This document shows positions 1-64,000 of a DNA stretch of 64,000 bases, piece by piece. Both the position numbers and the translations under genes were made by a program. The stretch comes from a virus (taxonomy: Duplodnaviria > Caudoviricetes): IMG/VR virus record IMGVR_UViG_3300032327_000792. One strand, 5' to 3'. How positions within the stretch are numbered: position 1 is the first letter of the stretch; the number at the start of each line of letters is the position of its first letter. The notes under the pieces are model-generated. The model saw nothing but the letters and a program-made list of their open reading frames with translations. It did not search any database and had not been told where the DNA came from.

Positions 1-65
1 TTACCGATATAAAATGGATCTCCGGTAGGATCGTCAGCTTTGTAATGTGCATAAACGTAGAACAT
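1..65 (-). CDS. GIY-YIG endonuclease-like protein, 5' fragment (runs off the window edge)
   Basis: Manual translation from ATG at 65 gives MFYVYAHYKADDPTGDPFYIG(K), the YVY...FYIG GIY-YIG signature; a TAAATA motif lies at 87-92. Confidence 0.7.
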   Translation of the reverse strand, partial: MFYVYAHYKADDPTGDPFYIG

Positions 66-118
66 AAACACCTCTTAGTATGTGTTTATTTAGCTTATTG
101 ATGTAAAAATCAAATAAA

Positions 119-200
119 AATCCCCTGTTAATAACAACTTAGGTAGCGAATCTTAGTTGTTAAGGCTCGGGGAACAGCCATTCGGTCCTAAGGCCAAATT
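119..200 (-). ncRNA. Candidate structured intergenic RNA / terminator-containing element
   Basis: Long hairpin AACAACT(A)AG...CT(A)AGTTGTT is closed by CCCC/GGGG and followed by a T tract; an alternative pairing CTTAGG/CCTAAG plus CGAAT/ATTCG is possible. Family not identified. Confidence 0.35.
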
Positions 201-211
201 CTATAATTCTT

Positions 212-352
212 TTAGACTTCGCTGTAGGGATTTTGAGGCAGGTCGTATTCGGTTGGCTCTGGCACAACAGGATAGCGATCTTGCGATGCTGACTCTGGAT
301 CATTCCATACATTACGATTGTTTATGATTTGTTGACGTTGTTGATCAGTCAT
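212..352 (-). CDS. Small hypothetical protein (46 aa, MTDQQRQQIINNRNVWNDPES...NPYSEV)
   Basis: Manual translation; starts 2 nt after the stop of the 354..986 gene, giving an operon-like arrangement. Confidence 0.6.
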   Translation of the reverse strand: MTDQQRQQIINNRNVWNDPESASQDRYPVVPEPTEYDLPQNPYSEV

Positions 353-353
353 G

Positions 354-986
354 TTATTTTCCAGCCTTTGCTAGGGCTGCTCCTTTGTTGAAACTGGGCG
401 ACCATGGACTCATTCCATCTACTCCGCCACGTGCTCTTGACCAGTTGTATCCGGCTCTGTGTCCAGAACAATCCTTGGTACATTCACTGCCCAAAAAACT
501 CAACTCGTCCAACTGATCCTTGAGAAAGGTATCAGCAAATGCCTTGCATAACTCTCGAATCTTGGTGTTGCGTGTATATTGTGTGTGAAACTGTTTGCCT
601 TCAAATGTCTGAGCAGGATCTTTATAACCGCAATAAACTTTGTGTATACCGTGCTGTTCAATCAGATCCTGACAACTTTTGCCTTCACGTTCGGCCATGA
701 ACTCGTTGCAAGGACTCAGTGTGGTTATCACAATACTGCCCTCTGGTACGGGTCCAAACCTGGCAGTGTAGTTGTCAATTGCTGCACGTTCGGCATGTGT
801 TCGACGACCGTCTTGCGCAGGACGATTGATACCCACTACACAGTTGTTGTTGGGATCCAACACTGCAGCGCCAACCATGCCCAAGTTTTGATTTCCGTAC
901 TGTCCTTGAATCACCAGTTCACACAGTTTTGTCAAGATTGAATCTAACTTATCATGATTGTGAATTTGGAAGTCGGAGATCCTCAT
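354..986 (-). CDS. Zn-dependent cytidine/adenosine deaminase-family protein with C-terminal CTKDCSGH module
   Basis: HAE (THAERAAI) and PCxx...C (SPCNE...CQDLI) deaminase motifs. Confidence 0.8.
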   Translation of the reverse strand: MRISDFQIHNHDKLDSILTKLCELVIQGQYGNQNLGMVGAAVLDPNNNCVVGINRPAQDGRRTHAERAAIDNYTARFGPVPEGSIVITTLSPCNEFMAEREGKSCQDLIEQHGIHKVYCGYKDPAQTFEGKQFHTQYTRNTKIRELCKAFADTFLKDQLDELSFLGSECTKDCSGHRAGYNWSRARGGVDGMSPWSPSFNKGAALAKAGK

Positions 987-1345
987 TTTTGTTCACGTAC
1001 CTTGGTAGCAACATTCTTTGCCTTGCCCCTACGTTCAGGATTGGGATCTTGTCTACGTTTCTTGGCAGCACTGGCGGCACGACCTTTTTTGCCCAGAGCC
1101 TGTGCTTTTGATTGTGGCAAACATTTGGGTTTGCCTTCTTTGCTGGATCCTCTGGCACAGTCGCCACGAATCTTGCCATCAGGGCCAAAGCGTACCCACT
1201 TTTCTTTGAACCACTTGCGCAGATCTTCTTCTAGTTCCTCGTTGGTATTTTTCACACAGTTAGGATATCGTTTTCCAAACATGGTCTTCATACCCTCTTT
1301 GTGATAACCTTTCCAGCAGGCCTCAAGGATCTCGCGATATCTCAT
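983..1345 (-). CDS. Basic phage protein (CWKGY...PNCV module plus DLRKWFKEKW module; DUF5872-like)
   Basis: ORF with ATGA overlaps on both sides; conserved-looking basic modules; MRYREILE leader. Confidence 0.65.
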   Translation of the reverse strand: MRYREILEACWKGYHKEGMKTMFGKRYPNCVKNTNEELEEDLRKWFKEKWVRFGPDGKIRGDCARGSSKEGKPKCLPQSKAQALGKKGRAASAAKKRRQDPNPERRGKAKNVATKVREQK

Positions 1346-2943
1346 TTTTTTGCTTTGTTGCCCCAGTTGGCAGCACCTTTTTTACGACACTGAACCAAGG
1401 CACCTGATGCATAGGCTGACGGCCAAACTTTGTAGCGACTTTTTACTTTGTGATAGCAGGCATCTTGTTCTTCGCGTAATTTATCATCTAGATCCTGATA
1501 CCCATATCCACGTCCGGGAATTTTTATAGGGCTTGAACTTGCAACACTGGCTTTGTCGTTGTCACCATAGAGATCATCTTCAAGATTTTCAATACGGTTG
1601 CTGACTGTGCGTTGAAAACTTCTCAAATTAGGAACGCCTTTGAATTGAAAGCGATCCAGCTCTTGGTTGCGTTTGCTGATGGTCGCAGTTCTGGTAGTAG
1701 GATTGTATTCAACCACAAAACTCTGCATCACCATTTTGGCTGGAATTTCTTGTGTTTCTTTTACAGGAGCCTTTGTAGAACCATATTGTGATTTCATCAA
1801 CTCTTCACTTAATTCATCTTCAAATGGCAAATACCAGAACCAGTTTTGAAAACCGCCTGGATTGGTATCATAGTCCATGTGAGCACGATTTCTGGCGCCG
1901 GTCATCATGCGTTTGAGTTCTAATTCAGCACCATGCTCGATAGCAATGGCTTCCAAGGCATCATACAGTTGACCAGCAAGATAACTGTCACGATTGCGTT
2001 CAATTTTAGGTGCCAGTTCTTGATATTTTTCAGCCAACTCAGTGTATAGATCTTTGACAGCACCTTCTGCTACTGGTCGATTCAATAATTTTTCCAAACG
2101 ACTGATAGCACCTGGTACGTCTGTGCGACCTTGTTTGGCCGACTCTCGACGGCGAGCTTCAATTTCATTGTGTTTCTTTTCACGCTGTGCTGATGCTTTG
2201 TTCCAACGTTCTCGAGCTGTGTCTTGCTCATACATGCCCAAGCGTTGCAGACGACCTTGGTTGTCTAACGTGTAGCCCACATCAAACAACTGTTTAATTT
2301 TTTTCTGAGCCAATTTTTCATTGCCGGCGCGGCGAGCATCTTCGATTTCACCAGCAATAATTCTGGCATTACGGTCATTTTGATTTTCTTCGTGAAACAA
2401 GTGTGTGTCTGGTGTTATAGAGAGTCGTTCTTTTTGTTGAGTCCACGCTCGATTCTTCTTGGCCCATTCTGTTCGTGTCATACCATAGGCATCTTGAAAC
2501 TGTTTGTCTGTCATGGCATTGCGGCCGCGGCTGCGTAAAAAGTCTTGATATTCAATATCAATGTCCTTCATGCGACCTTCTTTGATTCTGATATCTTCAA
2601 AAGGAACATCGTCCATGTTATCTTTGCTGAACATGTCTAATTGATAGCCCACTGGTCCCTTATGAGTTCCATATGCACGGTTCATGTTCTTCTGTGTTTG
2701 AGCAGCACGACGTTGAACCTGTGTGTAAGGTGTGTGAGGCTTGCTGACTATTTGATAACCACTGCGTTTTAATTCTGAATAAGCACGGTCAAACCCTGTG
2801 CCACTGGTATTCCACTGTGGTAGATAATAACCACGATTGTCTTTTTTCAATCTATAGTGTTGCACTGTTTGCGGATCGGCACCAACCACATAGTGTTTGG
2901 TCAACAACACAAACTGGTCTTCAAATAAATCATTCAGTATCAT
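1342..2943 (-). CDS. Multi-module hypothetical protein (putative head internal protein), C-terminal ACYHKVKSRYKVWPSAYASGALV module
   Basis: 533-aa ORF, MILNDLFE leader, Glu-delimited modules. Confidence 0.65.
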   Translation of the reverse strand: MILNDLFEDQFVLLTKHYVVGADPQTVQHYRLKKDNRGYYLPQWNTSGTGFDRAYSELKRSGYQIVSKPHTPYTQVQRRAAQTQKNMNRAYGTHKGPVGYQLDMFSKDNMDDVPFEDIRIKEGRMKDIDIEYQDFLRSRGRNAMTDKQFQDAYGMTRTEWAKKNRAWTQQKERLSITPDTHLFHEENQNDRNARIIAGEIEDARRAGNEKLAQKKIKQLFDVGYTLDNQGRLQRLGMYEQDTARERWNKASAQREKKHNEIEARRRESAKQGRTDVPGAISRLEKLLNRPVAEGAVKDLYTELAEKYQELAPKIERNRDSYLAGQLYDALEAIAIEHGAELELKRMMTGARNRAHMDYDTNPGGFQNWFWYLPFEDELSEELMKSQYGSTKAPVKETQEIPAKMVMQSFVVEYNPTTRTATISKRNQELDRFQFKGVPNLRSFQRTVSNRIENLEDDLYGDNDKASVASSSPIKIPGRGYGYQDLDDKLREEQDACYHKVKSRYKVWPSAYASGALVQCRKKGAANWGNKAKK

Positions 2944-5852
2944 TCTATGAATCCTTGCATACGTGCTGCTTTTTCTAGTTGCGTCATACGATCTCTAATG
3001 AGTTGTCGATCAGCATAACTATAACCTGGTGTGTCTAATTGTTTTGCCAAATGCTCACGTTTGTCATAGTAATCATTTTTGTCACGTAACTTGTTGTTTC
3101 CGCCACGGTTAAATGTGTCAGCCTCGGGTAAACGTTCGCCTGTTCTAGCACTACGAGCTGTGCTGGATCCGGGTTCGTGTGGCTCTGGTTCTGAACCTGT
3201 CTCAGAATCTGTGCCAAATCCATAATCAAATTTCTTCACAGTCTTGCCTTTGTTGGCATAGTGCTTGCGAACCAGCGCCGGATCAGTTTCATCGCTGGGC
3301 ACACGTAGTCTTGTGGTTGTACCATCTGTAAAATGCACAGTCCAAGTTTCTGGGCCGCTTTCTTTTAGTTCTAATTCTTTCTTAGAGTACATTTGTCTAG
3401 CTAGATCAACTGCCGCGGCATTGTGAAATTTTTCAACATCAATGCCAAACTCATCAGCATACTTTTGAGCAAGTGCATCACGTATTTTAGCAAACTTTGG
3501 AAAACTATATTTTAATGCTTTCATTGGAGCACCATTTGGATCTCTTAAATCTTGTACATATTGATTTAAAACATTTTCTTCATCGGCGTTCAGTTCTTTT
3601 GCTTTTATTTCGTGTACATCTTTCCGGGGTGACCATAGGGCTTTACGCATGCCCAGGTACTGTTGCAATGCGCCTAACTGCCGTTGATACTTGGCCATCA
3701 TGTCATCATAGGCAGTGTCAATGTCGGCTGTGGTAAAATAATCTTCCAAGTCGGCTGCCAATCCACGTGGTAACATACGTCCACCACGTGTGGCACGAGC
3801 TTGTAGTCGTTCTATGTCTTGTTTGATACTGGCCAAGTTATCAATACGTTGTTTTTTGCTTTGTAAATCACTCAGGCGGGTTGGAATGGGTTGTGGTTCT
3901 ACAGAAACAACTTCTGTTGATGCTGTGGGTTGGGTCTGTTGATTTTTCCAACGATGCAACTCTTTTGCAGCCTTGTCCGGTAATGCTTCAGCCACTCGCC
4001 GCATTGGCAGTGCTACATCTCTGTCGTCAATGTCCTCAGGATACTTGTCTTCTTCTTCACTGTTGATAATTCGGTTGATCAATGTGGAGTGATATTTTGG
4101 ATTGCCAGCTTTGTTGGTTCCTGTGCCAATAATTCGACCACCGCGGCTCACAGTGACACGACCTGTGTCGGGACTGTAGTCCACTGTGTAACCTTGAATC
4201 ACACTTTTGACAGGAATATTTTCAAGCAACGACTGATCAGGTGTGGAAAGAGGTTCAACATACGCACCTTTTTGTATGATGTATTCATAGATGAATTGAC
4301 TCAAGAAAGTTGGATCACTGAACAGGTTGAATACTAAATTTCTTTTACTTTCTCCTTCTGGCAAAGTGTTGAGAATACTATACAATTCTTTAATGTGTTT
4401 TTTCTTGATAAACAATGGACGCATACCGCCAATGCCGTCGATCTCTACGGTGTTCAATCCTTTCATATAGGCATCAACAAATCTCAGTAGATTGGCTTTG
4501 GCCAATGTGCTTTTTGGATCAACTGCACGTGGCACGGCATTTTCTTCCAGCCCAGAGGCCATTTGGCCCAATGTATCGTTGGCAGCATTGTCGGCAGCAG
4601 TTGCGGTTGTTTGTCTGGTTTTCTTTGTGTCAGTGCCTGCGGTTGCTTTATTTGTCTGAACCAGACTCAAAGGAACAGGTCGTTGAACTTTTCGAGCTTT
4701 TTCTCCACTGGCCGGTTCAGGTATTTCTGCAGCAGATTGTTCTGCATCAGGAGTTTCTGCAGGAGCCCGACCGGCGGCCTGAGCAATTGCTGACATAGCA
4801 GCACGTCCAGCTTGAGCAGACTGTTTTTCTTTGCGAGTTTGCAACTGCTTCATTACACTGGATGATTTTTCAAGTTTTTTAACTTGTGCTTGTAATTCTT
4901 CAATTGACTTGTTGAGTTCTTTGACCTGCGCTGGATCAACCTTTTCGCCTTGATTCAGAAGAGCGTCCCACATAGATTTTTGACTCTTGAGTGTGTCAAT
5001 TTCTTTCTTGAGGCCAGCCACTTGTGCTCTTGCACCAACATCCAACGGAGTAAAATCTGGAGCACTGGTCTGCGGCGTACTGGGTTCAACATACAATGGA
5101 ATTTTGTCTGTGGCCACACTCACACCCGGTTGTGCCGGCGTTGGTTCTGTACGACGTTGACTCATTGAAGTCAGACGTTGGGCTAACACAGCATTGGCCT
5201 GACGCAACTGTTGAACAGTCTGTTGCAAGCTACGTTCTTCACCTTCTAGGTTGTCAATTTCTGTGTCTTGTTGTTGATTGATTGCAGTGATCTGTTTCAA
5301 CAACTCATCCTGTTGACGGTTGACTCCTTTGAGATCAGAAATATTTTTTTCAGTTTTTTCTTGATTTGCAAACTCGTCTTTGACCAAAGCTTCAATGTCA
5401 CTGTTGGCCGATGGATATTTTGCACGAATTTTTTGTAGTTCTCTTGCTACCTGTGCATCTGAAGCAGTTTTTCCACTGAGTTCTTTGTTTTTCTTCTCAA
5501 ACAATTTCATTTGTGCTATGTGATTCAACATTTTTATTGTTTGATTATAGCTGGTCAATACCCGATACATAAAATTAAATTTGCCCATGTCTGGCAAGCT
5601 GTCGTAGTAGGCAATGATGTCAGGGAAATATTTTGGATCAATGCTGTATGTGCGATCATCTAAAAATGTCAGCTGGGCTGGTTTGCCTTTGGGTTCATAA
5701 TTGATAGCATTGATCAATGCTCCCATGTTGGCATTGCCCAATGCACGATGTTGGCTTCCTGCTTTTTCTGGATTGACCGGCATATAGCTAGATTTTGGTC
5801 TTGGATCTCCTTCGGGAGTGCCGGGAGTTTCAAATAGGTCAAATACAATCAT
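2940..5852 (-). CDS. Large multi-module hypothetical protein with coiled coils (putative head internal polyprotein)
   Basis: 970-aa ORF, MIVFDLFE leader, Gln/Glu-rich coiled-coil segments. Confidence 0.65.
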   Translation of the reverse strand: MIVFDLFETPGTPEGDPRPKSSYMPVNPEKAGSQHRALGNANMGALINAINYEPKGKPAQLTFLDDRTYSIDPKYFPDIIAYYDSLPDMGKFNFMYRVLTSYNQTIKMLNHIAQMKLFEKKNKELSGKTASDAQVARELQKIRAKYPSANSDIEALVKDEFANQEKTEKNISDLKGVNRQQDELLKQITAINQQQDTEIDNLEGEERSLQQTVQQLRQANAVLAQRLTSMSQRRTEPTPAQPGVSVATDKIPLYVEPSTPQTSAPDFTPLDVGARAQVAGLKKEIDTLKSQKSMWDALLNQGEKVDPAQVKELNKSIEELQAQVKKLEKSSSVMKQLQTRKEKQSAQAGRAAMSAIAQAAGRAPAETPDAEQSAAEIPEPASGEKARKVQRPVPLSLVQTNKATAGTDTKKTRQTTATAADNAANDTLGQMASGLEENAVPRAVDPKSTLAKANLLRFVDAYMKGLNTVEIDGIGGMRPLFIKKKHIKELYSILNTLPEGESKRNLVFNLFSDPTFLSQFIYEYIIQKGAYVEPLSTPDQSLLENIPVKSVIQGYTVDYSPDTGRVTVSRGGRIIGTGTNKAGNPKYHSTLINRIINSEEEDKYPEDIDDRDVALPMRRVAEALPDKAAKELHRWKNQQTQPTASTEVVSVEPQPIPTRLSDLQSKKQRIDNLASIKQDIERLQARATRGGRMLPRGLAADLEDYFTTADIDTAYDDMMAKYQRQLGALQQYLGMRKALWSPRKDVHEIKAKELNADEENVLNQYVQDLRDPNGAPMKALKYSFPKFAKIRDALAQKYADEFGIDVEKFHNAAAVDLARQMYSKKELELKESGPETWTVHFTDGTTTRLRVPSDETDPALVRKHYANKGKTVKKFDYGFGTDSETGSEPEPHEPGSSTARSARTGERLPEADTFNRGGNNKLRDKNDYYDKREHLAKQLDTPGYSYADRQLIRDRMTQLEKAARMQGFIE

Positions 5853-5854
5853 AA

Positions 5855-6565
5855 TTACGCTTCTTCAATATAGTCTTGTGACTGGTTGTTCTTTTTTTGT
5901 CTTGCACGGAACATCTCAATGGCCATGGCAGCTTCGTCAATGTTTTTGAATCTGGACTTCATGGTGCGATTGCCGTGACGTATTTCAAATCCTGTGCGTT
6001 CATTGCCGTGTATTTCAAACATAGCGCCATTTTCCAACATCATGGATTTGACACAGGCTGATTCAGCATAGGTAGGATTTTGCATTAGGGGCGTTGGGTC
6101 CTGAATCACCGGATCTTCTTCTGTGGGGTCTTCTGCAATTTCTTTTGCCTTGGCCACAAGATCCCGGTTGTTTTTGTCTTTTTTGCCAATGCCTCGATCC
6201 ACTGGCTTTTGACCTAGGTCACGATCTATTTTCTTTTCCAATGTCTCTTCAACACTTTCTAAATAATCTATCAAACTCTTTTTGACTTTGTCTAGAAGTT
6301 TTTCTTCTTCGACTTGAGCTTCTTCAACAACTTCTTTGTCCGCCTCTTCATCATGTTCAACACTGTCGCCTACCATGTAGCCGCTCATGGGGTTCTTGGC
6401 GTTGGGATTGCCGCCCAGTATCTTCTGTGTTTTTGGTTTGAACAGTGCCGGCAACTGCTTGACACTTTTTTGGTCCGCATTCAATCCGTGCGTGACATCC
6501 ACAGGAGTGATACGTCCTTCCAACTTGGCCAAACGTTCAATGATATCGCGAATGTCATTGCTCAT
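5855..6565 (-). CDS. Hypothetical protein (acidic/basic, putative virion-associated)
   Basis: 236-aa ORF tightly packed in the operon. Confidence 0.6.
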   Translation of the reverse strand: MSNDIRDIIERLAKLEGRITPVDVTHGLNADQKSVKQLPALFKPKTQKILGGNPNAKNPMSGYMVGDSVEHDEEADKEVVEEAQVEEEKLLDKVKKSLIDYLESVEETLEKKIDRDLGQKPVDRGIGKKDKNNRDLVAKAKEIAEDPTEEDPVIQDPTPLMQNPTYAESACVKSMMLENGAMFEIHGNERTGFEIRHGNRTMKSRFKNIDEAAMAIEMFRARQKKNNQSQDYIEEA

Positions 6566-6566
6566 A

Positions 6567-7007
6567 TTATGCTCTTGCGTCCTTTAGATAGCTGCTGAGT
6601 TGCCAATAATATTTGCCGTGTGCAGACTGACGTTCGGCCATGAAGTTGGCGATGTCCTCACGTTTTTCGGACTGTGCAACAGCAAACACTTGCATGACCA
6701 AATCTTTCATGGTCTGTGTGTCTGCCAACAATTCTTCCAACATAAGTCTGGCACGTGGAACTTTGGTCTGTGGTGGTATGATTGATAGTTCTTGAAAACG
6801 CTCAAAACTTCCAGGAGCATATTCTTCCAAGGTACGGATATATTCAGCTATGGCATCTGTTGCACCGTAGGCATCTTGATAGATTTCAGCAAAGAATTCG
6901 TGCAACTGTCCAAAATCTGGCCCTTCCACGTTCCAATGAAACATGTGTGCCTTTAAATAATAAGCAAAATTGCTGGCCAATAACTGTTTTAATAAATCAC
7001 TTAGCAT
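6567..7007 (-). CDS. dps: Dps / ferritin-like DNA starvation protein
   Basis: YYLKAHMFHWNVEGPDFGQLHEFF and DAIAEYIR ferroxidase motifs; the likely start is MLSDLL at 7007. Confidence 0.9.
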   Translation of the reverse strand: MLSDLLKQLLASNFAYYLKAHMFHWNVEGPDFGQLHEFFAEIYQDAYGATDAIAEYIRTLEEYAPGSFERFQELSIIPPQTKVPRARLMLEELLADTQTMKDLVMQVFAVAQSEKREDIANFMAERQSAHGKYYWQLSSYLKDARA

Positions 7008-7200
7008 TCTTTTTTCCCTGTTTCTTTTTGTATTCTTTAGGCGTGTTTGGTGTTGGATCTGAGCCTGTTGAGTATTTACCTGTAAAGAAGTTTCCACCAT
7101 TTCTTGTGATCATGCCGCCCATGGGTGCAGCCACTGTGGCTATGGCACCGGATCCAGTGGATCCCGCCGAAGCATTTTCCATTATTTCACGAATTTTCAT
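6997..7200 (-). CDS. Small hypothetical protein (ENASAGSTGSGAIA motif)
   Basis: 67-aa ORF, MKIREIME leader, basic tail. Confidence 0.65.
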   Translation of the reverse strand: MKIREIMENASAGSTGSGAIATVAAPMGGMITRNGGNFFTGKYSTGSDPTPNTPKEYKKKQGKKNAK

Positions 7201-7483
7201 TGTAGATCCTCAGTAAATTTTCGCCTTTGATATTGGCATCGCCCAACTCTACACGCATGTTCGCCACTGTAAGTTGTGCTAAATGTGGGGGCACAAGTTC
7301 GTGACGGATTTGGTATTGGCCAGGTTCGGCATTGATCTGGATCAGTTCTTCAAGATATTCATTGTTCCAAATCCAAGTGCGTTCTGTGAACAACTCGTCA
7401 TTGACATACACACGATAAACCGGGGGCAATCCCTCCCAATCGCAATGCACATCACACAGCACTCGCACGAATTTCTTGTCCAT
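7187..7483 (-). CDS. Hypothetical protein
   Basis: 98-aa ORF directly after a TAAATA motif (7488-7493). Confidence 0.65.
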   Translation of the reverse strand: MDKKFVRVLCDVHCDWEGLPPVYRVYVNDELFTERTWIWNNEYLEELIQINAEPGQYQIRHELVPPHLAQLTVANMRVELGDANIKGENLLRIYNENS

Positions 7484-7514
7484 GCTGTATTTAGCGGTTT
7501 TGAATTTTAAGAGT

Positions 7515-8480
7515 TTAAAGACTAAATGGATCTATGATCACAATTTGGCCGTCTTTTCTACGACCCAAGTTTTCAATTGAACGCAAATCCAACGGTGCTA
7601 GTCCGCCAACGGCATCTTCGAGATCCTGTGTGGCCATGACCAATCCGTCTACTTGTTCTTCTGACAATCCCAGCGGTCTTTTTTTGTTTTGGTAGAATGC
7701 TGCCAGGGCTTGTTCACCACGAGGTAGGGCACTCATTAGATCTTCAATGTATTCCAGTACCTGGTCTTCGCCTGACACAGGGCCAAGATATTCCATTTCG
7801 TACACAAAGTAGGTTTCGCCATCCACCTCAAAATCACCAGCGTTGTAAATTCTTGGATAGTGTGGATTGCGTTGATTACGCAGAAAAAAGCCCACATAAG
7901 TTTTTACTATGTCTTCACGTTCGTCTTCGCCAATGCCCACAACTTTGAGCACTGTGCCACGTGGGCTTAGAAATGCTATTTGATCACGGCCTTCACCAAG
8001 ATAACCATAGCCACGATCAACAAAGTAATCTTGTATGCGCTGACTAACTGACAATTCATCTTCGTCGTTGATTTCGTTGATTGGTTGCCAAGTCATTGCT
8101 TTGGCACCTTTGGTGATAGGGTTGAATCCGTGGCGCTGGTATAGTTTGGTCAATGATTTTTGACTTATTTTTCCTTTGGCCCAAGGGTACAATGTTAATG
8201 TAATGCCCGCCGACTGTGCTTGACGTTGCAGTTCTTTGATGGCACGACTGCCTATGCCCTTGCGTTGCTCAGGACCGGCCATTAGCCAATCTATTTCCAC
8301 TGTGTTAGAATCAATGCCGGGTTTGAGTTTGAATGCAGCAAACTGTTGATCTTGACCTGTGCCCCAAACCATGACTCGATCAGCTTGACCATAGGGCCAT
8401 TCTGGGTACTGACTGTAGACCTGATCTATCCAGGCCTGTGCTGTACCTGTGTTTTCAACTAAGAATTCACAAGCTCGCAT
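7515..8480 (-). CDS. GNAT-like acetyltransferase fused to a kinase-like (APH/PKL-type) domain
   Basis: N-half has IDWLMAGPEQRKGIGSRAI (GNAT motif A). C-half has YLGEGRD...VLKV, YEMEYL, DLRSIENLG and IVIIDP, resembling protein-kinase-like subdomains. Confidence 0.6.
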   Translation of the reverse strand: MRACEFLVENTGTAQAWIDQVYSQYPEWPYGQADRVMVWGTGQDQQFAAFKLKPGIDSNTVEIDWLMAGPEQRKGIGSRAIKELQRQAQSAGITLTLYPWAKGKISQKSLTKLYQRHGFNPITKGAKAMTWQPINEINDEDELSVSQRIQDYFVDRGYGYLGEGRDQIAFLSPRGTVLKVVGIGEDEREDIVKTYVGFFLRNQRNPHYPRIYNAGDFEVDGETYFVYEMEYLGPVSGEDQVLEYIEDLMSALPRGEQALAAFYQNKKRPLGLSEEQVDGLVMATQDLEDAVGGLAPLDLRSIENLGRRKDGQIVIIDPFSL

Positions 8481-8708
8481 TTATTCAAAGTCCACTGACT
8501 CTTGTACTAACTGTTTTGTTTTTAATTCTTTTACTGATCCCACATGGTGGTCTTGTATTTGATACTGTTGTTTGAGTATGGTTCTTGCAATTTGTGCGTT
8601 GGGTGCCCAGACCTGTGCGTCAACATAGCCCACATAGTTGGGTTGATTGACACGAACTTTGGCTGTCCAAAGTCGGGCGGATTCTGTTACGAACTCACGT
8701 AATCTCAT
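8481..8708 (-). CDS. Small hypothetical protein
   Basis: 75-aa ORF, MRLREFVTE leader. Confidence 0.65.
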   Translation of the reverse strand: MRLREFVTESARLWTAKVRVNQPNYVGYVDAQVWAPNAQIARTILKQQYQIQDHHVGSVKELKTKQLVQESVDFE

Positions 8709-8714
8709 AATATA

Positions 8715-9533
8715 TTACTTATTCTTCTTTTTTCCAGACTTCATATTGGCACACCAATGATACATCTTGGCTTTTTCTCCCGATGCATTTTTAGCCTTGC
8801 GACGTAGATCAGTTACTGATCCTGCACAACTGGCACCTGCACGTTTCACACGTCCTGGACGGCTTTTGCCTTTAACTTTACCGTCAGCAAAGTTTTCGTT
8901 GGTGGTCTTGCCCTGTATTAGATTTCTCACTCGATCAATCACATGATTCACACTGCTCAAGGTGGCATGTGAAAAACCCTTCATCACTGTTCGATCCTGT
9001 TGAACCATCGCATACTGATATATCTTGGAGCTGGTACCGCGTTGTATGCTGAAAATCTTGTTGTCTCTGTTGAAGAAGTGTGCAGAGTTGGCACCCAATT
9101 CCTGATCCCAACCTTGACTGTCAAAAAACACACGATATATGTTGAGTATGTCATTCCAACTTAGATTGTAGTCGTTGCCTCCCCACGGGTCATGTTCAGG
9201 TGGCACAAATTCATTGAGAGTTTCTTGATCTTCCCAAACTCTTTGATCACCACGGTGTTTGTCCCAAAATCCCCGGCCTGCATCGGTTTGATCCCAACTT
9301 CTAACAATGGTATAGCCATTGTCTTTTAGGTAATCGTACATATTGGCCGCAATGCCCTGACCGTGATAACGTTCATCAACCCATACAGTTTGTGGATCCA
9401 ATCGACCCTCTTGGTCAAAGAAAAATTCTGCATGGCCTAAATTTTTACCACCGGCAGTAGCTTTGACAGCTACACCGTCTGCATTCCGACTGATCAACAG
9501 TTTGTATTCTAATAGGAATTCTCGAGCTCTCAT
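8715..9533 (-). CDS. GNAT-like acetyltransferase plus extra modules, C-terminal basic ENFADGK...HWCANMKSG module
   Basis: VWVDERYHGQGIAANMY (GNAT motif A) and QTDAGRGFW. Confidence 0.7.
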   Translation of the reverse strand: MRAREFLLEYKLLISRNADGVAVKATAGGKNLGHAEFFFDQEGRLDPQTVWVDERYHGQGIAANMYDYLKDNGYTIVRSWDQTDAGRGFWDKHRGDQRVWEDQETLNEFVPPEHDPWGGNDYNLSWNDILNIYRVFFDSQGWDQELGANSAHFFNRDNKIFSIQRGTSSKIYQYAMVQQDRTVMKGFSHATLSSVNHVIDRVRNLIQGKTTNENFADGKVKGKSRPGRVKRAGASCAGSVTDLRRKAKNASGEKAKMYHWCANMKSGKKKNK

Positions 9534-10618
9534 CGGGCACTCGCTACAAAACGTAAGTCTCTACTGATAGATCCCAACTCTTTTTTCATTTTGGGGCCAG
9601 CACGTTTGACGTCTGCACGTGACACATGAGTGTCGGGTTCGTCCTGGGTTGTTACATTAACAGGCTCATCGGTGCGTGTGTCAAAGCCGTGTATGTTCAA
9701 CTTACGACCATAACGCTGTTCTAGTTCTTGCCACACACGATAGCCACCTTCACTTTGCTTGTTGTCGCTGATCAGTGTGAGTCCCTGGTCCAGTATCAAA
9801 AAAGCATACAAATCTGCAGCACGGTATTGATTTCGAGGACCTGAATAAACACCCTGAATGACAAAGCTGTTGGGGTTTGATCGATAAGGACGACCTGTGG
9901 TGCCCAATTGACTGGTGCGTGTGTTGGTGTTAAACACATAGTATGTGACTGTGCCACGATTGTTCCATGACCATAGTTCGAACCCGTCACCAAGATCAGC
10001 AACTAAATTGCCTAAGTATTCAGACTCTTTGCCTGAGGGAATAGGTTTGCCATCATTGGGCATGAGATCCAAATGTTCTCTTTTGCTTTTGGATTGTGTG
10101 TTGACCATGGTCACTTCCATTATACCAGTGGCTCTACGCAATCTCAAATCATAGTCTCGATCGCTTTCGTATTTGGTAATAAAATCGTCGTAATAGCGTT
10201 TGGCGTCAGCAGGAGTGTCAGCTTCAAAACTGTGAACTATTTTATCAGGTGTTTCGGCATGATAGATTTCATAGCTTCGGTTGAGTCTGTCACGTACACG
10301 AGCCATGCGTTCTTGTCTAGCGTCAACCTGACGGCCAGCACGATCAAGATAGCGTTCCAACTTATCTCTACTGATTTCATTTACTTTATCGTTCATTGGG
10401 CGTTTAATGCGTACCAATCTGTTGGTACTGGGTTCTATGGTATAGCCCAGCATGATCAACTGTTTCATAATTTGTCTGGCCTGATCCATATTGGGCACAT
10501 GACCGTCACTGTTGTCCAGAGCATCCATCATGAGATTGTACAAAATCATAGCTTTTTGCGATGTGCCAGACTCAAATTCGTTAGCACGAATCTCAGTTAC
10601 GAACTCTTGAGCTCTCAT
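9530..10618 (-). CDS. Multi-module protein with C-terminal GNAT-like domain
   Basis: Likely start is MRAQEFVTE at 10618 (ATGA overlap with the upstream stop); C-terminal LISDNKQSEGGYRVWQEL is typical of phage GNAT-like domains. Confidence 0.6.
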   Translation of the reverse strand: MRAQEFVTEIRANEFESGTSQKAMILYNLMMDALDNSDGHVPNMDQARQIMKQLIMLGYTIEPSTNRLVRIKRPMNDKVNEISRDKLERYLDRAGRQVDARQERMARVRDRLNRSYEIYHAETPDKIVHSFEADTPADAKRYYDDFITKYESDRDYDLRLRRATGIMEVTMVNTQSKSKREHLDLMPNDGKPIPSGKESEYLGNLVADLGDGFELWSWNNRGTVTYYVFNTNTRTSQLGTTGRPYRSNPNSFVIQGVYSGPRNQYRAADLYAFLILDQGLTLISDNKQSEGGYRVWQELEQRYGRKLNIHGFDTRTDEPVNVTTQDEPDTHVSRADVKRAGPKMKKELGSISRDLRFVASAR

Positions 10619-13600
10619 TTTTTCTTCCGGTCCAACATGTTGTAAGGATGTCTTTTGTCGTTCATGTATTCCACAGCTAACAGCATCACAGAATTCTTGG
10701 CTGACTGTGGCACACTGGCCCAACTGCTGTAGCCATTCTTTTGGGCAGCCATGTTCATGAATTTTCTGGCTCGTTCAGCATCACTTTCTGTGCTTTCGCC
10801 TAATTCGGGTCTTGGATCTACGCTACGCAAATATATGTCTGCCGCAGGATTCTGTTGCTCCAGGTTAGTCTGCACTACATTGGCTTGGTTATAACTGGCA
10901 TTGGTCATTGAATGAATAACCCGTCCGGTTATGCGATCCACAAATTCCCAATTGCGGCGAACTTCTGTGGCATCTTGAGGTCGGTCAAAGTTTTGTGCTA
11001 TATCTGGCTCAATATCATTCACTGCTTGCGCTACTCGCCAGCCATAGTTTTCTGTGTCTGCAGGCATGCCTTGATTGCGTAGCCAATTGCTAAACTTGTC
11101 ACCAGCATCCGCCGCATCATCTGCTCGGTACCGTAGTATCACACGATTGTTTCTGCGATCCACAATTTCGTACTGATCTGTGGCCTGAACACGTTGTTGT
11201 AGGCGTTGGCTGTCTACAGCGTTGTCCACTGCTTGTTTAACACCGGTGGCTCGTTGCACTGTGAAGTTGCCTGTGTCCAAATTCTTGTCCTGCAAGTATG
11301 TGATCGCAAAGTCCACAGCCTGAGCCTGACTGGATGCCTGGAATGTGTAGAATGGTAGGCCACTGTGTTTGTTCAATACCACATAGTCTTTGGGTTGAGC
11401 AATTTGTTTGGCCAATTTGGCTCTGCGACTGAGTTTGGGTTCGGGTTCAGTTTTTCCTCCGCCGTAGGGCTCAATGTAGAATGGTATGACATCAGTGTAC
11501 TTTTCACGAGCCTGATCAGCGGCTTCGCCACGTGTGGCAGCATCAATGATTTCCAATGTTTCGTTGTTGTCTTTGCGCATAACACGCCATTGACCTGTGT
11601 TGGTACCCACATCACGCAGTTCGTAGGCCTGCTTGAAATCCATCATGGAACTGGCCGGACTCACACGAGCTTTGGCACGTTCCAGTGCGTCCAGTTCTGT
11701 GTAGTTTGAAAACTCTAGGCCTTCAACTGGTTTGTTGGTGGATCTGTTGTAGAGCCTCCACGAACTCTTGCCTCCTGTGCCATCAGGAACTTCCTTGTTG
11801 ATTACTTTTTCGGCCCATTGTTTTTTGAGTTGTTCAGCAGTGAGTTCACCAGCACTGAACTTGCTGAACAGTTCCAGGTCCCGGTTGCCTTCAGGAGCAA
11901 TTAGCTTGTATAGTTTTTTGTAGTATTCAGGACGCTCTAAGTCAGGACGACCAGCTAGATACATGGCATAGGCAAAGCGACGCATGGTTGATGCCAACAC
12001 GTCTGCTTCACCCTGATCGCCTATGCTTAGGTAATCGCCGCCAGGTGATCTAAATTCAATATAGCCAGGCTTGATATGTGCTGATGTATATTTGGAACCA
12101 CCCACGCCTTGCTGTACATATTTCTGTGCTAACTCAAGCAAATTGCTCTTCATCAACTCTACAGCAGAGGCAATCTTAGGACTGCCACTGGCCACGTTTT
12201 GTTTGATCTTTTTCATGGCCGAAGCAGTGTAGGTATTGGCAGCACGTCCAAACTTGTCCAGCACATACTCGTCACCCATGAACAAGATCAATTTCAAGTA
12301 GTCAACATCACCACCTTTGAATGGTATTGATATGCCCATGTGCAAACCTGTTGAATCGTTGGTGTAAGCATAACCGTCGGAATTGGCCCATGCAATCACT
12401 TTTTCCATCTGTTCAATGGCCTGATTCAATGGCAGTGGTGGACTCACAAGTTCCAATCCAGCATCATCTCGATTATCTGGGCTCAAACTTGAGTCTGGCT
12501 CCAGCACATATTCGTTAGGCACACGACGGGCGGAGTGATAACCTGATCCCACAACCACACGTTTGCCCAGTACTGTTTCAAGTTCGGCAGCAATTTGAGA
12601 CCAGTCACGAGATCCTTCGTTTCTGCTGCTGGTGTTGGTGTAGTAAGGCCAATCCAAATTGTACTCGTTCATGACATCGCTCATCCAGCGTAGACCTATG
12701 TCTGAAAAGAAGCCAGAATCATCCGCATCGTAGCCATTGCGGAATTCATCCAGTGCAGCGTCCCAGTTTGCACCTTGTTTGCGAACTTCATCTTCAACTA
12801 GAGCATCCAATAGATCTTCTGCTGCGCTCTGGGCATCCATGTATTTTTGATACAGGGGATTTTCTTTGGCGTATTCTTGTTGATCGCTGTATTTGGTAAA
12901 GCGAGGAGCCCGTTCGCCAGCTTGAATAATCTCATTCATTTCATCATCAGTTAAATCCAACAACTCCAACTGTTTTTGTATTTCAGTGTCTTTGTCCCAA
13001 TCGCCTTCGTCAACAAGCACCTTACGAATCAAGTCTTCGGCCTCTTGTTCAAAGTCACGCATGATTTGTTCATCACGCCACTCAAAGTAGGCTTCATCCA
13101 GTCTGTCTCTCAATCGATCGGCTTGACGTTCACTCATGCCATATCCACTGTAGTCGTTGGAGAAAAATTCAACAACTTGTTCAATACTGTAGGCACGTTC
13201 GTCCATGTCCATGTCGGCTTCCATGTCATCATCGCTGTCGTCATCTTCACTGCTGGTGTCACGGAATATCAATTCTGCTTCAAAGCCGGCCAAAATACCT
13301 TCGGCTTCGGGTGAATCAGCAAACTTACGCAGAGCTGAAGGACTCATCTTGACTTCGTCTAGCTGTACACTTTCAAACAAGTCAGGATCAAAATCATCAG
13401 CTGAAATAAAGTGAGTGGTGCCATCTCTGTGCTGCAGTTGAACAGCATCATCTTCGGATTCTACTTGACGTATGCTCCAGCCCAGGCTGTTTAACACAGA
13501 TTCAATTTGCGGTTGACGGTCTGTGGCATTCCACCAACGATTGGCCAGCACAAAAATAGGATCTGGAACATCATCGTTGCGGTCACGCCCAGGGCCGGGT

Positions 13601-15861
13601 GCAAATTCATTCACATTGTATGTGGGGTCAGTTTTGATCTTTGGACCGGGACGTTTTACAGGATCCACAGGATCAATGTCAGTGACATCCAGCCCTGTGG
13701 CTTTTATGTCACCAATGAACTTGTGTTCTGTATCTTCGTCACCAAAGCTGATGATGGTACTAGGAGGACCCTGTCCAAAATCGTGTTGCCCTAGACCTTT
13801 CATGTTTGGAATATGTTGACCCAGTTTGTACCAGTCGTACACATCTGAAACATCCACACGTAGCGTGCCAGCTGGCATTGTGGGTTTGAATTCTGGACCA
13901 GGCGGTCGTTGGTTGCCTAGAGCATCTAGTTTAGAGCTCACACGGCCAGTTTCTTTGAACTCGCGTAGGGCATTCTTAAGACCTTTGATCAGTAACTCAG
14001 GATGTCCTTGACTGTCTGTGTTCAAACTCAACTTGTTGGCTTCTTTGCCCACTGCTCCGGGCTGAACATCCACACTCAACGCATTGCTGAACTGTGGTAG
14101 CTTTGCTTGTTTACGTGTGGGAATATAACCCGAAGATTCTTTTACATCATCTTTGTTTTGCATCTGTTTCTGTAGCTGATACAAACGACTTTGATTCTTT
14201 GCGTTAGCTGATCCAGGACCTTGACCCTGTGCTCTTAAAAAATTCTGTAGTTCTTGATCCAGTTCGGCCTTGACACCGGCCCGGTTCATGTTTTTCACTG
14301 TTTGTGCTGTGCGTGCCGCTGTTTGTGCATCTCGAACAGTGCCAGCAGTTGTAGTAGCACAGCCAGGAGTACCTGCTATGCATGCGGCTGCTGCTATTGC
14401 ACCTAACTTTTCTTTTACACCCTCTTGTGTGGGCTTTCGGCGAGGTTTGAAAGGTACCAGCATGTTGGCCGGCAATCTCACAGTTTCACCTGTGTCAGCG
14501 TCTGTGATGGTGACCATGTGACCAACCTGTTGAATCACAGTTCCGCCCTTGGGCAACATTTTGAGACCATAGTTATCAATTACACCGTCGCCGCGTTGGA
14601 ACATCTTGCTTGAGCCCAAACTGTAAGTGGCTTCCATGGTGTGCTCAGTATCAAACAATTCAGGGTGCAGTTGTCCGTATTCACGCATCAGCACACCAGC
14701 TTGAGCATTGGCTTCGTTTTCGTATTCACTGCCTGTGACACCTGCATCGTCAGGTATGTCAGCAACTTCACCTTGACGCTGATGTGTGAGCTCGTGTGCT
14801 ACTGTGCGCAATATGTCCATGACATGGCGATTGGCCAAGCTCACAATCAATTCATTGGTGTCATGATTGTAGCTGCCAAATGTTCGGTTGCGTTTGCTCC
14901 ACACAGGATCACGTTTGAAACGTATCCGGGGCGTGTTTTCAATACCTAATTTTTCAACACAAAAGTTCACAAAGTCTGTGACAGTGTCTTCTGTGGTGGG
15001 TGCAGATTCCTGTATGCTTTCTCCACCACCACCATCGCCTCCTCCACCGTCGGCAGGAGCTTCACCGGAACCGGCAAATCCAAATCCGGGATACCAATAT
15101 CCACCAAAGCCGTATTTTACTTTTTTCTTTTTGGCTTTCTTTTTGCGGCGTTCATTCAAACTCAACTCTGCATCTTTGGCTGCTGCTCTGGCACTGTATA
15201 ATTTTTTAATTGCGCCTTGATTGCGCAACATCTTGAAGGCCAGGTTTTCAGCACCCAGTTCACCGTGTGCATCAAGTCCAGCTTGACGCATGTTTCGGAT
15301 TTTGTTTGCCAACTCTGCAATGGCGTCGCCATCCTGAGAAGCCACAGCAGATTCAATTCTGTGTCCAATGTCTTCATACTTTGACTTCACTGCTTCGTCG
15401 TTGACAGTGGCACGTTGCTTGAGTGGAATTTTTACCCAGTCATTGTTCAGCACACTGTATATGCCCTGGCTCACAGGTTGCTTGCGGGCATCTTCTACAT
15501 AGAGCTCTACATCATAGCCGCCAATGGTGATGTTGTGTTGATCATTGTACTGATACTTTTTGGCATCAAACAGTTCGCGATATACATCATCGGCATCTGC
15601 CTGAGGAATATCTACCACTAGATGTAGATCAATGTCTGAATAGGGTGTGTAAGTGTATCCGGCATTGCTACCTGACACAGTAATGTCTTTTACTTCTATG
15701 TCACTGAGTCCTAGAAATTCTTTAAAATCCTCGGCAATTGCCAACAGGCGCTCACGCACCTCGGGTTTCATTTTTTGCCCGGACCAAACCACTGGATTTA
15801 AAGTGTTGTTGAATTTAACAGCATCTGCTAAATTATAGGAATCTAATTCTGTGATGTTCAT
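10615..15861 (-). CDS. 1748-aa polyvalent protein: pol-beta-type nucleotidyltransferase + HExxH metallopeptidase + amidoligase (COOH-NH2 ligase type 2) + repeats
   Basis: SGSNAGY...SDIDLH...VELYVE; RTVAHELTHQRQ; EPDSSL...GLELVSPP...TNDSTGLHMGI...YIEFRSPG. Confidence 0.75.
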   Translation of the reverse strand: MNITELDSYNLADAVKFNNTLNPVVWSGQKMKPEVRERLLAIAEDFKEFLGLSDIEVKDITVSGSNAGYTYTPYSDIDLHLVVDIPQADADDVYRELFDAKKYQYNDQHNITIGGYDVELYVEDARKQPVSQGIYSVLNNDWVKIPLKQRATVNDEAVKSKYEDIGHRIESAVASQDGDAIAELANKIRNMRQAGLDAHGELGAENLAFKMLRNQGAIKKLYSARAAAKDAELSLNERRKKKAKKKKVKYGFGGYWYPGFGFAGSGEAPADGGGGDGGGGESIQESAPTTEDTVTDFVNFCVEKLGIENTPRIRFKRDPVWSKRNRTFGSYNHDTNELIVSLANRHVMDILRTVAHELTHQRQGEVADIPDDAGVTGSEYENEANAQAGVLMREYGQLHPELFDTEHTMEATYSLGSSKMFQRGDGVIDNYGLKMLPKGGTVIQQVGHMVTITDADTGETVRLPANMLVPFKPRRKPTQEGVKEKLGAIAAAACIAGTPGCATTTAGTVRDAQTAARTAQTVKNMNRAGVKAELDQELQNFLRAQGQGPGSANAKNQSRLYQLQKQMQNKDDVKESSGYIPTRKQAKLPQFSNALSVDVQPGAVGKEANKLSLNTDSQGHPELLIKGLKNALREFKETGRVSSKLDALGNQRPPGPEFKPTMPAGTLRVDVSDVYDWYKLGQHIPNMKGLGQHDFGQGPPSTIISFGDEDTEHKFIGDIKATGLDVTDIDPVDPVKRPGPKIKTDPTYNVNEFAPGPGRDRNDDVPDPIFVLANRWWNATDRQPQIESVLNSLGWSIRQVESEDDAVQLQHRDGTTHFISADDFDPDLFESVQLDEVKMSPSALRKFADSPEAEGILAGFEAELIFRDTSSEDDDSDDDMEADMDMDERAYSIEQVVEFFSNDYSGYGMSERQADRLRDRLDEAYFEWRDEQIMRDFEQEAEDLIRKVLVDEGDWDKDTEIQKQLELLDLTDDEMNEIIQAGERAPRFTKYSDQQEYAKENPLYQKYMDAQSAAEDLLDALVEDEVRKQGANWDAALDEFRNGYDADDSGFFSDIGLRWMSDVMNEYNLDWPYYTNTSSRNEGSRDWSQIAAELETVLGKRVVVGSGYHSARRVPNEYVLEPDSSLSPDNRDDAGLELVSPPLPLNQAIEQMEKVIAWANSDGYAYTNDSTGLHMGISIPFKGGDVDYLKLILFMGDEYVLDKFGRAANTYTASAMKKIKQNVASGSPKIASAVELMKSNLLELAQKYVQQGVGGSKYTSAHIKPGYIEFRSPGGDYLSIGDQGEADVLASTMRRFAYAMYLAGRPDLERPEYYKKLYKLIAPEGNRDLELFSKFSAGELTAEQLKKQWAEKVINKEVPDGTGGKSSWRLYNRSTNKPVEGLEFSNYTELDALERAKARVSPASSMMDFKQAYELRDVGTNTGQWRVMRKDNNETLEIIDAATRGEAADQAREKYTDVIPFYIEPYGGGKTEPEPKLSRRAKLAKQIAQPKDYVVLNKHSGLPFYTFQASSQAQAVDFAITYLQDKNLDTGNFTVQRATGVKQAVDNAVDSQRLQQRVQATDQYEIVDRRNNRVILRYRADDAADAGDKFSNWLRNQGMPADTENYGWRVAQAVNDIEPDIAQNFDRPQDATEVRRNWEFVDRITGRVIHSMTNASYNQANVVQTNLEQQNPAADIYLRSVDPRPELGESTESDAERARKFMNMAAQKNGYSSWASVPQSAKNSVMLLAVEYMNDKRHPYNMLDRKKK

Positions 15862-15903
15862 AGTGTATTTATTGGATCTTTTGTTATAACATCTTAAAGA
15901 AAA

Positions 15904-15922
15904 AGCCGCTGATTAGGCGGCT
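15904..15922 (-). terminator. Rho-independent terminator
   Basis: AGCCGC/GCGGCT stem followed on the minus strand by TTTTCTTT, just after the stop of 15945..16823. Confidence 0.7.
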
Positions 15923-15944
15923 CTTTTGATCAATCAAAAAAGAA

Positions 15945-16823
15945 TTACTTCTTTTTCTTTTTGCTGGCCATTACTTTGCCTGTGACCGGCGCCGGGGGTT
16001 CAGCAGCTGTCACGGGTTCGGTCATTGTTGGCACAATCTGTGTAGTCTGTGCAGCCGATTGATTGGCCAATGCCATTGCATGTAGATCTCTATAGGCCTG
16101 CTCTTGATTTTCATTGCTGAACACATAGGTTCCTGAGTGACGTAACAACACACGCTTGTCTACCCATACTTCTCCACCTAGATCACGCCAGTTTTCGCAA
16201 AATGCCCAGTCTTCGGAGTAGTAGCGATTTTCACGCACACCTGTGTCAAAGTAGGTCTTCATGTGAGCGTCTAGCTCCTGAGGCAAGCCAATGTCGTTCT
16301 TGAATGGAATTACGTGTGGATGCTTGTTTAGCTTTTCAAACACATGACGCTTGATCAGTAGGAATCCTGTGCCTGTTTTTGATACTTCTTGCAGTGCGCC
16401 ATCTTCCTTTGCACCGTCAAATCCGTTGACACACCATTTGATTGGCAAGGATTTCATTGGGTACAATCCACCAATTACGTCTTTGTCTGCATTCAACATC
16501 ACCAACAAATGCCATGGCTCCCAGCCAATGTCAGCATCAATAAACATCAAGTGTGTGGATTCGGGGTTGGTCAAAAACTTGGCTGTGAGTGTGTTTCTGG
16601 CACGAGTAATTAGAGACTCATTGGTCATGGTTTCCATGGTCCAATCAATGCCCAACTGACGTGCAGTATTGGACCATTTGATAAAACTCATAAATGTTGA
16701 CTCAGTTAAATTACCGCCATAGCATGGCATACAGATATGTACTTTGGTAGTTTTTAAAAAATCAACATTGACTTGTATGGTGTTTTGTGGTGGTAATGGA
16801 GATTGTGTGATTGCGTCTGACAT
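15945..16823 (-). CDS. Glycosyltransferase (GT-A fold, phage type)
   Basis: ICMPCYGG, ESLITRARN, HLMFIDADIGW (DxD), GTGFLLIKR, SEDWAFC. Confidence 0.8.
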   Translation of the reverse strand: MSDAITQSPLPPQNTIQVNVDFLKTTKVHICMPCYGGNLTESTFMSFIKWSNTARQLGIDWTMETMTNESLITRARNTLTAKFLTNPESTHLMFIDADIGWEPWHLLVMLNADKDVIGGLYPMKSLPIKWCVNGFDGAKEDGALQEVSKTGTGFLLIKRHVFEKLNKHPHVIPFKNDIGLPQELDAHMKTYFDTGVRENRYYSEDWAFCENWRDLGGEVWVDKRVLLRHSGTYVFSNENQEQAYRDLHAMALANQSAAQTTQIVPTMTEPVTAAEPPAPVTGKVMASKKKKK

Positions 16824-16876
16824 CGTTTCCTCTTTGTTAAAATGTGTGTATATTTACAAGAGTACAGCAGGTGGGG

Positions 16877-17677
16877 CTATTTTTTACGACCGGCGCAGTG
16901 TGCTCGTTGACTGAAACCTTTGGGGTTTGAACAATTGATTGAGCTCTTGTATTTCTTACTCCATTTTTCTTCCAAATAGTCGTCAGATTCTTTTTCTTTT
17001 AATTGTGCTATGCGTTGTCGTAATTGGGTTATTTTTTCAGCAATTCTAGCACGGCTTTCGCTGACTATTTCCACTGGACGACCAGTGCCTAATTTAAGAT
17101 CAAATATATCTCGGATTCCTGGGTCCACATCACCATAAAGATCAGCAATGATTTGATCACGGTCTGAATCATTTCCGGCAATATATTGTTTTCTTATCTG
17201 ACTGGCTGAATTGGCATCAGCACCACGTACTCGGAAGTTTACAGTGGGTGTCACTGCCACATAGGCGTGTTGTGTCATATTCTGCAGATCCTTGCTGTCT
17301 AGGGGCAGGGGTTGCATGTAACTGGGTGTGCCGTCTTTTTTGGTGCCAAATGTAAATCTAGCATCTTCACCGGTCATGTCTTTTTCACTCACAGCAAATA
17401 TCAACACAGTATTTTCAGGATCGTCTATTTCGGATCGGATTTCTTGTGCTTGATAAGGATTACGTACCTGCGCAATTTGCCCGGGACTGATGCCCAATTT
17501 GGTCATCATTGCCATTTTGTCTGCAAAAGAAAATGGGCTGGTTTCTGGATCTTGTTTGTCGCTGCTCACAACAAATACATTGCGATCGCCGTAACGCTTG
17601 GTCAGATAATCATAGCTGGCTTTGTGCCCACGATGAAAAGGATGAAAACGGCCGGGATATATCACTACTGTACGCAT
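16877..17677 (-). CDS. HxGH nucleotidyltransferase (cytidylyltransferase-like) with C-terminal KWSKKYK...CSNPKGFSQRAHC module
   Basis: YPGRFHPFHRGH motif; SASQIRK motif. Confidence 0.8.
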   Translation of the reverse strand: MRTVVIYPGRFHPFHRGHKASYDYLTKRYGDRNVFVVSSDKQDPETSPFSFADKMAMMTKLGISPGQIAQVRNPYQAQEIRSEIDDPENTVLIFAVSEKDMTGEDARFTFGTKKDGTPSYMQPLPLDSKDLQNMTQHAYVAVTPTVNFRVRGADANSASQIRKQYIAGNDSDRDQIIADLYGDVDPGIRDIFDLKLGTGRPVEIVSESRARIAEKITQLRQRIAQLKEKESDDYLEEKWSKKYKSSINCSNPKGFSQRAHCAGRKK

Positions 17678-17690
17678 CTAGTATTTAGCG

Positions 17691-18134
17691 TTACATGTTT
17701 TCCAGGAGCCAGAGATAAATCGGCGTGGTGAATTTCAATGCCACTGTGCCATTGCAACCAATAGTTCCAAAAAATTGCTCTTTTGTTACAGGTTGTGTGC
17801 CATTGAAATCGTGTTCATACACAGCAAGCTCGTTGACCATTTGCCCTAACTCAATATCATCAAATGTCAAATTGGCAATTTCCAAACACGCATCATGCAG
17901 TATCTCCCCAGATTCAGATATTGCTGTGTGCTCTGGCAGTTTGTTTTTTAACACTATTTTTAATGTGTGATCTGTTTCGACATTGTCGTCGGGCAAATTA
18001 CCTGATACTATTACAGAGTCTGCAACATGTTCCGTGTCAAACACACACTGATCATTGATCCAGCATTCAAATCCCAGGGCCACTGCAGGATTAGTAGGAG
18101 TTAATTGGAAACTAAATGTTGATTGTTGCATCAA
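17691..18134 (-). CDS. Hypothetical protein (paralog of 59198..59623)
   Basis: 147-aa ORF; shares the G-x-NG...F..P.Y.WL C-terminus with 59198..59623. Confidence 0.65.
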   Translation of the reverse strand: MMQQSTFSFQLTPTNPAVALGFECWINDQCVFDTEHVADSVIVSGNLPDDNVETDHTLKIVLKNKLPEHTAISESGEILHDACLEIANLTFDDIELGQMVNELAVYEHDFNGTQPVTKEQFFGTIGCNGTVALKFTTPIYLWLLENM

Positions 18135-18514
18135 TAAACAATGTTTACAAAGTTAATGGTGCCAGAGTCAAAGCCAGTGATTCTAGCACGTACCCAGACA
18201 TAATTGCCAGTGGCTGTAAACACACGATGATCAGTTATGGCACTACTGCCGTCGTTGATGGTGCTATCGTCGCCATATTCATAGATATCAAACCAGTCAG
18301 CTGTTTGCCACTCGTTGTCTATTGTGGCCTGCAAGGTAATGGTGCCTGTGAAATTGGTAGTTCGAATGCCCAGGGTTTGTATACCACCCTGTCCTTGATA
18401 ATAGCCCACTGCTTTGACACCGTCAGAGTCAAAATCAGCAGAGCTGCCGTCGTAGTTGCCGGACGGTGTGCCTGACACCACATTGTCCAATAAAAATATA
18501 CTGGTCAACGCCAT
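18131..18514 (-). CDS. Hypothetical beta-rich protein (possible virion structural)
   Basis: 127-aa ORF with FTGTITLQAT and YVWVRARI segments. Confidence 0.6.
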   Translation of the reverse strand: MALTSIFLLDNVVSGTPSGNYDGSSADFDSDGVKAVGYYQGQGGIQTLGIRTTNFTGTITLQATIDNEWQTADWFDIYEYGDDSTINDGSSAITDHRVFTATGNYVWVRARITGFDSGTINFVNIVY

Positions 18515-18690
18515 TATGCCTGTTGCACTTCCACAATAACAGCACTGCCTGCAGCTTCCGACGCTAGTTGTTGCACAACTGCTTCCAGTTGAGAAACCAT
18601 TTCAGGAGTCAACAACACATGAGCTGTATCTGTGTCACGTACCATTTCTGATACAGTAATAACTAAAGAGGTTGAATTGATTTTTGCCAT
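18514..18690 (-). CDS. Small hypothetical protein (58 aa, MAKINSTSLVITVSEMVRD...)
   Basis: Manual translation; TAAATA at 18698-18703 upstream; TAATG overlap with the next gene. Confidence 0.65.
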   Translation of the reverse strand: MAKINSTSLVITVSEMVRDTDTAHVLLTPEMVSQLEAVVQQLASEAAGSAVIVEVQQA

Positions 18691-18696
18691 AGTGTT

Positions 18697-19404
18697 TTAT
18701 TTAGCCACCAATTGTGAGGTCTTGCGAATTAATCCCGGTCGGATCAATGCCAGCATGGTCAACCAAGTGCGGTTGTTGTAGTCCACAAAGAAATAATCCT
18801 GTGTGCGTACAAAAGGCAGTGATAACCATGCTTTTAATGCAGGGCTAATTCTAATGTCAGGCTGATTGTTAAAGAAATTCAATAGTTGATCTTTTTCTCC
18901 AGCAGTCAGCTTGACATTGCGGAAATAGCTTCTGTATTCATGTCGAGGATTGAGCAATGCAATGGTATTTTTGGCACGCACAACCACAGCCTCGGTGTAC
19001 TTTGCCTCACGCACAAAAGGCAAACGTCCAATGCGTTCCAGCAATACAGAATTGTTGCTGTAAATCCAACATTGATTCACCGAAATTACTATTTTGTAGG
19101 GTTCAGTTACCTGTTGTAAAAAGTCAACAAACGCATACAATTCGTCACGAGTTTGATCAGTAATAGGCTGATGTTGGCGCACAAAGTTATTTTGTGGCCA
19201 GCGAGTACGCACACGTTCACGCCACTGTTTTCGGTGGTTCAGTATATCAGTGATTTTTTCAATGTCCAAGGTGTTACGCAACGCAGTGGCTTCATTCAGC
19301 CGCAAGCGTATGCAGTATTGCCAGTGATCGTAAAACAATTGATCACTGTCAATGGACTTAAAGTTTGGGCTTTGTTGGGTCAAGGACAATGTATCCATCC
19401 GCAT
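18697..19404 (-). CDS. Hypothetical protein
   Basis: 235-aa ORF overlapping the clpA 3' end. Confidence 0.6.
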   Translation of the reverse strand: MRMDTLSLTQQSPNFKSIDSDQLFYDHWQYCIRLRLNEATALRNTLDIEKITDILNHRKQWRERVRTRWPQNNFVRQHQPITDQTRDELYAFVDFLQQVTEPYKIVISVNQCWIYSNNSVLLERIGRLPFVREAKYTEAVVVRAKNTIALLNPRHEYRSYFRNVKLTAGEKDQLLNFFNNQPDIRISPALKAWLSLPFVRTQDYFFVDYNNRTWLTMLALIRPGLIRKTSQLVAK

Positions 19405-21634
19405 CTACCACCGGAACGGGTATAGGTTCTTGTATCACAAATGTCACTGCGTCACCGTCAAGTTCGGCATGCAACACACAGTCACTCAATCGGTCAAACA
19501 AAATACGTTTACTCAGTGGCACGCGAATTAATTCATCAATTTTGCGTGACAATGGTCTGGCACCCATTTTGGGATCGTAGCCTTTTTCCGCCAACAAATC
19601 AATCACTGCTTCGCTGAGCGTTAATCGGATGCCTTTGACACTCAAACTTGTTTGCAATTGATCCACAAATTTGATCACAATCTTTTTGATGGCCAATTGG
19701 TCTAATTTCACAAACTTGCACACTTGATCAATACGATTGCGTAATTCAGGTTTGAAGAACTCTTTCATGGCCCGGTCTTCTGATCCTGTCTTTTCCAGGC
19801 TCTGTCCAAAACCAATGTTGTTTTGTTCATTGTCACGGGCACCCAAATTTGACGTCATAACAATAATGCAGTTCTTTAGATTCACAGTTTTACCATTGGC
19901 ACTGGACAATCTACCTTCGTCCAACATCTGCAACATGATATTGATCACGTCCGGATGAGCCTTTTCAATTTCGTCAAAAAGAATGATCGAAAATGGATTT
20001 TTTGAAATGTCTGAAATCAGCTTGCCGCCACCTATGTTGCCGTCTTCAAAGCCCACATATCCTGGAGGAGCACCAATCAAACTGGATACAGTATGCTTTT
20101 CTTGATATTCGCTCATGTCGTATTTCAGCAACTGCATGTCTAAATTTGCACTTAATAATTTGGCCAATTCTGTTTTGCCAGTGCCTGTTGGACCCATGAA
20201 CAAGAACGACGCAATGGGTCTGTTTTCATTGCCGATGCCTGAGAAGTTGATATACACACGCTCTAGCACAGAATCAACAGCGGCATCTTGCCCGTACAAC
20301 TTTTGCTTGATATTGGATTCCAAATCCACAATCTTGGCTGAACGTTCATTTTGCAATCTATCCAAGGGAATATTAGCAACTCGGGACAACTGTGCCATAA
20401 TCATTTCTTTTGTAATGGTCACATTGCCCTGATCTTTTACACGTTGTCCAGCACAGGCTCCATCAATCAAATCAATTGATTTGTCGGGATTTTTACGATC
20501 ATGAATATAACGTCCTGATAATTCCACAGCAGCAGTCATGGCTTCTGTGTCAATCATCACATTGTGGAAAGTTTCCAAGCGTGGGCTCAATCCAATGAGA
20601 ATTTGCTCAGTGACTTCTGCTGTGGGTTCATCCACAGACACTCTATGGAAACGACGCATCAGGGCACGATCTTTTTCAAATGATTCGTAGTATTCTTCCC
20701 ATGTGGTTGACGCCACCACTTTTAAACTACCTTTGGTAATGGCTGGCTTCAACATATTGGCAAAGTCCAGGCTTGAATTATTGCCAGCACCTGCACCTTT
20801 CATGGTGTGCGCTTCGTCAATGAACAAAATACAATTGCCTTTGCTTTCCAATGCGCCAATTACTTGCTTGAATTTCTCTTCAAATTCACCGCGATATTTT
20901 GAGCCTGCCAACAAAGATCCAATTTCCAATCCCCATACTTCGTGGCCTCGAAGAAACTCCGGCACACGTCCTGCTATAATTTCCTGTGCTAGGCCATCCA
21001 CAATGGCAGTTTTGCCCACACCAGGATCGCCTACCATCAGCACATTGGCCTTGAATCGACGGGCCAACACAGTGATCATTTCATCCAATTCTGAACTGCG
21101 TCCAATCATGGGTTCCAGCTTGTTTTCTTGAGCCAATCTTGTGAGGTTGGTACAGTGTTCTTCCAACACTTCTGTGGCCTGCTGAGTGTTTAGCTTGACA
21201 TCCTTTTGGTTGTAGTTCTTGCCGTAGAAGTCCACGAACTCAGCTTTCTTTACACCGTACTTCAACAAGAAGTAATGAGCATGACTGTTGGTCTCGGACA
21301 TCATGGCCAAATAAAGATCCACTGTGGTAACACTGCGACGCCCTGTGAACAACACCTGTGTGAGAGCACGATTAAAACAACGTTCCAGTGCATTGGTCTT
21401 TTTGGGTTGTATGTCGCCTTGTTTGATTAGATTGACCAGGCTGTTTAAGTATGCCTCTAATTCTTCTTCAAACATGACCACATCCGTGCCGTATTTTTCC
21501 AACACTTTGCGAAAGGCAACATGACGAATCATGGCCAACAACACATGTTCTGTCAGCACATATTCATGTTGCTTGGTTCGAGCAATTTTGACTGCTTCGT
21601 CAACAATTTGTTCAATTTCAGGATTGTTTTGCAT
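19358..21634 (-). CDS. clpA: ATP-dependent Clp protease ATP-binding subunit ClpA
   Basis: Clp N-domain; two AAA+ modules (GDPGVGKT/LFIDEAH and GPTGTGKT/LFDEIEKAH); GAPPGYVG; IGF ClpP-binding loop; GARPL. Confidence 0.95.
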   Translation of the reverse strand: MQNNPEIEQIVDEAVKIARTKQHEYVLTEHVLLAMIRHVAFRKVLEKYGTDVVMFEEELEAYLNSLVNLIKQGDIQPKKTNALERCFNRALTQVLFTGRRSVTTVDLYLAMMSETNSHAHYFLLKYGVKKAEFVDFYGKNYNQKDVKLNTQQATEVLEEHCTNLTRLAQENKLEPMIGRSSELDEMITVLARRFKANVLMVGDPGVGKTAIVDGLAQEIIAGRVPEFLRGHEVWGLEIGSLLAGSKYRGEFEEKFKQVIGALESKGNCILFIDEAHTMKGAGAGNNSSLDFANMLKPAITKGSLKVVASTTWEEYYESFEKDRALMRRFHRVSVDEPTAEVTEQILIGLSPRLETFHNVMIDTEAMTAAVELSGRYIHDRKNPDKSIDLIDGACAGQRVKDQGNVTITKEMIMAQLSRVANIPLDRLQNERSAKIVDLESNIKQKLYGQDAAVDSVLERVYINFSGIGNENRPIASFLFMGPTGTGKTELAKLLSANLDMQLLKYDMSEYQEKHTVSSLIGAPPGYVGFEDGNIGGGKLISDISKNPFSIILFDEIEKAHPDVINIMLQMLDEGRLSSANGKTVNLKNCIIVMTSNLGARDNEQNNIGFGQSLEKTGSEDRAMKEFFKPELRNRIDQVCKFVKLDQLAIKKIVIKFVDQLQTSLSVKGIRLTLSEAVIDLLAEKGYDPKMGARPLSRKIDELIRVPLSKRILFDRLSDCVLHAELDGDAVTFVIQEPIPVPVVDADGYIVLDPTKPKL

Positions 21635-21701
21635 ACGGCCCTTTGTTGTTATTGATGTATGTATATATTATTATACACTGAAATTTCGTTATAACGCAAT
21701 C

Positions 21702-22487
21702 TTATTGGGTGTGTTTGATTCGAATCAGATCCAGCAATTCTGAGTCAATCTTCGGGGGCAAACTGCCTTGTATCCGGATCAGTATATCGCCTTGCTGACC
21801 TGATCTATGGCGTAGTCCACGTCCTCGTAGTCGCAGCGTGGTTCCGGGCTGACACATGGGCGGAATAGTGAAAACTATTTCGGTGCCCAACACGTCTCTA
21901 ATTCTGGCATTGGTGCCCAAGATCAAATCCCACACCGTGGCAGTGTGTTCTGCTGTCAAATTAAGACCTGACCTAAACCAACGCGGATCAGGATGAATTC
22001 TAAATGAAACAATTAAATCCATACCACCCGGCGCCAGTCCTGGGTACTGTACAGAATCGCCATCATCAATGCCTAGAGGAATTTCAATGTCTACTGCCTG
22101 TGTGCCTGTTTGGGTGCCCACGGATACAGTTCTACGACCGCCCTGTGCTACATCACGCAACTGTATCCATAGGCTCATTCTGGCCTGCTGTGGCCTGCGT
22201 TGTCCTTGTCCAAAGCGTGCACCAAATATGTCAAATATTGTGTCAAAGTCAAAGCCCTGCGGTCCACCGTGTTGTCCAAACGAGCCAAAGTTAGGCTGTG
22301 GATTGTCGTACTGCGCTCGTGCTTGTGGATCGCTCAGTGTGCGGTATGCTTCCTCTATTTCTTGAAACTTCTTTACATCTCCACCCTTGTCCGGATGATG
22401 TTGGCTGGCCAGCTTTCTATAAGCACGTTTGATTTCGTCGGCATCAGCAGAGGTTTTTACACCTAGAGTTTCGTAATGGTTTTTCAT
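21702..22487 (-). CDS. dnaJ: DnaJ-class co-chaperone (no zinc finger; CbpA-like)
   Basis: J-domain with HPD motif, G/F-rich linker, DnaJ C-terminal domain (LRLRGRGL...GDILI). Confidence 0.9.
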   Translation of the reverse strand: MKNHYETLGVKTSADADEIKRAYRKLASQHHPDKGGDVKKFQEIEEAYRTLSDPQARAQYDNPQPNFGSFGQHGGPQGFDFDTIFDIFGARFGQGQRRPQQARMSLWIQLRDVAQGGRRTVSVGTQTGTQAVDIEIPLGIDDGDSVQYPGLAPGGMDLIVSFRIHPDPRWFRSGLNLTAEHTATVWDLILGTNARIRDVLGTEIVFTIPPMCQPGTTLRLRGRGLRHRSGQQGDILIRIQGSLPPKIDSELLDLIRIKHTQ

Positions 22488-22512
22488 TGAATAAAAAAAG
22501 ACAGTATACTTT

Positions 22513-22542
22513 AATTATACTGTCTTTTCAGGTACATGTCAA
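22513..22542 (-). promoter_or_regulatory. Sigma70-type promoter upstream of dnaJ
   Basis: TTGACA-18 nt-TATAAT on the minus strand. Confidence 0.65.
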
Positions 22543-22545
22543 TAA

Positions 22546-22746
22546 TTACTTTTTGTCAGGAACTTTGGTGCCTTCGTGCTTTTTGTGTATCTTGATTGTT
22601 TTGCATACTTGCACAGGCTTGCCATCTTTGCCTTTTACCACTTGGCCATTGGCATTTTTTTTGTCTTTGCATACTTCTTTTGTGTGTGGTTCTGCAAATG
22701 CAACAGAAGTAAAGGCTACTAATAATACAGCTAATAAATGTTTCAT
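22546..22746 (-). CDS. Small secreted basic protein with signal peptide
   Basis: MKHLLAVLLVAFTSVAFA signal peptide, then a Lys-rich mature part with 2 Cys; start at 22746. Confidence 0.65.
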   Translation of the reverse strand: MKHLLAVLLVAFTSVAFAEPHTKEVCKDKKNANGQVVKGKDGKPVQVCKTIKIHKKHEGTKVPDKK

Positions 22747-22747
22747 A

Positions 22748-23212
22748 TTATAACTCCGGATGTGGTGGTTGTGCTGGGCCTGGCTTGCCGCCAAAGGTAG
22801 GTGTTGCTGTGAACTGTGAACTATTGCCACCAAAACTTGTTGTTGGTGCTGGTGCACTAAAACTTGGTGCTGGTGTGCTCACAGGTGCAGGTGGTGTATA
22901 TGTGGTTCCTGCGGCAGGCAATCCGCCGTTGTTGGCACCGCCCAGCTTTTCCTGGGTACGTCCATAGGCCGCGATACCCAACACAGCACCCATGGCAATG
23001 TGATACAGTCCTGCACCCTGTAGCGTGATAGGTTGCCATTGTGTTTCGACACGGCCGCCTCCGATAACCTGTACCAAGCTCCATAGGATAGGGAATAACA
23101 CAAAATCTGCTACACAGGTCAGCATGTATGACCAACCCATCATTGGACGCCATTTTGAATTCATCCAATCTTCATTTTTCTTTGCGCTCTCGCTTTTAAC
23201 TGCTTCTGTCAT
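22748..23212 (-). CDS. Holin (3TM, gene-transfer-agent type)
   Basis: WMNSKWRPMMGWSY plus hydrophobic helices and LGIAAYGRTQEK; lies in the lysis cluster. Confidence 0.7.
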   Translation of the reverse strand: MTEAVKSESAKKNEDWMNSKWRPMMGWSYMLTCVADFVLFPILWSLVQVIGGGRVETQWQPITLQGAGLYHIAMGAVLGIAAYGRTQEKLGGANNGGLPAAGTTYTPPAPVSTPAPSFSAPAPTTSFGGNSSQFTATPTFGGKPGPAQPPHPEL

Positions 23213-23231
23213 ACTAGCTCCTATTTGTCTG

Positions 23232-23348
23232 TTATTTTTTGGAAATCATTGTTTGAATTTTTGCTTGAATAATTTTAGCCCAAAATGGCTGTGGAAAATT
23301 CCAACCCACAAATGCTCCTACTGCTACCCAAAATAATGTGTCTAACAT
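23232..23348 (-). CDS. Small membrane protein (38 aa, MLDTLFWVAVGAFVGWNFPQPFWAK...)
   Basis: Manual translation with an RBS (AGGAG) upstream; hydrophobic N-half. Confidence 0.6.
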   Translation of the reverse strand: MLDTLFWVAVGAFVGWNFPQPFWAKIIQAKIQTMISKK

Positions 23349-23374
23349 GTCAATGCTCCTTGTTGTTTGTGTTA

Positions 23375-23983
23375 TTATTTAATGCTTTCGAAGATTTTCT
23401 TCTGTGTCTGATACCATTCTTGCCAGCCGCGTAGCTTTTCTGCTGTTTCGTGACAGGTGCCGTAGTTGTCCACTACTGTTTCGAGGAGCTCACTGGCTTT
23501 AACTGTGCTGGGGGTTCCATCAGCGGCGTCGGCGCCTCGGGAAACTTGATTAGCACTGGCACTGTCGTGCAGGCCGACAGCACTGCGAGGCAACACGCAC
23601 TGGCTGTCAATTTGACGACCAGCAGTTTCTTTGATAATTGTTTTGTTGACATACACTGTTTCCTTTATTACTTGAACTTTTTCTCGGGTTTTCTTTTCCA
23701 ATGCTACATTGGCATCTTTACTTTGTTTTTCTGCCACAACCACTCGCTGTTTTAACTCTGTGATCATTTGACGATATTCAATACCGCCATAGAAATAAGC
23801 CGAAATAATCAACACAGCAACACCGGCCAATTCTGCTATCAGTCGGTATTGCCCAACAAATGGCAGAATAGATACCAGTTTACTGGCAATGTACAGCACT
23901 ATGCCTGTTAAAAATAATGCATAGGTAATCCAGACAAATATTGAATCTGGAATTAACTGCAACAGCCATTGTATCTGCCACAT
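23375..23983 (-). CDS. Spanin-like (Rz-type) membrane protein
   Basis: Two N-terminal TM helices, coiled coil, Cys-containing C-terminus; immediately downstream of the endolysin. Confidence 0.6.
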   Translation of the reverse strand: MWQIQWLLQLIPDSIFVWITYALFLTGIVLYIASKLVSILPFVGQYRLIAELAGVAVLIISAYFYGGIEYRQMITELKQRVVVAEKQSKDANVALEKKTREKVQVIKETVYVNKTIIKETAGRQIDSQCVLPRSAVGLHDSASANQVSRGADAADGTPSTVKASELLETVVDNYGTCHETAEKLRGWQEWYQTQKKIFESIK

Positions 23984-23986
23984 CAG

Positions 23987-24601
23987 TTAGGCTCCAAACA
24001 CATGCTTGGCGTGCTCATAATGCTTGATTCTGTCTTCAAGACCAATGTAACCACCGTTGATCTTTTTGGTCATTGTTCTGATATCGTCTGCATCTGCGTA
24101 TTGATTTAGATTGGTGGTTTCCCAAAACCAGCAGGCTGATTGTACAGCACCTTCAAATGTACCCAGGTACTCGCTTACTTCCTCTGCAGTGGATTCAATG
24201 GAGTCGGCAAAACTTTCATAGTTGTTGCGGCCGGTAAGCTGGATAAGGCCTCGGCCACAATACCTAAACCCGTCTCCTGTTTCTTCGGGGCCATTGCCCA
24301 TGCGGCCACCATAAATTCTGTTGGCAATCTTTTCTGGTTTCTTTTCATATTGTTGTGCCAATTCATCTGTGGGGAAATACTTGCTGAACAACTTGCGTAA
24401 GGTTACAGCACGATAATTTAAATTTTCTGTTAGGAATCGAAAGTTACCGGATTCGTGTGCGCATTGTGCTATGAAAGCAGACACACGTTGCGGAGTGTCG
24501 ATGCTGTAGTCGGGTAATATAGCGTTCAATGCTCCACACCATTGTTCTATGTAAGGATTGTTACCAATACATGATTGTAGCTGTTGTTGGGTGATTTCCA
24601 T
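23987..24601 (-). CDS. Glycoside hydrolase family 19 endolysin
   Basis: FIAQCAHES, ENLNY, GRGLIQLTGRNNY, SACWFW, INGGYIGLEDR. Confidence 0.92.
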   Translation of the reverse strand: MEITQQQLQSCIGNNPYIEQWCGALNAILPDYSIDTPQRVSAFIAQCAHESGNFRFLTENLNYRAVTLRKLFSKYFPTDELAQQYEKKPEKIANRIYGGRMGNGPEETGDGFRYCGRGLIQLTGRNNYESFADSIESTAEEVSEYLGTFEGAVQSACWFWETTNLNQYADADDIRTMTKKINGGYIGLEDRIKHYEHAKHVFGA

Positions 24602-24624
24602 AGTAGTCCTTTAACTACTACTAT

Positions 24625-24888
24625 TTAGTTTCGTCCCCAATTAACTCTACTCCACACACGTTCGTGACACCAATAAATGAATGGCTTTACAATCATTTCT
24701 GTGGCTCCTATGCCTAAGCTCATAATGAAATGTCCTGTGATAGCATAGCTGATGGCAATAGTGGTCAATGTACCGCAACAGCGATAACTGTAGGCTTTGA
24801 CAAGACTGCGTACAGCAGTCTCGCCGTTATTTAAGGCCCAGCTCTTGACGAATTTTTGTAGCACTGATTGAATGTATTGCTTCATCAA
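24625..24888 (-). CDS. DUF2061-like small membrane protein
   Basis: ETAVRSLVKAYSYR...YWCHERVWSRVNWG; the true start may be downstream of 24888. Confidence 0.7.
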   Translation of the reverse strand: MMKQYIQSVLQKFVKSWALNNGETAVRSLVKAYSYRCCGTLTTIAISYAITGHFIMSLGIGATEMIVKPFIYWCHERVWSRVNWGRN

Positions 24889-25687
24889 ACACTTCCTGTT
24901 CTATTCGATAACCCACATCACGTCCGTAAGTGATATTCACAATGTTGGGCACGACCTGTATTTCATACTGTCCTTGATAGATAGGATCTAGATCTCTGCG
25001 TATGTAACTCTTTACTTGTTCTATAGCAAATGGGTTAGATCCTTGCCACCCTTGACAGTCACGTATTTGTATGACTACCTGTCCTGTCTTGGCAATGGCA
25101 CGTTCAAACAAAGCTCTGTGACCAGCATGCCAAGGTTGCCAGCGGCCCAACATCTGTACAGTTTCTTGTTGCCAATCAAAGGTGGGTCTACGACGATTTT
25201 CTAATATATGCTCGCCCACAAATTCAGCCCATTTTTCTGCATTTTGTTCTGTAATTCGGAAGTCATAGACAGCTGGTTCTACAAACAGTTTGTTGGTATC
25301 TTCAAAACGCCCAGCATCAATAGTGTCCATCCATATGGTCCAGTCTGCTTTGAAGTTGTTGCGCATTTCAACCAAGGGTGCCACAAAGTCACAGATCACA
25401 AATTCTCCCGAACACTCTACTGCAAATTGCAACATACGTAGACTTTGACGAATACGACCTTCGTTTGAGAAATCCCAATCATTGAATTTTCTACGAACAT
25501 CGTCGGCATTGAACCAATTTACTCTTACCTTCATGAAATTGGAGTCTGGAATTCCTTCGTAATTTAGTATTCGTTGAGGGTTGATTTTTTCTAAATCACC
25601 ATTGTCTTCTAGATACTTCTTCAATGCGCCTGCTAGATAGGTTTTTCCTGAACCAGGCAAGCCCATTATCAATATACGTTGTGTCAT
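24827..25687 (-). CDS. Adenylylsulfate-kinase-like P-loop domain fused to an HxGH nucleotidyltransferase domain
   Basis: GLPGSGKT, NADDVRR, VICDFVAP; then GRWQPWHAGH and ISATKIR. Confidence 0.8.
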   Translation of the reverse strand: MTQRILIMGLPGSGKTYLAGALKKYLEDNGDLEKINPQRILNYEGIPDSNFMKVRVNWFNADDVRRKFNDWDFSNEGRIRQSLRMLQFAVECSGEFVICDFVAPLVEMRNNFKADWTIWMDTIDAGRFEDTNKLFVEPAVYDFRITEQNAEKWAEFVGEHILENRRRPTFDWQQETVQMLGRWQPWHAGHRALFERAIAKTGQVVIQIRDCQGWQGSNPFAIEQVKSYIRRDLDPIYQGQYEIQVVPNIVNITYGRDVGYRIEQEVFDEAIHSISATKIRQELGLK

Positions 25688-26355
25688 AATACTCCTTTGT
25701 ATTGTTTAATCATATAATTACCAGCAGCAACATGGGCTGCTTCCAGTGGGTGCCATGATGCTGTTTCTGGATAACCATGCATACGACTCCAATCTAGGAA
25801 ACTGAGCCCTTCAAACGTAGTCATATGTGGTTTTACATATTCTTGTAAATCTATCACCGCCGGTGTAGTGTGCCACTGTTGATCAAAAAGTAAATTGTCC
25901 ATGTAGGTCATAATAAACGGAATGTTTTTTTGATTAAGAGTATCAATGGTCAATTTAATATAACTTAAACAAGTAAATTTATCGCGATACTCAGAATGTA
26001 AATCACGATAATATGTTTTAGCTAAAGAATCAGTGTCAACTGGCATAATAGTGCGCCACGGGCTTCGGCTAGGCGTAATTGGATTGGCAGGATAATAATC
26101 AAAACGATCAATCCACGTCCATCCTATAACAAACAAATCAACATTATTGTTGTCAGCAGCCTGATTTAAAATTTGTTCTAGTATTTGTAAATTTCCAGCG
26201 CCTGGTCTGGCATAGCACTGGTAATCTTTATCTAAATATTGAGCTAAATGTGAAGGCCAAGTCAATTGACTAGGCATAGCATATGGACCATCTCTGCCAT
26301 CGTCGGCTAGTTCACTGCCAAAAATAAAGCTACATCCAAAACTTTTTAATCGCAT
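25684..26355 (-). CDS. SGNH/GDSL-like hydrolase-fold hypothetical protein
   Basis: FGCSFIFG, ARPGAGN, and WHPLEAAH near the C-terminus; AT-rich. Confidence 0.55.
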   Translation of the reverse strand: MRLKSFGCSFIFGSELADDGRDGPYAMPSQLTWPSHLAQYLDKDYQCYARPGAGNLQILEQILNQAADNNNVDLFVIGWTWIDRFDYYPANPITPSRSPWRTIMPVDTDSLAKTYYRDLHSEYRDKFTCLSYIKLTIDTLNQKNIPFIMTYMDNLLFDQQWHTTPAVIDLQEYVKPHMTTFEGLSFLDWSRMHGYPETASWHPLEAAHVAAGNYMIKQYKGVL

Positions 26356-26392
26356 AGGTAATTATATACCTAGTTTATGTCGCTATGGAAAA

Positions 26393-26944
26393 TTAAAGGA
26401 TACCAGCAGCGCTTTGAATTGCTTGAAGTGCTTTGTCTTCGGGATCGTAGATACGCTTAGTGGGTAGACCAGCCACTGAACGCATTTCGTTAAGGTCTTT
26501 TTCGTATCGTTCACGATAAGCTCTAGGAGTTAACGGAACCAACTCATCAAATTCATCGCGAGAGAATGGAACTTCCTTGCCTTTGTAGTGCATGGTCCAG
26601 TCGGCAACATCAAACTCTGTGAGAGTATTTAGGTCACTCAACAGTGTTTCAACATTGCCACCGGCTGTGCTACGTCTGCGTAATTCTACATAGACCAAGT
26701 AGCGGTTGGGCTTTATTTCACCCGGTGATCGATCTGCATCCAGCACAAAGTCGTAGCCTTTTTCAAACCATTGCATCAGATCTTTGGCAGCTTGCGCATT
26801 GCGTAGGAAAAAACTCACCACAATGATATCGTCATCGTCGCCCATTTTTGAACTGAATTCATCCACATGAATAGTAGGCTTGATCAAGCCTTCCATGTCT
26901 TTAAATTCTAGGCTTTCAAATAGTGGGGGTTGGTTGTTGTGCAT
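26393..26944 (-). CDS. Conserved-type phage hypothetical protein
   Basis: Likely start MHNNQPPLFESLE at 26944; IHVDEFSSKMGDDDDIIVVSF, EKGYDFVLDADRSPGE. Confidence 0.65.
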   Translation of the reverse strand: MHNNQPPLFESLEFKDMEGLIKPTIHVDEFSSKMGDDDDIIVVSFFLRNAQAAKDLMQWFEKGYDFVLDADRSPGEIKPNRYLVYVELRRRSTAGGNVETLLSDLNTLTEFDVADWTMHYKGKEVPFSRDEFDELVPLTPRAYRERYEKDLNEMRSVAGLPTKRIYDPEDKALQAIQSAAGIL

Positions 26945-27491
26945 TGTTGTCATCTGTTTGATATTCTTGTTTGTCCAGATCCTGCTCATAGGCATCGTCT
27001 AGGTCCTGTAGATTAATGTCTTGATCTTCCAATTCTACTGAGCCTGTGCGTATATCGCTCATCAAGCTCTTGGGCATGGTTATTTCTACCAACCATACTT
27101 TCTTTTCAATGATCTTTGCTTTGTGTGTGCCCGGACGGTAATCCGAAGGATCTTCAATTTTCACAGGCACTTTCATCATGGTTTTTTTGTATTTTACATC
27201 ACAGTCAAACGGTAGCAATCTACGAGCACCACGTGGATCTGGCATCAGTTTCTCAGGCCATAAAAATGTACATGTCACACGATATTTGGAAATCTCTGGC
27301 CCCGCTACCAACTCACCAATTTCCCAGTTGGCAAAAGCATATAGATCAAGTTCATCCAACACACGCTCGTAGTCCAACAAAGTAAGCAAACTGCCCTCAC
27401 TCATGTAGATATTTTTGATGTTGTCAGCCACTTGCCAATAGTCTGAACCGTCTTTGAATATTGGTTGGTCAAATTTTGTTTTGTTGCGCAT
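26916..27491 (-). CDS. Phage hypothetical protein
   Basis: 191-aa ORF after TAAATA (27497-27502). Confidence 0.65.
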   Translation of the reverse strand: MRNKTKFDQPIFKDGSDYWQVADNIKNIYMSEGSLLTLLDYERVLDELDLYAFANWEIGELVAGPEISKYRVTCTFLWPEKLMPDPRGARRLLPFDCDVKYKKTMMKVPVKIEDPSDYRPGTHKAKIIEKKVWLVEITMPKSLMSDIRTGSVELEDQDINLQDLDDAYEQDLDKQEYQTDDNNAQQPTPTI

Positions 27492-27677
27492 GTAGTTATT
27501 TATGGTTTTGGTATTACCGTAGCTGTTTTAGAAGTTGGATTAGTTGACATCCAAGTCTAATACTTAGTCCACAGATTTACAATATCTACACCCATAAAAC
27601 TTTTTAAAATAGTACCTAAATATGTTATCAACTGTAATCCCTGCAGTTGATTACACTTAACTACAACGGAGTTCACT

Positions 27678-28418
27678 TTGAGTAGACAGAGAGCAGCAAA
27701 AGCACAACGTCGTAACAACACTATGACAAACCAAGAAAATACCATAAGATTTGATCAGGTCAAACCAATAAAGCAAAAGCCCATTGATATCGTGCCACGC
27801 ACAAGGAATCAAGAGCGTTTGGTATTGGCTTTGCAATCCGAAGATCAGTCTATAGTGGTCACAGCCGGGCCAGCAGGAACAGGAAAAACATATTTGGCTA
27901 TGCTGGCCGCAGTAAAAGCCTTTAGACAAGGCGATTGCAAACGTATTGTGTTAACTCGCCCAGCAGTGGGTGTTGAAGATGAAAAGCATGGATTTTTACC
28001 CGGCGACTTAAATGCCAAGATGGATCCATGGGTTCGGCCATTGACAGATATCTTGCGTGAGTATTACAGACAACAGGATATTGCCGAAATGATGGAAGAA
28101 CAAACTATAGAAATTGCTCCCTTGGCATTTATGCGTGGACGTACTTTCAAAGATAGTTTTATCATTGCTGACGAGATGCAGAACGCAACTCCCAATCAAG
28201 TAAAAATGCTGATGACCCGTATCGGCGAAGGCTCAAAAATAGTAATCACGGGCGACGTAGAACAGGCCGATCGTAATCGCGGCAACAATGGTTTGATGGA
28301 CCTTTGTTCACGATTAGAGAAAGGAGGTGTAAAGGGTATAGCTGTGTGTCATTTAGACAATCGAGACATTCAGCGACATAGAATCATTGATTCTGTGTTA
28401 CACCTTTACGCCGACTGA
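27678..28418 (+). CDS. phoH: PhoH-like ATPase
   Basis: GPAGTGKT, LTRPAV, GFLPG, APLAFMRGRTF, ADEMQN, ITGDVEQAD; TTG start. Confidence 0.95.
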   Translation: MSRQRAAKAQRRNNTMTNQENTIRFDQVKPIKQKPIDIVPRTRNQERLVLALQSEDQSIVVTAGPAGTGKTYLAMLAAVKAFRQGDCKRIVLTRPAVGVEDEKHGFLPGDLNAKMDPWVRPLTDILREYYRQQDIAEMMEEQTIEIAPLAFMRGRTFKDSFIIADEMQNATPNQVKMLMTRIGEGSKIVITGDVEQADRNRGNNGLMDLCSRLEKGGVKGIAVCHLDNRDIQRHRIIDSVLHLYAD

Positions 28419-29017
28419 GAAGAAATTAATTCGTAGATTTCTTTCCAGTTTTTGACAATTTGGATGCCTTCGTGGTAGTAGTGCATGTTATGACCGTGCT
28501 CTATCAGAAGGCATTTCAGTCCTGCGTGGTATCCAGCTTCGGCATTTTCCGGCTTGTCTTCGATCCACCAGCAACCAGTGCCTTCGTATTCTTCCAAGGC
28601 TTCATCTTTGTGAGCACCCGTGTCCAAACACACAATTCGTTCAAACGCAGTGGGTCCAAACAACTTGTGCAAGTTCATCTCACGTAGCTTTTGAGCATTG
28701 GGATCCAAACTCAAACTGGTGATAGCATGAAAACGGAATCCTAGTTCTTCATGTAGACGTTTGATGTAAAACATGGCATCACGTTGTGCTGGCAAGAATC
28801 CAATTGCTGCCGATTCGTTGAAAATTTTGATCAGTTTTCGAACTTGTTCTTTGGGAATATTGTAGCGTATGCTCATATCGTAGTTGAGTTTGCTACCTTC
28901 TACTTCGGTAAATCCGTGTTCTTGCATCCAGATAGTGAACGCATATTCCCAATCCAAACAAACTCCGTCACAGTCTGTGAGGATCAGTCGATCTAGATTT
29001 TTGAATTTTTTACGCAT
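28406..29017 (-). CDS. HAD-superfamily hydrolase (5'(3')-deoxyribonucleotidase-like)
   Basis: DCDGVCLDW motif I; WIEDKPEN motif IV. Confidence 0.85.
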   Translation of the reverse strand: MRKKFKNLDRLILTDCDGVCLDWEYAFTIWMQEHGFTEVEGSKLNYDMSIRYNIPKEQVRKLIKIFNESAAIGFLPAQRDAMFYIKRLHEELGFRFHAITSLSLDPNAQKLREMNLHKLFGPTAFERIVCLDTGAHKDEALEEYEGTGCWWIEDKPENAEAGYHAGLKCLLIEHGHNMHYYHEGIQIVKNWKEIYELISSQSA

Positions 29018-29048
29018 CTTGCTCCTGCTGTTTTATTTTGATACTACT

Positions 29049-29077
29049 ATTATAGCAGATCAGAAGTTTCTGGTCAA
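29049..29077 (-). promoter_or_regulatory. Sigma70-type promoter
   Basis: TTGACC-17-TATAAT upstream of the HAD gene. Confidence 0.8.
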
Positions 29078-29985
29078 CCGGGACAATTAAACTGGCATCC
29101 GTGTTCGGGTGCAGTAAGTATGGAATCATAAAATTGTATAGTCTTCTGCTGGGACAATACTTCAGTGATAGTGGTATTTTTTATATTATAGTCGGACCGA
29201 TTTTTACCAAAATGTGATTTATAATAAAAATTATAATCGGTTATTCTGCAACAACCACTGTAGTATCCACCGGCAGAAATATAATGACTTTTATTGTTGT
29301 AACATTCGGGATTAACTGTAAAATTTTTACTTGATGCTGTTTTCCAGTCCGCCTGCGGCTGATATGTATTTCTTAGATATTGAGGATCTGTAATTTTTAA
29401 ATGTGATAAAGTATCTTGGTCAAATCTATTGCTAGGTTTCACAACAAATCGGTCAACTTTCATTTGTTCGGCCAATAACCGAGTTTTTTCCATAGAATCA
29501 ACATTGTATCCAAAAGGTATATATTTCCACTCAGTTTGACATGGCGATTCCACACATGCTTTTATACCTACTTCGATAGATTCCCAATCTCCGTTGACTC
29601 GATATTGAGTAAAATTTTCTGGGGATCCATCAATACTAAATTGCACAATATCTTGATCGGACAACAAACTACATAATTCTTTCCACCAACTATCTTTTTT
29701 GTAACTTCCGTTGGTCACAATACAAAGCACCGCACCTTTTTCTTTGAGTTTTGCAACAAAATCAATAAACTCCGGATGATAGATTGGATCTCCATAGTTG
29801 CCGCAAAGAAGTATTGGAACTCGGGCAAGATCAATGTCTAAGAATTTTAATAGATCATCAATATCCAGGGATTGATTTTTCCAGTGATCTGGCCATTGGT
29901 TTAAAAATTTTGTTCGACTGCACTCAGAACATTTTAATGTGCAGATATTGGTAGGTTCAATATGAAACCCTTGGGGTAAAATCAT
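29074..29985 (-). CDS. Radical SAM protein with C-terminal SPASM/twitch-like Cys
   Basis: CTLKCSEC (CxxxCxxC), GNYGDP, TNGS, FSIDG. Confidence 0.85.
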   Translation of the reverse strand: MILPQGFHIEPTNICTLKCSECSRTKFLNQWPDHWKNQSLDIDDLLKFLDIDLARVPILLCGNYGDPIYHPEFIDFVAKLKEKGAVLCIVTNGSYKKDSWWKELCSLLSDQDIVQFSIDGSPENFTQYRVNGDWESIEVGIKACVESPCQTEWKYIPFGYNVDSMEKTRLLAEQMKVDRFVVKPSNRFDQDTLSHLKITDPQYLRNTYQPQADWKTASSKNFTVNPECYNNKSHYISAGGYYSGCCRITDYNFYYKSHFGKNRSDYNIKNTTITEVLSQQKTIQFYDSILTAPEHGCQFNCPG

Positions 29986-30272
29986 TTGACTTTGTTAATT
30001 TCTTCCCCATTGATATTCAACGGATGTCCATTTTCTTCAAACAGGCGTTCAATGGTATGAGCATAGTGTTGGTAATAATAAGCAACAATTCGGTCCCAAT
30101 CCTTGGGCACTTGTGCATCGCCCATGCTGGCCAATATCACTTGTTGATCCTTAAAGTCCAAGATCACATTGGCTGTTTGTAGATCACGGCGTTTAAGATT
30201 TTTACTCACAGCCATGACTTCGTCAATTTGGCCAGTAGGTTTACGATAGTAAGTTAAAATTAAATATCTCAT
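29982..30272 (-). CDS. Hypothetical protein
   Basis: 96-aa ORF with ATGA overlaps. Confidence 0.65.
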   Translation of the reverse strand: MRYLILTYYRKPTGQIDEVMAVSKNLKRRDLQTANVILDFKDQQVILASMGDAQVPKDWDRIVAYYYQHYAHTIERLFEENGHPLNINGEEINKVK

Positions 30273-31189
30273 TTGAGTCCTGCAAGTTCGATTAATGTTG
30301 CTGATAAATTAATTTCTTGATCTGCTACCATGGGCACATTGATCAAGCCATTGCGTATAATAACAATGGCCTGATCCTGACGTTCAGGCGCTTTTGACCA
30401 TAGTTCTAAGTTGTCGTACATCCAACGGAATACATCTTCCATTTCTTCTGGACGCACACTGGCACACATCAGTTTGCGTGCTTCTGTAATCTTGCCGGCC
30501 TTGAACAAGTTTACTGCATCCAGTTTCCAATCTTTGGCACCGCCTTCGTCACCATTGGGTGGAGACAAACGTCCTTCTTGGCTGTTCATTTGGCACATAT
30601 TCAAGCATTTACGCAAGTCCGGATAAGTTGCTTTAACATAACTGTCCAAGGTATCTAAATCAAATTCAATGCTTTCAGTGACCAACACAGTGGCCATTCT
30701 AGCAGTGAACTCAGTGACGTCTACACGTTCAATATGAAAACCTTGACACCTGCTGTGGAGAGCTGGTATGATACGATTAGGATAATTACAAGTAAGAATA
30801 AACCTAGCACTGGCGTGATAGGTCTCCATGACGCCACGTAGCGCCGCTTGCCCGTTGGGCGAAATATAGTCCGCTTCATCCAACAACACCACCTTAAATT
30901 CGCCAAATGGCATAGTTTGTACAAATCCTGTAATCTTGTCACGGATTGTGTCCACCGAGTTTTCACGCGATGCATTGATCTCCAACACATCGTAGCTGTC
31001 AATACCCAACTGATTGATCAAGATTTTTGCCAAGGTAGTCTTGCCCACACCTGGCGCTCCCGAAAACAACAAGTGCGGTATTGATCCAGCTTTGATCCAG
31101 CCAGCTACTTGATCTTTTTGTGCTTGATCTCTAAACACATAACCATCTATGTCTCGAGGTCTGTATTTTTCAGTCCAGAGTTCTTTCAT
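30269..31189 (-). CDS. Sliding clamp loader AAA+ subunit (RFC small subunit / gp44-like)
   Basis: LWTEKYRP, GAPGVGKTT, INAS, DEAD, ALHSRC, PDLRK; likely start MKELW at 31189. Confidence 0.92.
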   Translation of the reverse strand: MKELWTEKYRPRDIDGYVFRDQAQKDQVAGWIKAGSIPHLLFSGAPGVGKTTLAKILINQLGIDSYDVLEINASRENSVDTIRDKITGFVQTMPFGEFKVVLLDEADYISPNGQAALRGVMETYHASARFILTCNYPNRIIPALHSRCQGFHIERVDVTEFTARMATVLVTESIEFDLDTLDSYVKATYPDLRKCLNMCQMNSQEGRLSPPNGDEGGAKDWKLDAVNLFKAGKITEARKLMCASVRPEEMEDVFRWMYDNLELWSKAPERQDQAIVIIRNGLINVPMVADQEINLSATLIELAGLK

Positions 31190-31340
31190 TGTTGTCCTTG
31201 TCTGTTTGTGCCTGTTGGGCAATCCATAAATTTAATCGGTCCATATAACCCTCTTCGGTCAATCCGTGCCATCCTATGCACCGGCCTGTGGGGCTACGAC
31301 CGCATCCGCACTGTCCTACTACTTGTGGCAATGGCATCAT
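31170..31340 (-). CDS. Small Cys/His protein, CDGSH-like (CGCGRSPTGRCIGWH)
   Basis: Manual translation, 56 aa, ATGA overlap with the upstream gene; C-x-C-x2-S-x4-C-x-G-x-H spacing. Confidence 0.6.
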   Translation of the reverse strand: MMPLPQVVGQCGCGRSPTGRCIGWHGLTEEGYMDRLNLWIAQQAQTDKDNNERTLD

Positions 31341-31819
31341 TGCGTTGTTTCCTTAGAATTTCGAAAAGTTTCTGCTTCTACTACACGCCTACGCAAACTG
31401 CTGGAACTGAATGAGTGATCACGACCATTGAAGATTGGACGAATACCACGTATGTGTCCTTCGTTTTTACCTGTGTAATTTTGATTTTCATACTCTACTC
31501 CCAGTATACGCACATCCACAGGAAGAATCAACAACAAGTCAACCAAATCCTGTTCTGTTTGGTACACAACAATTTCATCTACATAACGTACTGCGGCCAA
31601 TTGTATCTGTCGTTCTACCACACTTTGAATAGGTGCGTTCTTGGAATCAGGCCGATCAATTGATGCGTCCGTTTGTAGGCCAGCAATCAAGTAATCACAA
31701 TGATTCTTGGCTTCGGCCAACATTGCAATATGTCCGGCGTGCAACATATCAAATTGGCTGAATGTAATGCCAATTACCTTGCCTTGTTCTTTGAGTTCTC
31801 TAACTTTGTTGAATATCAT
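31337..31819 (-). CDS. Cytidylyltransferase (TagD/glycerol-3-phosphate CT-like)
   Basis: FDMLHAGH, AGLQTD, AVRYVDEI, FSSSSLR. Confidence 0.88.
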   Translation of the reverse strand: MIFNKVRELKEQGKVIGITFSQFDMLHAGHIAMLAEAKNHCDYLIAGLQTDASIDRPDSKNAPIQSVVERQIQLAAVRYVDEIVVYQTEQDLVDLLLILPVDVRILGVEYENQNYTGKNEGHIRGIRPIFNGRDHSFSSSSLRRRVVEAETFRNSKETTQ

Positions 31820-32043
31820 TTGCGTTTGAGTAGTTCAGCTACTCTTTCCTTTTCCCATTCTTCCTCGCCTTGAAAGACCGGAAGTTTTTGATAAATGTCT
31901 TCTATCAAGCATTTTACTTGATATATTTCTTTTTTGCAACCACTTGCCGTCCAACCATCGTTGCGAGGATCGTTGGCTTCCAATGCCATACGGTGAAGTT
32001 GAGTAGCAATGTCATCAACATCCCAACGTTTGATAAAACTCAT
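31816..32043 (-). CDS. Hypothetical protein
   Basis: 75-aa ORF in the operon. Confidence 0.6.
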   Translation of the reverse strand: MSFIKRWDVDDIATQLHRMALEANDPRNDGWTASGCKKEIYQVKCLIEDIYQKLPVFQGEEEWEKERVAELLKRK

Positions 32044-32427
32044 TTATTGTTGTGCAACTACGTAGACAGCATCACTCATGGTGTCGTCCTGTGGTGGATG
32101 GTCTGAAACCAGCAGTATATCTTTTGGGTCAATTTTTCGGAGAGTTTTTTCTCCTGATTCGTCTTCAACTTCGACCCCGCGAGTCCAACGTCCGTGTGCT
32201 ACACAGATCCATTGTCCTGTGCAAACATCTTGTTGATCCGGGCCAGTGGCATACACACAACCCCATCGTGGCCTGATGCCCAATCCGGTTCCGTCGTCAT
32301 TCAACAAAATAAGCCCAGAACTGGTTGTGCGTTGTTCAAATGTCATTTCGGTAACAACAACCCAATCTCTGATGGGTTGTAATTGATCTCTTTTGATTTG
32401 ATGTGGTGCAAATGCTGCTTTGTTCAT
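32044..32427 (-). CDS. groES: Co-chaperonin GroES-like protein
   Basis: LQPIRDWVVV, TSSGLIL mobile loop, GCVYATGP, IDPKDILLV. Confidence 0.85.
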   Translation of the reverse strand: MNKAAFAPHQIKRDQLQPIRDWVVVTEMTFEQRTTSSGLILLNDDGTGLGIRPRWGCVYATGPDQQDVCTGQWICVAHGRWTRGVEVEDESGEKTLRKIDPKDILLVSDHPPQDDTMSDAVYVVAQQ

Positions 32428-32435
32428 AGTTCCTC

Positions 32436-32948
32436 TTAGAGTTTTCTAACGCCGGGTGTTTGTCGTGCAAGTTGGCGCGGGGTTTTTTCAAGTTCTTGTT
32501 GCACAGTTCTACTACGGGCAATGGCACCAGCTAAGCCGCCTAGTACTGGGCTTTCTGGTGTAGCGGCCACCGGTTCTGTAGTTGCAACGGTTTCGGTAGC
32601 TTCGGTAGTTGCAAGGTTTTCAACAACATCGTTGGCAACAACGTCGTTGTCCTCGGGTAAATCAGCAAATGTATCTTCGCTGAACACCGGTGACAATTCT
32701 TCGGCCCGTACCTTGTTCATGGCTGCTGTACTGGTTGATACTGGAGTGTTGGTTACATTGGTTGTACGACGATTTTGTCGTTGAACTTGTCGAGATTTGC
32801 GTTCAATAACTCGGTTATTGCTATTGATCACATCACCTCTGGCATTGACTCCCATGTTGCCAACCGCTCTTACGCTTTCATTCTGTAACAACAGTGAGCC
32901 CATGTCAACAGTTTTGCCCATGGCTGATCGGTATTGTTTTTTGGTCAT
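32436..32948 (-). CDS. Hypothetical protein
   Basis: 170-aa ORF after TAAATA (32972-32977); YRSAMGKTVDMG...AVGNMGVNARGD. Confidence 0.65.
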   Translation of the reverse strand: MTKKQYRSAMGKTVDMGSLLLQNESVRAVGNMGVNARGDVINSNNRVIERKSRQVQRQNRRTTNVTNTPVSTSTAAMNKVRAEELSPVFSEDTFADLPEDNDVVANDVVENLATTEATETVATTEPVAATPESPVLGGLAGAIARSRTVQQELEKTPRQLARQTPGVRKL

Positions 32949-32974
32949 TTTAATTTCCTTAGTAATACTGGTAT

Positions 32975-33505
32975 TTAACGCAGAAATTCTTCCACATCTA
33001 ATTCATAGAACATGGAATCAATTTTATGAACTCCTAATTTGTACAACACATAACTGGCCACACTTGATCCACGACCCACGCCCCAGATCACACTGTTAGC
33101 AGTCATCACATCCACTAGATATTTCAAAAAACGCAACAGGTCAAACAAGTTGCGTTCTTGATACAACAACAACTCCTGTCCACACCGTTGTAATTCTGCG
33201 TCAGTGGTACATAAATTCAGTATGTGTTGTGCTATGTCTAATTGCTGATACTGTTCGGGCATGTGCCAAGTGTTTTGGAGTCTGCGATCAAACTCTTCCA
33301 TGCTTTCAGTTGACGTATTGTGTTTGATCATTGTAGGAATATCATCCAACAACATTGATACTTTTTCTAGATCAACACTGGCGTCAACTATCATGTTTCG
33401 AAAAGACGCAATTTCACGACTTTGCATGATCAAGTCACACACATCGTCTTGGTCAAAAATCATTTCACCGTAGTTATTTTGTTTCATCTTTGGCAAAATC
33501 TGCAA
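32975..33505 (-). CDS. dnaE: DNA polymerase III alpha-subunit fragment (split DnaE piece)
   Basis: WGVGRGSSVASYVLYKLGVHKID...EEFLR aligns by eye with DnaE GPGRGS..GSLVAY.L.IT..DP....FERFL. Confidence 0.8.
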   Translation of the reverse strand: MQILPKMKQNNYGEMIFDQDDVCDLIMQSREIASFRNMIVDASVDLEKVSMLLDDIPTMIKHNTSTESMEEFDRRLQNTWHMPEQYQQLDIAQHILNLCTTDAELQRCGQELLLYQERNLFDLLRFLKYLVDVMTANSVIWGVGRGSSVASYVLYKLGVHKIDSMFYELDVEEFLR

Positions 33506-34085
33506 ACACTACCTTGTTATCATCGTTGACATTGATCAGTATACTTTCGTCCCAACACAATCCCAGCTCTCTCCAGCCTGCACCAATGTGAGGCAACTCA
33601 ACGGTTTTTTCATTGTCAACCAAAGTTAAATCGCAATGCACAGCCTCTGGCTCCGACCACCACCCTGTGTCAGCAAATGGACCTTGGGCATCTCGATCAT
33701 TGTGCAAATACACAATATTTTCTCCAAGCTCACTGCAAATTTCTATTTCGTCAATGATCATCCTAGATTCCAGTATGGCATTGAGTTTACAGTATAACAT
33801 TATTCCGATCACTTGGTCTAGAGGATCTTCGGGCAATGTGGTTATGTTGATTCCGGCTGCGGCATATGCTTGACACTGTGCCCACTCATCACTGTTTATA
33901 AACACAGTGCTGTTGAGTTGATTGTGTAGGAAGTATTTGATTCGATCCAGCGCAATGTTGTGATCTTCACCTTCTTCGCTGTTGGTAGTAATGTGTAATT
34001 TTACTTGATAGTTGTTCATACGCATTTGATCATCGTAGAATATACCAGCAGTAAACACAGTTGAGTAACGCAGTCTTACGTTCAT
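33474..34085 (-). CDS. Hypothetical protein
   Basis: 203-aa acidic ORF in the operon. Confidence 0.6.
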   Translation of the reverse strand: MNVRLRYSTVFTAGIFYDDQMRMNNYQVKLHITTNSEEGEDHNIALDRIKYFLHNQLNSTVFINSDEWAQCQAYAAAGINITTLPEDPLDQVIGIMLYCKLNAILESRMIIDEIEICSELGENIVYLHNDRDAQGPFADTGWWSEPEAVHCDLTLVDNEKTVELPHIGAGWRELGLCWDESILINVNDDNKVVFADFAKDETK

Positions 34086-34318
34086 GAGATATCTATCTTG
34101 TCTTCAAAGTTATCGCCAGGTTTGCCTTTGTTGAACATGGCTTGAGTTTTTTCTTGATACTTGACCTGATGACTTTCTATGGCCATCCTGATTTGATTGC
34201 AAAGATAAGCATTGCCTGTTCGATGAGCAATGCCTAATTTTTTATTGAGTTCCGATATTTTAGAACCCAGCTCTTCCACGGTCATGTGGTCTAAGCTGGG
34301 TAGTAAAGGATGTTCCAT
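34082..34318 (-). CDS. Hypothetical protein (coiled coil)
   Basis: 78-aa ORF; a TTGACT-17-TAAAAT promoter-like site lies at 34325-34353. Confidence 0.65.
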   Translation of the reverse strand: MEHPLLPSLDHMTVEELGSKISELNKKLGIAHRTGNAYLCNQIRMAIESHQVKYQEKTQAMFNKGKPGDNFEDKIDIS

Positions 34319-34362
34319 GTGTGTATTTTACAGCACTGTGAACACAAAGTCAATGATTTTGG

Positions 34363-35259
34363 TCAGGCAAATGTGCAACCGTTGTTGCCAATCACAAACC
34401 ATTTTGAGTTGATGTATTGCAAAATACAACCTTCACCGATGGCGTCGAATGTTATGGTGCCTGTACCTGATGTTTTCCATCCTGCATTGGTCACAGTAAT
34501 AACCATATTGCCCACACGAGCATACATTGCAAAAGTTTTGATTTGTCCGTTGACACCTGCTGCTAGTGTTGCTGTTTCAGCAGCCGCAGTTGAGAAATAG
34601 CTCACTGGCAATCTCAAACTTGCAGCACCAGATGCGGCCAAATCTTCAGATCCAGTTAAAAACAATGGATTGGTATAAACATTCAGTGGGCGATTTAAAT
34701 CGTATACAGTGACGGTTGTGCCACCATTGTTGGTTGTGAATCTAAAATTGTATGTACCTGTGGCACCAAATGTGATAATTTGTCCACTGATACCTTGAAT
34801 ACCGGTCAATCCTTGACTAACCACGGCTGGCAATGTTAGAGTATGAGCTAGATTATTTACTGTAACCTGTAAGTATACTTCTCCAGCAACACCAGCCGCT
34901 GGAAAGTTACTAAAGCCAAAAGTAGCAGCAACATTAAGAGTTACTGTTTGATATGTTCCAAGAGCGTAATTAACAGTAAATGAAGATCCCGGCGAGGCAC
35001 CAAGGTCTAGGAGTTTGTAGCCCATGTCATTTAATACAGCATTGCTCAGCCCACTGCCCAACATGTCGTTGTCTAAAGTGGTACCAGACAGCGCAGATTT
35101 TAATACTGCATTGTTTTGTAGATCTGTAATCTCATCTTCCGCATACTGGAAGTTGGTTTTGATATTCGTAAAGTTATCACGAAAACCTTGTGAATTGTTA
35201 TCTTGTCCGGCTACTGGGTAAGTACCGTCGATGTTGTTTGGGTTAATTGCACTTGTCAT
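34363..35259 (-). CDS. Virion structural protein (tail/baseplate-associated)
   Basis: MTSAINPNNIDGTYPVAGQDNNSQGFRDNFTNIK N-terminus; beta-rich C-terminus. Confidence 0.65.
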   Translation of the reverse strand: MTSAINPNNIDGTYPVAGQDNNSQGFRDNFTNIKTNFQYAEDEITDLQNNAVLKSALSGTTLDNDMLGSGLSNAVLNDMGYKLLDLGASPGSSFTVNYALGTYQTVTLNVAATFGFSNFPAAGVAGEVYLQVTVNNLAHTLTLPAVVSQGLTGIQGISGQIITFGATGTYNFRFTTNNGGTTVTVYDLNRPLNVYTNPLFLTGSEDLAASGAASLRLPVSYFSTAAAETATLAAGVNGQIKTFAMYARVGNMVITVTNAGWKTSGTGTITFDAIGEGCILQYINSKWFVIGNNGCTFA

Positions 35260-35262
35260 AAG

Positions 35263-38124
35263 TTATCCTAAAATTGTCCTCTTGGGGAATACAAGGTATT
35301 TATCGTACTCTTGTGTGTTGCTGTACATATCTACAGGTGCGATAAATCTTACACTTGATCCATCAAATGTAGTAGCATCTGCGCCCACTACCTCAATATC
35401 CCAAGTGGCTCCTGTTCCAGAGCCAGTGATGTTTGTACCTATTACATTTGTATATGTATCGCCTGTGCTAAACAGGGGTGCAAATCCAGTGCCTTGAGCT
35501 TGTTCGATAGTGCCATTGATATCCACCTGTTCTACAGTGATTGTTATGTTGTTGGTAACATCAACTCCACCAACTTGACTGCCTAAAATAAGGATACGAT
35601 CACCTACTGCATATCCAGTTCCTCCCACAAAAACAAAACTTGAATCGTCGAGGGCAGGCAACTGATAATGATTGTCTAGGTCAAATGTGGTTTCGGCAGC
35701 AACAGGTTCCCATGCACCAGTGGTTGAATCGCCAGCTGGATCCCAGTTGTGACTCAACAATCTGTCAAGTTCGTAACGATCAACTTCAAAATCAATCAAA
35801 TTCAATCGTTCACCAAACTTGGTGCGTACATAATAAGCAATCTGATCACCGTGTCCAGGTTTGACATAGGCCAGAACCCATGACGGTATGAATCCTAGCA
35901 CACGGCCATTGGCCTGTTTTGAAGTCATCCACAATGGTAATACATTGGCAATTTGACCCACTGTGTCTATCACTTGATCACGCATGTTGATCAAACTGTT
36001 TGGGTACACTGTGCTTATTTCGGTAGAATCTGCTTCATTGATAGGATAAGGTAAAGTAACTTGTTTGCTGACGCTCAGTCCTTGGTTGTTTAGCAGATTA
36101 TCTTGTATGGCACTGTAAACTACTTCGTAGATAACCACACCGTTGGCATCCACTGCTTGAGCTACCCGTATTTCTCCCAGAGTAAGATTTTTCCAGTAAT
36201 GATTTTCGTACAAACTACTGTAGTAGTCTTCTATGGTGCTGGCTGTCAATCCAAACGCATGTTCATAGATCACTTGTGTAGCACGACCAAAGTTTGGATC
36301 GGTGGGTCTATACAATAGATCCGGCTGGAATATGTCTTGATTTTGTATCAAACTGTCAATAAATTCTCGATCAGCCAGTGGCGGCATAGCTTGAATATAT
36401 AAATTCTCATATGGCTCGTTGTATTCTCGAATCACAGTGATTGTAAACGTTTTGAATACACTTACCAATCCATCTGTACTGTAAGCGTTTACGGTAAATG
36501 TATGACTCATGTCAAATGTAGTTTCTGTATTTTGACCAGTTACCGCAAGATCATTTGATGTAACATCAAATGTTGTGGTTCCTAAATCCAATGCAAATGT
36601 ATCAAAACTCACTCGGCCAGCAATTTCACCTGATGGCAATAATTGTAGTCCTTGTGGAAGACTACTGGTGCTCCCAGATTCTAATTGATATTGTACTGGT
36701 ATACCGGCTATGTTGGTTGCCAATACATACAGTGTACTGGTAGCGCCATTGACAATTGTGCCTAAATCACTGTTGGTGAGCCAGGTTACCTCTGTGTCAA
36801 TCGGTCCAACTATAGTCAACGAATAATTGTATTCGTTACTGATAATTGCCGGATTGTCTTTTTTATAAACTCGTATGTAAAAGTTATAGGTATTGTCGGT
36901 TAGCCCCAACGAAGGAATGTAACCGTATAACCATCCAGTGCCAGGATCCAATGTAAGTCCCGGAATTGTGGTTGAATCTCCAATGTCGTATCCAAGGTCA
37001 TATTCAACTTGGTCGCCGTCGAGGTCAAGACCCACAAATTGCACAGCAAAGAAGTTGTTGTTACGCACTGTTCCAATACTGCCAACTGCTGGACTCACAA
37101 TGAATGGCACACGCACTGGACTGACATCGGCTGTGATAAATGTATTGTCAGCTGTGATAGTTGTGGTATCCGCTGTTAATGAATCCTTGCTGTAAACAAA
37201 AATACTAAAAGTTCTCAAATTGCTACTTTTACCATCTGATAGCTCCAGTACAAATTCGTAGTTAGCATCAACGCTTTGTGTTGAGAAATCAAATGGATAT
37301 TCGGCATAGCCTTGTCCATCACGACTGAACCCAGCTGTGGCTTCCACCGGACTCAACGGAGTAATAAATCCCGAAATCAATCCGTCAGCACTGACAGTCA
37401 ATCCAGGTGGCAACAATCCTGCTTTGAGAGACACAATCACAGTGTCTGATGGGTCAACGTCGGTGTATTCAACTTGTATTGGAACAATCTGTTGACCGTC
37501 GTATTCCTGGGCAATTTGTCCAGCCGGAGTAATCCACTCTGGGGCATCCTGTCCTGTAATTGTTAATGTGAACGTTCTATCGTTGATGCGATCCAGAGTT
37601 CCTACTCTGGATCGAGTGTATGCTCTCACAGTAAATTTACTGGTAACGTCTTCTGACACCTGTGAAGGAACTCCTTGAATACTGGCCACAGCCTTGGGTA
37701 TACCTTCAATTAGACCATTGTCGGCAATTTGTATTCCGGATGGTAGTGCTCCAGCCTGTATAGTAAACAACACATGCTGAGTAAAGGTAGCGGTCATTGA
37801 TCCTGAGCCCGTGGTCAGTGCAATTGGAACCGTAGAGTATTCAAATGGTGCAATCGAAAAATGTGTGCTATCAACCACCGCCAACACAAAATATCTGACA
37901 GCAGGACTTACTCCGCCAAACAATCCACCTGAAAATATTACATTGAGTCCTGGCCAAATATTGGCAGTGCTGTCACAGGTAATAAGATTGGTAGAGGATG
38001 ATGTTGCTGTGCAAGTGTTGATAGCCACTGTGGCAGTGTCAGCCAACATATTGGTTTGATAGAATATACCTTCGGGTATGGTTCCTAAACTACCAGCAGG
38101 AGTAATCCAAATAGGTTGAGCCAT
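35263..38124 (-). CDS. Baseplate wedge-like protein with putative Ig (He_PIG-like) repeats
   Basis: Repeated WITPAG / G.LP.GL.L...G.I.G / Y.F.VRA units across 953 aa. Confidence 0.7.
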   Translation of the reverse strand: MAQPIWITPAGSLGTIPEGIFYQTNMLADTATVAINTCTATSSSTNLITCDSTANIWPGLNVIFSGGLFGGVSPAVRYFVLAVVDSTHFSIAPFEYSTVPIALTTGSGSMTATFTQHVLFTIQAGALPSGIQIADNGLIEGIPKAVASIQGVPSQVSEDVTSKFTVRAYTRSRVGTLDRINDRTFTLTITGQDAPEWITPAGQIAQEYDGQQIVPIQVEYTDVDPSDTVIVSLKAGLLPPGLTVSADGLISGFITPLSPVEATAGFSRDGQGYAEYPFDFSTQSVDANYEFVLELSDGKSSNLRTFSIFVYSKDSLTADTTTITADNTFITADVSPVRVPFIVSPAVGSIGTVRNNNFFAVQFVGLDLDGDQVEYDLGYDIGDSTTIPGLTLDPGTGWLYGYIPSLGLTDNTYNFYIRVYKKDNPAIISNEYNYSLTIVGPIDTEVTWLTNSDLGTIVNGATSTLYVLATNIAGIPVQYQLESGSTSSLPQGLQLLPSGEIAGRVSFDTFALDLGTTTFDVTSNDLAVTGQNTETTFDMSHTFTVNAYSTDGLVSVFKTFTITVIREYNEPYENLYIQAMPPLADREFIDSLIQNQDIFQPDLLYRPTDPNFGRATQVIYEHAFGLTASTIEDYYSSLYENHYWKNLTLGEIRVAQAVDANGVVIYEVVYSAIQDNLLNNQGLSVSKQVTLPYPINEADSTEISTVYPNSLINMRDQVIDTVGQIANVLPLWMTSKQANGRVLGFIPSWVLAYVKPGHGDQIAYYVRTKFGERLNLIDFEVDRYELDRLLSHNWDPAGDSTTGAWEPVAAETTFDLDNHYQLPALDDSSFVFVGGTGYAVGDRILILGSQVGGVDVTNNITITVEQVDINGTIEQAQGTGFAPLFSTGDTYTNVIGTNITGSGTGATWDIEVVGADATTFDGSSVRFIAPVDMYSNTQEYDKYLVFPKRTILG

Positions 38125-38128
38125 TTAC

Positions 38129-38392
38129 TTACCAGGTAGGGTCAAACGCTACACGGCGCCAGATTTCTGTGGTTTCGTCAAAATCGGCTACGCAGACGTA
38201 AAAATAAATGTTGTCATATGCAATCATTCCAGCACTGTCACCAATAGTTCCAGTAGGCGTTGCTGGTGGAGTTGTTTGCACACGACTGAATAGTTCGCTA
38301 AAATTGGTGTTGCATTTGATAAAAGAAGTACGTATAGGATCGCCCAGTCCATCATTGGGTGCTGTTCCTACATTGATTATTTGTTGAGCCAT
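38129..38392 (-). CDS. Small structural protein with T4 gp9/gp10-like N-terminal motif
   Basis: INVGTAPNDGLGDPIRTSFIKCNTNFSEL. Confidence 0.7.
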   Translation of the reverse strand: MAQQIINVGTAPNDGLGDPIRTSFIKCNTNFSELFSRVQTTPPATPTGTIGDSAGMIAYDNIYFYVCVADFDETTEIWRRVAFDPTW

Positions 38393-38448
38393 AGATTAGA
38401 GTCCTCTGGCAAGTATTTACCAGAGTTTGCTATAGCTGTGACTTGAAA

Positions 38449-38991
38449 TTACAGGCGTTGGTTGCAAACGTCCCAGTCAATAATCTTCCAGATATTGTCT
38501 AAGTAACGTTCTTTGTCCCACTGATAGTCAGTGGCCCATACATGTTCCCACCAATCAATAAGCACGCATATATCTGTACGAACCTGATGATTGGGTATGG
38601 TTTTAATTGTTCCTGATGTACTCAAATATACCCATCCAGAACCTTGAATTTTCATGGCTGTTTCTTTGACTGCTTGTTTGAAATCTTCATAGGTCTTGAA
38701 GTTAGATTCAATCAGTTCCAGTACAGCTCCACGTGGTTTGTTTGCACCTTTTGGAGCACGTAGTTGTGGGAAAAATTTGTTGTGCAAAAAACTACCAGCA
38801 CGGTTGAAATCAGCATTGCCTTCACCGGCATTGTAGCGTTTGGCATAGCCTTTGGCCAAATGTCCATAATGATACTCTAGGCTTTCTTTGCTGAGCACTG
38901 GCTCTAGGTCCTGTTCTCCGTAGGGCAATGGTGTTGTTTCCAGTTTGGCTGGACGAGTGCTGGCTTCAATTAGGTTGATTTCTTCTCTCAT
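38449..38991 (-). CDS. sodB: Fe/Mn superoxide dismutase (compact phage form)
   Basis: LPY...LEP, YHYGH, FLHN, GSGWVYL, DWWEH ligand motifs. Confidence 0.9.
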   Translation of the reverse strand: MREEINLIEASTRPAKLETTPLPYGEQDLEPVLSKESLEYHYGHLAKGYAKRYNAGEGNADFNRAGSFLHNKFFPQLRAPKGANKPRGAVLELIESNFKTYEDFKQAVKETAMKIQGSGWVYLSTSGTIKTIPNHQVRTDICVLIDWWEHVWATDYQWDKERYLDNIWKIIDWDVCNQRL

Positions 38992-39001
38992 GATCTAGTA
39001 C

Positions 39002-39220
39002 TTATCTTCTGCGAGTGATTCGTCCACGAGTTAGATCGTATGGACTGAATTCTATTTCTACTGTGTCACCCAACAATATTTTGATATTGTGTTGACGCAT
39101 TTTACCCGATATAACTCCAGTTACGGGTTGATCAAGATTTTCTATTTTGACTCTAAACATAGCATTGGGCAATACGTCAATTATTTGCCCATCCATCCGA
39201 AATCCTTCTTCTTTGGCCAT
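39002..39220 (-). CDS. infA: Translation initiation factor IF-1
   Basis: MAKEE...LPNAMFRV...[18 protein letters not shown]...[10 protein letters not shown]. Confidence 0.95.
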
Positions 39221-39263
39221 TGTTACTGTTGTGTACTTTCTGCGGTCATTGTTTTCCTTTGTA

Positions 39264-39686
39264 TTAGCGTCGCATTGTACTTATTTCAATTGCCTCTTCA
39301 TCTGAGAAAATAGGCACAGCATTTGACTTGTGCATGGTACCGATACCTTTGACTTTGGTACCTGTGTACTCTTTGTCAGTGGGTTTGCTACAAGTTACCC
39401 AACCTGTGTCTACGCTGTTAATTTTGGGAGTTTCTCTACCAGGAGGTATTTTGGGCCCAGAACTGACCAATGGAGTGGTGTGCTTTGGCTCCAAAGGTTT
39501 ATTAGACCGAGCAGTGTTGTTTCTTGTGCTGAATTTGGGTGCTAGTTTTTTCCACTCTGCTTCACGATCACGCCACTCACGTGCCAAACGTTCTGCATGT
39601 GCTTTGGCCTCAGAGCTGGCCCATTTCTTTGGACCTTTCTTCTTGCCTGTGGTGCTTAACCATGGACCTTCAAGATGAAAAGACAT
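39264..39686 (-). CDS. Phage hypothetical protein (C-terminal YTG...MHKSNAVP motif)
   Basis: 140-aa basic ORF behind a sigma70 promoter. Confidence 0.7.
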
Positions 39687-39714
39687 ATAGATAACTCCTA
39701 TTTACTATACTAAT

Positions 39715-39743
39715 ATTATAGCAAAATAGGAGTTTTTGGTCAA
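39715..39743 (-). promoter_or_regulatory. Sigma70-type promoter
   Basis: TTGACC-17-TATAAT. Confidence 0.8.
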
Positions 39744-40066
39744 CCTCTGTCCAACAGATGTAGTTTGCTGATAACAGTAGCCCAGTGTTCTGCATCTGCA
39801 GGCGCTGGCACCCGTTTGCTCAACACAGGCCACAACTCACTGAGTTCGGCATTGAGCTCAATAAAGTGTTGTTGATCGTCGGGCACAGCATCCTCTGCGT
39901 AAATTGCATCCACAGGACACTCTGGCACACACACTGCACAATCAATACATTCTGTGGGATCAATCACTAAAAAATTTGGACCTGCTTTGAAGCAATCCAC
40001 AGGACACACATCCACACAGTCAGTGTGCTTGCACATGATACAGGATTCAGTTACTACATAAGTCAT
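39740..40066 (-). CDS. fdxA: 7Fe ferredoxin (FdxA type)
   Basis: [26 protein letters not shown]...[17 protein letters not shown]. Confidence 0.95.
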
Positions 40067-40093
40067 AGAATTTCTTTTAAAGTTGGATCAAAA

Positions 40094-40396
40094 TTATTTG
40101 AACAAGATCATGGCCATTATCACAGCCTGAACAATAAAGCCTGTTCCAATTGTGATAATGTTTAGAGTATCTTTCATGACCACTGATCTGACAAACAGCA
40201 GGACCAATCCAGCCCACATAAACAGCACAATGTCCAAGTTGGGTACATTGTCACTGAGTCCTGTGAGCAAGGCCAACAAGGTAGGTATTGTGGCACAATG
40301 AATCAAAATCACTGCCAACCAGCCCAATGTATCTGCACCTACTTTTGGTAAATTTTCAGCTAACCAAGCATTAGCCCGTTCTTTGAATGAAATCAT
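40094..40396 (-). CDS. Small multi-pass membrane protein
   Basis: Three hydrophobic segments in 100 aa. Confidence 0.65.
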   Translation of the reverse strand: MISFKERANAWLAENLPKVGADTLGWLAVILIHCATIPTLLALLTGLSDNVPNLDIVLFMWAGLVLLFVRSVVMKDTLNIITIGTGFIVQAVIMAMILFK

Positions 40397-40974
40397 ATGC
40401 GTGCACCTTTTTCACTGTAAAATATATGTCTGCCAATTTTGTCGATCTTTGGCTTGCCCCATTGAGGATTTATGTAGTCTGCGTGATAGTACAGAGCTTT
40501 CTTCATTGAGGGTAAACGAAATCCTTCCATCATGACTTTTTTGGCCACTTCCTCTGACTCACGCCATAAAGCCTGATGTATAGGACGGACTCTGTGAGTA
40601 CCTTCACAATACCATGAAAATTGACAAACTACTCGGTCGTAAAATACATTCTTTTGATAAACCACACCGCATACATCATTGGCAAAACGCCCGTCTGCTA
40701 CGCGATTCATGGTTACCTGTGCCACTGCTACTTTGCCTTCAAACGGCTCACTAGCGGCTTCCCAGTAAATGTTCTGGGTCATACATTTCAACTGCCGTGT
40801 ACGGTCTTCTGCTGAAACAAATCCTTGACGCCATGCATCATTTTTGCTGGCCAATTCATCTAATTTGATAGTGGTTACTATGACCACTGCAAACATCACA
40901 CAGAAAAAACCAAAAGTTTTAACTGCCCATATTTTTAAATCTACTGCTGGTTGTTTACTTGACTTTGAAGTCAT
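40393..40974 (-). CDS. Cell wall hydrolase (SleB / Hydrolase_2 family) with N-terminal TM anchor
   Basis: NIYWEAASEPFEGKVAVAQVTMNRV, CGVVYQ, CQFSW, ALYYHADY, IGRHIFY. Confidence 0.9.
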   Translation of the reverse strand: MTSKSSKQPAVDLKIWAVKTFGFFCVMFAVVIVTTIKLDELASKNDAWRQGFVSAEDRTRQLKCMTQNIYWEAASEPFEGKVAVAQVTMNRVADGRFANDVCGVVYQKNVFYDRVVCQFSWYCEGTHRVRPIHQALWRESEEVAKKVMMEGFRLPSMKKALYYHADYINPQWGKPKIDKIGRHIFYSEKGARI

Positions 40975-40984
40975 GTCATTCTCC

Positions 40985-41320
40985 TTTGAACCATACTGGG
41001 CTCTTCAGCGGAGGTGCTCAGGATGAGCGCATTGACAATGAGAGATATAGATAGCGAGACTCGGTGGCCTTCTTTGGCATACTCTCTTGGACTGTGCTCT
41101 TTGTCCTAAATGCTACAAGCACAATCAATACTAGTTGTCAACGAAGAGACGTTCCGACGGTCTCTTTCGAAACAGCAATTAAAGTTTGGACAAACCCCAA
41201 CCACTGTACCTATGTTTACTTTTTTGCTCGGTATAAACAGCCGAGGTGCTGTGGTTCTAAGATTGTGATCTTCTGCTGTATCCTAAAGATCAGCTAGATT
41301 GTTTTTACCACATGCACAAA
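40985..41320 (-). ncRNA. Candidate long structured 5' leader / ncRNA upstream of the cell wall hydrolase
   Basis: About 340 nt with no convincing ORF and at least five hairpins; TAAGTA (41321-41326) and sigma70 (41412-41440) promoter motifs upstream. Confidence 0.4.
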
Positions 41321-41411
41321 TACTTAGTACCCACTGCACTCTTGAGCTAAAAATCGCTCTTTTTCTACTACTTTTTGCCATTATATAGGTGTTTAACGAC
41401 AATATACTGCT

Positions 41412-41440
41412 ATTATACACTAAACACCTATAATGGTCAA
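41412..41440 (-). promoter_or_regulatory. Sigma70-type promoter
   Basis: TTGACC-17-TATAAT. Confidence 0.75.
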
Positions 41441-41441
41441 T

Positions 41442-41825
41442 CTATTTGGCTATAGCATTCCAGGTTTTCATCTTGGCTTCAATATCGGCTTCCAATGCTC
41501 GATATTGATCACCCAATGCTCGAAGTTCTGCCCATTCTAATTCTAACGCTGAATTTGGTTTCAAAATGTTTAGACGTTGCTCAATGGCGTTGATCATGCC
41601 CATCAAACTTTTGCCGTTGACTTCGATATCAGCATTATCGCCCTCAAGTTTGATCTTGCCCGATGTTCCAGTATTCCAACCAGTATTTAGAGTAACGGTA
41701 TTGCTACTGGTGTCGGTCCACGGAACTGAAATACCAGTGGCTCCGTTGAATGCGTAAGGACCGCCAGTACTACTGACAGTTATAGTATCAGTGACACTGG
41801 CAGTTGGGTTGAGCACCACTGACAT
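41442..41825 (-). CDS. Hypothetical protein
   Basis: 127-aa ORF; low-complexity Thr/Gly N-half, coiled-coil C-half. Confidence 0.65.
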   Translation of the reverse strand: MSVVLNPTASVTDTITVSSTGGPYAFNGATGISVPWTDTSSNTVTLNTGWNTGTSGKIKLEGDNADIEVNGKSLMGMINAIEQRLNILKPNSALELEWAELRALGDQYRALEADIEAKMKTWNAIAK

Positions 41826-41826
41826 A

Positions 41827-42018
41827 TTACTTGGCGACAGTCAATGCTTCTTTTTCTGCTGTGATTTCTTTGCGACGCTCTTTGATTGCTTTTGACATTT
41901 CTTGTAGAGCTTTTCTAGCACGGGCCGCTGCGGCTTTTACACCTTTGCCTGTGAACTTTTCGTTCTCAGAAATGTATGTTTCGAATGCTGTTTTGATTGC
42001 GTCATGATTTTGTGACAT
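41827..42018 (-). CDS. Histone H1-like Hc1-family small basic protein
   Basis: EKFTGKGVKAAAARARKALQEMSKAIKERRKEI resembles the Hc1-family KGNKAAGTRARK motif. Confidence 0.7.
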   Translation of the reverse strand: MSQNHDAIKTAFETYISENEKFTGKGVKAAAARARKALQEMSKAIKERRKEITAEKEALTVAK

Positions 42019-42094
42019 GTTGTTTCCTTTTCTAATGTGTGTGTCTATTTAGACACTTTACTAGTATACAGGAAAATTTCTGCGTGTCAACGAT

Positions 42095-42334
42095 TTAGAT
42101 GTAGATATGTCGTCGATTCCAACAATCCCAGATCACCAAGTTGGTCCATTCGGTCCAGGTGACCATGAACGTGTTTAGACTGTGTTGGTCGTAAAGGTAC
42201 ATTTTGTTTTCGGTGATTTGGCAGTTTTTGATACGGTTATCGGCAATCCAGGACTTGAACAGCTCAGAGGCTTTTGGGTCTCGCATGATCACTAGGTACA
42301 AAGGTTCGCCGTGGCGTTGGGTGCTGATGGACAT
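42095..42334 (-). CDS. Hypothetical protein
   Basis: 79-aa ORF after TAAGTA (42353-42358). Confidence 0.6.
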   Translation of the reverse strand: MSISTQRHGEPLYLVIMRDPKASELFKSWIADNRIKNCQITENKMYLYDQHSLNTFMVTWTEWTNLVIWDCWNRRHIYI

Positions 42335-42373
42335 AAGGTTGTTGGGTTACAATACTTATTCCGATCAAGAAAA

Positions 42374-42395
42374 AGCGGCACCCTCGGATGCCGCT
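42374..42395 (-). terminator. Rho-independent terminator
   Basis: AGCGGCA/TGCCGCT stem followed by TTTTCTT on the minus strand, after 42415..42726. Confidence 0.75.
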
Positions 42396-42414
42396 GTTGC
42401 TGTCACGTAGTTGA

Positions 42415-42726
42415 TTACGCTTCGTCAGCTACCTTTGTCTTGGAACCGATCTTGACTTGATCACGCTTGGCAATCTTTGTTTTCTCGGCCAACTTGTTGG
42501 CTACTGCATAACCTGCATCACCAGTTACACCCTGTGACTGGATATACTGTAGAGCCTCTAACTTGGTCATTGCTGTTGGCAATTCCATTAGGTTGATATC
42601 AGTACAACCTGCTTTGTTCAAAATCTTGATACGTGCTACCAAGTCATTGGCAAAACGAGCTTTTACTGTGCCGTCTGCGTTGGTTGCTGTACCTGCCACT
42701 GTGAATGTTTTTTCTACTGTTGCCAT
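42415..42726 (-). CDS. Hypothetical protein (paralog of 58602..59057)
   Basis: 103 aa; shares the AG......G..K.R.A...AR...L.K.G.TD......TK..A pattern. Confidence 0.7.
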   Translation of the reverse strand: MATVEKTFTVAGTATNADGTVKARFANDLVARIKILNKAGCTDINLMELPTAMTKLEALQYIQSQGVTGDAGYAVANKLAEKTKIAKRDQVKIGSKTKVADEA

Positions 42727-42813
42727 TTTGTGTTGCCTTTCTAGTGTTTAAAATAAAGTTTGTTGCCTACTTGCTGTGTTGCCAATATGCTCAATTTCCA
42801 AGCATATACATAT

Positions 42814-42842
42814 ATTATAGCTGATTTGACTATTGTAGTCAA
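42814..42842 (-). promoter_or_regulatory. Sigma70-type promoter
   Basis: TTGACT-17-TATAAT. Confidence 0.75.
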
Positions 42843-42870
42843 CCATAACATATCCTTTTGGTTCGCCAAA

Positions 42871-43035
42871 TTACTTGGTAGAGCCACCTATTTTTTCCTG
42901 AGTCCATTCTGATGCTCGGGTAATGTCCTTGCCTGCACCAGCTATGGTGCCACAGCCTGACAGTGCCGCAATGATCACCATCGCTACAATGACCACTGCC
43001 CAAAGAGCTGATTTTTCTGGATATTGAATTTTCAT
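42871..43035 (-). CDS. Entericidin EcnA/B-like lipoprotein (54 aa)
   Basis: Manual translation: hydrophobic signal, lipobox LSG-C, then GTIAGAGKDITRASEW. Confidence 0.7.
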   Translation of the reverse strand: MKIQYPEKSALWAVVIVAMVIIAALSGCGTIAGAGKDITRASEWTQEKIGGSTK

Positions 43036-43160
43036 TTTGATGCTTCCTTTGTGATTTCTTGAACTTTGTTTACACCGTTGTCCAACATGCGAGCCATACC
43101 CGAGAAGCCCACGGTACAGATTGCAATACCAACTACTACACCTGCCACAAACTTAATCAT
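43032..43160 (-). CDS. Small membrane protein (42 aa, MIKFVAGVVVGIAICTVGFSG...)
   Basis: Manual translation; overlaps its neighbours. Confidence 0.6.
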   Translation of the reverse strand: MIKFVAGVVVGIAICTVGFSGMARMLDNGVNKVQEITKEASK

Positions 43161-43344
43161 TTGCCAATTCCTTTGATTTGTTGTTTTTGTCAACCGTGCT
43201 TTGTTTGTAAAAATACATCACTGCCTTGCTACCTTCATCGTAGCCTCGGGTCCAGCCAACACAATAGCCTAAAAATGTGCTACCACATAAAAACAATACT
43301 GATACCAACACCACAAGGATTGTGTTTCTGTTAATTCCAAACAT
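43153..43344 (-). CDS. Small membrane protein
   Basis: One TM helix followed by GWTRGYDEG. Confidence 0.6.
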   Translation of the reverse strand: MFGINRNTILVVLVSVLFLCGSTFLGYCVGWTRGYDEGSKAVMYFYKQSTVDKNNKSKELAND

Positions 43345-43375
43345 TGTATTTTTCCTATTTCTTGACTATAGTAAT

Positions 43376-43404
43376 ATTATAGCAAAAGGCAGGTTTTTGG
43401 TCAA
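43376..43404 (-). promoter_or_regulatory. Sigma70-type promoter
   Basis: TTGACC-17-TATAAT. Confidence 0.8.
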
Positions 43405-43436
43405 CCATTTTGTATGGGTTGCTAAGTCATTGATTG

Positions 43437-44501
43437 TTAAGGAGATTTTTTACCAATGTATTCGTGGCTGTAGCAAACACGGGCAGCATCGCGGGCAGTG
43501 GTAGTGCCACCATAGCCGGGCATTCGGCGTACTGAGCCATCTTTGTTTAGATAACTGCCTTTGCGTGACTGTCGATTGGTTGAGGTAGGCCGCCATAGAT
43601 CAGATTTCTCACGATGCTCTCCAAAACTTGGGTGAGCAGTTTTGCTAAAGTAACGCAGTCCACGATCAACATAGATTTGGGCTATGGCATCGGAAAATGC
43701 TGTACCTATGCCCATGCCCTGAAACTCTGGTAGTATTACAGTTCTATGGCCCCGCCAGTATGAGTGAATGTCACGATTGGTACTGTGAATAGCAGCATGA
43801 AACCCAATGGGTTTGTTGCCCAAGAGTAAAACGTAGTAATGAGCTGATTTACTAATGGCACTATCTAAATAGTGAAAACGGCTAAAATATTTCCAATAGT
43901 TCGAACTTGTGCTTCGGATGGTGAATGTAAGTTCTGGTCGGGTCCCCAATCGAAAAAGTGACCTCCTGGCTTCTAAGACACAGAGATCCGTGTCATATAC
44001 GTAGTCCGGGTCTAACCATTCTACTATGTCTCTGTGACATGAAGCAATATACAATGGTTCTGTATTGCCGCGTCGATCATAAAACTTTCTAACACTTAGC
44101 GCAAGACTTTTGGCAGTGTCTCGATCCACCACTGACGTAAACTCATCAATGATTGAATGACCTTGATCCAGTCCTACGGCAATTTCAAATCTGTGATACT
44201 CACCGTTGCTCAGTGTTGTTGGTGCACGGAACCAAGCGGGTATGGTTCGTAATCCGCAGGCCAGCAATAACTCTTCGCCACGTTCGGCTGTGCTAAAGTT
44301 TTCAATCACTGTCTTGGTGTTATCAATCACCACTGGCTTTGGGTTGTCCACAGTTCGAAGAATTGTGGTTTTACCCGAACCTGATGTGCCCACAATCAGC
44401 ACAATGCCTTCTGTGGGCAACTTGGGGATGGACACAGGTGTTTCTACGTGGTCCTTGATATCGTACTTGGTACGTATGGTTTCTAGGTAATTATCGGTCA
44501 T
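43437..44501 (-). CDS. ABC-type ATPase fused to a GNAT acetyltransferase
   Basis: GTSGSGKTT (Walker A), LSNGE (ABC signature), IIDEFTS (Walker B), SCH (H-loop); C-terminal RTVILPEFQGMGIG (GNAT motif A). Confidence 0.85.
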   Translation of the reverse strand: MTDNYLETIRTKYDIKDHVETPVSIPKLPTEGIVLIVGTSGSGKTTILRTVDNPKPVVIDNTKTVIENFSTAERGEELLLACGLRTIPAWFRAPTTLSNGEYHRFEIAVGLDQGHSIIDEFTSVVDRDTAKSLALSVRKFYDRRGNTEPLYIASCHRDIVEWLDPDYVYDTDLCVLEARRSLFRLGTRPELTFTIRSTSSNYWKYFSRFHYLDSAISKSAHYYVLLLGNKPIGFHAAIHSTNRDIHSYWRGHRTVILPEFQGMGIGTAFSDAIAQIYVDRGLRYFSKTAHPSFGEHREKSDLWRPTSTNRQSRKGSYLNKDGSVRRMPGYGGTTTARDAARVCYSHEYIGKKSP

Positions 44502-45042
44502 TTTGAAAATAATTATAATGTTTTTCCAAGGTCCAAGTCAACGGATTTATTGGTGTGCCATCGTGTGTGGCAAATTGCGAATCCAACACTGCATAGCGTT
44601 GAAAAAATAACCAGTAATCGGGGCTAGACTGAGACAGTCCCGATTCACGCAGAATTTGATCGTTATCTTTGTTAATCAAACAAGTAGGGATATTCATAGC
44701 CTGGCTCACAGTCATAATTCCTTGCAACAACATATCCAAAGCATCTCGGGCCGGGATAATATGTTCAAAAATACAAGATTTGAGATTTACCCCAACTTCA
44801 ACATAGTGACTGCCGATACCGCCGCCAATTACATAGCTGTGATATCGACGCAACCAATGGTCGATCGCATCTCGTACCAGTCGTTTTTCTTGAAGTGTTT
44901 GCTGATGTTGGTATAAGCTCAACAACCTGGAAATTTCTTGTTCGGCAAGTTCTGCACTTTCCCGGTGAGTTTGTTCGCTACGTTTTACTCGCGTATAGGT
45001 TGTAGGTTGATAATTTTCTATCAATAGTTTTAATTGAGTCAT
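44491..45042 (-). CDS. Hypothetical protein
   Basis: 183-aa ORF; FEHIIPA segment. Confidence 0.6.
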   Translation of the reverse strand: MTQLKLLIENYQPTTYTRVKRSEQTHRESAELAEQEISRLLSLYQHQQTLQEKRLVRDAIDHWLRRYHSYVIGGGIGSHYVEVGVNLKSCIFEHIIPARDALDMLLQGIMTVSQAMNIPTCLINKDNDQILRESGLSQSSPDYWLFFQRYAVLDSQFATHDGTPINPLTWTLEKHYNYFQNDR

Positions 45043-45671
45043 ACTAGGGTAAAAGTTCTTGTGTAATAATCGTAACGAAGTCGGTCGTTTATGGACGGAT
45101 AATGTATATGACTTAGATGATCAATAAATTCTTCATATTTAACTCCATTGAGATCATAATCGCCACAAAAGTCGTTATAATTTTTTTTAGATTGTAATAC
45201 CCATGGCCAATATTCTTTTTTAAAATTTGTCAAAGTAATGTCACCTTTGGCACTGTCTTGGCTGATATAACTATGATACTCAGTGGATATTGGCATGATG
45301 GTCATAAACTCAAAAAGATATCTTAAGTCATTGTCAAATCTAGTTTCTCTAAAAATTCCGCTAGGAACTCTTGAGCCTTTATCAACGGAATGGCCTGCAT
45401 GTCTATTTTCGCTGGCACGTTGTCTAATATGATTAAAATCCAATCTAAACCTTGTTTTTTGACGTCCGGTTACAAAATCATTTACTGCTATAAACCCAGG
45501 AGTCTTTGTAATAAGACATTCCAATGGAGTTTCACAATTACCCATGTACATGTATTGTAAAATTGGTAAATTGTAATTTTTAATTTCAGCTTTTCTATCT
45601 TCTTGATAGGCGCCAGGTTTTGTCGAAACAAACTGATAGTTCACTGTAGTGGATCTCCGTCTAGGCCCCAA
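45039..45671 (-). CDS. Hypothetical protein (AT-rich)
   Basis: 210-aa ORF; the start may be downstream of 45671. Confidence 0.55.
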   Translation of the reverse strand: MGPRRRSTTVNYQFVSTKPGAYQEDRKAEIKNYNLPILQYMYMGNCETPLECLITKTPGFIAVNDFVTGRQKTRFRLDFNHIRQRASENRHAGHSVDKGSRVPSGIFRETRFDNDLRYLFEFMTIMPISTEYHSYISQDSAKGDITLTNFKKEYWPWVLQSKKNYNDFCGDYDLNGVKYEEFIDHLSHIHYPSINDRLRYDYYTRTFTLV

Positions 45672-45835
45672 AACACTGCTTTGCCTGCCAGCATGGCTTC
45701 TTCTAACTGACGTTCCATGGCAGCATCAAATACCAACAATTCAAGACCTTCTACTTCCGCCACAGTCAAATAGTCAGCGGCCAACGCACCTTCCAACACT
45801 GCTTGCACAATCATTTCGCGTTCTTCTGTGATCAT
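45641..45835 (-). CDS. Small hypothetical protein
   Basis: Likely start MITEERE at 45835 (ATGA overlap). Confidence 0.55.
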   Translation of the reverse strand: MITEEREMIVQAVLEGALAADYLTVAEVEGLELLVFDAAMERQLEEAMLAGKAVFWGLDGDPLQ

Positions 45836-45999
45836 TTTTCTACCTTTGTAAAACGTTCGTCGAATGCACCAATCAAACAACTGTATTCCTGGTCTGTGCC
45901 CATGGCTTGATAGTGTACCCATGACCCTGTGGCAGTATGGTTCACTATTTTTACTACGAATTTTTTCCCATTGTAATCTCTGTAAACTGCGTCTTGCAT
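45832..45999 (-). CDS. Small hypothetical protein
   Basis: Likely start MQDAVYR at 45999 with an AAGGAA RBS. Confidence 0.55.
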   Translation of the reverse strand: MQDAVYRDYNGKKFVVKIVNHTATGSWVHYQAMGTDQEYSCLIGAFDERFTKVEK

Positions 46000-46010
46000 C
46001 TTGATATTCC

Positions 46011-46382
46011 TTAATACTGTGCTCTGGCCAATCGTGACTCTCTCACACGATCCCATGATTCGTCCAAACTGGTCCTAAAGATTTGATCAAATATTTTGTC
46101 TGTGAATGTATAACCTTCAGATTCGCTACCTACACTGAAAAAATCATAATCAATGGTCCAGCGAGGAATAACACTCATTGAAGCTGCACCATCGTGCAAG
46201 GCCGGCAATGATTTCCACTGAAACAACAGTCGATCAACAACCTGTTGCCAATGCTTCTGAGCCCACTCGGATTGAGAATTTTCCAATGCCAATCTAGCCG
46301 AATCTAATCTGGTTCCAAGAGCTTCGGCTTCTTCTCCAATGAATCGATAGTTTCTTAGGTCTTGTGGTATGTATTCGTTCAT
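46011..46382 (-). CDS. Hypothetical early protein
   Basis: 123-aa ORF directly behind a sigma70 promoter. Confidence 0.65.
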   Translation of the reverse strand: MNEYIPQDLRNYRFIGEEAEALGTRLDSARLALENSQSEWAQKHWQQVVDRLLFQWKSLPALHDGAASMSVIPRWTIDYDFFSVGSESEGYTFTDKIFDQIFRTSLDESWDRVRESRLARAQY

Positions 46383-46412
46383 GCTTGACCTTGAGTTAAT
46401 TAATGTTCAATA

Positions 46413-46441
46413 ATTATAACAAACCGGCAATTTTTGGTCAA
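46413..46441 (-). promoter_or_regulatory. Sigma70-type promoter
   Basis: TTGACC-17-TATAAT. Confidence 0.8.
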
Positions 46442-46442
46442 C

Positions 46443-47189
46443 CTATGCTGGATCAGCCAAAATAGTTATAGTGCCTTGTTTTTCTTTGGGCACACACAGC
46501 ATATTTTGGTAGTCCACTACGAAAAACTCATAGTTGTCGATGTCAGCCAGGACCTGTTTGATTGGGTCTACTCCGGTAATAAAATATTCAACCCAGATCC
46601 AAGGACGATGTTGTCGAATAGTTTCGAGTGCTCCTGTGAGTGCTGGGATTTCATAGCCTTCTACGTCTAATTTAAAAAAATCCAATCTGGGCAATGCCAT
46701 TGCATCGATGCTGGTAATGTTTACCACACGATCTGCCATCCACCCATGTTCATCCTCTGTGGTTTGATCACTAAGAGACACAGTACCAAAGTCTTGAGCT
46801 ATGCTGTAGTCTACTGCGGGTAGTTGTGCAATGCCAGGCTCTGCACCCAGTCCACGGTTGTGGAGATACACATGACGGTATCCGTTGACAGCTAGGCTTC
46901 CGCCCAAGGCCTGGAATAGTTGACGCTGTGGTTCAAAGCTGATGATTCTTGTTCCACGGTCCTGCGTTCTATTGGCCACTGGCACAGTAAAAAATCCAAT
47001 GTTGGCTCCGCCATCCACTATAACTGCATCTGGGGGCAAGGTATCAACAATAGCAAAGATATTGTTCAATTCACTTTCAATGTGAGTGCGGCCTGTTTTG
47101 ACCAAAGCCTCTGCTTGAAACAAACAGGTCCTGGGCACAATAAATTTACCATACACACTGTCTAATACTACAAAATTATCTACAGTCAC
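46443..47189 (-). CDS. FkbM-family SAM-dependent methyltransferase
   Basis: VDGGANIGFF, SFEPQ, FFKLDVEGYE, RPWIWVE. Confidence 0.9.
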   Translation of the reverse strand: MTVDNFVVLDSVYGKFIVPRTCLFQAEALVKTGRTHIESELNNIFAIVDTLPPDAVIVDGGANIGFFTVPVANRTQDRGTRIISFEPQRQLFQALGGSLAVNGYRHVYLHNRGLGAEPGIAQLPAVDYSIAQDFGTVSLSDQTTEDEHGWMADRVVNITSIDAMALPRLDFFKLDVEGYEIPALTGALETIRQHRPWIWVEYFITGVDPIKQVLADIDNYEFFVVDYQNMLCVPKEKQGTITILADPA

Positions 47190-47190
47190 A

Positions 47191-47421
47191 CTATCTCCAT
47201 TTCATTACAAAGGCCAAATAATCACGCTCGTCGTCAAAGTAGAATATATAACGTCCGGGTTTGATATCCGAACTGGTTTGTACCAGTTGCCAACGCCAGT
47301 CATCTTGTAGTTCACTCTTGCACCAGTCTAACACTGATTCCAACATGCCAAAAGGTTTGACTATCTCAGTGGCATGATTGAAACTGGTTTTTTCTCGGGT
47401 TAGAGGTTTATCTTGTATCAT
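47191..47421 (-). CDS. Small hypothetical protein
   Basis: 76 aa; ends GRYIFYFDDERDYLAFVMKW. Confidence 0.65.
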   Translation of the reverse strand: MIQDKPLTREKTSFNHATEIVKPFGMLESVLDWCKSELQDDWRWQLVQTSSDIKPGRYIFYFDDERDYLAFVMKWR

Positions 47422-47867
47422 TAGCCGCTGATGTATTCTCGATTGCCACGCCGTGTGTCATAGGTTCTGTCAAGAGCATCCTTTAACTTTGCTTGCGGCA
47501 GCCGCCACTGGTCATATCCCTGAGCTATTCCACCTATGTATCCCGGTGAAGGAGTTCCTGATTTGGGATCAGTCATTTCATAGAAGAAAAACCGCTGGCC
47601 GCCTTGATTCCAAGTACGTTTGGTATAGTAGCTAGGATACCCTTCAAAACGATCCAATGCTTGTTCACATTCGCGTGTGAGTTGCCAAAGTACTCCGTGT
47701 ACGCTGGTATTTTGTTTTGGTTCAATGGTAGCATGACAGTACAGTTCTAATTGCCAGTGGTACAGTTCAAATGCGCCAACAGGCTCGGCGAGTGGACAAC
47801 GTCTGGCCATGTCGTCTGAGTTGATATTAGCGCCATAGGCAAAATACAGTGATGTAGGATGTTTCAT
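47421..47867 (-). CDS. Gamma-glutamylcyclotransferase (GGCT/AIG2-like)
   Basis: YFAYGANIN...MARRCP, HGVLWQL, ALDRFEGYPSYY. Confidence 0.9.
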   Translation of the reverse strand: MKHPTSLYFAYGANINSDDMARRCPLAEPVGAFELYHWQLELYCHATIEPKQNTSVHGVLWQLTRECEQALDRFEGYPSYYTKRTWNQGGQRFFFYEMTDPKSGTPSPGYIGGIAQGYDQWRLPQAKLKDALDRTYDTRRGNREYISG

Positions 47868-48121
47868 GTCAATACCTCTGAAAATTTAAGTGTCATTAAG
47901 AGTGCATCTTGTGGATCTCGAAAATACCAAGTTATGTCTGTGATATTGGCATCTGTAATGTAACGTCCGCCTGGCAAGCCAAACATTTCCATGCCTTGAG
48001 CACATATTTCGTTCCAGGCCGACACAGTGTCTAACCGAGCACTCCAAGGAACCACAACAGGATATTTAAACGCATCATCTTGCAATGTACTGTTTCCTGA
48101 TATAGTCGTTGGCCCACTCAA
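47864..48121 (-). CDS. Small hypothetical protein
   Basis: 85 aa; ends FGLPGGRY...WYFRDPQDALLMTLKF, similar in style to 47191..47421. Confidence 0.6.
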   Translation of the reverse strand: MSGPTTISGNSTLQDDAFKYPVVVPWSARLDTVSAWNEICAQGMEMFGLPGGRYITDANITDITWYFRDPQDALLMTLKFSEVLT

Positions 48122-48335
48122 TGCTGCCAGTGTTGTAATACAAGTGATTGTCTGTTATGCCAAAGTGGTTGCAAAAACTTTGTCCATATCGTATGCCGTG
48201 CAAGGCTTCCCAAATAAAATCTTTGCGCCACTGTTCGTAATCATCTTGATTGATAGTTTTATGCGTTTTTCCTGCTTGGGCCAGGGCCTGGTCATGAAAG
48301 TCTACCAGTTGTTTAAACACTTGTTTTCCGGGCAT
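48075..48335 (-). CDS. Small hypothetical protein
   Basis: 86-aa ORF. Confidence 0.55.
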   Translation of the reverse strand: MPGKQVFKQLVDFHDQALAQAGKTHKTINQDDYEQWRKDFIWEALHGIRYGQSFCNHFGITDNHLYYNTGSIEWANDYIRKQYIAR

Positions 48336-48336
48336 T

Positions 48337-48627
48337 CTATAATACCTTTATTAAACCATAACCGTAAACTGCCAACAAGGCAGCATTGACCACAATCAAA
48401 CTCCATTCACGCCACAAGATGCTGGTAATCAACCAGCTCACACTGCCTGCGTTCAACAACCAGATAGTGTAGGGCTTCCAATCGTTGACAATGGCCACGG
48501 CTGCAGTCAGCATAATTGCTGTGCTGATCCACTTCATTAAAAAAGTCATGCTGTTGATGTTGATCCAACGTCTGCGTATCTTCAGCGGTATTGGATAACC
48601 CATGTTGTCGTCAATCTCGTTGTACAT
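48337..48627 (-). CDS. Small multi-pass membrane protein
   Basis: KWISTAIML...LWREWSLIVVN; start placed after the promoter at 48655-48684. Confidence 0.55.
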   Translation of the reverse strand: MYNEIDDNMGYPIPLKIRRRWININSMTFLMKWISTAIMLTAAVAIVNDWKPYTIWLLNAGSVSWLITSILWREWSLIVVNAALLAVYGYGLIKVL

Positions 48628-48654
48628 ATCTACCTTGTTGTTATTGGATATGCT

Positions 48655-48684
48655 ATTATAGCACACTATTGCCATTGTGGTCAA
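48655..48684 (-). promoter_or_regulatory. Sigma70-type promoter
   Basis: TTGACC-18-TATAAT. Confidence 0.6.
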
Positions 48685-49195
48685 CTTCAATCCAGGTGTA
48701 GTCACCCAACCATTTGACCTGGCAAATATAGTCGTATTCCTCAGGAGCACCAGTGGTCCAATCCTCGGGTCCATTATGAGTCAATCTGGTTCCGCCTCGT
48801 CGGGTGTCGTTGACCAACCAATAGGTTTGGCCATGGTAGATTTGGAACTCATAACGGGCTGCATGTACCATGTCTGTGATGTCCAATCTACGTTTGAGGT
48901 CAGCGGCCTGTCGTTGTAGAACTTCAACCAATTCGGTAATTCTGTTGTATTCTTGTTGAGCATGCATACGGGCAACATTGACCATGATGTCCTTTTGTTT
49001 TTCCACAGGAATTAGGTCAAACTTGGGACCACCTACCTCGATAGGATATGGTGTAACGTTTTTGTTGAAGAACTCAACTACTACATTGCCAACCGCAACG
49101 TCAAAACTGTTGCGACCGTCGGCGAGATTGCTTTTTTTCTTGGTCAAATCAATTCCATAATGCTTGGTAGTATTTTCCAAACAAACGGAAGCCAT
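48656..49195 (-). CDS. Hypothetical protein (DUF2452-like)
   Basis: PYPIEVGGPKF, A.YEFQIYHGQTYWL, DYTW; the start is probably downstream. Confidence 0.6.
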   Translation of the reverse strand: MASVCLENTTKHYGIDLTKKKSNLADGRNSFDVAVGNVVVEFFNKNVTPYPIEVGGPKFDLIPVEKQKDIMVNVARMHAQQEYNRITELVEVLQRQAADLKRRLDITDMVHAARYEFQIYHGQTYWLVNDTRRGGTRLTHNGPEDWTTGAPEEYDYICQVKWLGDYTWIEVDHNGNSVL

Positions 49196-49775
49196 TTTGT
49201 TTGCGTTCTTGATGCTGTTTCAATCCGTCCCAATCAACTCGGCTTTTGTCAAGGTAACTGTTGGGATCCTTGACAAAGTCCGTAATGTCACCACACTCAC
49301 TGTGATCAAAGAATTTGCTTTCATCATCGTCCGCAACTTTTTGTTCAAATGCCCAAATCATCTCGGCCAACACCCAATCCCAACGTAGAAAGTGATTGGC
49401 ATCTGTGTCCCACTCATTTTCTGTAGCGGGTGCAGATGTACTGCGTAGTTCTTCTGGAACATCTTCATCATCCACCATGGGCGCACCGTGTTTGGTTGCC
49501 TGTAGTTGTTGAAGCATGGGCACAATGATTGTGGCCAGGGTTGAGTCCATTGACCAAGTGTCCCAGCGATCAAGTTTTACATATTCAAATCTTGGACGCA
49601 CTCGCTCACTGATCCACTGTAGCACTTTACACGCAGGTTCCAACCGATTGGCCCAACGCTTGACCCAGGGTTCATCATAATCAATCTTGTCCCAATCCAG
49701 CCAGAACAACACACGTTCCAATATGGTGTAGGGACTCAACCAGTGATTACGATAGTTTGATATCCATACTTTCAT
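49149..49775 (-). CDS. Phage hypothetical protein
   Basis: 208 aa; WDTWSMDSTLATII...KHGAP...GFRLFGKYYQALW. Confidence 0.7.
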   Translation of the reverse strand: MKVWISNYRNHWLSPYTILERVLFWLDWDKIDYDEPWVKRWANRLEPACKVLQWISERVRPRFEYVKLDRWDTWSMDSTLATIIVPMLQQLQATKHGAPMVDDEDVPEELRSTSAPATENEWDTDANHFLRWDWVLAEMIWAFEQKVADDDESKFFDHSECGDITDFVKDPNSYLDKSRVDWDGLKQHQERKQNGFRLFGKYYQALWN

Positions 49776-49960
49776 TGTTCAACTCCAAAATGTTTCTTGA
49801 TCAATTCAGTACCAAAGTCAGAGCCACACGCATTGATACATTCCTGCACAACTAACTCAGCAAACCGTTGTTCAAATTCATCAGCCAGGGCATAACGTGT
49901 TTGTCCGTTGACAGTAATAAGTCTAGCTTCCTCAGCAAGTTGTTGAATCAGTTGGTTCAT
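49772..49960 (-). CDS. Small hypothetical protein (MNQLIQQLAEEA...HFGVE family)
   Basis: Likely start at 49960. Confidence 0.6.
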   Translation of the reverse strand: MNQLIQQLAEEARLITVNGQTRYALADEFEQRFAELVVQECINACGSDFGTELIKKHFGVEQ

Positions 49961-50133
49961 TGTTCTATTCCAAAGGTTTGTTTTATTACTTGTGCCGCGG
50001 CAGGAGCCAGCCCTGTTTGAGCTATTGTAGCACATTCTTCCGCAATGAGTCTAGCAAAAAGATCCAGGCCTTTTTGATCTGGGTTGTGATCAATACCCGC
50101 ATGTTGTTTGAGTTCATGAATCTTTGAGTTCAT
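49957..50133 (-). CDS. Small hypothetical protein (MNSKIHELKQHA...FGIE; paralog of the neighbour)
   Basis: Manual translation, 58 aa, ATGA overlaps. Confidence 0.6.
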   Translation of the reverse strand: MNSKIHELKQHAGIDHNPDQKGLDLFARLIAEECATIAQTGLAPAAAQVIKQTFGIEQ

Positions 50134-50354
50134 TTTACAATTCCCATTGCTTCTCTGGTGTAATCCAAAATGTCGCCGTGTTCACTGCGGATCAGTTCAG
50201 CACTGGAATCTACAATTTCAATTTCACAATCATAGTGTGTGATATCATAGTCCACAAAGTCATGATTGTCATCATACTGGCGAAACCATATCTGGCCATT
50301 CATGCCACGAATCAGCAGGCCACGTTGACCTTGAGCAGGTCTACGACTATTCAT
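50130..50354 (-). CDS. Small hypothetical protein
   Basis: Likely start MNSRRPA at 50354. Confidence 0.55.
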   Translation of the reverse strand: MNSRRPAQGQRGLLIRGMNGQIWFRQYDDNHDFVDYDITHYDCEIEIVDSSAELIRSEHGDILDYTREAMGIVK

Positions 50355-50535
50355 AGGTCTTGAAATACTGATGCAACACTTCGGCGGCATCATCGTAGCC
50401 GTTGTCCTGCAAACTGCGCACAGCATCCTCTGCCACTAATTTTATAGTCAATGGCAAATAGCCACGACTCACTGCCGGGTAGTGACTGCCGCCTACTTGT
50501 AGTGCTAAATCTGTTAATTTTTTATTCATTACCAA
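50347..50535 (-). CDS. Small hypothetical protein
   Basis: LALQVGGSHYP motif. Confidence 0.55.
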   Translation of the reverse strand: MVMNKKLTDLALQVGGSHYPAVSRGYLPLTIKLVAEDAVRSLQDNGYDDAAEVLHQYFKTYE

Positions 50536-50711
50536 CTCCCATCATCCAAATACAATAATACCGTGAGGAATAACCACCCTGTTCTCCACTGGCGCCAGGG
50601 CGAACCCCATTCATTGTTGTGCTCTCGGCGAGCAAATGGCATCACATACCAATGGCACGGGTTTAGGTTCAAGTTGATGCTGACGCCAGAATATTTTATC
50701 CATTTACGCAT
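50529..50711 (-). CDS. Small Trp-rich hypothetical protein
   Basis: Likely start MRKWIKYSG at 50711. Confidence 0.55.
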   Translation of the reverse strand: MRKWIKYSGVSINLNLNPCHWYVMPFARREHNNEWGSPWRQWRTGWLFLTVLLYLDDGSW

Positions 50712-50727
50712 TACGTTACTCCGCAGG

Positions 50728-51546
50728 TCAATGTAGGTCAATGTATTTGATTTCAAATTCTTGTGCTCGTTGCTCATATTGAATGTAGCCTCTTGGATTG
50801 CACACCACTCTAGTACCGCCAATGCCATAGTCAAATGGATCATGCATGTGTCCATGTACCCATAGTTGAATCTGTGGATTGTCCAAGATGAACTGATCCA
50901 TATTGGAGTAAAAGTTGCCATTCATCAAGCGATCACTGGCATACTTTTCATGTACACTCAACGGGCTTGGTGCATGATGTGTGATCACAACAATTTTGTT
51001 ATCTGTACGACCACTCTCTTTATAATTCTCCATACATACTTGCAAATAGTCACGCATCTGTGTGTGATCACTTAGAGCATGCTTGGGCAAAAATTTCCAA
51101 CTCACTCGATCATTGGTATTCTTCACTGCTTGGTAGTCATTCATGGCACGTTCAGCATTGTACATGGTGAATGAGTCCTGGTCATTGAAGTCTGTCCACA
51201 AGGTTCCACCAATGAACTCGTAGCCATTGATTGTCACTGTGGATTTGTCCAACAACGTGATGTTGGCAATCTCATGGTCATCACAGAATGCGTGAAAACG
51301 TTCTGCACCTTTGGCAAAGTCACCGGAGTAATGTTCGTGGTTGCCCATCACATACAAGCTCTGCGGAAAGTCACGACTCACACGCAGAAAAAAATTTCTT
51401 GCACGCTCACCACGTTCACTTTGTTTGTCCAAATCTTTGAGCATGACAATATCGCCAGCCAGAATCAAGAGATCAGCATTGTCTTCATTTTTAAGAACAA
51501 TATCTCCAAATTCTACATGTAAATCACTGGCTAGGGCTAGTTTCAT
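50728..51546 (-). CDS. Metallophosphoesterase (calcineurin-like)
   Basis: SDLH, LAGD, GNHE, THHAP, HGHMH. Confidence 0.92.
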   Translation of the reverse strand: MKLALASDLHVEFGDIVLKNEDNADLLILAGDIVMLKDLDKQSERGERARNFFLRVSRDFPQSLYVMGNHEHYSGDFAKGAERFHAFCDDHEIANITLLDKSTVTINGYEFIGGTLWTDFNDQDSFTMYNAERAMNDYQAVKNTNDRVSWKFLPKHALSDHTQMRDYLQVCMENYKESGRTDNKIVVITHHAPSPLSVHEKYASDRLMNGNFYSNMDQFILDNPQIQLWVHGHMHDPFDYGIGGTRVVCNPRGYIQYEQRAQEFEIKYIDLH

Positions 51547-51904
51547 CTTTTAACTTTATCAACTGTTCTACCAAATTTTGTATTACCGGATCTTCTGGTT
51601 CTCCAGCAAGATACGCTATCTTGTTGGGATAGCGTATTTGAAATCTATCAATGATTTCGCGAGCATCAGTACCTTGACAAATAAACTGTTTGTCTCGACT
51701 ATTGTAGCAGAAATACACGCCGTTGTCAATGACAATTTCCAGTCCAATCATTTGATCTTCCAGTTGCTCCACCAATTCGGTCAGAGCTTGTTCCATTCGA
51801 TCATTGAAATGCCTCAACCAAATATGTAGTCCCACTAGCCCCACAATCAAAACAACACCCACAATCATCATGGCATTGCCCACCCATATCAATGTATCGC
51901 TCAT
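51524..51904 (-). CDS. Membrane-anchored hypothetical protein
   Basis: N-terminal TM helix; FICQG segment. Confidence 0.6.
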   Translation of the reverse strand: MSDTLIWVGNAMMIVGVVLIVGLVGLHIWLRHFNDRMEQALTELVEQLEDQMIGLEIVIDNGVYFCYNSRDKQFICQGTDAREIIDRFQIRYPNKIAYLAGEPEDPVIQNLVEQLIKLKDETSPSQ

Positions 51905-52023
51905 CGTCCGTCCGATCTTGTGGTTGAATCTGGAGTCGGGTTAGTAGGTGCCACTGGTTCTACACGACGCGGCACTGTGATTGGTCGTGTGTGCAGTCGA
52001 GGAAGATTGGTGATTGGTATCAT
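51901..52023 (-). CDS. Small Pro/Thr-rich hypothetical protein (40 aa)
   Basis: Manual translation with a GGAG RBS and an ATGA overlap. Confidence 0.45.
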   Translation of the reverse strand: MIPITNLPRLHTRPITVPRRVEPVAPTNPTPDSTTRSDGR

Positions 52024-52050
52024 TGCGGTTTCTCCAAATTTATAGTAAGT

Positions 52051-52638
52051 TCACTTATCTTTAATTAGTCCTCGAGCCTTGGCTCCTTCCACGTACCATT
52101 CAGTCAAGGGCTCTTCGTCTTCGTATTCGGCCATGCATTCCGAAATACCAAATTCTGTATCCAGTTCGGTGGGCAACATGTCAGCTACTTCTGAACTGTT
52201 GTGTCCGGAAAATTCATAGTAATCGTCATTGCCATTGTCGTATACGCCGGCAAAACACATGCCTGATTCATAGTACATACCATAGACCCTAAATCCTTGC
52301 TCTACCAGGCTGTCATAGGCCGCACATGGAGGAGCCCAGGCTGAATCAAAGTGGAATGCGGCTGCTGTGTCACTTTCAATCATGGGATCTGAATCTCCAC
52401 CTACGTCCCATTTGGTACCCCAGTTGCTCACGCACCAATCGTAGTCCCAGGTGTTGTCAGGGTTTGGTACCAGAGTTTGAAAAAACTCACCCTTCTTGAA
52501 TCCTTCTACTGCTCTAGTGATTTGGGCAGGATCTTCATGTTCAAGTCTTACAGTATTTGAGCACCAATTGGGCATAGAATTCTCCAAATTTCTTAATATA
52601 CATATATTATAGCAAAAGGCGAGATTCTGGTCAACCAA
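52051..52638 (-). CDS. MPNWC-type hypothetical protein (YubB/Api92 ferredoxin-like domain)
   Basis: MPNWCSN...WCVSNWGTKWD...FDSAWAPP...YYESGMCFAG; the true start is MPNWC behind the promoter at 52606-52634. Confidence 0.75.
   Translation of the reverse strand: MVDQNLAFCYNICILRNLENSMPNWCSNTVRLEHEDPAQITRAVEGFKKGEFFQTLVPNPDNTWDYDWCVSNWGTKWDVGGDSDPMIESDTAAAFHFDSAWAPPCAAYDSLVEQGFRVYGMYYESGMCFAGVYDNGNDDYYEFSGHNSSEVADMLPTELDTEFGISECMAEYEDEEPLTEWYVEGAKARGLIKDK
52606..52634 (-). promoter_or_regulatory. Sigma70-type promoter
   Basis: TTGACC-17-TATAAT. Confidence 0.8.
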
Positions 52639-52641
52639 GAG

Positions 52642-52663
52642 AAAAGGACCCGAAGGTCCTTTT
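52642..52663 (-). terminator. Rho-independent terminator
   Basis: AAAAGGACC-CGAA-GGTCCTTTT perfect hairpin after 52716..52985. Confidence 0.8.
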
Positions 52664-52715
52664 GTGCGAAGTGTTCAGTTTGAATTGAACAGCGATTCCG
52701 ACTCTTCAAAGAATA

Positions 52716-52985
52716 TTAAAGAGTGATGCCCATTGCTTGAGCTTTGTAGCCTAGGGCCACTAATTTACGGCTTGGTTTGCCCAAAACGTACTCAGTTACT
52801 TGAACACCGTTGCCAGCTTTGCGTGAGTTTGTGTAAACTGCAAAACCATTGCTACGGATACGTGATACTTCTGCTGACAAATTCTTAACGCCTAATTTAG
52901 ACGCTTGGCTAGCTGTCAATGCTTTGCCTGCTTGTAATGCTTGGAAAACTTTAAAAGTTTTTGTTTCTGGATTAAAATGTTTCAT
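52716..52985 (-). CDS. Small basic winged-helix-like DNA-binding protein
   Basis: LTASQASKLGVKNLSAEVSRIRSNGFAVY...Y.LG.PSR; basic, HTH-like spacing. Confidence 0.6.
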   Translation of the reverse strand: MKHFNPETKTFKVFQALQAGKALTASQASKLGVKNLSAEVSRIRSNGFAVYTNSRKAGNGVQVTEYVLGKPSRKLVALGYKAQAMGITL

Positions 52986-53083
52986 GTTTTTACCTTTCTA
53001 AAATAGCTGTTTACTAACAGCATGAAGTAAGTATACAGTAGTTTTGGCCGATACACAACGATGTTTGGATAGCAGTTTAGCCA

Positions 53084-53089
53084 TAAATA
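53084..53089 (+). promoter_or_regulatory. T4-like late promoter core TAAATA (one of many copies)
   Basis: Upstream of the tail fibre gene; the same TAAATA/TAAGTA core precedes more than 15 genes in the window. Confidence 0.65.
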
Positions 53090-53112
53090 ATGAAAAAGGC
53101 TAAACTCTACCC

Positions 53113-56100
53113 ATGGCAAATCAAATTATTATCGATATTGGAGCAGTTGCTAACGATGGCACTGGTGATCCCTTACGTACCGCATTTAATTACGTAAACA
53201 ACAACTTCTCAAATGTATGGGCCACAGGTGTTGCCAACTCAAACATACAGTTTGATGGGAATCGAATTTTAACAACCAACACCAATGGAAACTTGGTCCT
53301 GGCGCCCAACGGCATAGGCAAAGTGCAGAGCAATGTGGACATTGTGCCCAATGCCAATAATACTGTAAGTTTGGGCAGTTTGACTCGCCAATGGAACACA
53401 GTTTATGCTCGAAATTTGACAGTTGGTGGTGATACCACATTCAATAATCTAACAGTCAGTGGTAATTTAACAGTTCAAGGCAATACCATACAGATTGGTA
53501 ACATTGTTACAGATACCAAAACCATACAGTTGGCCAACACAGCTGCCACTGCCAATGCTGCCAATGGATCAGGCATCACAGTGGGTGCCAATGACAACAT
53601 TGCCACAATGCTGTATAGCAGTACCAGCAACACTTGGGTCATGAACATTGGCGCCAACATCACAGGCAATGTTACAGCACCATATTTCTTTGGCAATGGT
53701 AGCCAACTCACCGGATTGCCAGTACAATATGGCAATGCCAATGTAGTTACATTGTTGGCTGGGTTTGGGTCAAACACCATTTCAACCACTGGTAATATCA
53801 CAGGTGGATTTATTTTTGGCAACATTAGCCAAGCAAATGGATTCCCAGCAACCTATGGCAACAGTAATGTCACAACTTTGTTGAGTAATTTAGGCAGCAA
53901 CATTATTAGTGGAACAGGCAACATCACAACCACTGGCAATATCACAGGTGGATTTATTTTAGGTAACGTGAGATTTGCCAATGGATTACCGGCAACCTAC
54001 AGCAATGCCAATGCGGTGGCCTATGGTGAATCAGGTTGGGCCGGCAATATTATTCCAAGTGGCAATGCTGTTTACAGTTTGGGCAATAGTACAAATCAAT
54101 GGAATGATTTGTATGTGAGTAACACCACTATTTTCATGAACAATGTACCGCTCAGCTTGACTGCTGGCAACGTGCTCACAGTCAACGGCAATGCTGTGCT
54201 ACAAAACAATTCCAATACCACAATCTCAACCACGGGCAACGTCACTTCGGGCAATCTGATTTCACCCACGCTGAACAACAGTGGCAACATAAGTGTTGTG
54301 GCCAGTGGCAATTCCTGGTTATTTGGCTCAACTGGTAATCTAGTACTACCAAGAGGTGGTGTTGTTTACGAAACCAGCATTCCTTCTGGTGGTCTTGATG
54401 GCAATACTATTGCTCTAAAACCATCAGGCGGTACCAACCCTAATCAACAGTTGTTGATATATCCCACCGGCGGTGCTGATGACAATCATTTGCATTTAAC
54501 CACAGGTAACTTGTACAACACTGAACTGTTCCTGGGTAATGACAATCTCTATGTCAAGCTGGCCAACACCGGCAATGTCGTGATCAACAGCAATGACGAT
54601 ACTGGCAACTCAGCACAGTGGACATTTGGCACCACTGGTACCACAATATTTCCTACACTTACAGTGACACGAGGTGACCGCACAGGCAGCCTCACAGGAC
54701 AGGCCTTAGTATTTGGCGACAGCACACAAGAAGCCTTGATCTCAACTCCTAACGGCACCAATGCCATTGCTGATTCACAACGAATTGTGATCAATCCTGG
54801 AGCAGGTTATGCCAATACCACAGGCGAAGGTGGTGACATCTATCTCTACGCCGGACGCGGTGGTGACGCAGGCGGCACAGGCGGTGACATCAAGATCCGC
54901 GGTGGCCTTGGCCCTATGGATGGTGCCGGTGGCTATTTGGACATCATGGGTGGCGAAGCCGCTGGCAACGGTGTTGGTGGACGCATTGATATCCAAGGTG
55001 GCGAAAGTGGCAACAGCAACGGTGGCGACATAAACATCACTGGCGGCCAAGGTCGCAATGGTGGCGATATAAACATTCTAGGCGGGACGGGCACAGCAGG
55101 ACCAGGTGGCGATCTCACACTGCAAGGTGGTGTCAGCTCCAATGGTCTGGCTGCATATGGTAATGTGGTTGTCAACGCAGGCGCAAGTCAATGGCAATTT
55201 GACAACACAGGTAATCTGAGACTACCCAGCAACACTTTTGCGGTAAACTATGCCAACGGCACAGCAGTCGCATTAGGTGGTAGTTATGGCAATGCCAATG
55301 TGGCCACATTCTTGACCGCATATGGTAGCAATACAATCACAACCACAGGCAACATCACAGGTGGCAATTTGATTAGTTCTACTGGCATTGTTGGCAACAT
55401 AGAGCTCATAATGGGCAACGTTGCCAATGCTTCTGCTACCAGAACACGCATATTAAGTGATGGAGCATTTAGTTATATTCAAACAGGCAATGGAACTGCT
55501 GGCACCACGGGTAACATTGTGTTTTCTCCCTATCAATCACCCACACAACGGGTGGTGATCAATACTGCCAGCGGCAACATTACGGCCACAGGCAACGTCA
55601 CAGCACAAAACTTTACGGGCAACATTTCAATCACAGGCAATGTTCAAGGAACCACGGCCAATGTGACCTTGGTTGCCGGTTCATACTCCACTGTGTTTGA
55701 CAACACTGGTAACTTGACTTTACCTGGCAACACATTTGCTGTAAACTATGCCAACAACACACCAGTAGATGTGGTCACAAGATTTGAGAGTTTCTGGACA
55801 GTGCCTGTGGGCAACAGCACCCAGAGTTTCACTGTGTCTGCCAGCAATACCTACTACATGTGGGTTGATTGCAGTATCCCCAATGGTATCTTGACTTGGA
55901 ACGCTACTGGCACTGTTACTAACACCAACGTACCTGTCGTAGGTGCTCAGTATGCCTGGGTCTACACAGGTGGTGGAACCCCAATTGATTTTACCAGCAT
56001 ACCCGATCAGTTCGTAGGCACTGCCAACACCATAGTTCGTAGCAATGTAGCTCCCAGTGCAACTACCAACAGATTTGACTTTGGTATCAACAACGCCAGC

Positions 56101-56145
56101 GGCAACGCTGTAACTGTTCGTTACGGTTGGATCCAAATCAGTTAA
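53113..56145 (+). CDS. Tail fibre / long virion appendage protein
   Basis: gp9/gp10-like N-terminus (IDIGAVANDGTGDPLRTAF), many GN[IV]T repeats, a Gly-rich GGDI repeat segment, distinct C-terminal tip. Confidence 0.8.
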   Translation: MANQIIIDIGAVANDGTGDPLRTAFNYVNNNFSNVWATGVANSNIQFDGNRILTTNTNGNLVLAPNGIGKVQSNVDIVPNANNTVSLGSLTRQWNTVYARNLTVGGDTTFNNLTVSGNLTVQGNTIQIGNIVTDTKTIQLANTAATANAANGSGITVGANDNIATMLYSSTSNTWVMNIGANITGNVTAPYFFGNGSQLTGLPVQYGNANVVTLLAGFGSNTISTTGNITGGFIFGNISQANGFPATYGNSNVTTLLSNLGSNIISGTGNITTTGNITGGFILGNVRFANGLPATYSNANAVAYGESGWAGNIIPSGNAVYSLGNSTNQWNDLYVSNTTIFMNNVPLSLTAGNVLTVNGNAVLQNNSNTTISTTGNVTSGNLISPTLNNSGNISVVASGNSWLFGSTGNLVLPRGGVVYETSIPSGGLDGNTIALKPSGGTNPNQQLLIYPTGGADDNHLHLTTGNLYNTELFLGNDNLYVKLANTGNVVINSNDDTGNSAQWTFGTTGTTIFPTLTVTRGDRTGSLTGQALVFGDSTQEALISTPNGTNAIADSQRIVINPGAGYANTTGEGGDIYLYAGRGGDAGGTGGDIKIRGGLGPMDGAGGYLDIMGGEAAGNGVGGRIDIQGGESGNSNGGDINITGGQGRNGGDINILGGTGTAGPGGDLTLQGGVSSNGLAAYGNVVVNAGASQWQFDNTGNLRLPSNTFAVNYANGTAVALGGSYGNANVATFLTAYGSNTITTTGNITGGNLISSTGIVGNIELIMGNVANASATRTRILSDGAFSYIQTGNGTAGTTGNIVFSPYQSPTQRVVINTASGNITATGNVTAQNFTGNISITGNVQGTTANVTLVAGSYSTVFDNTGNLTLPGNTFAVNYANNTPVDVVTRFESFWTVPVGNSTQSFTVSASNTYYMWVDCSIPNGILTWNATGTVTNTNVPVVGAQYAWVYTGGGTPIDFTSIPDQFVGTANTIVRSNVAPSATTNRFDFGINNASGNAVTVRYGWIQIS

Positions 56146-56155
56146 TGGATCAACC

Positions 56156-56860
56156 ATGATTATATCGGGTGTAACACTCCGTGGCACAAGAGTATTGGAT
56201 GGTGGCGTCATGCCCACCAACTTGATACTGTATCTTGATGCCAACAATTCCGCCAGTTATTCCGGCTCAGGAACTACCTTGAACGACCTATCAGGCAATG
56301 GCTATACTCATACTCTAAGCAACAGTAATCTTTATACTGTCCTAAGTGGGGTGAAATGTTTTAACTGTAGCGCCATTGGACAGGTTATTACTGCTGTTTC
56401 GACCACTATACAAATACCCACAAATTTTACCTATATTACCTGGACGCGAGTGCGGACAAGCACCACACCTTTTAGAACGCTACTTAGAACATTCGGCAAC
56501 GGCGGTCATCCTATAATCGTCAACGCAGGAACCAATCTACTGGGCATGTGGGATAATCTTCCCGACAACACTGGATTTAACAGTTCAGGTTACGACATGG
56601 CGGCCTATGGCGATGTCTGGGCACAATTTGCCACTGTAGGTGATTTGTCAGGACAAACATTTTACATCAACGGGCAACAGGTTGGATCCGGTGTGGCAAA
56701 GTCAGTGGCAGAACGATATCACTTTGCCTGGGGCAATATCCAGTCGGCCAATGATCAACCTTGGGGCTATGTGGCCAACTTGGAATTGTACAATATCAAA
56801 CTTTCCCCTGAACAGCTACAACAAAACTACTACGGATTAAAGGGAGTGTTCGGCTTGTAA
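56156..56860 (+). CDS. Concanavalin A/LamG-like lectin domain protein (tail-fibre partner)
   Basis: LILYLDA...SYSGSGTT..DLSGNG...FYINGQ...LYN..LS...LQQNY. Confidence 0.8.
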   Translation: MIISGVTLRGTRVLDGGVMPTNLILYLDANNSASYSGSGTTLNDLSGNGYTHTLSNSNLYTVLSGVKCFNCSAIGQVITAVSTTIQIPTNFTYITWTRVRTSTTPFRTLLRTFGNGGHPIIVNAGTNLLGMWDNLPDNTGFNSSGYDMAAYGDVWAQFATVGDLSGQTFYINGQQVGSGVAKSVAERYHFAWGNIQSANDQPWGYVANLELYNIKLSPEQLQQNYYGLKGVFGL

Positions 56861-57190
56861 TTCTGAAACGTGCTTACACGCACCGCGGAACTTCCAACCG
56901 GCACACGAACAAGCCCACTCACTGTTGTTCTCACTCACTGTATAACTGTCACCTCGACTGCCTGCCACAGTCCAAGTTCGACCTTCGGGCTTGTCATCCA
57001 CAGAGTAGCCCCATGTATTGGGAACTTCCCGAAACTTACGACCCGAAGTTTTGAACTTCATTGGTACTCGGAACCGTTCGACCTCTCCACCACTGGCCTT
57101 GACGTAAGCATAGATCTTGTCCTTTGAATCGTTGGCAAAGTAGGTATGGTTGGGTGTGTCCCAGTCGGTGATCTCTTGTAGTATCTTCAC
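56837..57190 (-). CDS. SWIM zinc-finger protein
   Basis: CSCAGWKFRGACKH. Confidence 0.8.
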   Translation of the reverse strand: MKILQEITDWDTPNHTYFANDSKDKIYAYVKASGGEVERFRVPMKFKTSGRKFREVPNTWGYSVDDKPEGRTWTVAGSRGDSYTVSENNSEWACSCAGWKFRGACKHVSELQAEHSL

Positions 57191-57194
57191 GGTG

Positions 57195-57635
57195 TTAGGC
57201 TTCCTGACGCAACGATGCTACAACCAAAGCCGGACTCAACGGTTCAAACGCATCACCCTGAGAGTACAACCATGTGCCCCGATCATACAGGTAATAGAAC
57301 TGTTCGCCTGATTCAAACTCGTCCACAAACTGTTGCTCCGTTTGAAAAGTTCTAAAGCCTGCATCAGATTCTCCACGATCACGAGCATAAAAGGTACACT
57401 GTTCAGCAATGCCATTGTCCAAGTAGTTGGATCTATGAGAGAACTTGACTTTTTCACCGATGGCAGCACCCAAACAGCTCATATCGCCCATGGCAATCAG
57501 TTTATTGACTTTGACGGAGTTGGGATAATACAACAACAATGTACGTCCAACATACTCGGGATAACCATCATAATGGCAGTACACTGCCTTGATAATGTCA
57601 CCGTGTTTGATACCAATGGCTGATCTTGTGCTCAT
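57195..57635 (-). CDS. Phage hypothetical early protein
   Basis: MSTRSAIG...YCHYDGYP...E.FYYLY motif. Confidence 0.7.
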   Translation of the reverse strand: MSTRSAIGIKHGDIIKAVYCHYDGYPEYVGRTLLLYYPNSVKVNKLIAMGDMSCLGAAIGEKVKFSHRSNYLDNGIAEQCTFYARDRGESDAGFRTFQTEQQFVDEFESGEQFYYLYDRGTWLYSQGDAFEPLSPALVVASLRQEA

Positions 57636-57805
57636 TATGCTAGTTCCCAGTTGTAGATTCTGCGTTCAATTTCAGCTTCGTAAAGGTCCAACATTGTTTG
57701 GTAGTTGATACCTCTTGGCTCGAAGCCGGAGTAATATTCAATCTTGTCAAGAACCTCTTTGGTAGACAATGATTTTAGACTGTTCTTGAATTCAGTTGTG
57801 GTCAT
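57635..57805 (-). CDS. Small hypothetical protein (56 aa, MTTTEFKNSLKSL...)
   Basis: Manual translation with an AAGGAG RBS; TAATG overlap. Confidence 0.6.
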   Translation of the reverse strand: MTTTEFKNSLKSLSTKEVLDKIEYYSGFEPRGINYQTMLDLYEAEIERRIYNWELA

Positions 57806-57814
57806 ACTTGCTCC

Positions 57815-58081
57815 TTATCTGCTCAAGTTAATTACACGACCTTGAAACTCATTGAAACTGACTTTCCAAGGCACAAATATTTCAATACCCTTACGACCTT
57901 GGTCTGTGGCATCTGACCATGAATCACGAGTAACACGGATCTTATATGCTTGGTAACCTTGGGTAGTGTCACCACAATCCAATACTTCACCTTCAACAAA
58001 ACAGTCCTCACGACCCAGCATTGGTTTGAAATCATATGCACGAATTGTATCACCTTGAACGATTGTAAAATTCATTTCCAA
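57815..58081 (-). CDS. Hypothetical early protein
   Basis: GDTIRAYDFKPM...FVEG.V; first gene after a promoter. Confidence 0.65.
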   Translation of the reverse strand: MEMNFTIVQGDTIRAYDFKPMLGREDCFVEGEVLDCGDTTQGYQAYKIRVTRDSWSDATDQGRKGIEIFVPWKVSFNEFQGRVINLSR

Positions 58082-58105
58082 CTCCTTATTGTTTACTATG
58101 TTAAT

Positions 58106-58134
58106 AGTATAACAAATTGGCTATTTCTGGTCAA
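58106..58134 (-). promoter_or_regulatory. Sigma70-type promoter
   Basis: TTGACC-17-TATACT. Confidence 0.75.
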
Positions 58135-58171
58135 CCAAAACACAGCATTTTGGTCTGTTTTTTAGGTGCTG

Positions 58172-58222
58172 TAAGTCATTGATTTTGTTACAAAAAAAAT
58201 ATCCTTACAAATCAATGACTTA
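58172..58222. repeat. 14-bp inverted repeat TAAGTCATTGATTT-N23-AAATCAATGACTTA
   Basis: Read directly from the sequence. Confidence 0.85.
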
Positions 58223-58318
58223 GCGATTGCTGACTTTGTTCCTGGATTTAGGACTTACAGTATTGGTTACCGGCCCAAGTCAACACCAGGTTTGGAAATT
58301 CACTATGACGCGAATACT

Positions 58319-58480
58319 TTACATTAGTTCTGTTCTGTTGTACAGTTCGTCTTCCAACAATGTGAACATGATTTCATCACGCACACCCTTGGACTGTAAT
58401 GTACGGTATTGATCGTATTCGGTTTGAACTTCGGATTCTGACATCTGTTGGATGCGGATTCTCAGTTGTTCTATCTTCAT
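58319..58480 (-). CDS. Small hypothetical protein (53 aa, MKIEQLRIRIQQMSE...)
   Basis: Manual translation; TAATG overlap. Confidence 0.55.
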   Translation of the reverse strand: MKIEQLRIRIQQMSESEVQTEYDQYRTLQSKGVRDEIMFTLLEDELYNRTELM

Positions 58481-58602
58481 TATAAAGCCTCATATAAGTG
58501 AGCAAATTGATCGGGTGTGACATAGTCTTTGACATAGATATAAATGTCTGCCAACGAATAACCGCCACGTTTCATTCTAACAATTTCTGCGTTGACATCC
58601 AT
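58480..58602 (-). CDS. Small hypothetical protein (40 aa, MDVNAEIVRMKRGGYSLADIY...)
   Basis: Manual translation; TAATG overlaps on both ends. Confidence 0.55.
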   Translation of the reverse strand: MDVNAEIVRMKRGGYSLADIYIYVKDYVTPDQFAHLYEAL

Positions 58603-59057
58603 TATGCTACCTCTGCTGTTTTACGACTACGACGCTTCTTTGGCTGAGCACGCACCAATAATTCCAAAGCACGGGCTGGAGAAATTTCTTTCACTGTCAG
58701 TGCCACACGAGCATTGGCTTCTGCAATTGACAGTTTCTTTTCAACTGTGACTTTCTTGCCCTGAAGTTCCATGGCAAAACGAGTCGGAACACGTACAATT
58801 ACCTCACGTTTTGGTTTAGAAATTTTACCAGCCACTGCTGTCAACAATTCCAAAATATCAGTACGTCCATTGGCAAAATTACGTGATAGTAATTCTTGAG
58901 CGGCTGCTTCTTTGGTTTCAACATTGACATTGACCATTTCAACATCTGTGTCGCCTAGTTTGCCCAACTGCTGGAAACGAGCCGGACTTGTTGCAGTACG
59001 GAACTTTAGTTCACCTGCTACACGACTAACACCTGCAAAATAAATTGCTTTACTCAT
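58602..59057 (-). CDS. Hypothetical basic protein (paralog of 42415..42726)
   Basis: 151 aa; first gene after a promoter. Confidence 0.7.
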   Translation of the reverse strand: MSKAIYFAGVSRVAGELKFRTATSPARFQQLGKLGDTDVEMVNVNVETKEAAAQELLSRNFANGRTDILELLTAVAGKISKPKREVIVRVPTRFAMELQGKKVTVEKKLSIAEANARVALTVKEISPARALELLVRAQPKKRRSRKTAEVA

Positions 59058-59085
59058 TTTTGCTCCTTTTGTTAACTATAAAACT

Positions 59086-59114
59086 AGTATAGCAAAAGGC
59101 AGTTTTCTGGTCAA
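59086..59114 (-). promoter_or_regulatory. Sigma70-type promoter
   Basis: TTGACC-17-TATACT. Confidence 0.75.
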
Positions 59115-59149
59115 CCGTTTGAGTAGATTTTGGTGTTTTTTATGGTGTT

Positions 59150-59201
59150 GTAAGTCATTGATTCTAAAGAAAAAAAATCTTCAACTAAATCAATGACTTA
59201 C
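59150..59201. repeat. 14-bp inverted repeat GTAAGTCATTGATT-N24-AATCAATGACTTAC
   Basis: Read directly from the sequence. Confidence 0.85.
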
Positions 59202-59623
59202 GTCAACAACCAGCCTTGCCCACTGTGCTGGTGTAACCAATGGTAAAAAGGACGGTCAAATGTCAGTGTCCACTTACCATTGAACCCTAAATAATTGGTA
59301 GGGTTGTTGTTGTTATGATCGTTTTGATAATCAGCTAGATAATCATATTTAGGAGTTAACTCAATATTATCTACGGATAATTGCTTGATAATTACCGCAG
59401 TTTCATATTCAGTGGTATAATGTTTATTACGCAATTCAATATTAACGGCAAATAAATCAAGTAAATCAACGTGATAATCCAATATAATCGTATTGGATAA
59501 CACAGGATAATGATCTACAACGTCATTAACAGATACTCTAATATCTGGAGTACCCACAGGTTCTAACTCAATATGCAAATGCAACCGAGAATCAATAGCC
59601 TGCAGATCGGAATAAGTCTTCAT
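59198..59623 (-). CDS. Hypothetical protein (paralog of 17691..18134)
   Basis: 141 aa; LGFNGKWTLTFDRPFYHWL C-terminus. Confidence 0.65.
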   Translation of the reverse strand: MKTYSDLQAIDSRLHLHIELEPVGTPDIRVSVNDVVDHYPVLSNTIILDYHVDLLDLFAVNIELRNKHYTTEYETAVIIKQLSVDNIELTPKYDYLADYQNDHNNNNPTNYLGFNGKWTLTFDRPFYHWLHQHSGQGWLLT

Positions 59624-60893
59624 ATTGGGGTAGGTAAGTTAAAATACTATTGCCACGACTGGCTTCTAGCTGTTTAAGATAAGTCACAAGATCCGGTAAT
59701 CTTGAGCTTTCATCTTCTACAGATTCAAGATAATTCAAATAGCTCGTTGCATCTTGTACAATCTGTTGTTGGAATCGATTTGGGTCTCGAGTGTTGACAA
59801 TTTGATCACTATCAGCAACCGGGTGAGCAACAATCCAAGATCTTAAAGTTTCTGTTGCAGACTCACGTTGATGTTTGGGCAATACACTGATTCGAAAAAA
59901 TGCAGGGTTATCAATAAAATTGCAACTTTCCACTGCCGTGCCGTGTTGCCAGGCATAGTCATACACTGTGGTCAACTCATGCACAGTCAAACAGGTAGGA
60001 GTAATTCTGATCTGAATTAACCATCCTTGTTTGTGTCCCAATGCTACCCATCGGTCTAACAATTCTCGAGTACGGGCTTGTTTGCCAGGATATCTTACAT
60101 AGTCGTTGACAGCAGTTAGCGTTTCTACGCTCATGCCTAAATTTACCTGTTGAAATTGTGTCAGTAATTCAACCACTGAATCAGACCACACAGTGAGATT
60201 TGTAGTAAAACCAATGCTTATGTTTTTTGCTAGGCCACTATCAACCAAGGCTGACAATATTTTTTTAAAGCCAGGAGTAATTACAGTTTCGCCGCCAAGG
60301 AAATGTAGGTATTGTAAATCGGGACTTTGCGTCAGATCGCGAATGAATTGATCCAGTAATTCTGGGTCGTCGCACCAAGCGGCTGGCGGTATCTGGTCAA
60401 TTAGACCTATACGTTTAAATTCTGTAGCCAGGCTGCTTGAACTTTCTGGACCGCAAAATACACAAGCACCATTACAATAGTTACCTAAGTCTATCTGCCA
60501 ATCAACTACACTTCGAGTAGTACGGCCTTGATTGTTGTTACTGTAATCAAACGCACTCCGCAATGGTGAACCAGCTAGACTTTTTTCAAAATATTTGTCT
60601 TGTACACCAACTTTAAGTAATTGACGTTGTCGACCACTGGGTTTACCGTGTTGTTCCATGCCATGACAATCACTGCAAATTGCAGGTGCTTTGCCTTGCA
60701 ACAAATCTGTTCTGAACTCAGACATCCCCTGTTGAAAATATGTCAATGGTGACATAGTTTTTATATTACGGGTCAAATTAACTCGTGCAGTTCCATTGTG
60801 TGTCATCCACCTACAAGGTTCGTAGGTACCCGAATTAGTGATTCGCATACTTAACCACGGGCTAGAACAAAATGTTTTTTTAAAACTCATCAA
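59592..60893 (-). CDS. Radical SAM protein (N-terminal twitch/SPASM-like Cys cluster)
   Basis: FCSSPW...PC...CSDC; CNGACVFC; LGGET; FTTN. Confidence 0.85.
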
Positions 60894-61483
60894 TCACGCT
60901 TAGATATAATTCGATCAGCCAGACCATATGCTACAGCTTCTTCTGCACTCATAAAGTTATCACGTTCCATATCTGCAGTGAGTTGTTCAAACGTCTTACC
61001 GGCAGTATTGTGTGTAACATAGATTTCTGTTAGGTATTTTTTCATTTTTAAAATTTCTTGTGCTTGAATCTGAATATCTGTTGCCTGTCCACGGGCGCCA
61101 CCACTGGGTTGATGAATCATGTGACGAGCATTGGGCAAAATTAATCGTTTGCCAGCGGCCCCGGCTTGTGCCAAACAACTGCCCATACTACATGCTTGAC
61201 CCATGACCACAGTTGATATACTGGGTTTGATAAAGTTCATAGTATCGTAAATGGCCATTCCGGCTGTGACCGAGCCGCCAGGAGAGTTGATGTAAAACAA
61301 AATATCACGATCCGGATCTTCCGATTCTAAAAACAACATCTGAGCAACAATCAAGCTGGCAGTGTGTTCGTTGACATCTGTATCCAACATCACAATACGG
61401 TCTTTTAACAGTCTTGAATAGATATCGTAGCTACGTTCACCTTTGCTTGTTTGTTCTACCACAATGGGCACTAGATTTGGCAT
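60890..61483 (-). CDS. clpP: ATP-dependent Clp protease proteolytic subunit ClpP
   Basis: [29 protein letters not shown] (Ser), MIHQP (His), [14 protein letters not shown]. Confidence 0.97.
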
Positions 61484-61640
61484 TTGATTCCTTTTTCAAT
61501 AATAAGTTTTTGTTGTTGTACATATTCAGCAAAGTGTTTTTATTATACAATATCTTGTCTTTTAATGCAACAAATTTGGCTTGCCAATATTTAGAATCTT
61601 GGGGCACCATCTGTTGTTGAAGATTTTTATGATCATACAA
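61437..61640 (-). CDS. Small hypothetical protein
   Basis: 67-aa ORF bridging the GT-like gene and clpP; overlaps the clpP start. Confidence 0.35.
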
Positions 61641-62541
61641 CTGCCCGAGGCATGTCTTTGGGCATGGTAAACTTGTGATACTTTGTTAAATGTGTTCGAT
61701 TGTGTTCGGCAATTTCTGCAGCCAGTTCTACGTTGTATCCATTGCCAATAATACAATCCATTACTTGTCGTATGCCGTTCCAACGATCCAGACCTTGATA
61801 TTTATCGTAGCTTTCGTCCCAACATTCACTGTAGGTTCTAAATCCCAGATTGCGTAGATTGTTTAAAAAATTCAACGGTCCAAATACAACAAATGGCCTC
61901 CTTCCAGTCACAGGTCTAAATGTTTTTTCTGTTGGGAAAAATGTAGTACCAGCACACATTGTTTCTGCCACTATTTCAATTTGAAATCGATGATAAAATT
62001 TTAACAAGCTCAAATTTGTGTCTACTGAATTCTGATATTGATCGTCAATAGACATGTTGTCAATGGATGATATGGCCTGCACCGCCGGGTCCCAAGGAGA
62101 AACAGCACAGTCCTCTTTCATCATACTCATGACCACGTGTGCGTAATAGTTAGTTGCAATGTCTACTGCCATCCGATTTCGATCAGGTGTATGCCGCCCA
62201 ACAAAAAATCCAAATTTGACAGCATCACAATCAATTGGCGGAACTTCGGTGTAATAGTGTCCGCTCAGTTGTAAAAAATGGTTATCGGAATAATTTATAT
62301 TTTGATACTGTGTTTTTTCATAAACGTTGGGACTGTTTATGATCACACGATCTGCAGGATGTTGATTGGCACTGACCCACTGATTAATAAAATTTAAAAT
62401 TCCACTGTGTTCAAGACTGATTCCTTCAGCACCGGTGTCAAAACATACCCAATCTGTTGATTGAGTGTTTTTCAGCTGTTCCTCCACCTGTGTTCGGTTT
62501 ATCCATGTGTCACCACTGGCTCTAACTGTTATGGTTTTCAT
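61633..62541 (-). CDS. Glycosyltransferase-like hypothetical protein
   Basis: C-terminal IEIVAET...FPTEKTFRP...PFVVFG...LRNLGF resembles the GT10-like/fucosyltransferase C-domain. Confidence 0.55.
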   Translation of the reverse strand: MKTITVRASGDTWINRTQVEEQLKNTQSTDWVCFDTGAEGISLEHSGILNFINQWVSANQHPADRVIINSPNVYEKTQYQNINYSDNHFLQLSGHYYTEVPPIDCDAVKFGFFVGRHTPDRNRMAVDIATNYYAHVVMSMMKEDCAVSPWDPAVQAISSIDNMSIDDQYQNSVDTNLSLLKFYHRFQIEIVAETMCAGTTFFPTEKTFRPVTGRRPFVVFGPLNFLNNLRNLGFRTYSECWDESYDKYQGLDRWNGIRQVMDCIIGNGYNVELAAEIAEHNRTHLTKYHKFTMPKDMPRAVV

Positions 62542-62601
62542 TACTTTTTACTTATTGTCCTGGGCAATCATAAGTAATAAAATAACCAAAGAAAACAAAT
62601 T

Positions 62602-64000
62602 ATGCGCGAACTAATCAATCTAATCAACCATCTTGAAGAAGCACGTGGTTTGAGTGCCCGTAAACCCGGGGAAGTATACAGTCGCGGTGACGCTGATGAT
62701 GACAAAATTACGTTTCAAAACTTGACATTCTATCCCAAAGTTGGCAGTTTTACCAGCACAGCAGAAATGATCACTGCATTTGATGCTGTGCAAAAAAAAG
62801 CCGGGCATCCGATTGAAATGATCAATCAACCTGGACGGAATCTTGCATTTGCTGTGGCAGAGTTTGACACCGCAGTAGGACGTAGATATCTAGTTAAGTT
62901 TGCTCAGCGGATCAATCCTGTGCGTGAAAAAAATACATTTTTTCAAACTGACGACATTCCCGGCAACTTCAGTCAAACAGACGCTCGCGGATCAAAAGAA
63001 AAAGCCGGATACAAGCCCAGTGATGTACTAACAGAATTCAAAAGTCAAACTCCTGAATCAATCTTGAGTCAAATTGAAGCTAAGTTTGGTGCAGAATCAG
63101 CAGAATATCAAGCTGCTGTTATTATCACTTCAGCCCGATCGTTTCCTGTATCAGTGCCAGCTGGCAATATGGACTTTGCTGGGTTTAGAGATTACTTCTG
63201 TGAAATGCTACAACCTATTGTGTTGATCAATGGCCAGCCTGTCAAGGGAAATGCTGCTCAAGCGGCTGCAGTGTTTATGGGCAAAAATGGATTCTCTGGC
63301 AGTGTTGTGAGTTTCAATCAAAGCGTGTCTGGTGGGCTCTATGATTCATTGTTGGTCAGCCCTCAAGGCAAACAGATCAAGTTGAGTTCCAAAGGCGCCA
63401 AAGGTGCCATGGCATCCAGTGTAAATTTATTGACCAGTGTGCGTGAACTAGAAGCAGCCGGTATGACTCAATTTCGTGAGCAATACAAAGACGTCATTGA
63501 TATTTTAGAAACCATTGACAAAGGCAACCATGACTCGGGTCCGCTGGAGTTAGCTGTCCAACTTGACATGATTTCACCCGCAGAAGCACAACAAGTTATG
63601 ACCCTAAAAGAGTACGCAGGGGTGCGAGGCTTTGACATTGACCAAACCAACTTATCCAAGAATCTCAAACAGATATACCGAGATCGCACAGCTGAAAATC
63701 CAGAAAAAGTTATTCCACTGAATCACTTGGTATCAAGTATTGCCTACAAAGTGGTAAACCAAATCAACACCAAAACCAATTTTTCAGAAGCAGCTGCCGA
63801 CATTCTCAATAACTCAGCCTTTGTTCAAATGTACACCGATGCCAAAAAAGGCAAAGATGAATTCATTGTTCAGGGCTTTACCACAGTATGGCCCAGCAAG
63901 TTGTTTACCAATGTGACACTGGAAGCCAGTAAAAGTTATAGTTCCACTGCCAGCTCTGGTGGTAAACTGGTATTCAATATCAACAAAGAACCCAAAAATG
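62602..64000 (+). CDS. Large hypothetical protein, 5' part (runs off the window); leader-bearing, possible nuclease-like domain
   Basis: ATG at 62602 (MRELINLINHLEEARGL...), in frame at the window end (GKLVFNINKEPKN); TAAGTA at 62571-62576. Confidence 0.7.
   Translation, partial: MRELINLINHLEEARGLSARKPGEVYSRGDADDDKITFQNLTFYPKVGSFTSTAEMITAFDAVQKKAGHPIEMINQPGRNLAFAVAEFDTAVGRRYLVKFAQRINPVREKNTFFQTDDIPGNFSQTDARGSKEKAGYKPSDVLTEFKSQTPESILSQIEAKFGAESAEYQAAVIITSARSFPVSVPAGNMDFAGFRDYFCEMLQPIVLINGQPVKGNAAQAAAVFMGKNGFSGSVVSFNQSVSGGLYDSLLVSPQGKQIKLSSKGAKGAMASSVNLLTSVRELEAAGMTQFREQYKDVIDILETIDKGNHDSGPLELAVQLDMISPAEAQQVMTLKEYAGVRGFDIDQTNLSKNLKQIYRDRTAENPEKVIPLNHLVSSIAYKVVNQINTKTNFSEAAADILNNSAFVQMYTDAKKGKDEFIVQGFTTVWPSKLFTNVTLEASKSYSSTASSGGKLVFNINKEPKN

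Follow-up and report, generated by a model that had tools for sequence, protein, structure and literature searches.

Short T4-like leaders in a gene block of this phage probably (with a likelihood of about 70%) put cleavable enzyme precursors, in a shuffled set, into the phage head. The stretch of 64,000 nucleotides analysed (the window) belongs to an uncultured jumbo phage with a genome of about 310 kb, whose relatives include Pseudomonas phage PA5oct and, at a greater distance, T4. In the proposed reading, the block at 354-15861 is transcribed late and serves as a rapidly shuffling region of cassettes for cargo inside the head. Each of its tagged genes begins with a leader of 8-10 residues that comes in one of two forms, MR-x-x-E-F-[LV]-x-E and M-I-x-x-D-L-F-E, regarded as local versions of the capsid targeting sequences (CTS) of T4 IPII/IPIII and Alt. 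As in T4, the leader would carry the precursor into the prohead scaffolding core, and a prohead protease of the gp21 type (Peptidase_S77) would cut after the Glu of [LIV]-x-E. Many precursors appear to be strings of independent modules, which the protease probably dices into separate enzymes in the head, since an [LIV]-x-E is present in the linker before every module that was checked. The analysis directly shows where the leaders cluster, that selection acts on them as peptides, how the modules are arranged, which motif marks their junctions, that relatives have the protease and that leader-like starts are enriched among the virion proteins of one relative; from this we infer that the cargo is targeted to the head, cleaved, ejected and active on the host.

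The motif M-x3-[DE]-[FILMV]-x1-2-E starts eight minus-strand genes from 983 to 10618, i.e., 8 of the 90 N-termini scanned in the window compared with 0.47 expected from internal protein positions (binomial p = 3e-8), and is absent from the starts of the remaining window genes. All eight are found inside 11 consecutive genes (permutation p < 1e-5), and each of their leaders is closed by [LIV]-x-E. The ten N-termini quoted in the preliminary description were all found on the minus strand, including two outside this count: MRISDF is a weaker ninth case, which is leader-like (PSSM score 5.8) but lacks the closing Glu, while MNITEL scores weakly (1.6), is doubtful as a leader and may in part be sequence of the nucleotidyltransferase domain. 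The same operons contain leader-free genes, and of these 5855-6565, the Dps gene (6567-7007) and 7187-7483 interrupt the tagged genes, which are thus clustered rather than strictly consecutive as first described; two more (15945-16823 and 16877-17677) occupy the top of the originally proposed span. The leader codons differ synonymously for Arg (CGA/AGA), Glu (GAA/GAG), Leu (TTA/CTA) and Val, and the leaders are therefore under selection as peptides, at the amino-acid level; the upstream DNA is unrelated and not conserved. The bodies behind the leaders are indeed without mutual BLASTP similarity, except for one 61-residue stretch. Across the window, and across the whole genome of the closest complete relative, leaders are limited to late, non-metabolic genes; early and metabolic genes do not carry them at a comparable frequency.

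Table 1. Coordinates of the leader-bearing genes, late-promoter-like motifs and a further cargo candidate in the window. A slash follows the closing Glu of a proposed junction.
Position	Strand	Feature	Start or leader	Evidence
354-986	minus	cytidine/dCMP-type deaminase, 210 aa	MRISDF (leader-like)	PF00383, E 2e-12
983-1345	minus	two-module protein, 120 aa	MRYREILE, then EELEE/DLRKWFKEKW	homology
1342-2943	minus	533-aa protein	MILNDLFE (Alt-like)	PSSM 9.8
2940-5852	minus	970-aa protein	MIVFDLFE (Alt-like)	N-terminus
6997-7200	minus	basic-tailed protein, 67 aa	MKIREIME	phrog_17311, E 6e-5
7487-7493	minus	TAAATAC, late-promoter-like, heads lower operon		motif
7515-8480	minus	two-module precursor, 321 aa	MRACEFLVE	PF00583, E 1e-4; phrog_15752, E 1e-4
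8481-8708	minus	small protein, 75 aa	MRLREFVTE	PSSM 17.1
8715-9533	minus	GNAT acetyltransferase, 272 aa	MRAREFLLE	PF00583, E 3e-4; PSSM 17.0
9530-10618	minus	cargo precursor, 362 aa, three modules	MRAQEFVTE	AF2 model, homology
10615-15861	minus	polyvalent protein, 1748 aa	MNITEL (weakly leader-like)	phrog_36119, E 5e-44; PF12224, E 5.8e-9
15865-15871	minus	TAAATAC, late-promoter-like, upstream of 1748-aa gene and MRxxEF run		motif
38449-38991	minus	Fe/Mn superoxide dismutase with N-terminal extension	MREEINLIE/AS	PF02777, PF00081

Most of the enzymatic cargo announced for the block is recovered (Table 1). The deaminase, the nucleotidyltransferase and the amidoligase are identified by profile matches, and the three GNAT-like domains are retrieved via Pfam (two) or via the fold (the third); the kinase-like assignment retains a match to phrog_15752, albeit a weak one, and the HExxH peptidase is represented by nothing beyond the motif at residue 356 of the 1748-aa protein, which also contains the nucleotidyltransferase and the amidoligase. 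The precursor encoded at 9530-10618, starting at an internal ATG within a TTG-initiated ORF (9530-10723), consists of MRAQEFVTE, module A, VNE81/I, module B (ISRDKLERYL...), IME168/V and a C-terminal module of GNAT-like fold. Its only three [LIV]xE sites are all located at homology-defined module boundaries, in or beside low-confidence linker segments of the AF2 model (pLDDT < 50). Upstream of the GNAT-like module, 56 distinct contexts always show E at P1 and V, I or L at P3 in 54 cases, and at least six module families obey the junction rule. The [LIV]-x-E motif is short, and its conserved P1 and P3 residues may in part be a property of the modules that follow the junctions. The presence of [LIV]-x-E at internal junctions within flexible linkers, which is a new feature, suggests a polyprotein-like cargo.

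The same modules recur in other combinations in the relatives. Nearly all of the 119 listed non-self matches of 9530-10618 begin with MRAxEF[IV]xE or MFIxELF, and the space between leader and common GNAT-like module is taken by DUF6934, DUF6886, a deaminase, GNAT or NTase module, or nothing; fusions of the deaminase and GNAT-like modules are represented by P0092, P0114 and P0116. The body of 8715-9533 occurs behind other leaders in metagenome homologs (e.g., P0007, P0009, P0012). In 7515-8480, MRACEFLVE is followed by a GNAT module, PINE/INDEDELSVS and the weakly kinase-like module, the latter being found alone right after the leader in the closest complete relative, G001 (MRSQEFISE/VNFPDELSVS), and in L001. 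Similarly, the second module of 983-1345, a gene 76% identical to G001 170396, directly follows the leader in L001-L003 (MRASEFISE/DLRKWFKEKWVRF), and MRARDFVKS replaces MNITELDSY in P0075 ahead of the same domain as in the 1748-aa protein. The Alt-like flavour also recurs, as MILN[DE]LFES in ORFs of L001-L003, as MIL[NQR]DLFE in the distant GNAT-module proteins P0250-P0254, and as the leader MIVFDLFE itself on an 829-aa ORF in L002. Orthologs of the deaminase begin with MRA[ST]DF[EQ]I, and the relatives encode conserved 60-aa orthologs of 8481-8708 starting with MRA[KR]ELTGH. The ORF 6997-7200, which overlaps an over-long Dps gene call, has conserved orthologs of 60-67 aa with MRAxEFIxE leaders in L001, L004, L005 and L007-L011, and its very basic tail makes it, by analogy, the closest counterpart of a T4 internal protein in the block. 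Eleven related loci contain 3-9 tagged genes apiece with diverse bodies, and the locus is hyperplastic, with relatives swapping modules exactly at the shared gene starts. Portability of the leader is supported by the diversity of bodies behind it, but proteins that are shuffled strings of modules call for a more elaborate picture than a single tag that can be attached to any gene.

The window contains no head genes within its 64 kb, and the protease of this phage is therefore predicted from its relatives. G001 is syntenic with the window (315 kb, 91% complete, 402 genes), and seven of its eight top PSSM scores fall into the orthologous block, while the remaining strong matches adjoin tail or head genes. 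Its head module follows the T4 order (portal, gp67-like, protease, scaffold-position gene, major head protein) and includes a prohead protease of the Peptidase_S77 family (PF03420, 95.5 bits; phrog_207, E 5e-56). The same order of head genes is present in PA5oct, where the N-terminus of the protease-position gene product resembles the G001 protease. Distant homologs of the GNAT-like module begin with MKTFKQFITE or MKTYHQFITE; one of these directly follows Gp23 in a cluster of Portal_T4, Peptidase_S77, T4_CASP and Gp23, and another is located between the gp15 and terminase genes. As previously reported for the window, four TAAATA motifs are present (7487-7493, 15865-15871, about 16851-16856, 17681-17687), with the TAAATAC of the 1748-aa gene lying 10 nt upstream of its ATG. 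TAAATA precedes block genes, and in G001 the genes for portal, sheath, tube and fibre, by 10-13 or 22-34 nt; the gp67-like gene of G001 is preceded by the same class of motif. As judged from these late-promoter-like motifs, the block is probably transcribed late.

A connection to virions is provided by PA5oct, whose GenBank record flags 93 proteins as detected in the virion by ESI-MS/MS. A leader regular expression matches 9 of these 93 versus 2 of the 374 other proteins (p = 1.4e-5), and a PSSM derived from metagenome homologs only matches 9 of 93 versus 4 of 374 (p = 1.2e-4), although one of the two motifs took its form with knowledge of the virion list, and the comparison is indirect in that the leaders are a looser variant, the tagged proteins are not homologs of those in the window and the list includes likely contaminants. 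The virion proteins gp299-gp310, encoded at the same map position as the block, are without leader. Outside the block, the superoxide dismutase (Table 1) is a candidate for further cargo: its N-terminal extension closes in [LI]-x-E ahead of the fold in the window, G001 and PA5oct, and the PA5oct homolog gp261 is flagged by ESI-MS/MS.

It is unlikely that leader and junctions serve as protease sites only, with targeting encoded elsewhere in the protein or the cargo placed in the tail, neck or baseplate. Such an arrangement would agree with the five-residue minimal leaders of stand-alone GNAT-like proteins (MFLYE/L, MRIAE/L), which are short for a docking signal, with the position of some tagged G001 genes beside tail genes, and with the PA5oct mass spectrometry, which is silent on the place of a protein in the virion. 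However, the leader residues MRAxEF or MFIxELF are conserved far beyond the need for a bare [LIV]xE, while internal junctions dispense with Met and the other leader residues and keep P3 and P1 alone; because the N-terminal copy is better conserved than the junctions, an extra function is indicated for it. Moreover, the equivalent peptide of T4 suffices for targeting (PMC5694885, PMC8442874).

A non-capsid address, either a recognition tag for a phage Clp system or a membrane or secretion signal, appears very improbable. The window does encode a ClpA/ClpB-like protein directly upstream of the block (19358-21634), DnaJ (21702-22487) and ClpP (60890-61483), and a ClpA-like gene adjoins this region syntenically in G001 and PA5oct. 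Yet we know of no Clp degron resembling the leader, nor, to our knowledge, does T4 have Clp genes, though it uses a near-identical peptide. According to Iyer et al. (2021, PMC7824862), the Clp ATPases of phages may serve to translocate proteins in unfolded form or to assist in the assembly of virions, but the same class of leader occurs on homologous cargo in T4-like head modules, with no Clp genes called in the ~20 kb around these cargo genes, and the acidic, amphipathic leader is unlike a signal peptide. Hardly any weight can be given to the shared N-termini being by-products of cassette exchange, i.e., recombination joints or duplication relics without function in the protein. T-even phages shuffle genes at short conserved sequences, and the modules of this hyperplastic region are swapped in relatives exactly at these points, but the synonymous codon differences and unrelated upstream DNA place the conservation at the amino-acid level, and recombination joints predict neither junctions that retain P3 and P1 without Met nor the enrichment in virions. 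Capsid targeting and cleavage of the T4 type is supported by all tests applied.

The resemblance to T4 noted in the preliminary description holds against the actual T4 N-termini (NC_000866: ipII/ipIII MKTYQEFIAE, Alt MELITELFDE, gp24 MAKINELLRE, gp22 MLKEQLIAE), with MRAxEFVxE of the window close to IPII/IPIII and MIxxDLFE close to Alt. Shared with the T4 CTS of IPI/IPII/IPIII and Alt, whose role and removal in gp21 processing are described in PMC8442874, PMC5694885 and PMC3012670 (and by Mullaney & Black, 1996, as cited there), are the E-F-[ILV]-x-E or E-L-F-x-E core with its [LIV]-x-E end, the parallel IP and Alt flavours, diverse unrelated cargo behind the tag, a Peptidase_S77 in the clade and T4-like late promoter motifs on the genes. 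Unlike in T4, most leaders are 9-mers that begin with MR instead of 10-mers of the MKTY type, the cargo consists mainly of enzymes and multi-module precursors in contrast to small basic proteins (6997-7200 alone looks IP-like), cut-site motifs are repeated at internal module junctions, and the proposed system belongs to a distant jumbo relative with a major head protein of about 400 aa. The internal-protein loci of T-even phages, described in PMC3012670 as a 'diverse set of defence proteins with only a conserved CTS', are similarly plastic, with only the leader conserved and contents varying between close relatives. The block differs from them by its size (about 10-15 kb, 8-10 genes), by domain-level shuffling within genes and by a repertoire common to a very abundant uncultured clade.

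The cleavage motif of phiKZ and SPN3US has a small P3 residue (S/A/G-x-E), whereas the leaders of the window's clade have an aliphatic one. These phages likewise have jumbo heads with many non-structural proteins and a T4-related protease cutting after Glu, sometimes at several sites, and their ejection and inner-body proteins are proteolytically processed (PMC5694885, PMC7411985, PMC10052503), but their propeptides exceed 100 residues (PMC5694885) compared with the short T4-like leaders here, and the window revealed no genes for an inner body or a virion RNA polymerase. The 1748-aa protein and the multi-enzyme strings also fit the DNA-delivered multi-domain conflict proteins known as polyvalent proteins of phages and conjugative elements (Iyer et al., 2017, PMC5512222; Iyer et al., 2021, PMC7824862), except that the window domains are split by protease-site motifs and preceded by a CTS-like tag. 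These additions suggest release as separate enzymes and a possible loading route, such a route not being found in the searched parts of PMC5512222 and PMC7824862. The products (among them GNAT acetyltransferases, a deaminase and a small IP-like protein of basic character) would then accompany the DNA out of the head to act at an early stage in the next host.

Within the window, 8 of the 90 N-termini match M-x3-[DE]-[FILMV]-x1-2-E, where 0.47 would be expected from internal positions (p 3e-8), and all eight genes fall within a run of 11 consecutive ones. Leader length is 5-10 residues, and all eight window leaders end in [LIV]-x-E. The ten N-termini quoted in the preliminary description are all present in the sequence, although two of the gene starts had to be corrected, namely those leading to MRAQEFVTE and MKIREIME (see the table). 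MRISDF of the deaminase is leader-like but a weaker member, and MNITEL of the 1748-aa protein appears doubtful when scored with a position-specific matrix (PSSM), yet a homolog carries MRARDFVKS in its place, ahead of the same nucleotidyltransferase domain. The leader codons vary synonymously (CGA/AGA, GAA/GAG, TTA/CTA) and the upstream DNA is unrelated, indicating that the conserved object is the peptide rather than a DNA or RNA element. The cargo operon also contains a leaderless Dps/ferritin-like gene, which probably starts elsewhere than the longest ORF. Outside this phage group, Maribacter phage Molly_1 (L039; a 125-kb phage of another family) encodes a stand-alone homolog of the nucleotidyltransferase module (1435-2232), whose start, MNLKTLVE, lies about 22 residues ahead of the alignment start and is leader-like as well.

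The window has nearly all genes on the minus strand. Its clamp loader shares 57% identity with the counterpart in PA5oct, a jumbo phage of Pseudomonas, and the next best matches come from further jumbo phages, among them Atu_ph07 and RsoM2USA. One window protein (P0001) is recorded on a contig of 310,159 bp. The IMG/VR genome G001 (IMGVR_UViG_3300032116_000004; 315,778 bp, 91% complete) served as closest complete relative; synteny extends over the entire window, in reversed orientation and at protein identities of 40-80%. Against cultured phages, neither a megablast search with 7000-17000 nor tblastn searches with the product of 8715-9533 and the GNAT-like module yielded any match, and the 1748-aa protein was matched via its N-terminal nucleotidyltransferase only. 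Scans of IMG/VR and of JGI metagenomes for exact copies of a window 30-mer gave no match.

A PSSM built solely from metagenome homologs of the 9530-10618 protein places eight block genes among the nine best scores of the window, and 7 of the 8 best scores among the 402 genes of G001 inside the orthologous block. Scanning of all start candidates in G001 added only three genes, adjoining tail and head genes; two of these carry canonical T4-type 10-mer tags, and the N-terminus of the first resembles by eye that of PA5oct gp202 (MKSFRDYYDASKRKYSFVIKIATD), a virion protein according to mass spectrometry. By the same matrix, the replication and metabolic genes of the window and G001 lack a leader, which is thus restricted and not equally frequent in early and metabolic genes. 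Its portability is likewise supported: BLASTP detects no mutual similarity among the block proteins apart from one 61-residue stretch, and nearly all of the 119 listed non-self homologs of the 9530-10618 protein start with MRAxEF[IV]xE or MFIxELF, followed by DUF6934, DUF6886, a cytidine deaminase, a GNAT, a nucleotidyltransferase or no module, and then by the common module of about 200 aa at the C-terminal end. Across homologs, at least six module types occur behind the leader. In eleven related IMG/VR loci, the syntenic block has between 3 and 9 tagged genes, whose bodies differ greatly.

Features of the window, its relative G001 and phage T4 (a slash marks a module junction; TAAATA(C) distances are those upstream of the ATG)
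Feature	Source	Coordinates (strand)	N-terminus or junction	Remarks
Gene with internal junction	window	983-1345	EELEE/DLRKWFKEKW	compare MRASEFISE/DLRKWFKEKW
Dps/ferritin-like protein	window	6567-7007 (-)	probably MLSDLLKQL	PF00210, E 2e-22; longest-ORF start at 7100
67-aa ORF	window	6997-7200	MKIREIME	overlaps over-long call of Dps-like gene
Gene behind TAAATA(C)	window	7187-7483		10 nt
GNAT plus weakly kinase-like module	window	7515-8480	PINE/INDEDELSVS	compare stand-alone MRSQEFISE/VNFPDELSVS
tblastn query	window	8715-9533
Protein with common GNAT-like module	window	9530-10618	MRAQEFVTE	internal ATG of ORF 9530-10723
1748-aa protein	window	10615-15861	MNITEL	nucleotidyltransferase domain (phrog_36119), HExxH motif, Amidoligase_2; TAAATA(C), 10 nt
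Gene behind TAAATA(C)	window	15945-16823		33 nt
Gene behind TAAATA(C)	window	16877-17677		10 nt
ClpA/ClpB-like double-AAA ATPase	window	19358-21634 (-)
DnaJ-like protein	window	21702-22487 (-)
Radical-SAM-like protein	window	29074-29985 (-)		N-terminal motifs read by eye
Clamp loader	window	30269-31222
Fibre-like protein	window	35263-38124 (-)
Fibre-like protein	window	38129-38392 (-)
Fe/Mn superoxide dismutase	window	38449-38991 (-)	MREEINLIE/AS	extension ahead of SOD fold
Ferredoxin	window	39740-40066		N-terminal motifs read by eye
Fibre-like protein	window	53113-56145 (+)
Radical-SAM-like protein	window	59592-60893 (-)		weak PHROG match, phrog_1802, E 5e-8
ClpP subunit	window	60890-61483 (-)
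Protein running off window end	window	62602-64000 (+)	MRELINLINHLEE	no Pfam family
Tagged gene beside tail module	G001	7680-8285	MKTFAEYLTE
Tagged gene beside tail module	G001	9936-10571	MKTFKDYLAE
Tagged gene beside tail module	G001	11243-11647	MRAREFVAE
Portal	G001 head module			phrog_213
gp67-position protein, 72 aa	G001 head module		MNLFEFF
287-aa protein	G001 head module
Prohead protease (Peptidase_S77)	G001 head module			PF03420, 95.5 bits; phrog_207, E 5e-56
Scaffold-position protein	G001 head module
Major head protein	G001 head module			phrog_138
ipII and ipIII	T4, NC_000866		MKTYQEFIAE
ipI	T4, NC_000866		MKTFKEF...ITE
Alt	T4, NC_000866		MELITELFDE
gp24	T4, NC_000866		MAKINELLRE
gp22	T4, NC_000866		MLKEQLIAE

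The same terminal motif recurs inside the proteins. The residue preceding the GNAT-like module is Glu in all 56 distinct upstream contexts, which we grouped into about 28 unrelated upstream module types, and Val, Ile or Leu occupies P3, two residues ahead of this Glu (P1), in 54 of them, with P2, P4 and P5 varying freely. Within the 9530-10618 protein, [LIV]xE occurs just three times, ending at E9, E81 and E168. All three positions agree with module boundaries set by homologs that carry the downstream module immediately after a leader. The AF2 model of the full-length protein has pLDDT values below 50 beyond the leader region at residues 76-79 (by E81) and 166-178 (around E168), E9 itself being situated in a poorly modelled N-terminal region (1-4, 9-11, 13-18). 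Comparable junctions are found in two other block proteins (see the table), and all-against-all mapping identified at least six module families following the junction rule. Since the internal junctions retain P3 and P1 only, and neither the Met nor the rest of the leader, simple fusion of gene starts does not explain them. These sequence patterns are most simply read as sites at which the prohead protease would cut the precursors into separate modules.

The resemblance to the T4 capsid-targeting sequence proposed in the preliminary description is borne out by comparing the eight window leaders with N-termini translated from the T4 genome. MRA-x-EF-[LV]-x-E of the window shares the E-F-[ILV]-x-E core with the T4 internal proteins, while MI-x-x-DLFE and the MFI-x-ELF-L-D-E of metagenome homologs are similar to the Alt type. 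The strongest argument for equivalence of the window and T4 tags comes from the common module itself, for which 141 representative homologs were obtained: distant stand-alone homologs start with near-canonical T4 tags, for example MKTFKQFITE, MKTYHQFITE and MRTFKEYLAE. Two of the distant homologs were located on their contigs. One directly follows Gp23, the cluster there comprising Portal_T4, Peptidase_S77, T4_CASP and Gp23 genes, with a second MKTFKQFITE gene just ahead of the protease; the other lies between the gp15 and terminase genes, beside three further small genes of the MKTFK type. Because one cargo module thus bears a T4-type tag in T4-like phages and an MRAxEF tag in the window, the two tags are probably equivalent. 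A different arrangement is known from phiKZ/SPN3US ejection proteins, which carry long propeptides and are cleaved at S/A/G-x-E; neither feature was found here, with leaders of 5-10 residues and P3 being V/I/L at nearly all junctions. The propeptides of the phiKZ/SPN3US type exceed 100 residues (PMC5694885). In T4, the peptide sends proteins to the scaffolding core and is taken off by gp21, and the internal proteins of T-even phages, otherwise diverse, have only this tag in common (PMC5694885, PMC8442874, PMC3012670).

The head genes of G001 occur in T4 order and include a prohead protease, which as a query retrieves more than 8000 near-identical proteins. The head genes of PA5oct are arranged likewise, and the product of the gene occupying the protease position resembles the G001 protease at its N-terminus. 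None of the head genes lies within the 64-kb window, and by analogy with its relatives the window phage probably also has a gp21-type protease. TAAATA(C) precedes several genes in and around the block at 10 or 33 nt, and in G001 the same motif is found at the same two spacings before the portal, gp67-like, sheath, tube and fibre genes and orthologous block genes. TAAATAC is not over-represented in the window (9 copies versus 7.8 in shuffled sequence), and only its strand and position before start codons are informative: all nine copies are on the minus (coding) strand, most of them shortly ahead of start codons, either at 10-13 nt without a visible Shine-Dalgarno sequence or at 22-34 nt with one. 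As a motif match, this pattern is consistent with T4-type late promoters but no proof of them, and the block may be expressed late, together with the structural genes.

Indirect evidence from virions is available for the cultured relative PA5oct, for which 93 proteins are marked as virion proteins by ESI-MS/MS notes in GenBank MK797984 (PMC7318152), a list including probable contaminants. A leader regular expression matches 9 of the 93 versus 2 of the 374 other proteins (p 1.4e-5), and the metagenome-only PSSM at a score of at least 2 selects 9 of the 93 versus 4 of the 374 (p 1.2e-4), one of these two motifs having been shaped after the virion list was known. The enrichment is confined to the high-scoring tail, as a Mann-Whitney test on all PA5oct N-terminal scores gives no significant difference (p 0.61), and the leader-bearing virion proteins are not homologs of the window cargo. 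As a separate observation, the superoxide dismutase of the window has an N-terminal extension ending in [LI]-x-E, as in G001 and PA5oct; the PA5oct enzyme, gp261, is among the proteins that ESI-MS/MS notes assign to the virion. The protein running off the window end starts similarly to this extension, and its G001 ortholog starts with MRNLIDIIENLE.

The identities of the cargo enzymes are domain-level predictions, with the kinase-like, HExxH and GNAT-like assignments among the weak ones. The common module has no Pfam family; its AF2 model (pLDDT 79.7) gives weak but uniform Foldseek matches, all to GNAT acetyltransferases (E around 3e-3, TM around 0.35), which weakly suggests a GNAT-like fold. 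For the 1748-aa protein, no sequence match was found in the PDB. Its domain composition, like the GNAT and weakly kinase-like modules of the 7515-8480 protein, agrees with the polyvalent proteins of Iyer et al. (2017), in which several unrelated enzymatic or conflict domains are combined in one phage polypeptide. Elsewhere in the window, several fibre-like genes have an N-terminal module in common (MAQQIINVGTAPNDGLGDPIRT, MANQIIIDIGAVANDGTGDPLRT), which may serve to attach interchangeable fibres, and two radical-SAM-like genes and a ferredoxin gene are present.

The most far-reaching interpretation, tentatively held at a probability of about 0.45, is that head cargo of T4-related jumbo phages follows a two-part grammar, composed of an address peptide and [LIV]-x-E cut sites, from which combinatorial cleavable polyproteins would be built. 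The N-terminal peptide would mark the precursor for loading, and a cut site in a flexible linker would precede every module, so that any enzyme module could be recombined into the precursor, loaded and then cut free by the prohead protease as a protein of its own. The system would be common to a very abundant uncultured clade and reach ordinary T4-like phages via the shared GNAT-like module. Loading, cleavage, ejection and host effect of the predicted cargo are all proposed from sequence. It is possible that the leader is a pure processing site devoid of a targeting role, but this does not account for the far better conservation of the N-terminal copy compared to the internal sites. Conceivably, the leader may instead serve as a recognition tag for Clp proteins encoded by the phage, since the ClpA-like gene, syntenic in G001 and PA5oct, directly adjoins the block upstream and DnaJ-like and ClpP genes are also present, yet none of the results obtained here supports such a function. 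A derivation of the shared N-termini from recombination joints or duplication relics is contradicted by leader codons that vary synonymously and by internal junctions that conserve P3 and P1 only.

The T4 tag and the diverse internal proteins of T-even phages are already known, as is the proteolytic processing of head proteins in phiKZ and SPN3US. In the papers searched, including a 2026 jumbo-phage review and the comparative study of Iyer et al. (2021), neither the occurrence of short T4-type tags among PA5oct-like jumbo phages nor modular cargo delimited by cut sites was found described. If the address-and-cut-site grammar holds true, the injected proteins of a phage would be readable from sequence alone by means of the N-terminal tag and the junction motif, and the head-carried protein set of a large, environmentally abundant group of jumbo phages would become predictable. 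Divergent GNATs, deaminases, nucleotidyltransferases, DUF6934, DUF6886 and superoxide dismutase would then be candidate enzymes for early takeover or anti-defence. The T4 capsid-targeting principle, already used for loading foreign proteins into T4 heads, would extend to distant phages with much larger capsids, suggesting a route by which polyvalent multi-enzyme proteins may be loaded and then separated.

What the first reader, a model, noticed from the sequence alone, without database searches (positions are those of the whole stretch)
983..15861. Glu-delimited domain junctions suggest protease-processed polyproteins
Inside the large ORFs, recognisable modules begin right after hydrophobic-x-E sites that mimic the leader: LEE-DLRKW, LRE-EQDACY, VAE-GAVK, IKE-GRMK, LLE-NIPVK, VAE-ALPD, VHE-IKAK, LKE-SGPE, INE-INDE, LNE-FVPP, TNE-NFADG, VNE-ISRD, IQE-SAPT, VKE-SSGYIP, VNE-FAPG, LDE-VKMSP. 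Several ORFs also end in such a site (YIEEA, VREQK, VQESVDFE). Inference: the prohead protease cuts the polyproteins into many small effectors, and genes fuse or split freely at these junctions.
Basis: partly seen in the sequence, partly recalled or inferred. Interest (0 to 1): 0.78.

Follow-up and report, generated by a model that had tools for sequence, protein, structure and literature searches.

The report
Protease-site junctions in phage cargo polyproteins
A giant T4-related phage builds its probable head-packaged proteins from interchangeable modules, and nearly every joint carries the short signal at which T4-type head proteases cut, so one gene probably yields several injected proteins; no cutting has been measured.

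Summary
The motif hydrophobic-x-Glu is common (91 sites in 4,847 residues), so the list alone proves little. Independent tests do support it.

- Breakpoints of homology to 73 related metagenomic phage loci lie within 4 residues of such a site three times more often than in shuffles. Asp, Lys, Gln or Arg in place of Glu show no enrichment.
- The same module recurs behind many unrelated upstream sequences. It is nearly always preceded by aliphatic-x-Glu, or sits directly behind a 9-residue leader, M-R-A-x-E-F-[ILV]-x-E. This leader resembles the T4 capsid-targeting sequence.
- Internal junctions keep only the two positions that T4 uses for processing.
- AlphaFold linkers end exactly at two of the sites.
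- Five related near-complete genomes all encode a T4 gp21-type protease, and their scaffold proteins are enriched in the motif.
- Homologues of three modules are in the published virion proteome of cyanophage S-CREM2.

Gene fusion and splitting at these junctions is shown. Cleavage is inferred, not shown. I found no published description. This scan has noted the same pattern in at least 22 other genomes.

The parts
10615..15861 (-). 1748-aa multi-module ('polyvalent') protein. Short leader MNITE; NTase domain 6-237; linker; HExxH zincin-like domain 286-404; shuffled small modules 576-637, 638-752 and 753-836; amidoligase-containing region from 837; repeated small domains at the C-terminus.
   Evidence: Pfam NTP_transf_2 and Amidoligase_2. 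AF2 domains 11-244, 287-404, 782-823 and 837-1200. Foldseek gives weak ANT/CD-NTase and minigluzincin matches. Modules are rearranged among 59 related loci.
15847..15855 (-). ITE5 site, which closes the short leader of the 1748-aa protein.
   Evidence: h-x-E is kept in 22 of 23 aligned homologues.
15151..15159 (-).
   Evidence: Kept in 23 of 23 homologues. Standalone NTase genes of 234-237 aa end here.
15007..15015 (-). IQE285 | SAPT junction before the zincin-like module.
   Evidence: The AF2 low-confidence linker 245-286 ends here. A standalone 126-aa homologue has the leader MKSTEFLIE in register. h-x-E is kept in 17 of 23 homologues.
14137..14145 (-). VKE575 | SSGYIP junction.
   Evidence: Ten upstream contexts; nine have h-x-E within 1 residue.
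13606..13614 (-). VNE752 | FAPG junction.
   Evidence: Relatives have standalone genes starting MRLRE|FAPSP, and internal copies behind IME, IAE, VNE and LVE.
13354..13362 (-). LDE836 | VKMSP junction before the amidoligase region.
   Evidence: Kept in 23 of 23 homologues. The AF2 low-confidence segment 824-836 ends here.
9530..10618 (-). 362-aa three-module protein with leader MRAQEFVTE. Junctions VNE81 (nt 10376-10384) and IME168.
   Evidence: Nine contexts for the ISRD module, two of them leaders. Alignment edges cluster at 78 and 169.
8715..9533 (-). 272-aa protein: leader MRAREFLLE, GNAT module, orphan middle module, and the NFADG basic module. Sites VWE101, LNE108 (nt 9210-9218) and TNE213 (nt 8895-8903).
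   Evidence: Pfam GNAT. The NFADG module occurs in 26 contexts, 25 with h-x-E, several of them 64-66-aa standalone genes.
8481..8708 (-). 75-aa leader-bearing protein (MRLREFVTE) that ends VQE|SVDFE.
   Evidence: The C-terminal extension is shared only with L002.
7515..8480 (-). 321-aa protein: leader MRACEFLVE, GNAT module, then INE136 (nt 8073-8081), then a module with a weak PHROG match to a family annotated as protein kinase / inhibitor of host transcription.
   Evidence: Pfam and PHROG hits. The downstream module stands alone behind leaders in five relatives.
5855..6565 (-). 236-aa protein without a leader, ending DYIEE|A.
   Evidence: The C-terminal DY-h-x-E plus one residue is conserved in about 30 homologues. 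Two homologues are fused there to the DACY module.
2940..5852 (-). 970-aa protein with leader MIVFDLFE. Sites LFE119, LEE437, LLE544 (nt 4221-4229), VAE622 (3987-3995), VHE748 (3609-3617), LKE831 (3360-3368) and LPE910.
   Evidence: Insertions and deletions relative to four homologues begin or end at these sites. Relatives read VHE|MRASELNE|SGPETW, with a leader-like string inside the protein.
1342..2943 (-). 533-aa five-module protein with leader MILNDLFE. Sites IKE122 (nt 2578-2586), VAE293 (2065-2073), LSE380 and LRE491 (1471-1479).
   Evidence: Eleven contexts for the GAVK module and 15 for the DACY module. AF2 low or dip segments at 91-125, about 271-292, 386-408 and 460-482.
983..1345 (-). 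120-aa two-module basic Cys protein: leader MRYREILE, CWKGY module, LEE40 (nt 1226-1234), DLRKW module, then VRE118|QK.
   Evidence: Both modules occur, in a different order, in virion protein ORF160 of cyanophage S-CREM2 (PMC10665884).

Best explanation
The block 983-15861 (minus strand) is an array of capsid-cargo genes of a jumbo phage of the T4 superfamily.

Most products start with a short leader, consensus M-R-A-x-E-F-[ILV]-x-E, with variants MI-x-x-DLFE and MNITE. This leader is the counterpart of the 10-residue T4 capsid-targeting sequence. It would direct the protein into the prohead core.

The proteins are strings of independent modules: enzymes such as an NTase, GNATs, a possible kinase-like module, an amidoligase and a zincin, plus many small basic Cys-containing modules. 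Each joint carries aliphatic-x-Glu, the recognition motif of the gp21-type prohead serine protease.

Inferred mechanism: one leader loads the whole chain. When the protease is activated in the prohead it removes the leader and cuts the exposed joints. The modules are freed as separate proteins that stay in the head and enter the host with the DNA. Sites buried in folded domains are not cut.

Because every module carries its own cut site, genes can fuse, split and swap modules without losing loading or release. This explains the extreme mosaicism among relatives.

Shown: the motif, its association with module boundaries, the shuffling, and the protease gene in relatives. Inferred: packaging of these particular proteins, and cleavage.
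For: 1. Junction statistics: 18 of 43 independently defined breakpoints lie within 4 residues of [ILVFM]-x-E, against 6.0 +/- 2.1 in shuffles. This is specific to Glu at P1.

2. Leader: 187 distinct proteins in 73 loci carry M-R-A-x-E-F-[ILV]-x-E. The DNA pattern gives 18 forward-strand hits in five related genomes (plus 1 on the reverse strand) and none with the reversed control pattern.

3. Register with leaders: 137 distinct internal contexts were aligned to the leaders of homologous standalone modules. Glu is exactly in register with leader residue 9 in 76%. P3 is I/L/V/F/M in 77%. Leader positions 1-6 are not retained. In 85% an h-x-E lies within 2 residues. T4 mutagenesis places processing at CTS residues 8 and 10 and targeting further N-terminal (PMC9026906).

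4. Single modules behind many contexts: the NFADG module has 26 contexts, 25 with h-x-E. The DACY module has 15 of 15. The FAPSP module follows the leader MRLRE or VNE/IME/IAE/LVE.

5. Conservation: junction sites 5, 237, 285, 752 and 836 keep h-x-E in about 90% of aligned homologues, interior sites in about 31%.

6. AlphaFold: low-confidence linkers 245-286 and 824-836 end at IQE285 and LDE836. In the 533-aa protein IKE122, VAE293 and LRE491 sit at low-pLDDT segments or transitions.

7. Insertions and deletions in the 970-aa family start or end at h-x-E, and relatives carry a leader-like string MRASELNE inside the protein.

8. Protease: Peptidase_S77 (T4 gp21 family) is above the curated cut-off in 5 of 5 related 317-355 kb records, inside a portal-core-protease-scaffold-capsid module. 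The scaffold has 26-28 h-x-E sites against 14-15 expected (0 of 500 shuffles reach it). The capsid protein has 4 of its 5-6 sites in the first 44 residues.

9. h-x-E is relatively depleted in leader-bearing proteins (observed/expected 1.08 and 0.99) compared with other phage proteins (1.22). h-x-D is not depleted.

10. Experimental, from the literature: the S-CREM2 virion proteome contains ORF156, a homologue of the window's NTase module; ORF154, a cytidylyltransferase with a CTS-like start; and ORF160, built of the same small modules, each behind h-x-E (PMC10665884).

11. gp21 cuts after L/I-x-E, and the T4 CTS is MKTYQEFIAE.
Against: - There is no proteomic or biochemical evidence for this phage or for any internal junction.
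- The window's own genome is not held, so its protease gene was not seen.
- T4 internal proteins are cut only once (PMC8442874), so multiple internal cuts that leave useful products are an extrapolation.
- About 60% of the h-x-E sites in residues 1-1200 of the 1748-aa protein lie in confident helices or strands, so the motif alone does not predict cutting.
- Several real domain boundaries have no site: the end of the zincin domain (LFD403) and the C-terminal repeats.
- One junction in the window has Thr at P3.
- In relatives a subset of junctions (GVAE) is fixed at silent codon positions. Part of the junction conservation could therefore serve DNA recombination rather than proteolysis.
- The depletion statistic counts related sequences as if they were independent.
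Confidence: 0.7

Rival explanations
1. The proteins are loaded through the leader, and only the leader is removed. The internal h-x-E motifs are shuffling scars or recombination linkers: each was once the end of a leader, or part of a conserved DNA linker. The multi-module proteins act intact, as proposed for other polyvalent proteins.
For: - T4 internal proteins are cut only once.
- Phage N4 virion RNA polymerase is packaged unprocessed (PMC5512222).
- A leader-like string inside a homologue (VHE|MRASELNE|SGPETW) shows that junctions can arise from gene fusion.
- In relatives, 68 GVAE junctions use GGT GTG GCG GAA. GCG is used in 71% of them against 7% background, which is a DNA-level signal.
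Against: - A neutral scar would decay. Instead only P3 and P1 persist, while leader positions 1-6 are lost.
- Junction sites are far better conserved than interior sites.
- The window's 16 sites share no DNA motif, yet all keep the P1 Glu and 15 of 16 keep the aliphatic P3.
- Internal leader-like strings are rare.
- The motif is relatively depleted elsewhere in these proteins.
Confidence: 0.17
2. Processing is carried out by another protease rather than the prohead protease. Candidates are the HExxH zincin-like domain embedded in the 1748-aa protein, as in the published self-processing model for polyvalent proteins, or the phage-encoded ClpP.
For: - The HExxH residues H356, E357 and H360 are invariant in 24 sequences.
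- The domain folds with confidence and weakly resembles minigluzincin zymogens.
- The polyvalent-protein paper proposes zincin-mediated processing.
- ClpP and a ClpA/B-like ATPase are encoded in the window.
Against: - The other multi-module proteins (533, 970, 362, 321, 272 and 120 aa) have the same junction motif but no zincin.
- The same motif ends the leader and fills the scaffold and capsid-protein N-terminus of relatives, which are classic prohead-protease substrates.
- The Pfam polyvalent MPTase family was not matched; the only hit was a weak DUF6782 at E=0.04.
- From general knowledge, Clp proteases do not recognise a defined P3/P1 motif.
Confidence: 0.06
3. The match between motif and boundaries is chance, or reflects the Glu-rich composition of linkers.
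For: The motif is frequent (about 1.9 per 100 residues).
Against: - Shuffle tests give p<0.001.
- Controls with Asp, Lys, Gln or Arg at P1, and non-hydrophobic-x-E, are not enriched.
- 85% of 137 contexts have the motif within 2 residues, against roughly 10% expected.
Confidence: 0.01

Closest known systems
T4 internal proteins IPI, IPII, IPIII and Alt, with their capsid-targeting sequence, processed by prohead protease gp21
   Same: - A short N-terminal leader that ends in aliphatic-x-Glu.
- A gp21-family protease in the lineage.
- Cargo that includes enzymes and small basic proteins.
- A variable gene set.
- Cutting after Glu with a P3 aliphatic residue (PMC9026906, PMC8442874).
   Different: - The leader is 9 residues, not 10, and has a different consensus.
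- P3 accepts Val and Met as often as Leu and Ile.
- The cargo is multi-module, with the motif repeated at internal joints. T4 internal proteins are single modules cut once.
- Modules are exchanged between genes at the motif.
Polyvalent proteins of phages and conjugative elements (Iyer et al. 2017, PMC5512222)
   Same: - Long proteins that string unrelated effector domains together (NTase, GNAT, zincin, amidoligase-type).
- Predicted delivery with the DNA.
- Extensive domain mosaicism.
   Different: That work proposes processing by embedded zincin metallopeptidases and does not describe a junction motif or an N-terminal capsid-targeting leader. Here the joints match the prohead protease site, and most of the multi-module proteins have no zincin.
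Head and inner-body or ejection proteins of phiKZ, 201phi2-1 and SPN3US, cut by gp175/gp245
   Same: - A diverged gp21-type protease cuts many head proteins after x-x-Glu.
- Some substrates are cut at several sites.
- The cargo is ejected into the host (PMC10052503).
   Different: - P3 is small there (Ala, Ser or Gly), not aliphatic.
- Those cuts remove long N-terminal propeptides, which are then degraded.
- Strings of retained, shuffled modules are not described.
Multi-module virion proteins of T4-like cyanophages (S-CREM2 ORF160, S-RIM8 gp114)
   Same: - Homologous small basic Cys modules (DWFK/DLRKW, CW-x-GY, DACYHKV), each behind h-x-E.
- A fusion/split example: S-RS29 has its own gene starting MKTFNQFQAE|CWK, while S-RIM8 has the module internally behind QQFQE|KCWKGY.
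- ORF160 was detected in virions.
   Different: They are annotated only as hypothetical or virion proteins. I found no published statement on the junction motif or on processing. The leaders are the 10-residue T4 type.

Membership tests
T4-type capsid-targeted, gp21-processed head cargo | N-terminal leader of about 10 residues ending in aliphatic-x-Glu. | tested here: met
   Eight ORFs in 983-15861 start with a leader: MRACEFLVE, MRLREFVTE, MRAREFLLE, MRAQEFVTE, MRYREILE, MILNDLFE, MIVFDLFE and MNITE. The consensus comes from 187 proteins.
T4-type capsid-targeted, gp21-processed head cargo | The phage encodes a gp21-family (Peptidase_S77) prohead protease. | tested here: inconclusive
   Present above the curated cut-off in 5 of 5 related near-complete records. 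The window's own genome is not held, and the window itself has no such gene.
T4-type capsid-targeted, gp21-processed head cargo | The protein is physically present in the capsid. | not testable with these tools
   Indirect only: homologues of the NTase module and of the small basic modules, and a cytidylyltransferase-like protein (weak similarity), are in the S-CREM2 virion proteome (PMC10665884).
T4-type capsid-targeted, gp21-processed head cargo | Cleavage after Glu demonstrated by N-terminal sequencing or mass spectrometry. | not testable with these tools
   No data exist for this phage or its uncultured relatives.
Polyvalent proteins (Iyer et al. 2017) | Two or more unrelated effector domains in one phage polypeptide. 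| tested here: met
   NTase, zincin-like and amidoligase regions in the 1748-aa protein. GNAT plus a second, unrelated module in the 321-aa protein.
Polyvalent proteins (Iyer et al. 2017) | Zincin-like MPTase domain proposed to process the chain. | tested here: inconclusive
   An invariant HExxH domain is present, with weak minigluzincin-like fold matches. No significant Pfam metallopeptidase match was found. The domain is absent from the other multi-module proteins.
phiKZ-like inner-body or ejection proteins | Cleavage motif with a small residue (Ser/Ala/Gly) at P3. | tested here: not met
   P3 is I/L/V/F/M in 77% of 137 junction contexts.

The most novel reading that the evidence does not exclude
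Across the T4 superfamily, from jumbo phages to marine cyanophages, the prohead protease may act as a true polyprotein protease. A single capsid-targeting leader would load a chain of unrelated modules. Universal aliphatic-x-Glu joints would release the modules inside the head. In some lineages a fixed DNA linker (GGT GTG GCG GAA) would serve as the recombination point, so the phage head would work as a plug-and-play loader for a combinatorially shuffled injected arsenal.
Probability: 0.5. Interest if true: 0.85.

Novelty: new variant of a known kind. Interest (0 to 1): 0.72.

Why it matters
If the joints are cut, one short motif explains three things at once:
- how large phages load many unrelated proteins with a single address tag;
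- how those proteins are released as separate injected factors;
- why these loci evolve by free module exchange.

It would turn dozens of 'hypothetical' giant proteins in metagenomic jumbo phages and cyanophages into predictable sets of mature products. It would also give a rule for finding injected effectors by sequence: a leader plus junction motifs. It would extend the T4 capsid-targeting toolbox to multi-protein payloads.

The idea is directly testable on cultured cyanophages whose virion proteomes already exist.

Tried and rejected
- Megablast of the region against 50,697 phage records found no match.
- The window's genome is not held, so the protease could not be sought in it.
- PA5oct, the closest cultured relative by clamp loader (57% identity), has no match to the MR-x-x-EF-x-x-E leader DNA pattern used. 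Its virion proteome could therefore not be used.
- Relatives of the module after LNE108 were not found in IMG/VR. tblastn of the 272-aa protein against phages found no match.
- Internal leader-like strings were sought in all ORFs and are rare: 4 hits, mostly mis-called starts. Junctions are therefore not simply undecayed leaders.
- Foldseek against the PDB with the 1200-residue model gave only weak rows (best E=3e-3). I use them for annotation only.
- The fixed DNA linker found in relatives is absent from the window (0 matches at up to 3 mismatches).
- Overall motif enrichment in the cargo proteins was rejected. Observed/expected is about 1, lower than in other phage proteins.
- Sites are not concentrated in low-pLDDT regions overall: about 38% of sites against 34% of residues. 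Only the converse holds, that module boundaries carry sites.

Full report
**What the region is.** All genes in 983-15861 lie on the minus strand and are tightly packed, several with 4-nt overlaps. The window has no close relative among deposited phages. Its clamp loader is 57% identical to that of the Pseudomonas jumbo phage PA5oct group and 42-45% identical to Atu_ph07, Phosso and RsoM2USA. It is therefore a jumbo phage of the T4 superfamily.

Eight ORFs in the region begin with a stereotyped leader: MRACEFLVE, MRLREFVTE, MRAREFLLE, MRAQEFVTE, MRYREILE, MILNDLFE, MIVFDLFE and MNITE. Recognisable domains are:
- a Pol-beta-type nucleotidyltransferase, an HExxH domain and an amidoligase in the 1748-aa protein;
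- two GNAT modules;
- a module with a weak PHROG match (E=1e-4) to a family annotated as protein kinase / inhibitor of host transcription;
- a Dps/ferritin protein;
- several small basic Cys-containing modules with weak DUF5872 or PHROG matches.

**Check of the observation.** All 19 strings are present. The motif [ILVFM]-x-E is common, with 91 sites in 4,847 residues, so the list by itself is a selection.

I defined module boundaries without reference to the motif. I fetched 73 related loci from IMG/VR, extracted their ORFs, and took clusters of BLAST alignment edges on the window proteins. Of 43 clusters, 18 lie within 4 residues of a site, against 6.0 +/- 2.1 in 1000 composition-preserving shuffles. 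The same test with Asp, Lys, Gln, Arg, Ala or Ser/Thr at P1, or with a non-hydrophobic P3, shows no enrichment. E-x-h is mildly enriched because the residue after the Glu is often Phe or Ile.

**Shuffling at the junctions.** The 1748-aa protein is a mosaic. Its modules 1-237, 286-403, 576-637, 650-752, 753-836 and 837 onward occur in relatives in other orders, in other proteins, or as separate genes.

- The NFADG module has 26 contexts, 25 with h-x-E. Several of these are 64-66-aa genes in which the leader (for example MRAHEFVTE) abuts the module.
- The DACY module has 15 of 15 contexts with the motif.
- The FAPSP module follows VNE, IME, IAE or LVE internally, and MRLRE when it stands alone.

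Seen from the upstream side, the DLRKW module ends KNVATKV-x-E and is followed by many different modules in relatives. This explains the window's ORF end VRE|QK.

For VHE748 and LKE831 the evidence comes from a five-sequence alignment. Relatives read VHE|MRASELNE|SGPETW, a leader-like string inside the protein, and the window carries a roughly 75-residue insertion there that ends in its own LKE. Other insertions and deletions start at LEE437 and LPE910 and end at LLE544.

**Only the processing positions are kept.** The leader consensus from 187 distinct proteins is M-R-A-x-E-F-[ILV]-x-E. I aligned 137 distinct internal contexts, ungapped, to the leaders of homologous standalone modules.
- The residue opposite leader position 9 is Glu in 76%.
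- The residue opposite position 7 is I/L/V/F/M in 77%.
- Positions 1-6 are not retained.
- With a shift of up to 2 residues allowed, 85% have the motif, against roughly 10% expected.

In T4, mutagenesis places capsid targeting in the N-terminal part of the 10-residue sequence MKTYQEFIAE and processing at residues 8 and 10, and gp21 cuts after L/I-x-E (PMC9026906; PMC8442874). The internal joints thus keep exactly what a protease needs and nothing that targeting needs. This argues against neutral scars.

In co-linear homologues, junction sites keep the motif in about 90% of sequences and interior sites in about 31%.

**Structure.** AlphaFold2 on residues 1-1200 of the 1748-aa protein (24-sequence alignment, mean pLDDT 64) gives confident domains at 11-244, 287-404, 782-823 and 837-1200. 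The low-confidence linkers 245-286 and 824-836 end exactly at IQE285 and LDE836.

For the 533-aa protein:
- IKE122 closes the low segment 91-125;
- VAE293 sits in a dip before helix 293-313;
- LRE491 is at the transition into the confident C-terminal module.

Many other h-x-E sites lie in confident helices and are presumably protected. The motif is necessary, not sufficient.

**The protease.** The window's genome is not held. All five related records of 317-355 kb encode a Peptidase_S77 (gp21) homologue above Pfam's cut-off, within a portal-core-protease-scaffold-capsid module. In the two records examined:
- the scaffold proteins carry 26-28 h-x-E sites against 14-15 expected, and none of 500 shuffles reaches that;
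- h-x-D is not enriched;
- the capsid proteins have four of their 5-6 sites in the first 44 residues, the expected propeptide.

This fits a T4-like specificity broadened to Val and Met.

Leader-bearing proteins show a relative deficit of the motif. Observed/expected is 1.08 for leader-bearing proteins and 0.99 for the large polyvalent ones, against 1.22 in other phage proteins. h-x-D shows no such deficit. Related sequences are not independent, so this point is suggestive only.

**Experimental anchor.** The same modules occur in T4-like cyanophages, in multi-module genes next to the small terminase gene.

There is a clean split/fusion pair. S-RS29 has a separate gene starting MKTFNQFQAE|CWK. 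S-RIM8 has the same module internally behind QQFQE|KCWKGY.

The published virion proteome of S-CREM2 lists:
- ORF156, the homologue of the window's NTase module (36% identity; starts MKKLISE);
- ORF154, a cytidylyltransferase that starts MKNFSSFLTE;
- ORF155;
- ORF160, a chain of DWFK, CW-x-GY and DACYHKV modules, each behind h-x-E (PMC10665884).

Packaging of homologous modules is therefore measured. Their cleavage is not.

**Rivals.**
- Chance is excluded.
- Self-processing by the embedded zincin is the published model for polyvalent proteins (PMC5512222). It cannot explain the same motif in proteins without a zincin, or in leaders and scaffolds.
- The serious rival is that only the leader is cut and the chains act intact. 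In relatives, 68 GVAE junctions use GGT GTG GCG GAA, with GCG in 71% against 7% background. A DNA-level recombination linker therefore exists in some lineages. The window lacks it, yet its 16 sites all keep the P1 Glu and 15 keep an aliphatic P3, with varied codons. Protein-level selection is needed as well.

**Novelty.** My literature searches found the T4 capsid-targeting and gp21 rules, multiple cuts in propeptides of phiKZ-like phages (PMC10052503), and the polyvalent-protein concept. They found no description of cargo polyproteins whose shuffled modules are delimited by prohead-protease sites. The scan's own notes report the same pattern in at least 22 other genomes. One of those notes led me to the fixed-codon linker, which I confirmed in the relatives here.

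**Verdict.** Cleavage remains an inference, at about 0.7.

Noticed in passing
L012-L073 (relatives), e.g. L042:18645-20789, L024:15519-18419; absent from the window: In relatives, 68 distinct G-V-A-E junctions, often Q-G-V-A-E-G, use nearly fixed codons GGT GTG GCG GAA. GCG is used in 71% against 7% background, and GGT in 88% against 36%. This points to a DNA-level linker, possibly the recombination point for module exchange. The window has no copy.
   Followed up: partly
window 5855-6565 (-): This 236-aa protein has no leader. Its C-terminus, DY-[ILVM]-[DE]-E followed by exactly one residue and the stop codon, is conserved in about 30 homologues. Two homologues continue there into the DACY module. 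It may be a C-terminal processing or docking signal.
   Followed up: partly
window 16877-17677 (-): A cytidylyltransferase-like gene just outside the finding ends in LEE|KWSKKYKSSINCSNPKGF. The same small Cys module is found behind leaders in relatives. A cytidylyltransferase with a CTS-like start is a virion protein in S-CREM2.
   Followed up: partly
window 354-986 (-): A cytidine/dCMP deaminase-like protein (Pfam E=2e-12) starts MRISDFQ, with Asp where the leader has Glu, and carries a small C-terminal Cys module. It is a possible packaged deaminase, and the Asp might block leader removal, as it does in T4.
   Followed up: no
window 10618-12129 (-), residues 1244-1688 of the 1748-aa protein: There is no [ILVFM]-x-E in 445 consecutive residues, where about 8 are expected. 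The stretch holds five repeated small domains of about 60 residues.
   Followed up: no
window 60890-61483, 19358-21634, 21702-22487 (-): The phage encodes ClpP (Pfam E=3e-79), a ClpA/B-type double-AAA ATPase, and a DnaJ.
   Followed up: no
L083:754-3177: A homologue of the 970-aa protein carries a leader-like string inside the chain (VHE|MRASELNE|SGPETW). This is a trace of an old fusion of two leader-bearing genes.
   Followed up: yes
window 6567-7100 (-): A Dps/ferritin-like gene (Pfam E=2e-22) sits inside the cargo array. It has a variable 31-residue N-terminus and no standard leader.
   Followed up: no

Follow-up and report, generated by a model that had tools for sequence, protein, structure and literature searches.

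The open reading frame at positions 32975-33505, on the minus strand of the window (the whole 64,000-nucleotide, or 64-kb, stretch of viral DNA analysed here), encodes the first part of a DnaE-type palm and ends just before the catalytic aspartates. We regard it as quite probable that this protein, hereafter the N-piece, is one subunit of a two-piece active nucleotidyltransferase. Group 2.2 jumbo phages, which have a T4-like replisome, are predicted to encode a 'minimal DNA polymerase III alpha' in two genes; the N-piece would be its N-terminal, nucleotide-binding subunit, and the product of the second gene, the C-piece, its C-terminal one. The split mini-DnaE architecture is already known from a genome prediction of 2021, and the window adds one environmental member and no new principle. 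Two points are settled here: the truncated DnaE can be put down neither to a pseudogene nor to an intein, and relatives do encode the predicted partner, which starts at the aspartate motif. The split Pol III family is of interest as a natural minimal core of a bacterial-type replicative polymerase, and as a putative second polymerase in abundant environmental jumbo phages.

The N-terminal piece and its end point

The ORF opens with TTG, encodes 176 aa and closes with a TAA at 32975-32977. The likelier product is a 170-aa protein (MKQNN...) that starts at the ATG at position 33487, because the relatives begin at the equivalent of this codon (MKQN or MIQN) and the ESM Atlas contains the 170-aa form, identical letter for letter. 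Residue numbers such as G138 count from this ATG. The GRGS motif (G138, R139, G140 and S141) is read from the sequence at 33065-33076, minus strand, and the protein terminates in ELDVEEFLR-stop, so that the length, motif and terminus given in the sequence-only reading were all recovered.

In its 176-aa form the protein matches the Pfam family DNA_pol3_alpha (PF07733) with 31.2 bits against a cut-off of 23.9, residues 106-175 aligning with profile positions 25-94 of 260. The match to phrog_11127 runs from residue 10 to residue 176 and from profile position 10 to the last of its 171 positions (E 1.9e-41). A profile built from eight family members places the last 69 residues on residues 324-392 of E. 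coli Pol III alpha, ending on FERFL; on its own, the N-piece sequence can be aligned with residues 378-454 of Taq Pol III alpha. Profile and structural model together put the end of the protein at about residue 392/393 of E. coli DnaE. The equivalence to FERFLN, immediately ahead of the aspartate motif, that had been proposed from the sequence thus holds, and a terminus at the equivalent of residue 393 leaves no room for an intein, in keeping with the proposed lack of an intein-like terminus. The catalytic aspartates of the E. coli enzyme are D401 and D403, and the N-piece stops about 8 residues short of them.

An AlphaFold model of the N-piece built on 65 sequences has a pLDDT of 90.0. Residues 71-170 of the model (32978-33277, minus strand) superpose on residues 277-393 of E. 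coli Pol III alpha with Z 10-11.5 and an rmsd of 2.3-2.8 A over 95-99 residues, and the match to M. tuberculosis DnaE1 (residues 305-413) reaches Z 12.6. Overall, the VIA-align comparisons with Pol III alpha and DnaE1 gave Z 10-12.6, rmsd 1.9-2.8 A and 94-99 aligned residues, and C-family polymerases were the only structures with Z of 2 or more. The superposed region is the first palm segment, made of a helical scaffold and the triphosphate-binding GRGS loop. The alignment starts only at residue 68-74, and the preceding ~70 residues (33278-33487, minus strand) form a family-specific N-terminal extension. This extension is a confidently modelled alpha/beta region (pLDDT 72-90) found only in the same phage family. 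It matches no PHP model in Pfam and has no counterpart in any region of the solved Pol III structures, and an ESM Atlas search with these 70 residues returned TM above 0.5 for the same phage family alone, all other rows lying below 0.5.

Judged by sequence, the stand-alone N-piece represents a large conserved family with a common end point. When 1.84 billion representatives were searched exhaustively with HMMER, 995 homologous clusters reached an E of 1e-3 or lower, 717 of them 1e-10 or lower. The best 150 of the 995 homologues are 92-222 aa long, mostly 165-180, and most terminate where the N-piece does. All nine IMG/VR relatives likewise end in EFLR-stop (EFLRV-stop in one). Across 65 family members, down to 33% identity, R101, E105, G136, the GRGS motif, S145, L148 and H154 are invariant.

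The frame does not continue beyond its stop, because the gene that follows (32436-32948, minus strand) encodes an unrelated 170-aa protein of phrog_14844, a family with no assigned function, and has a Shine-Dalgarno-like AAGGAA of its own. The 1.2 kb downstream of the stop contain no D-x-D-x-D in any frame. Rejoining by a frameshift or an intron, which had been named as an outcome that would speak against a natural split, is thereby contradicted as far as the sequence goes.

Source phage and gene neighbourhood

The window is part of the genome of an uncultured jumbo phage whose relatives include PA5oct, 121Q/RaK2 and Atu_ph07. The nearest cultured relatives of the N-piece are found in jumbo myophages, namely the PA5oct-like Pseudomonas phages (48% identity to the PA5oct copy), Atu_ph07, Phosso, SCTP-2 and the 121Q/PBECO4/RaK2 group. 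Identity to the nearest IMG/VR contigs is higher, at 61-64%.

The N-piece gene is followed by a small ORF, a GroES-like gene and a gp44-like clamp-loader gene, in an order that recurs in 121Q and, where annotated, in PA5oct. The GroES/gp31-like co-chaperonin (32044-32427, minus strand) is syntenic with the N-piece in both phages. The clamp-loader gene (30269-31222, minus strand) encodes a T4 gp44-like (RFC-like) large subunit, recognised by the Pfam families AAA and DNA_pol3_delta2 and by phrog_168 (E 4.5e-77), and 121Q has a gp44-like clamp loader in the equivalent neighbourhood. The window contains this loader and no family B polymerase (PolB). A PolB of 825-1010 aa is encoded in all four of the genomes tested for it (PA5oct, 121Q and the two relatives G001 and G002), and in these phages the ordinary client of the gp44-like loader is the T4-type PolB. 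The proposal that the split enzyme works with an RFC-like clamp loader is therefore not borne out: only the gene neighbourhood points to it, and a clamp-binding module could be recognised in neither of the two proteins.

On the other side lies a 203-aa gene (33474-34085, minus strand), whose stop overlaps the ATG of the N-piece by 14 nt (ATGAAACAAAATAA). A gene of equal length occupies the same position in G002 (L017:2406-3017), and the positional counterpart in PA5oct, EST35_0287, is weakly similar (19% identity, pairwise E 4e-6). The 203-aa protein belongs to no Pfam or PHROG family, and tblastn found no match to it in cultured phages, including those with the split enzyme. A structural lead from the Atlas, to the T-fold of 6-pyruvoyl-tetrahydropterin synthase (PTPS)/QueD, has a TM of 0.55-0.59 and is below the reliability level of the tool.

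Several other genes of the window stand out. A 758-aa ClpA/ClpB-type double AAA+ chaperone is encoded at 19358-21634, minus strand (Clp_N, AAA, AAA_lid_9, AAA_2 and ClpB_D2-small), and in PA5oct, too, a ClpA-like gene lies on that side of the N-piece. Two radical-SAM proteins (59592-60893 and 29074-29985), a cytidylyltransferase-like protein (31337-31819; phrog_7878, heptose-phosphate adenylyltransferase-like) and a kinase (24827-25687; phrog_10255) are all encoded on the minus strand. They are possibly nucleotide-sugar or base-modification genes in the replication/chaperone region. Four ORFs are very large, at 10615-15861, 2940-5852 and 35263-38124 on the minus strand and 53113-56145 on the plus strand (1748, 970, 953 and 1010 aa). 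None belongs to a Pfam family, and the one PHROG match among them is that of phrog_36119 to residues 1-233 of the longest. They are probably virion or tail-fibre proteins.

The partner gene and the composite enzyme

The partner that the sequence-only reading expected, a gene starting near DIDID, is not encoded in the window and is found in complete relatives. Searching the 64 kb by tblastn with the PA5oct C-piece and its two upstream neighbours gave chance matches only (E of 0.19 or higher), and a six-frame scan for D-[IVFLM]-D-[IVFLM]-D gave two irrelevant matches and no plausible partner. In PA5oct the partner is EST35_0220, a 200-aa protein that begins MAKVVTDVDIDV, with the Asp stretch DVDIDV, and is encoded 43.6 kb from EST35_0288, the N-piece gene of that phage. 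The full-length DnaE profile phrog_405 matches two ORFs only in this genome, the N-piece (positions 362-429) and EST35_0220 (579-679 and 776-808). In G001 (98% complete) and G002 (346,856 bp, with terminal repeats, 100% complete) the N-piece is about 60% identical to that of the window, and each genome has one homologue of EST35_0220 (E about 1e-50), an ORF beginning MSADIDIDF; the G002 protein, encoded at L020:1495-2070, is 192 aa long, and the N-piece of that genome is at L017:3004-3510. The absence of a complementary fragment from complete genomes had been named as the sign of a pseudogene, and G002 encodes that fragment. In the complete relatives the C-piece has ~190 aa and lies 30-100 kb from the N-piece in another gene neighbourhood, in some genomes on the opposite strand.

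C-piece relatives are extremely abundant in metagenomes, where they form at least 8000 clusters at 90% identity, all with E of 1e-5 or lower, and 584 stretches of IMG/VR encode one. Among the C-piece ORFs read from the best 80 of the 584 loci, 16 of 16 start with MSADID within two residues of the start codon, while more distant relatives start a few residues ahead of DVDIDV. In an alignment of 28 sequences, down to 36% identity, the invariant positions are D4, D6, D8, R12, H35, G38, K67, D69, N72, R137, P138, K140, F166, K167, H170 and Y174; the C-terminal tail is variable. As a side observation, the C-piece is by far the better conserved of the two within the same environmental clade: C-pieces are 72-96% identical to that of G002 (L022-L101), whereas N-pieces are 60-66% identical to that of the window (L011-L018). 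The C-piece also has a conserved upstream neighbour of phrog_11058 (G002 L020:68-592 and PA5oct EST35_0219, L010:5230-5937; E 3e-36 and 9e-61), which in PA5oct carries an N-terminal C-x2-C...H-x-C zinc-finger-like stretch and could be a further partner or a regulator.

The C-piece has no Pfam match, and its HMMER match to the PDB is weak (E 0.68); its assignment to the DnaE type therefore rests on collinear motifs, on phrog_405 (E 1e-7) and on the fold. Despite the weak score, all four segments of this match follow the order of E. coli DnaE and coincide with its functional motifs, at 403-424, 539-564 (K-x-D), 616-641 (RPG) and 750-767 (F-N-K-S-H). The AlphaFold model of the C-piece (pLDDT 90.7, pTM 0.82) had C-family polymerases as all of its 16 best Foldseek matches in the PDB. 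By VIA-align, 185-190 of its 192 residues superpose on Taq Pol III alpha 460-838, E. coli 399-784 and PolC 970-1297 (Z 9.4), and the next unrelated fold has Z 3.0. The two pieces are exactly complementary: in E. coli numbering the N-piece stops at residue ~393, and the C-piece takes over at ~399.

The two genes occur together. Among cultured-phage records the N-piece is present in 93 and the C-piece in 96, with one copy per record, and the tallies by genus are nearly identical (N-piece/C-piece: Escherichia 34/34, Pseudomonas 11/11, Salmonella 8/8, Erwinia 8/8 and Klebsiella 10/11). Of four large IMG/VR contigs chosen solely for their C-piece, all four also have a single N-piece ORF of 169-197 aa at a distance of tens of kb; the one miss in this test was a fragment that is 39% complete. 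A distant C-piece accompanies the N-piece in each of the relatives tested that are complete enough (PA5oct, 121Q, G001, G002 and G005-G008), and Atu_ph07 has both. The rest of DnaE was sought in five genomes (PA5oct, G001, G002, G006 and 121Q), where phrog_405 matched nothing besides the two pieces and its positions 1-360 (the PHP region) and beyond 809 were unmatched. The fingers family PF17657 is absent from PA5oct. A word-based search, which is weak evidence, found no longer fused form of the C-piece, with one spurious match at 14% coverage.

These data support the core of the sequence-only reading, a naturally split C-family polymerase: the enzyme is split, lacks an intein and in relatives has a partner that starts at the Asp motif, but it is not a full DnaE. 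In the models the N-piece is helical around the GRGS loop, and all of the Pol-beta-like palm beta-strands and the three aspartates are in the C-piece. The N-piece would accordingly contribute the helical first palm segment and the triphosphate-binding loop, and the C-piece (~190 aa) the palm beta-sheet, the three metal-binding aspartates and pared-down fingers. Most likely, the two form a non-covalent complex, a nucleotidyltransferase of ~360 aa that has no thumb and whose active site is made up by both chains. We infer this assembly in trans from sequence comparison, and a non-covalent heterodimer is the best reading because neither piece has a whole active site, the pieces are complementary, they co-occur and their catalytic residues are invariant.

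The alternative that the N-piece is a decaying DnaE remnant, or is rejoined to its missing part by an intein, a frameshift or an intron, owes its appeal to a first impression only, that of a DnaE domain cut in mid-palm, and we give it a negligible probability. Hundreds of diverged homologues share the length and terminus of the N-piece. Neither junction has an intein-sized extension: the N-piece stops at the equivalent of FLR, and the C-piece has its Met 3 residues before the first Asp. The pieces are tens of kb apart, and on opposite strands in some genomes, and past the N-piece stop comes the unrelated gene, which has a ribosome-binding site to itself, while none of the frames there contains a DxDxD. 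Sequence evidence, as far as it reaches, refutes this reading. In a second alternative the N-piece acts on its own and without catalysis, for instance as a mimic, as a decoy or in regulation, by binding nucleotides or the partners of host Pol III, and the C-piece does something unrelated. A protein without any catalytic aspartate, with a family-specific 70-residue extension of no known fold and with its gene 30-100 kb from the C-piece in a different neighbourhood, would suit such a function. We nevertheless find it very improbable, given the tight co-occurrence with the C-piece, the exact meeting of the two at E. coli residues 393 and 399, an invariant GRGS that is sensible only beside a metal site, and a C-piece that keeps the Asp triad and has no triphosphate loop of its own.

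A third possibility accepts the heterodimer and makes it a Pol-beta-fold nucleotidyltransferase acting on another substrate, for instance in tailing, nucleotide signalling or the handling of modified nucleotides. The thumb, most of the fingers and the beta-binding and OB domains are absent by alignment, a PolB is at hand for genome replication, PA5oct has been reported with a modified G (PMC12191111), and the gene coupled upstream of the N-piece has the PTPS/QueD T-fold lead; all of these would fit. Weighing against it, the invariant R-P-G/S/A and F-K-K-S/A-H motifs, which in Pol III alpha belong to the dNTP- and template-binding fingers, are kept, and the whole C-piece superposes on the palm and fingers of DNA-bound Pol III and PolC. 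The T-fold lead, for its part, is too weak to count as reliable for the tool used, and tblastn with the upstream gene found no match in the cultured phages that carry the split enzyme. On balance we think this possibility unlikely.

For the two-piece nucleotidyltransferase itself, we consider a DNA polymerase with an auxiliary or repair function likelier than a transferase that works without a template. Its two subunits would associate physically and carry out templated synthesis beside the phage PolB, which is the likelier main replicase of these phages. Templated DNA synthesis is plausible; processive templated synthesis is not assured, because the enzyme lacks a thumb and any C-terminal module for binding the clamp or the DNA duplex. 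The C-piece has 28 residues where E. coli has ~115 (424-539, the thumb) and ~21 where E. coli has ~109 (641-750), and the alignment leaves the distal fingers and the beta-binding and OB domains without any counterpart. The E. coli DnaE domain boundaries used here follow the Lamers et al. 2006 structure. There is a small chance that the reconstituted ~360-aa pair is the smallest C-family polymerase, thumb-less and clamp-independent, with a specialised job beside PolB and not simple back-up replication. Such a job could be, for example, synthesis with or across modified bases, or non-templated transfer. The 70-residue extension and the translationally coupled, T-fold-like upstream gene might tie the enzyme to nucleotide modification.

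Comparison with known polymerases

Bacterial DnaE/Pol III alpha (E. coli, T. aquaticus and M. tuberculosis DnaE1) and PolC share with the N-piece the Pol-beta-like palm and the GRGS loop, and with the C-piece the DxDxD and K-x-D aspartates and the RPG and F-x-K-S-H finger motifs (fold Z 9-12.6). The phage enzyme differs from them in consisting of two polypeptides, split inside the palm, and in having ~360 aa against ~1160, without the PHP, thumb, beta-clamp-binding, HhH and OB modules and about half of the fingers. A complete palm with three aspartates is not united in one polypeptide: the ORF stops at EEFLR, and relatives carry the aspartates on another protein.

Cyanobacterial DnaE is also split between two distant genes; its halves carry intein fragments, and protein trans-splicing ligates them at a point within the fingers. 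The phage enzyme resembles it in the distribution of DnaE over two distant genes, but the phage split comes after the GS loop and before the first catalytic aspartate, and neither junction has any intein-sized sequence. As the defining features of both were looked for and are lacking, the window enzyme is neither a full-length DnaE nor an intein-split DnaE. An unsplit PHP-less phage DnaE is represented by phrog_11165 (782 positions). The window N-piece matches its positions 46-111, and the two PA5oct pieces match collinear parts (37-112, then 256-299 and 461-487). The matches are weak (E 0.006 to 2), and the phrog_11165 protein is, unlike the split enzyme, a single polypeptide about twice as long. 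In nucleus-forming chimalliviruses, as reported in a bioRxiv 2026 preprint (PMC13648687), it is the family B polymerase that is divided among separate proteins. This is again a split jumbo-phage polymerase, but of family B and not C, and in another phage group.

The closest counterpart is the split minimal Pol III alpha predicted from genomes in group 2.2 jumbo phages, Atu_ph07 being named among them, by Iyer, Anantharaman, Krishnan, Burroughs and Aravind (2021, Viruses 13:63, PMC7824862). These authors described it as accompanying a family B polymerase, with no other Pol III domains, and suggested that it could serve as a model for what the ancestral Pol III was like. We found no experimental work on it in the literature, biochemical or genetic; a 2026 jumbo-phage review does not mention it, and the PA5oct omics paper does not discuss it. 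PHROGs v4 labels both units 'DNA polymerase' (phrog_11127 for the N unit and phrog_11778 for the C unit), as do several GenBank/RefSeq records. The window N-piece has the features of phrog_11127, being a stand-alone protein of ~170 aa with the first palm segment and GRGS that ends before the aspartates. The window family and the split minimal Pol III (PMC7824862) are alike in having an N-terminal NTP-binding unit and a C-terminal Mg2+- and template-binding unit in distant genes, in the lack of other Pol III domains and in the presence alongside of PolB, all of these as observed in the relatives, and in a T4-like clamp loader, which the window itself encodes. The window copy differs from it in no way of kind: it comes from an uncultured phage, and its own C unit lies outside the window.
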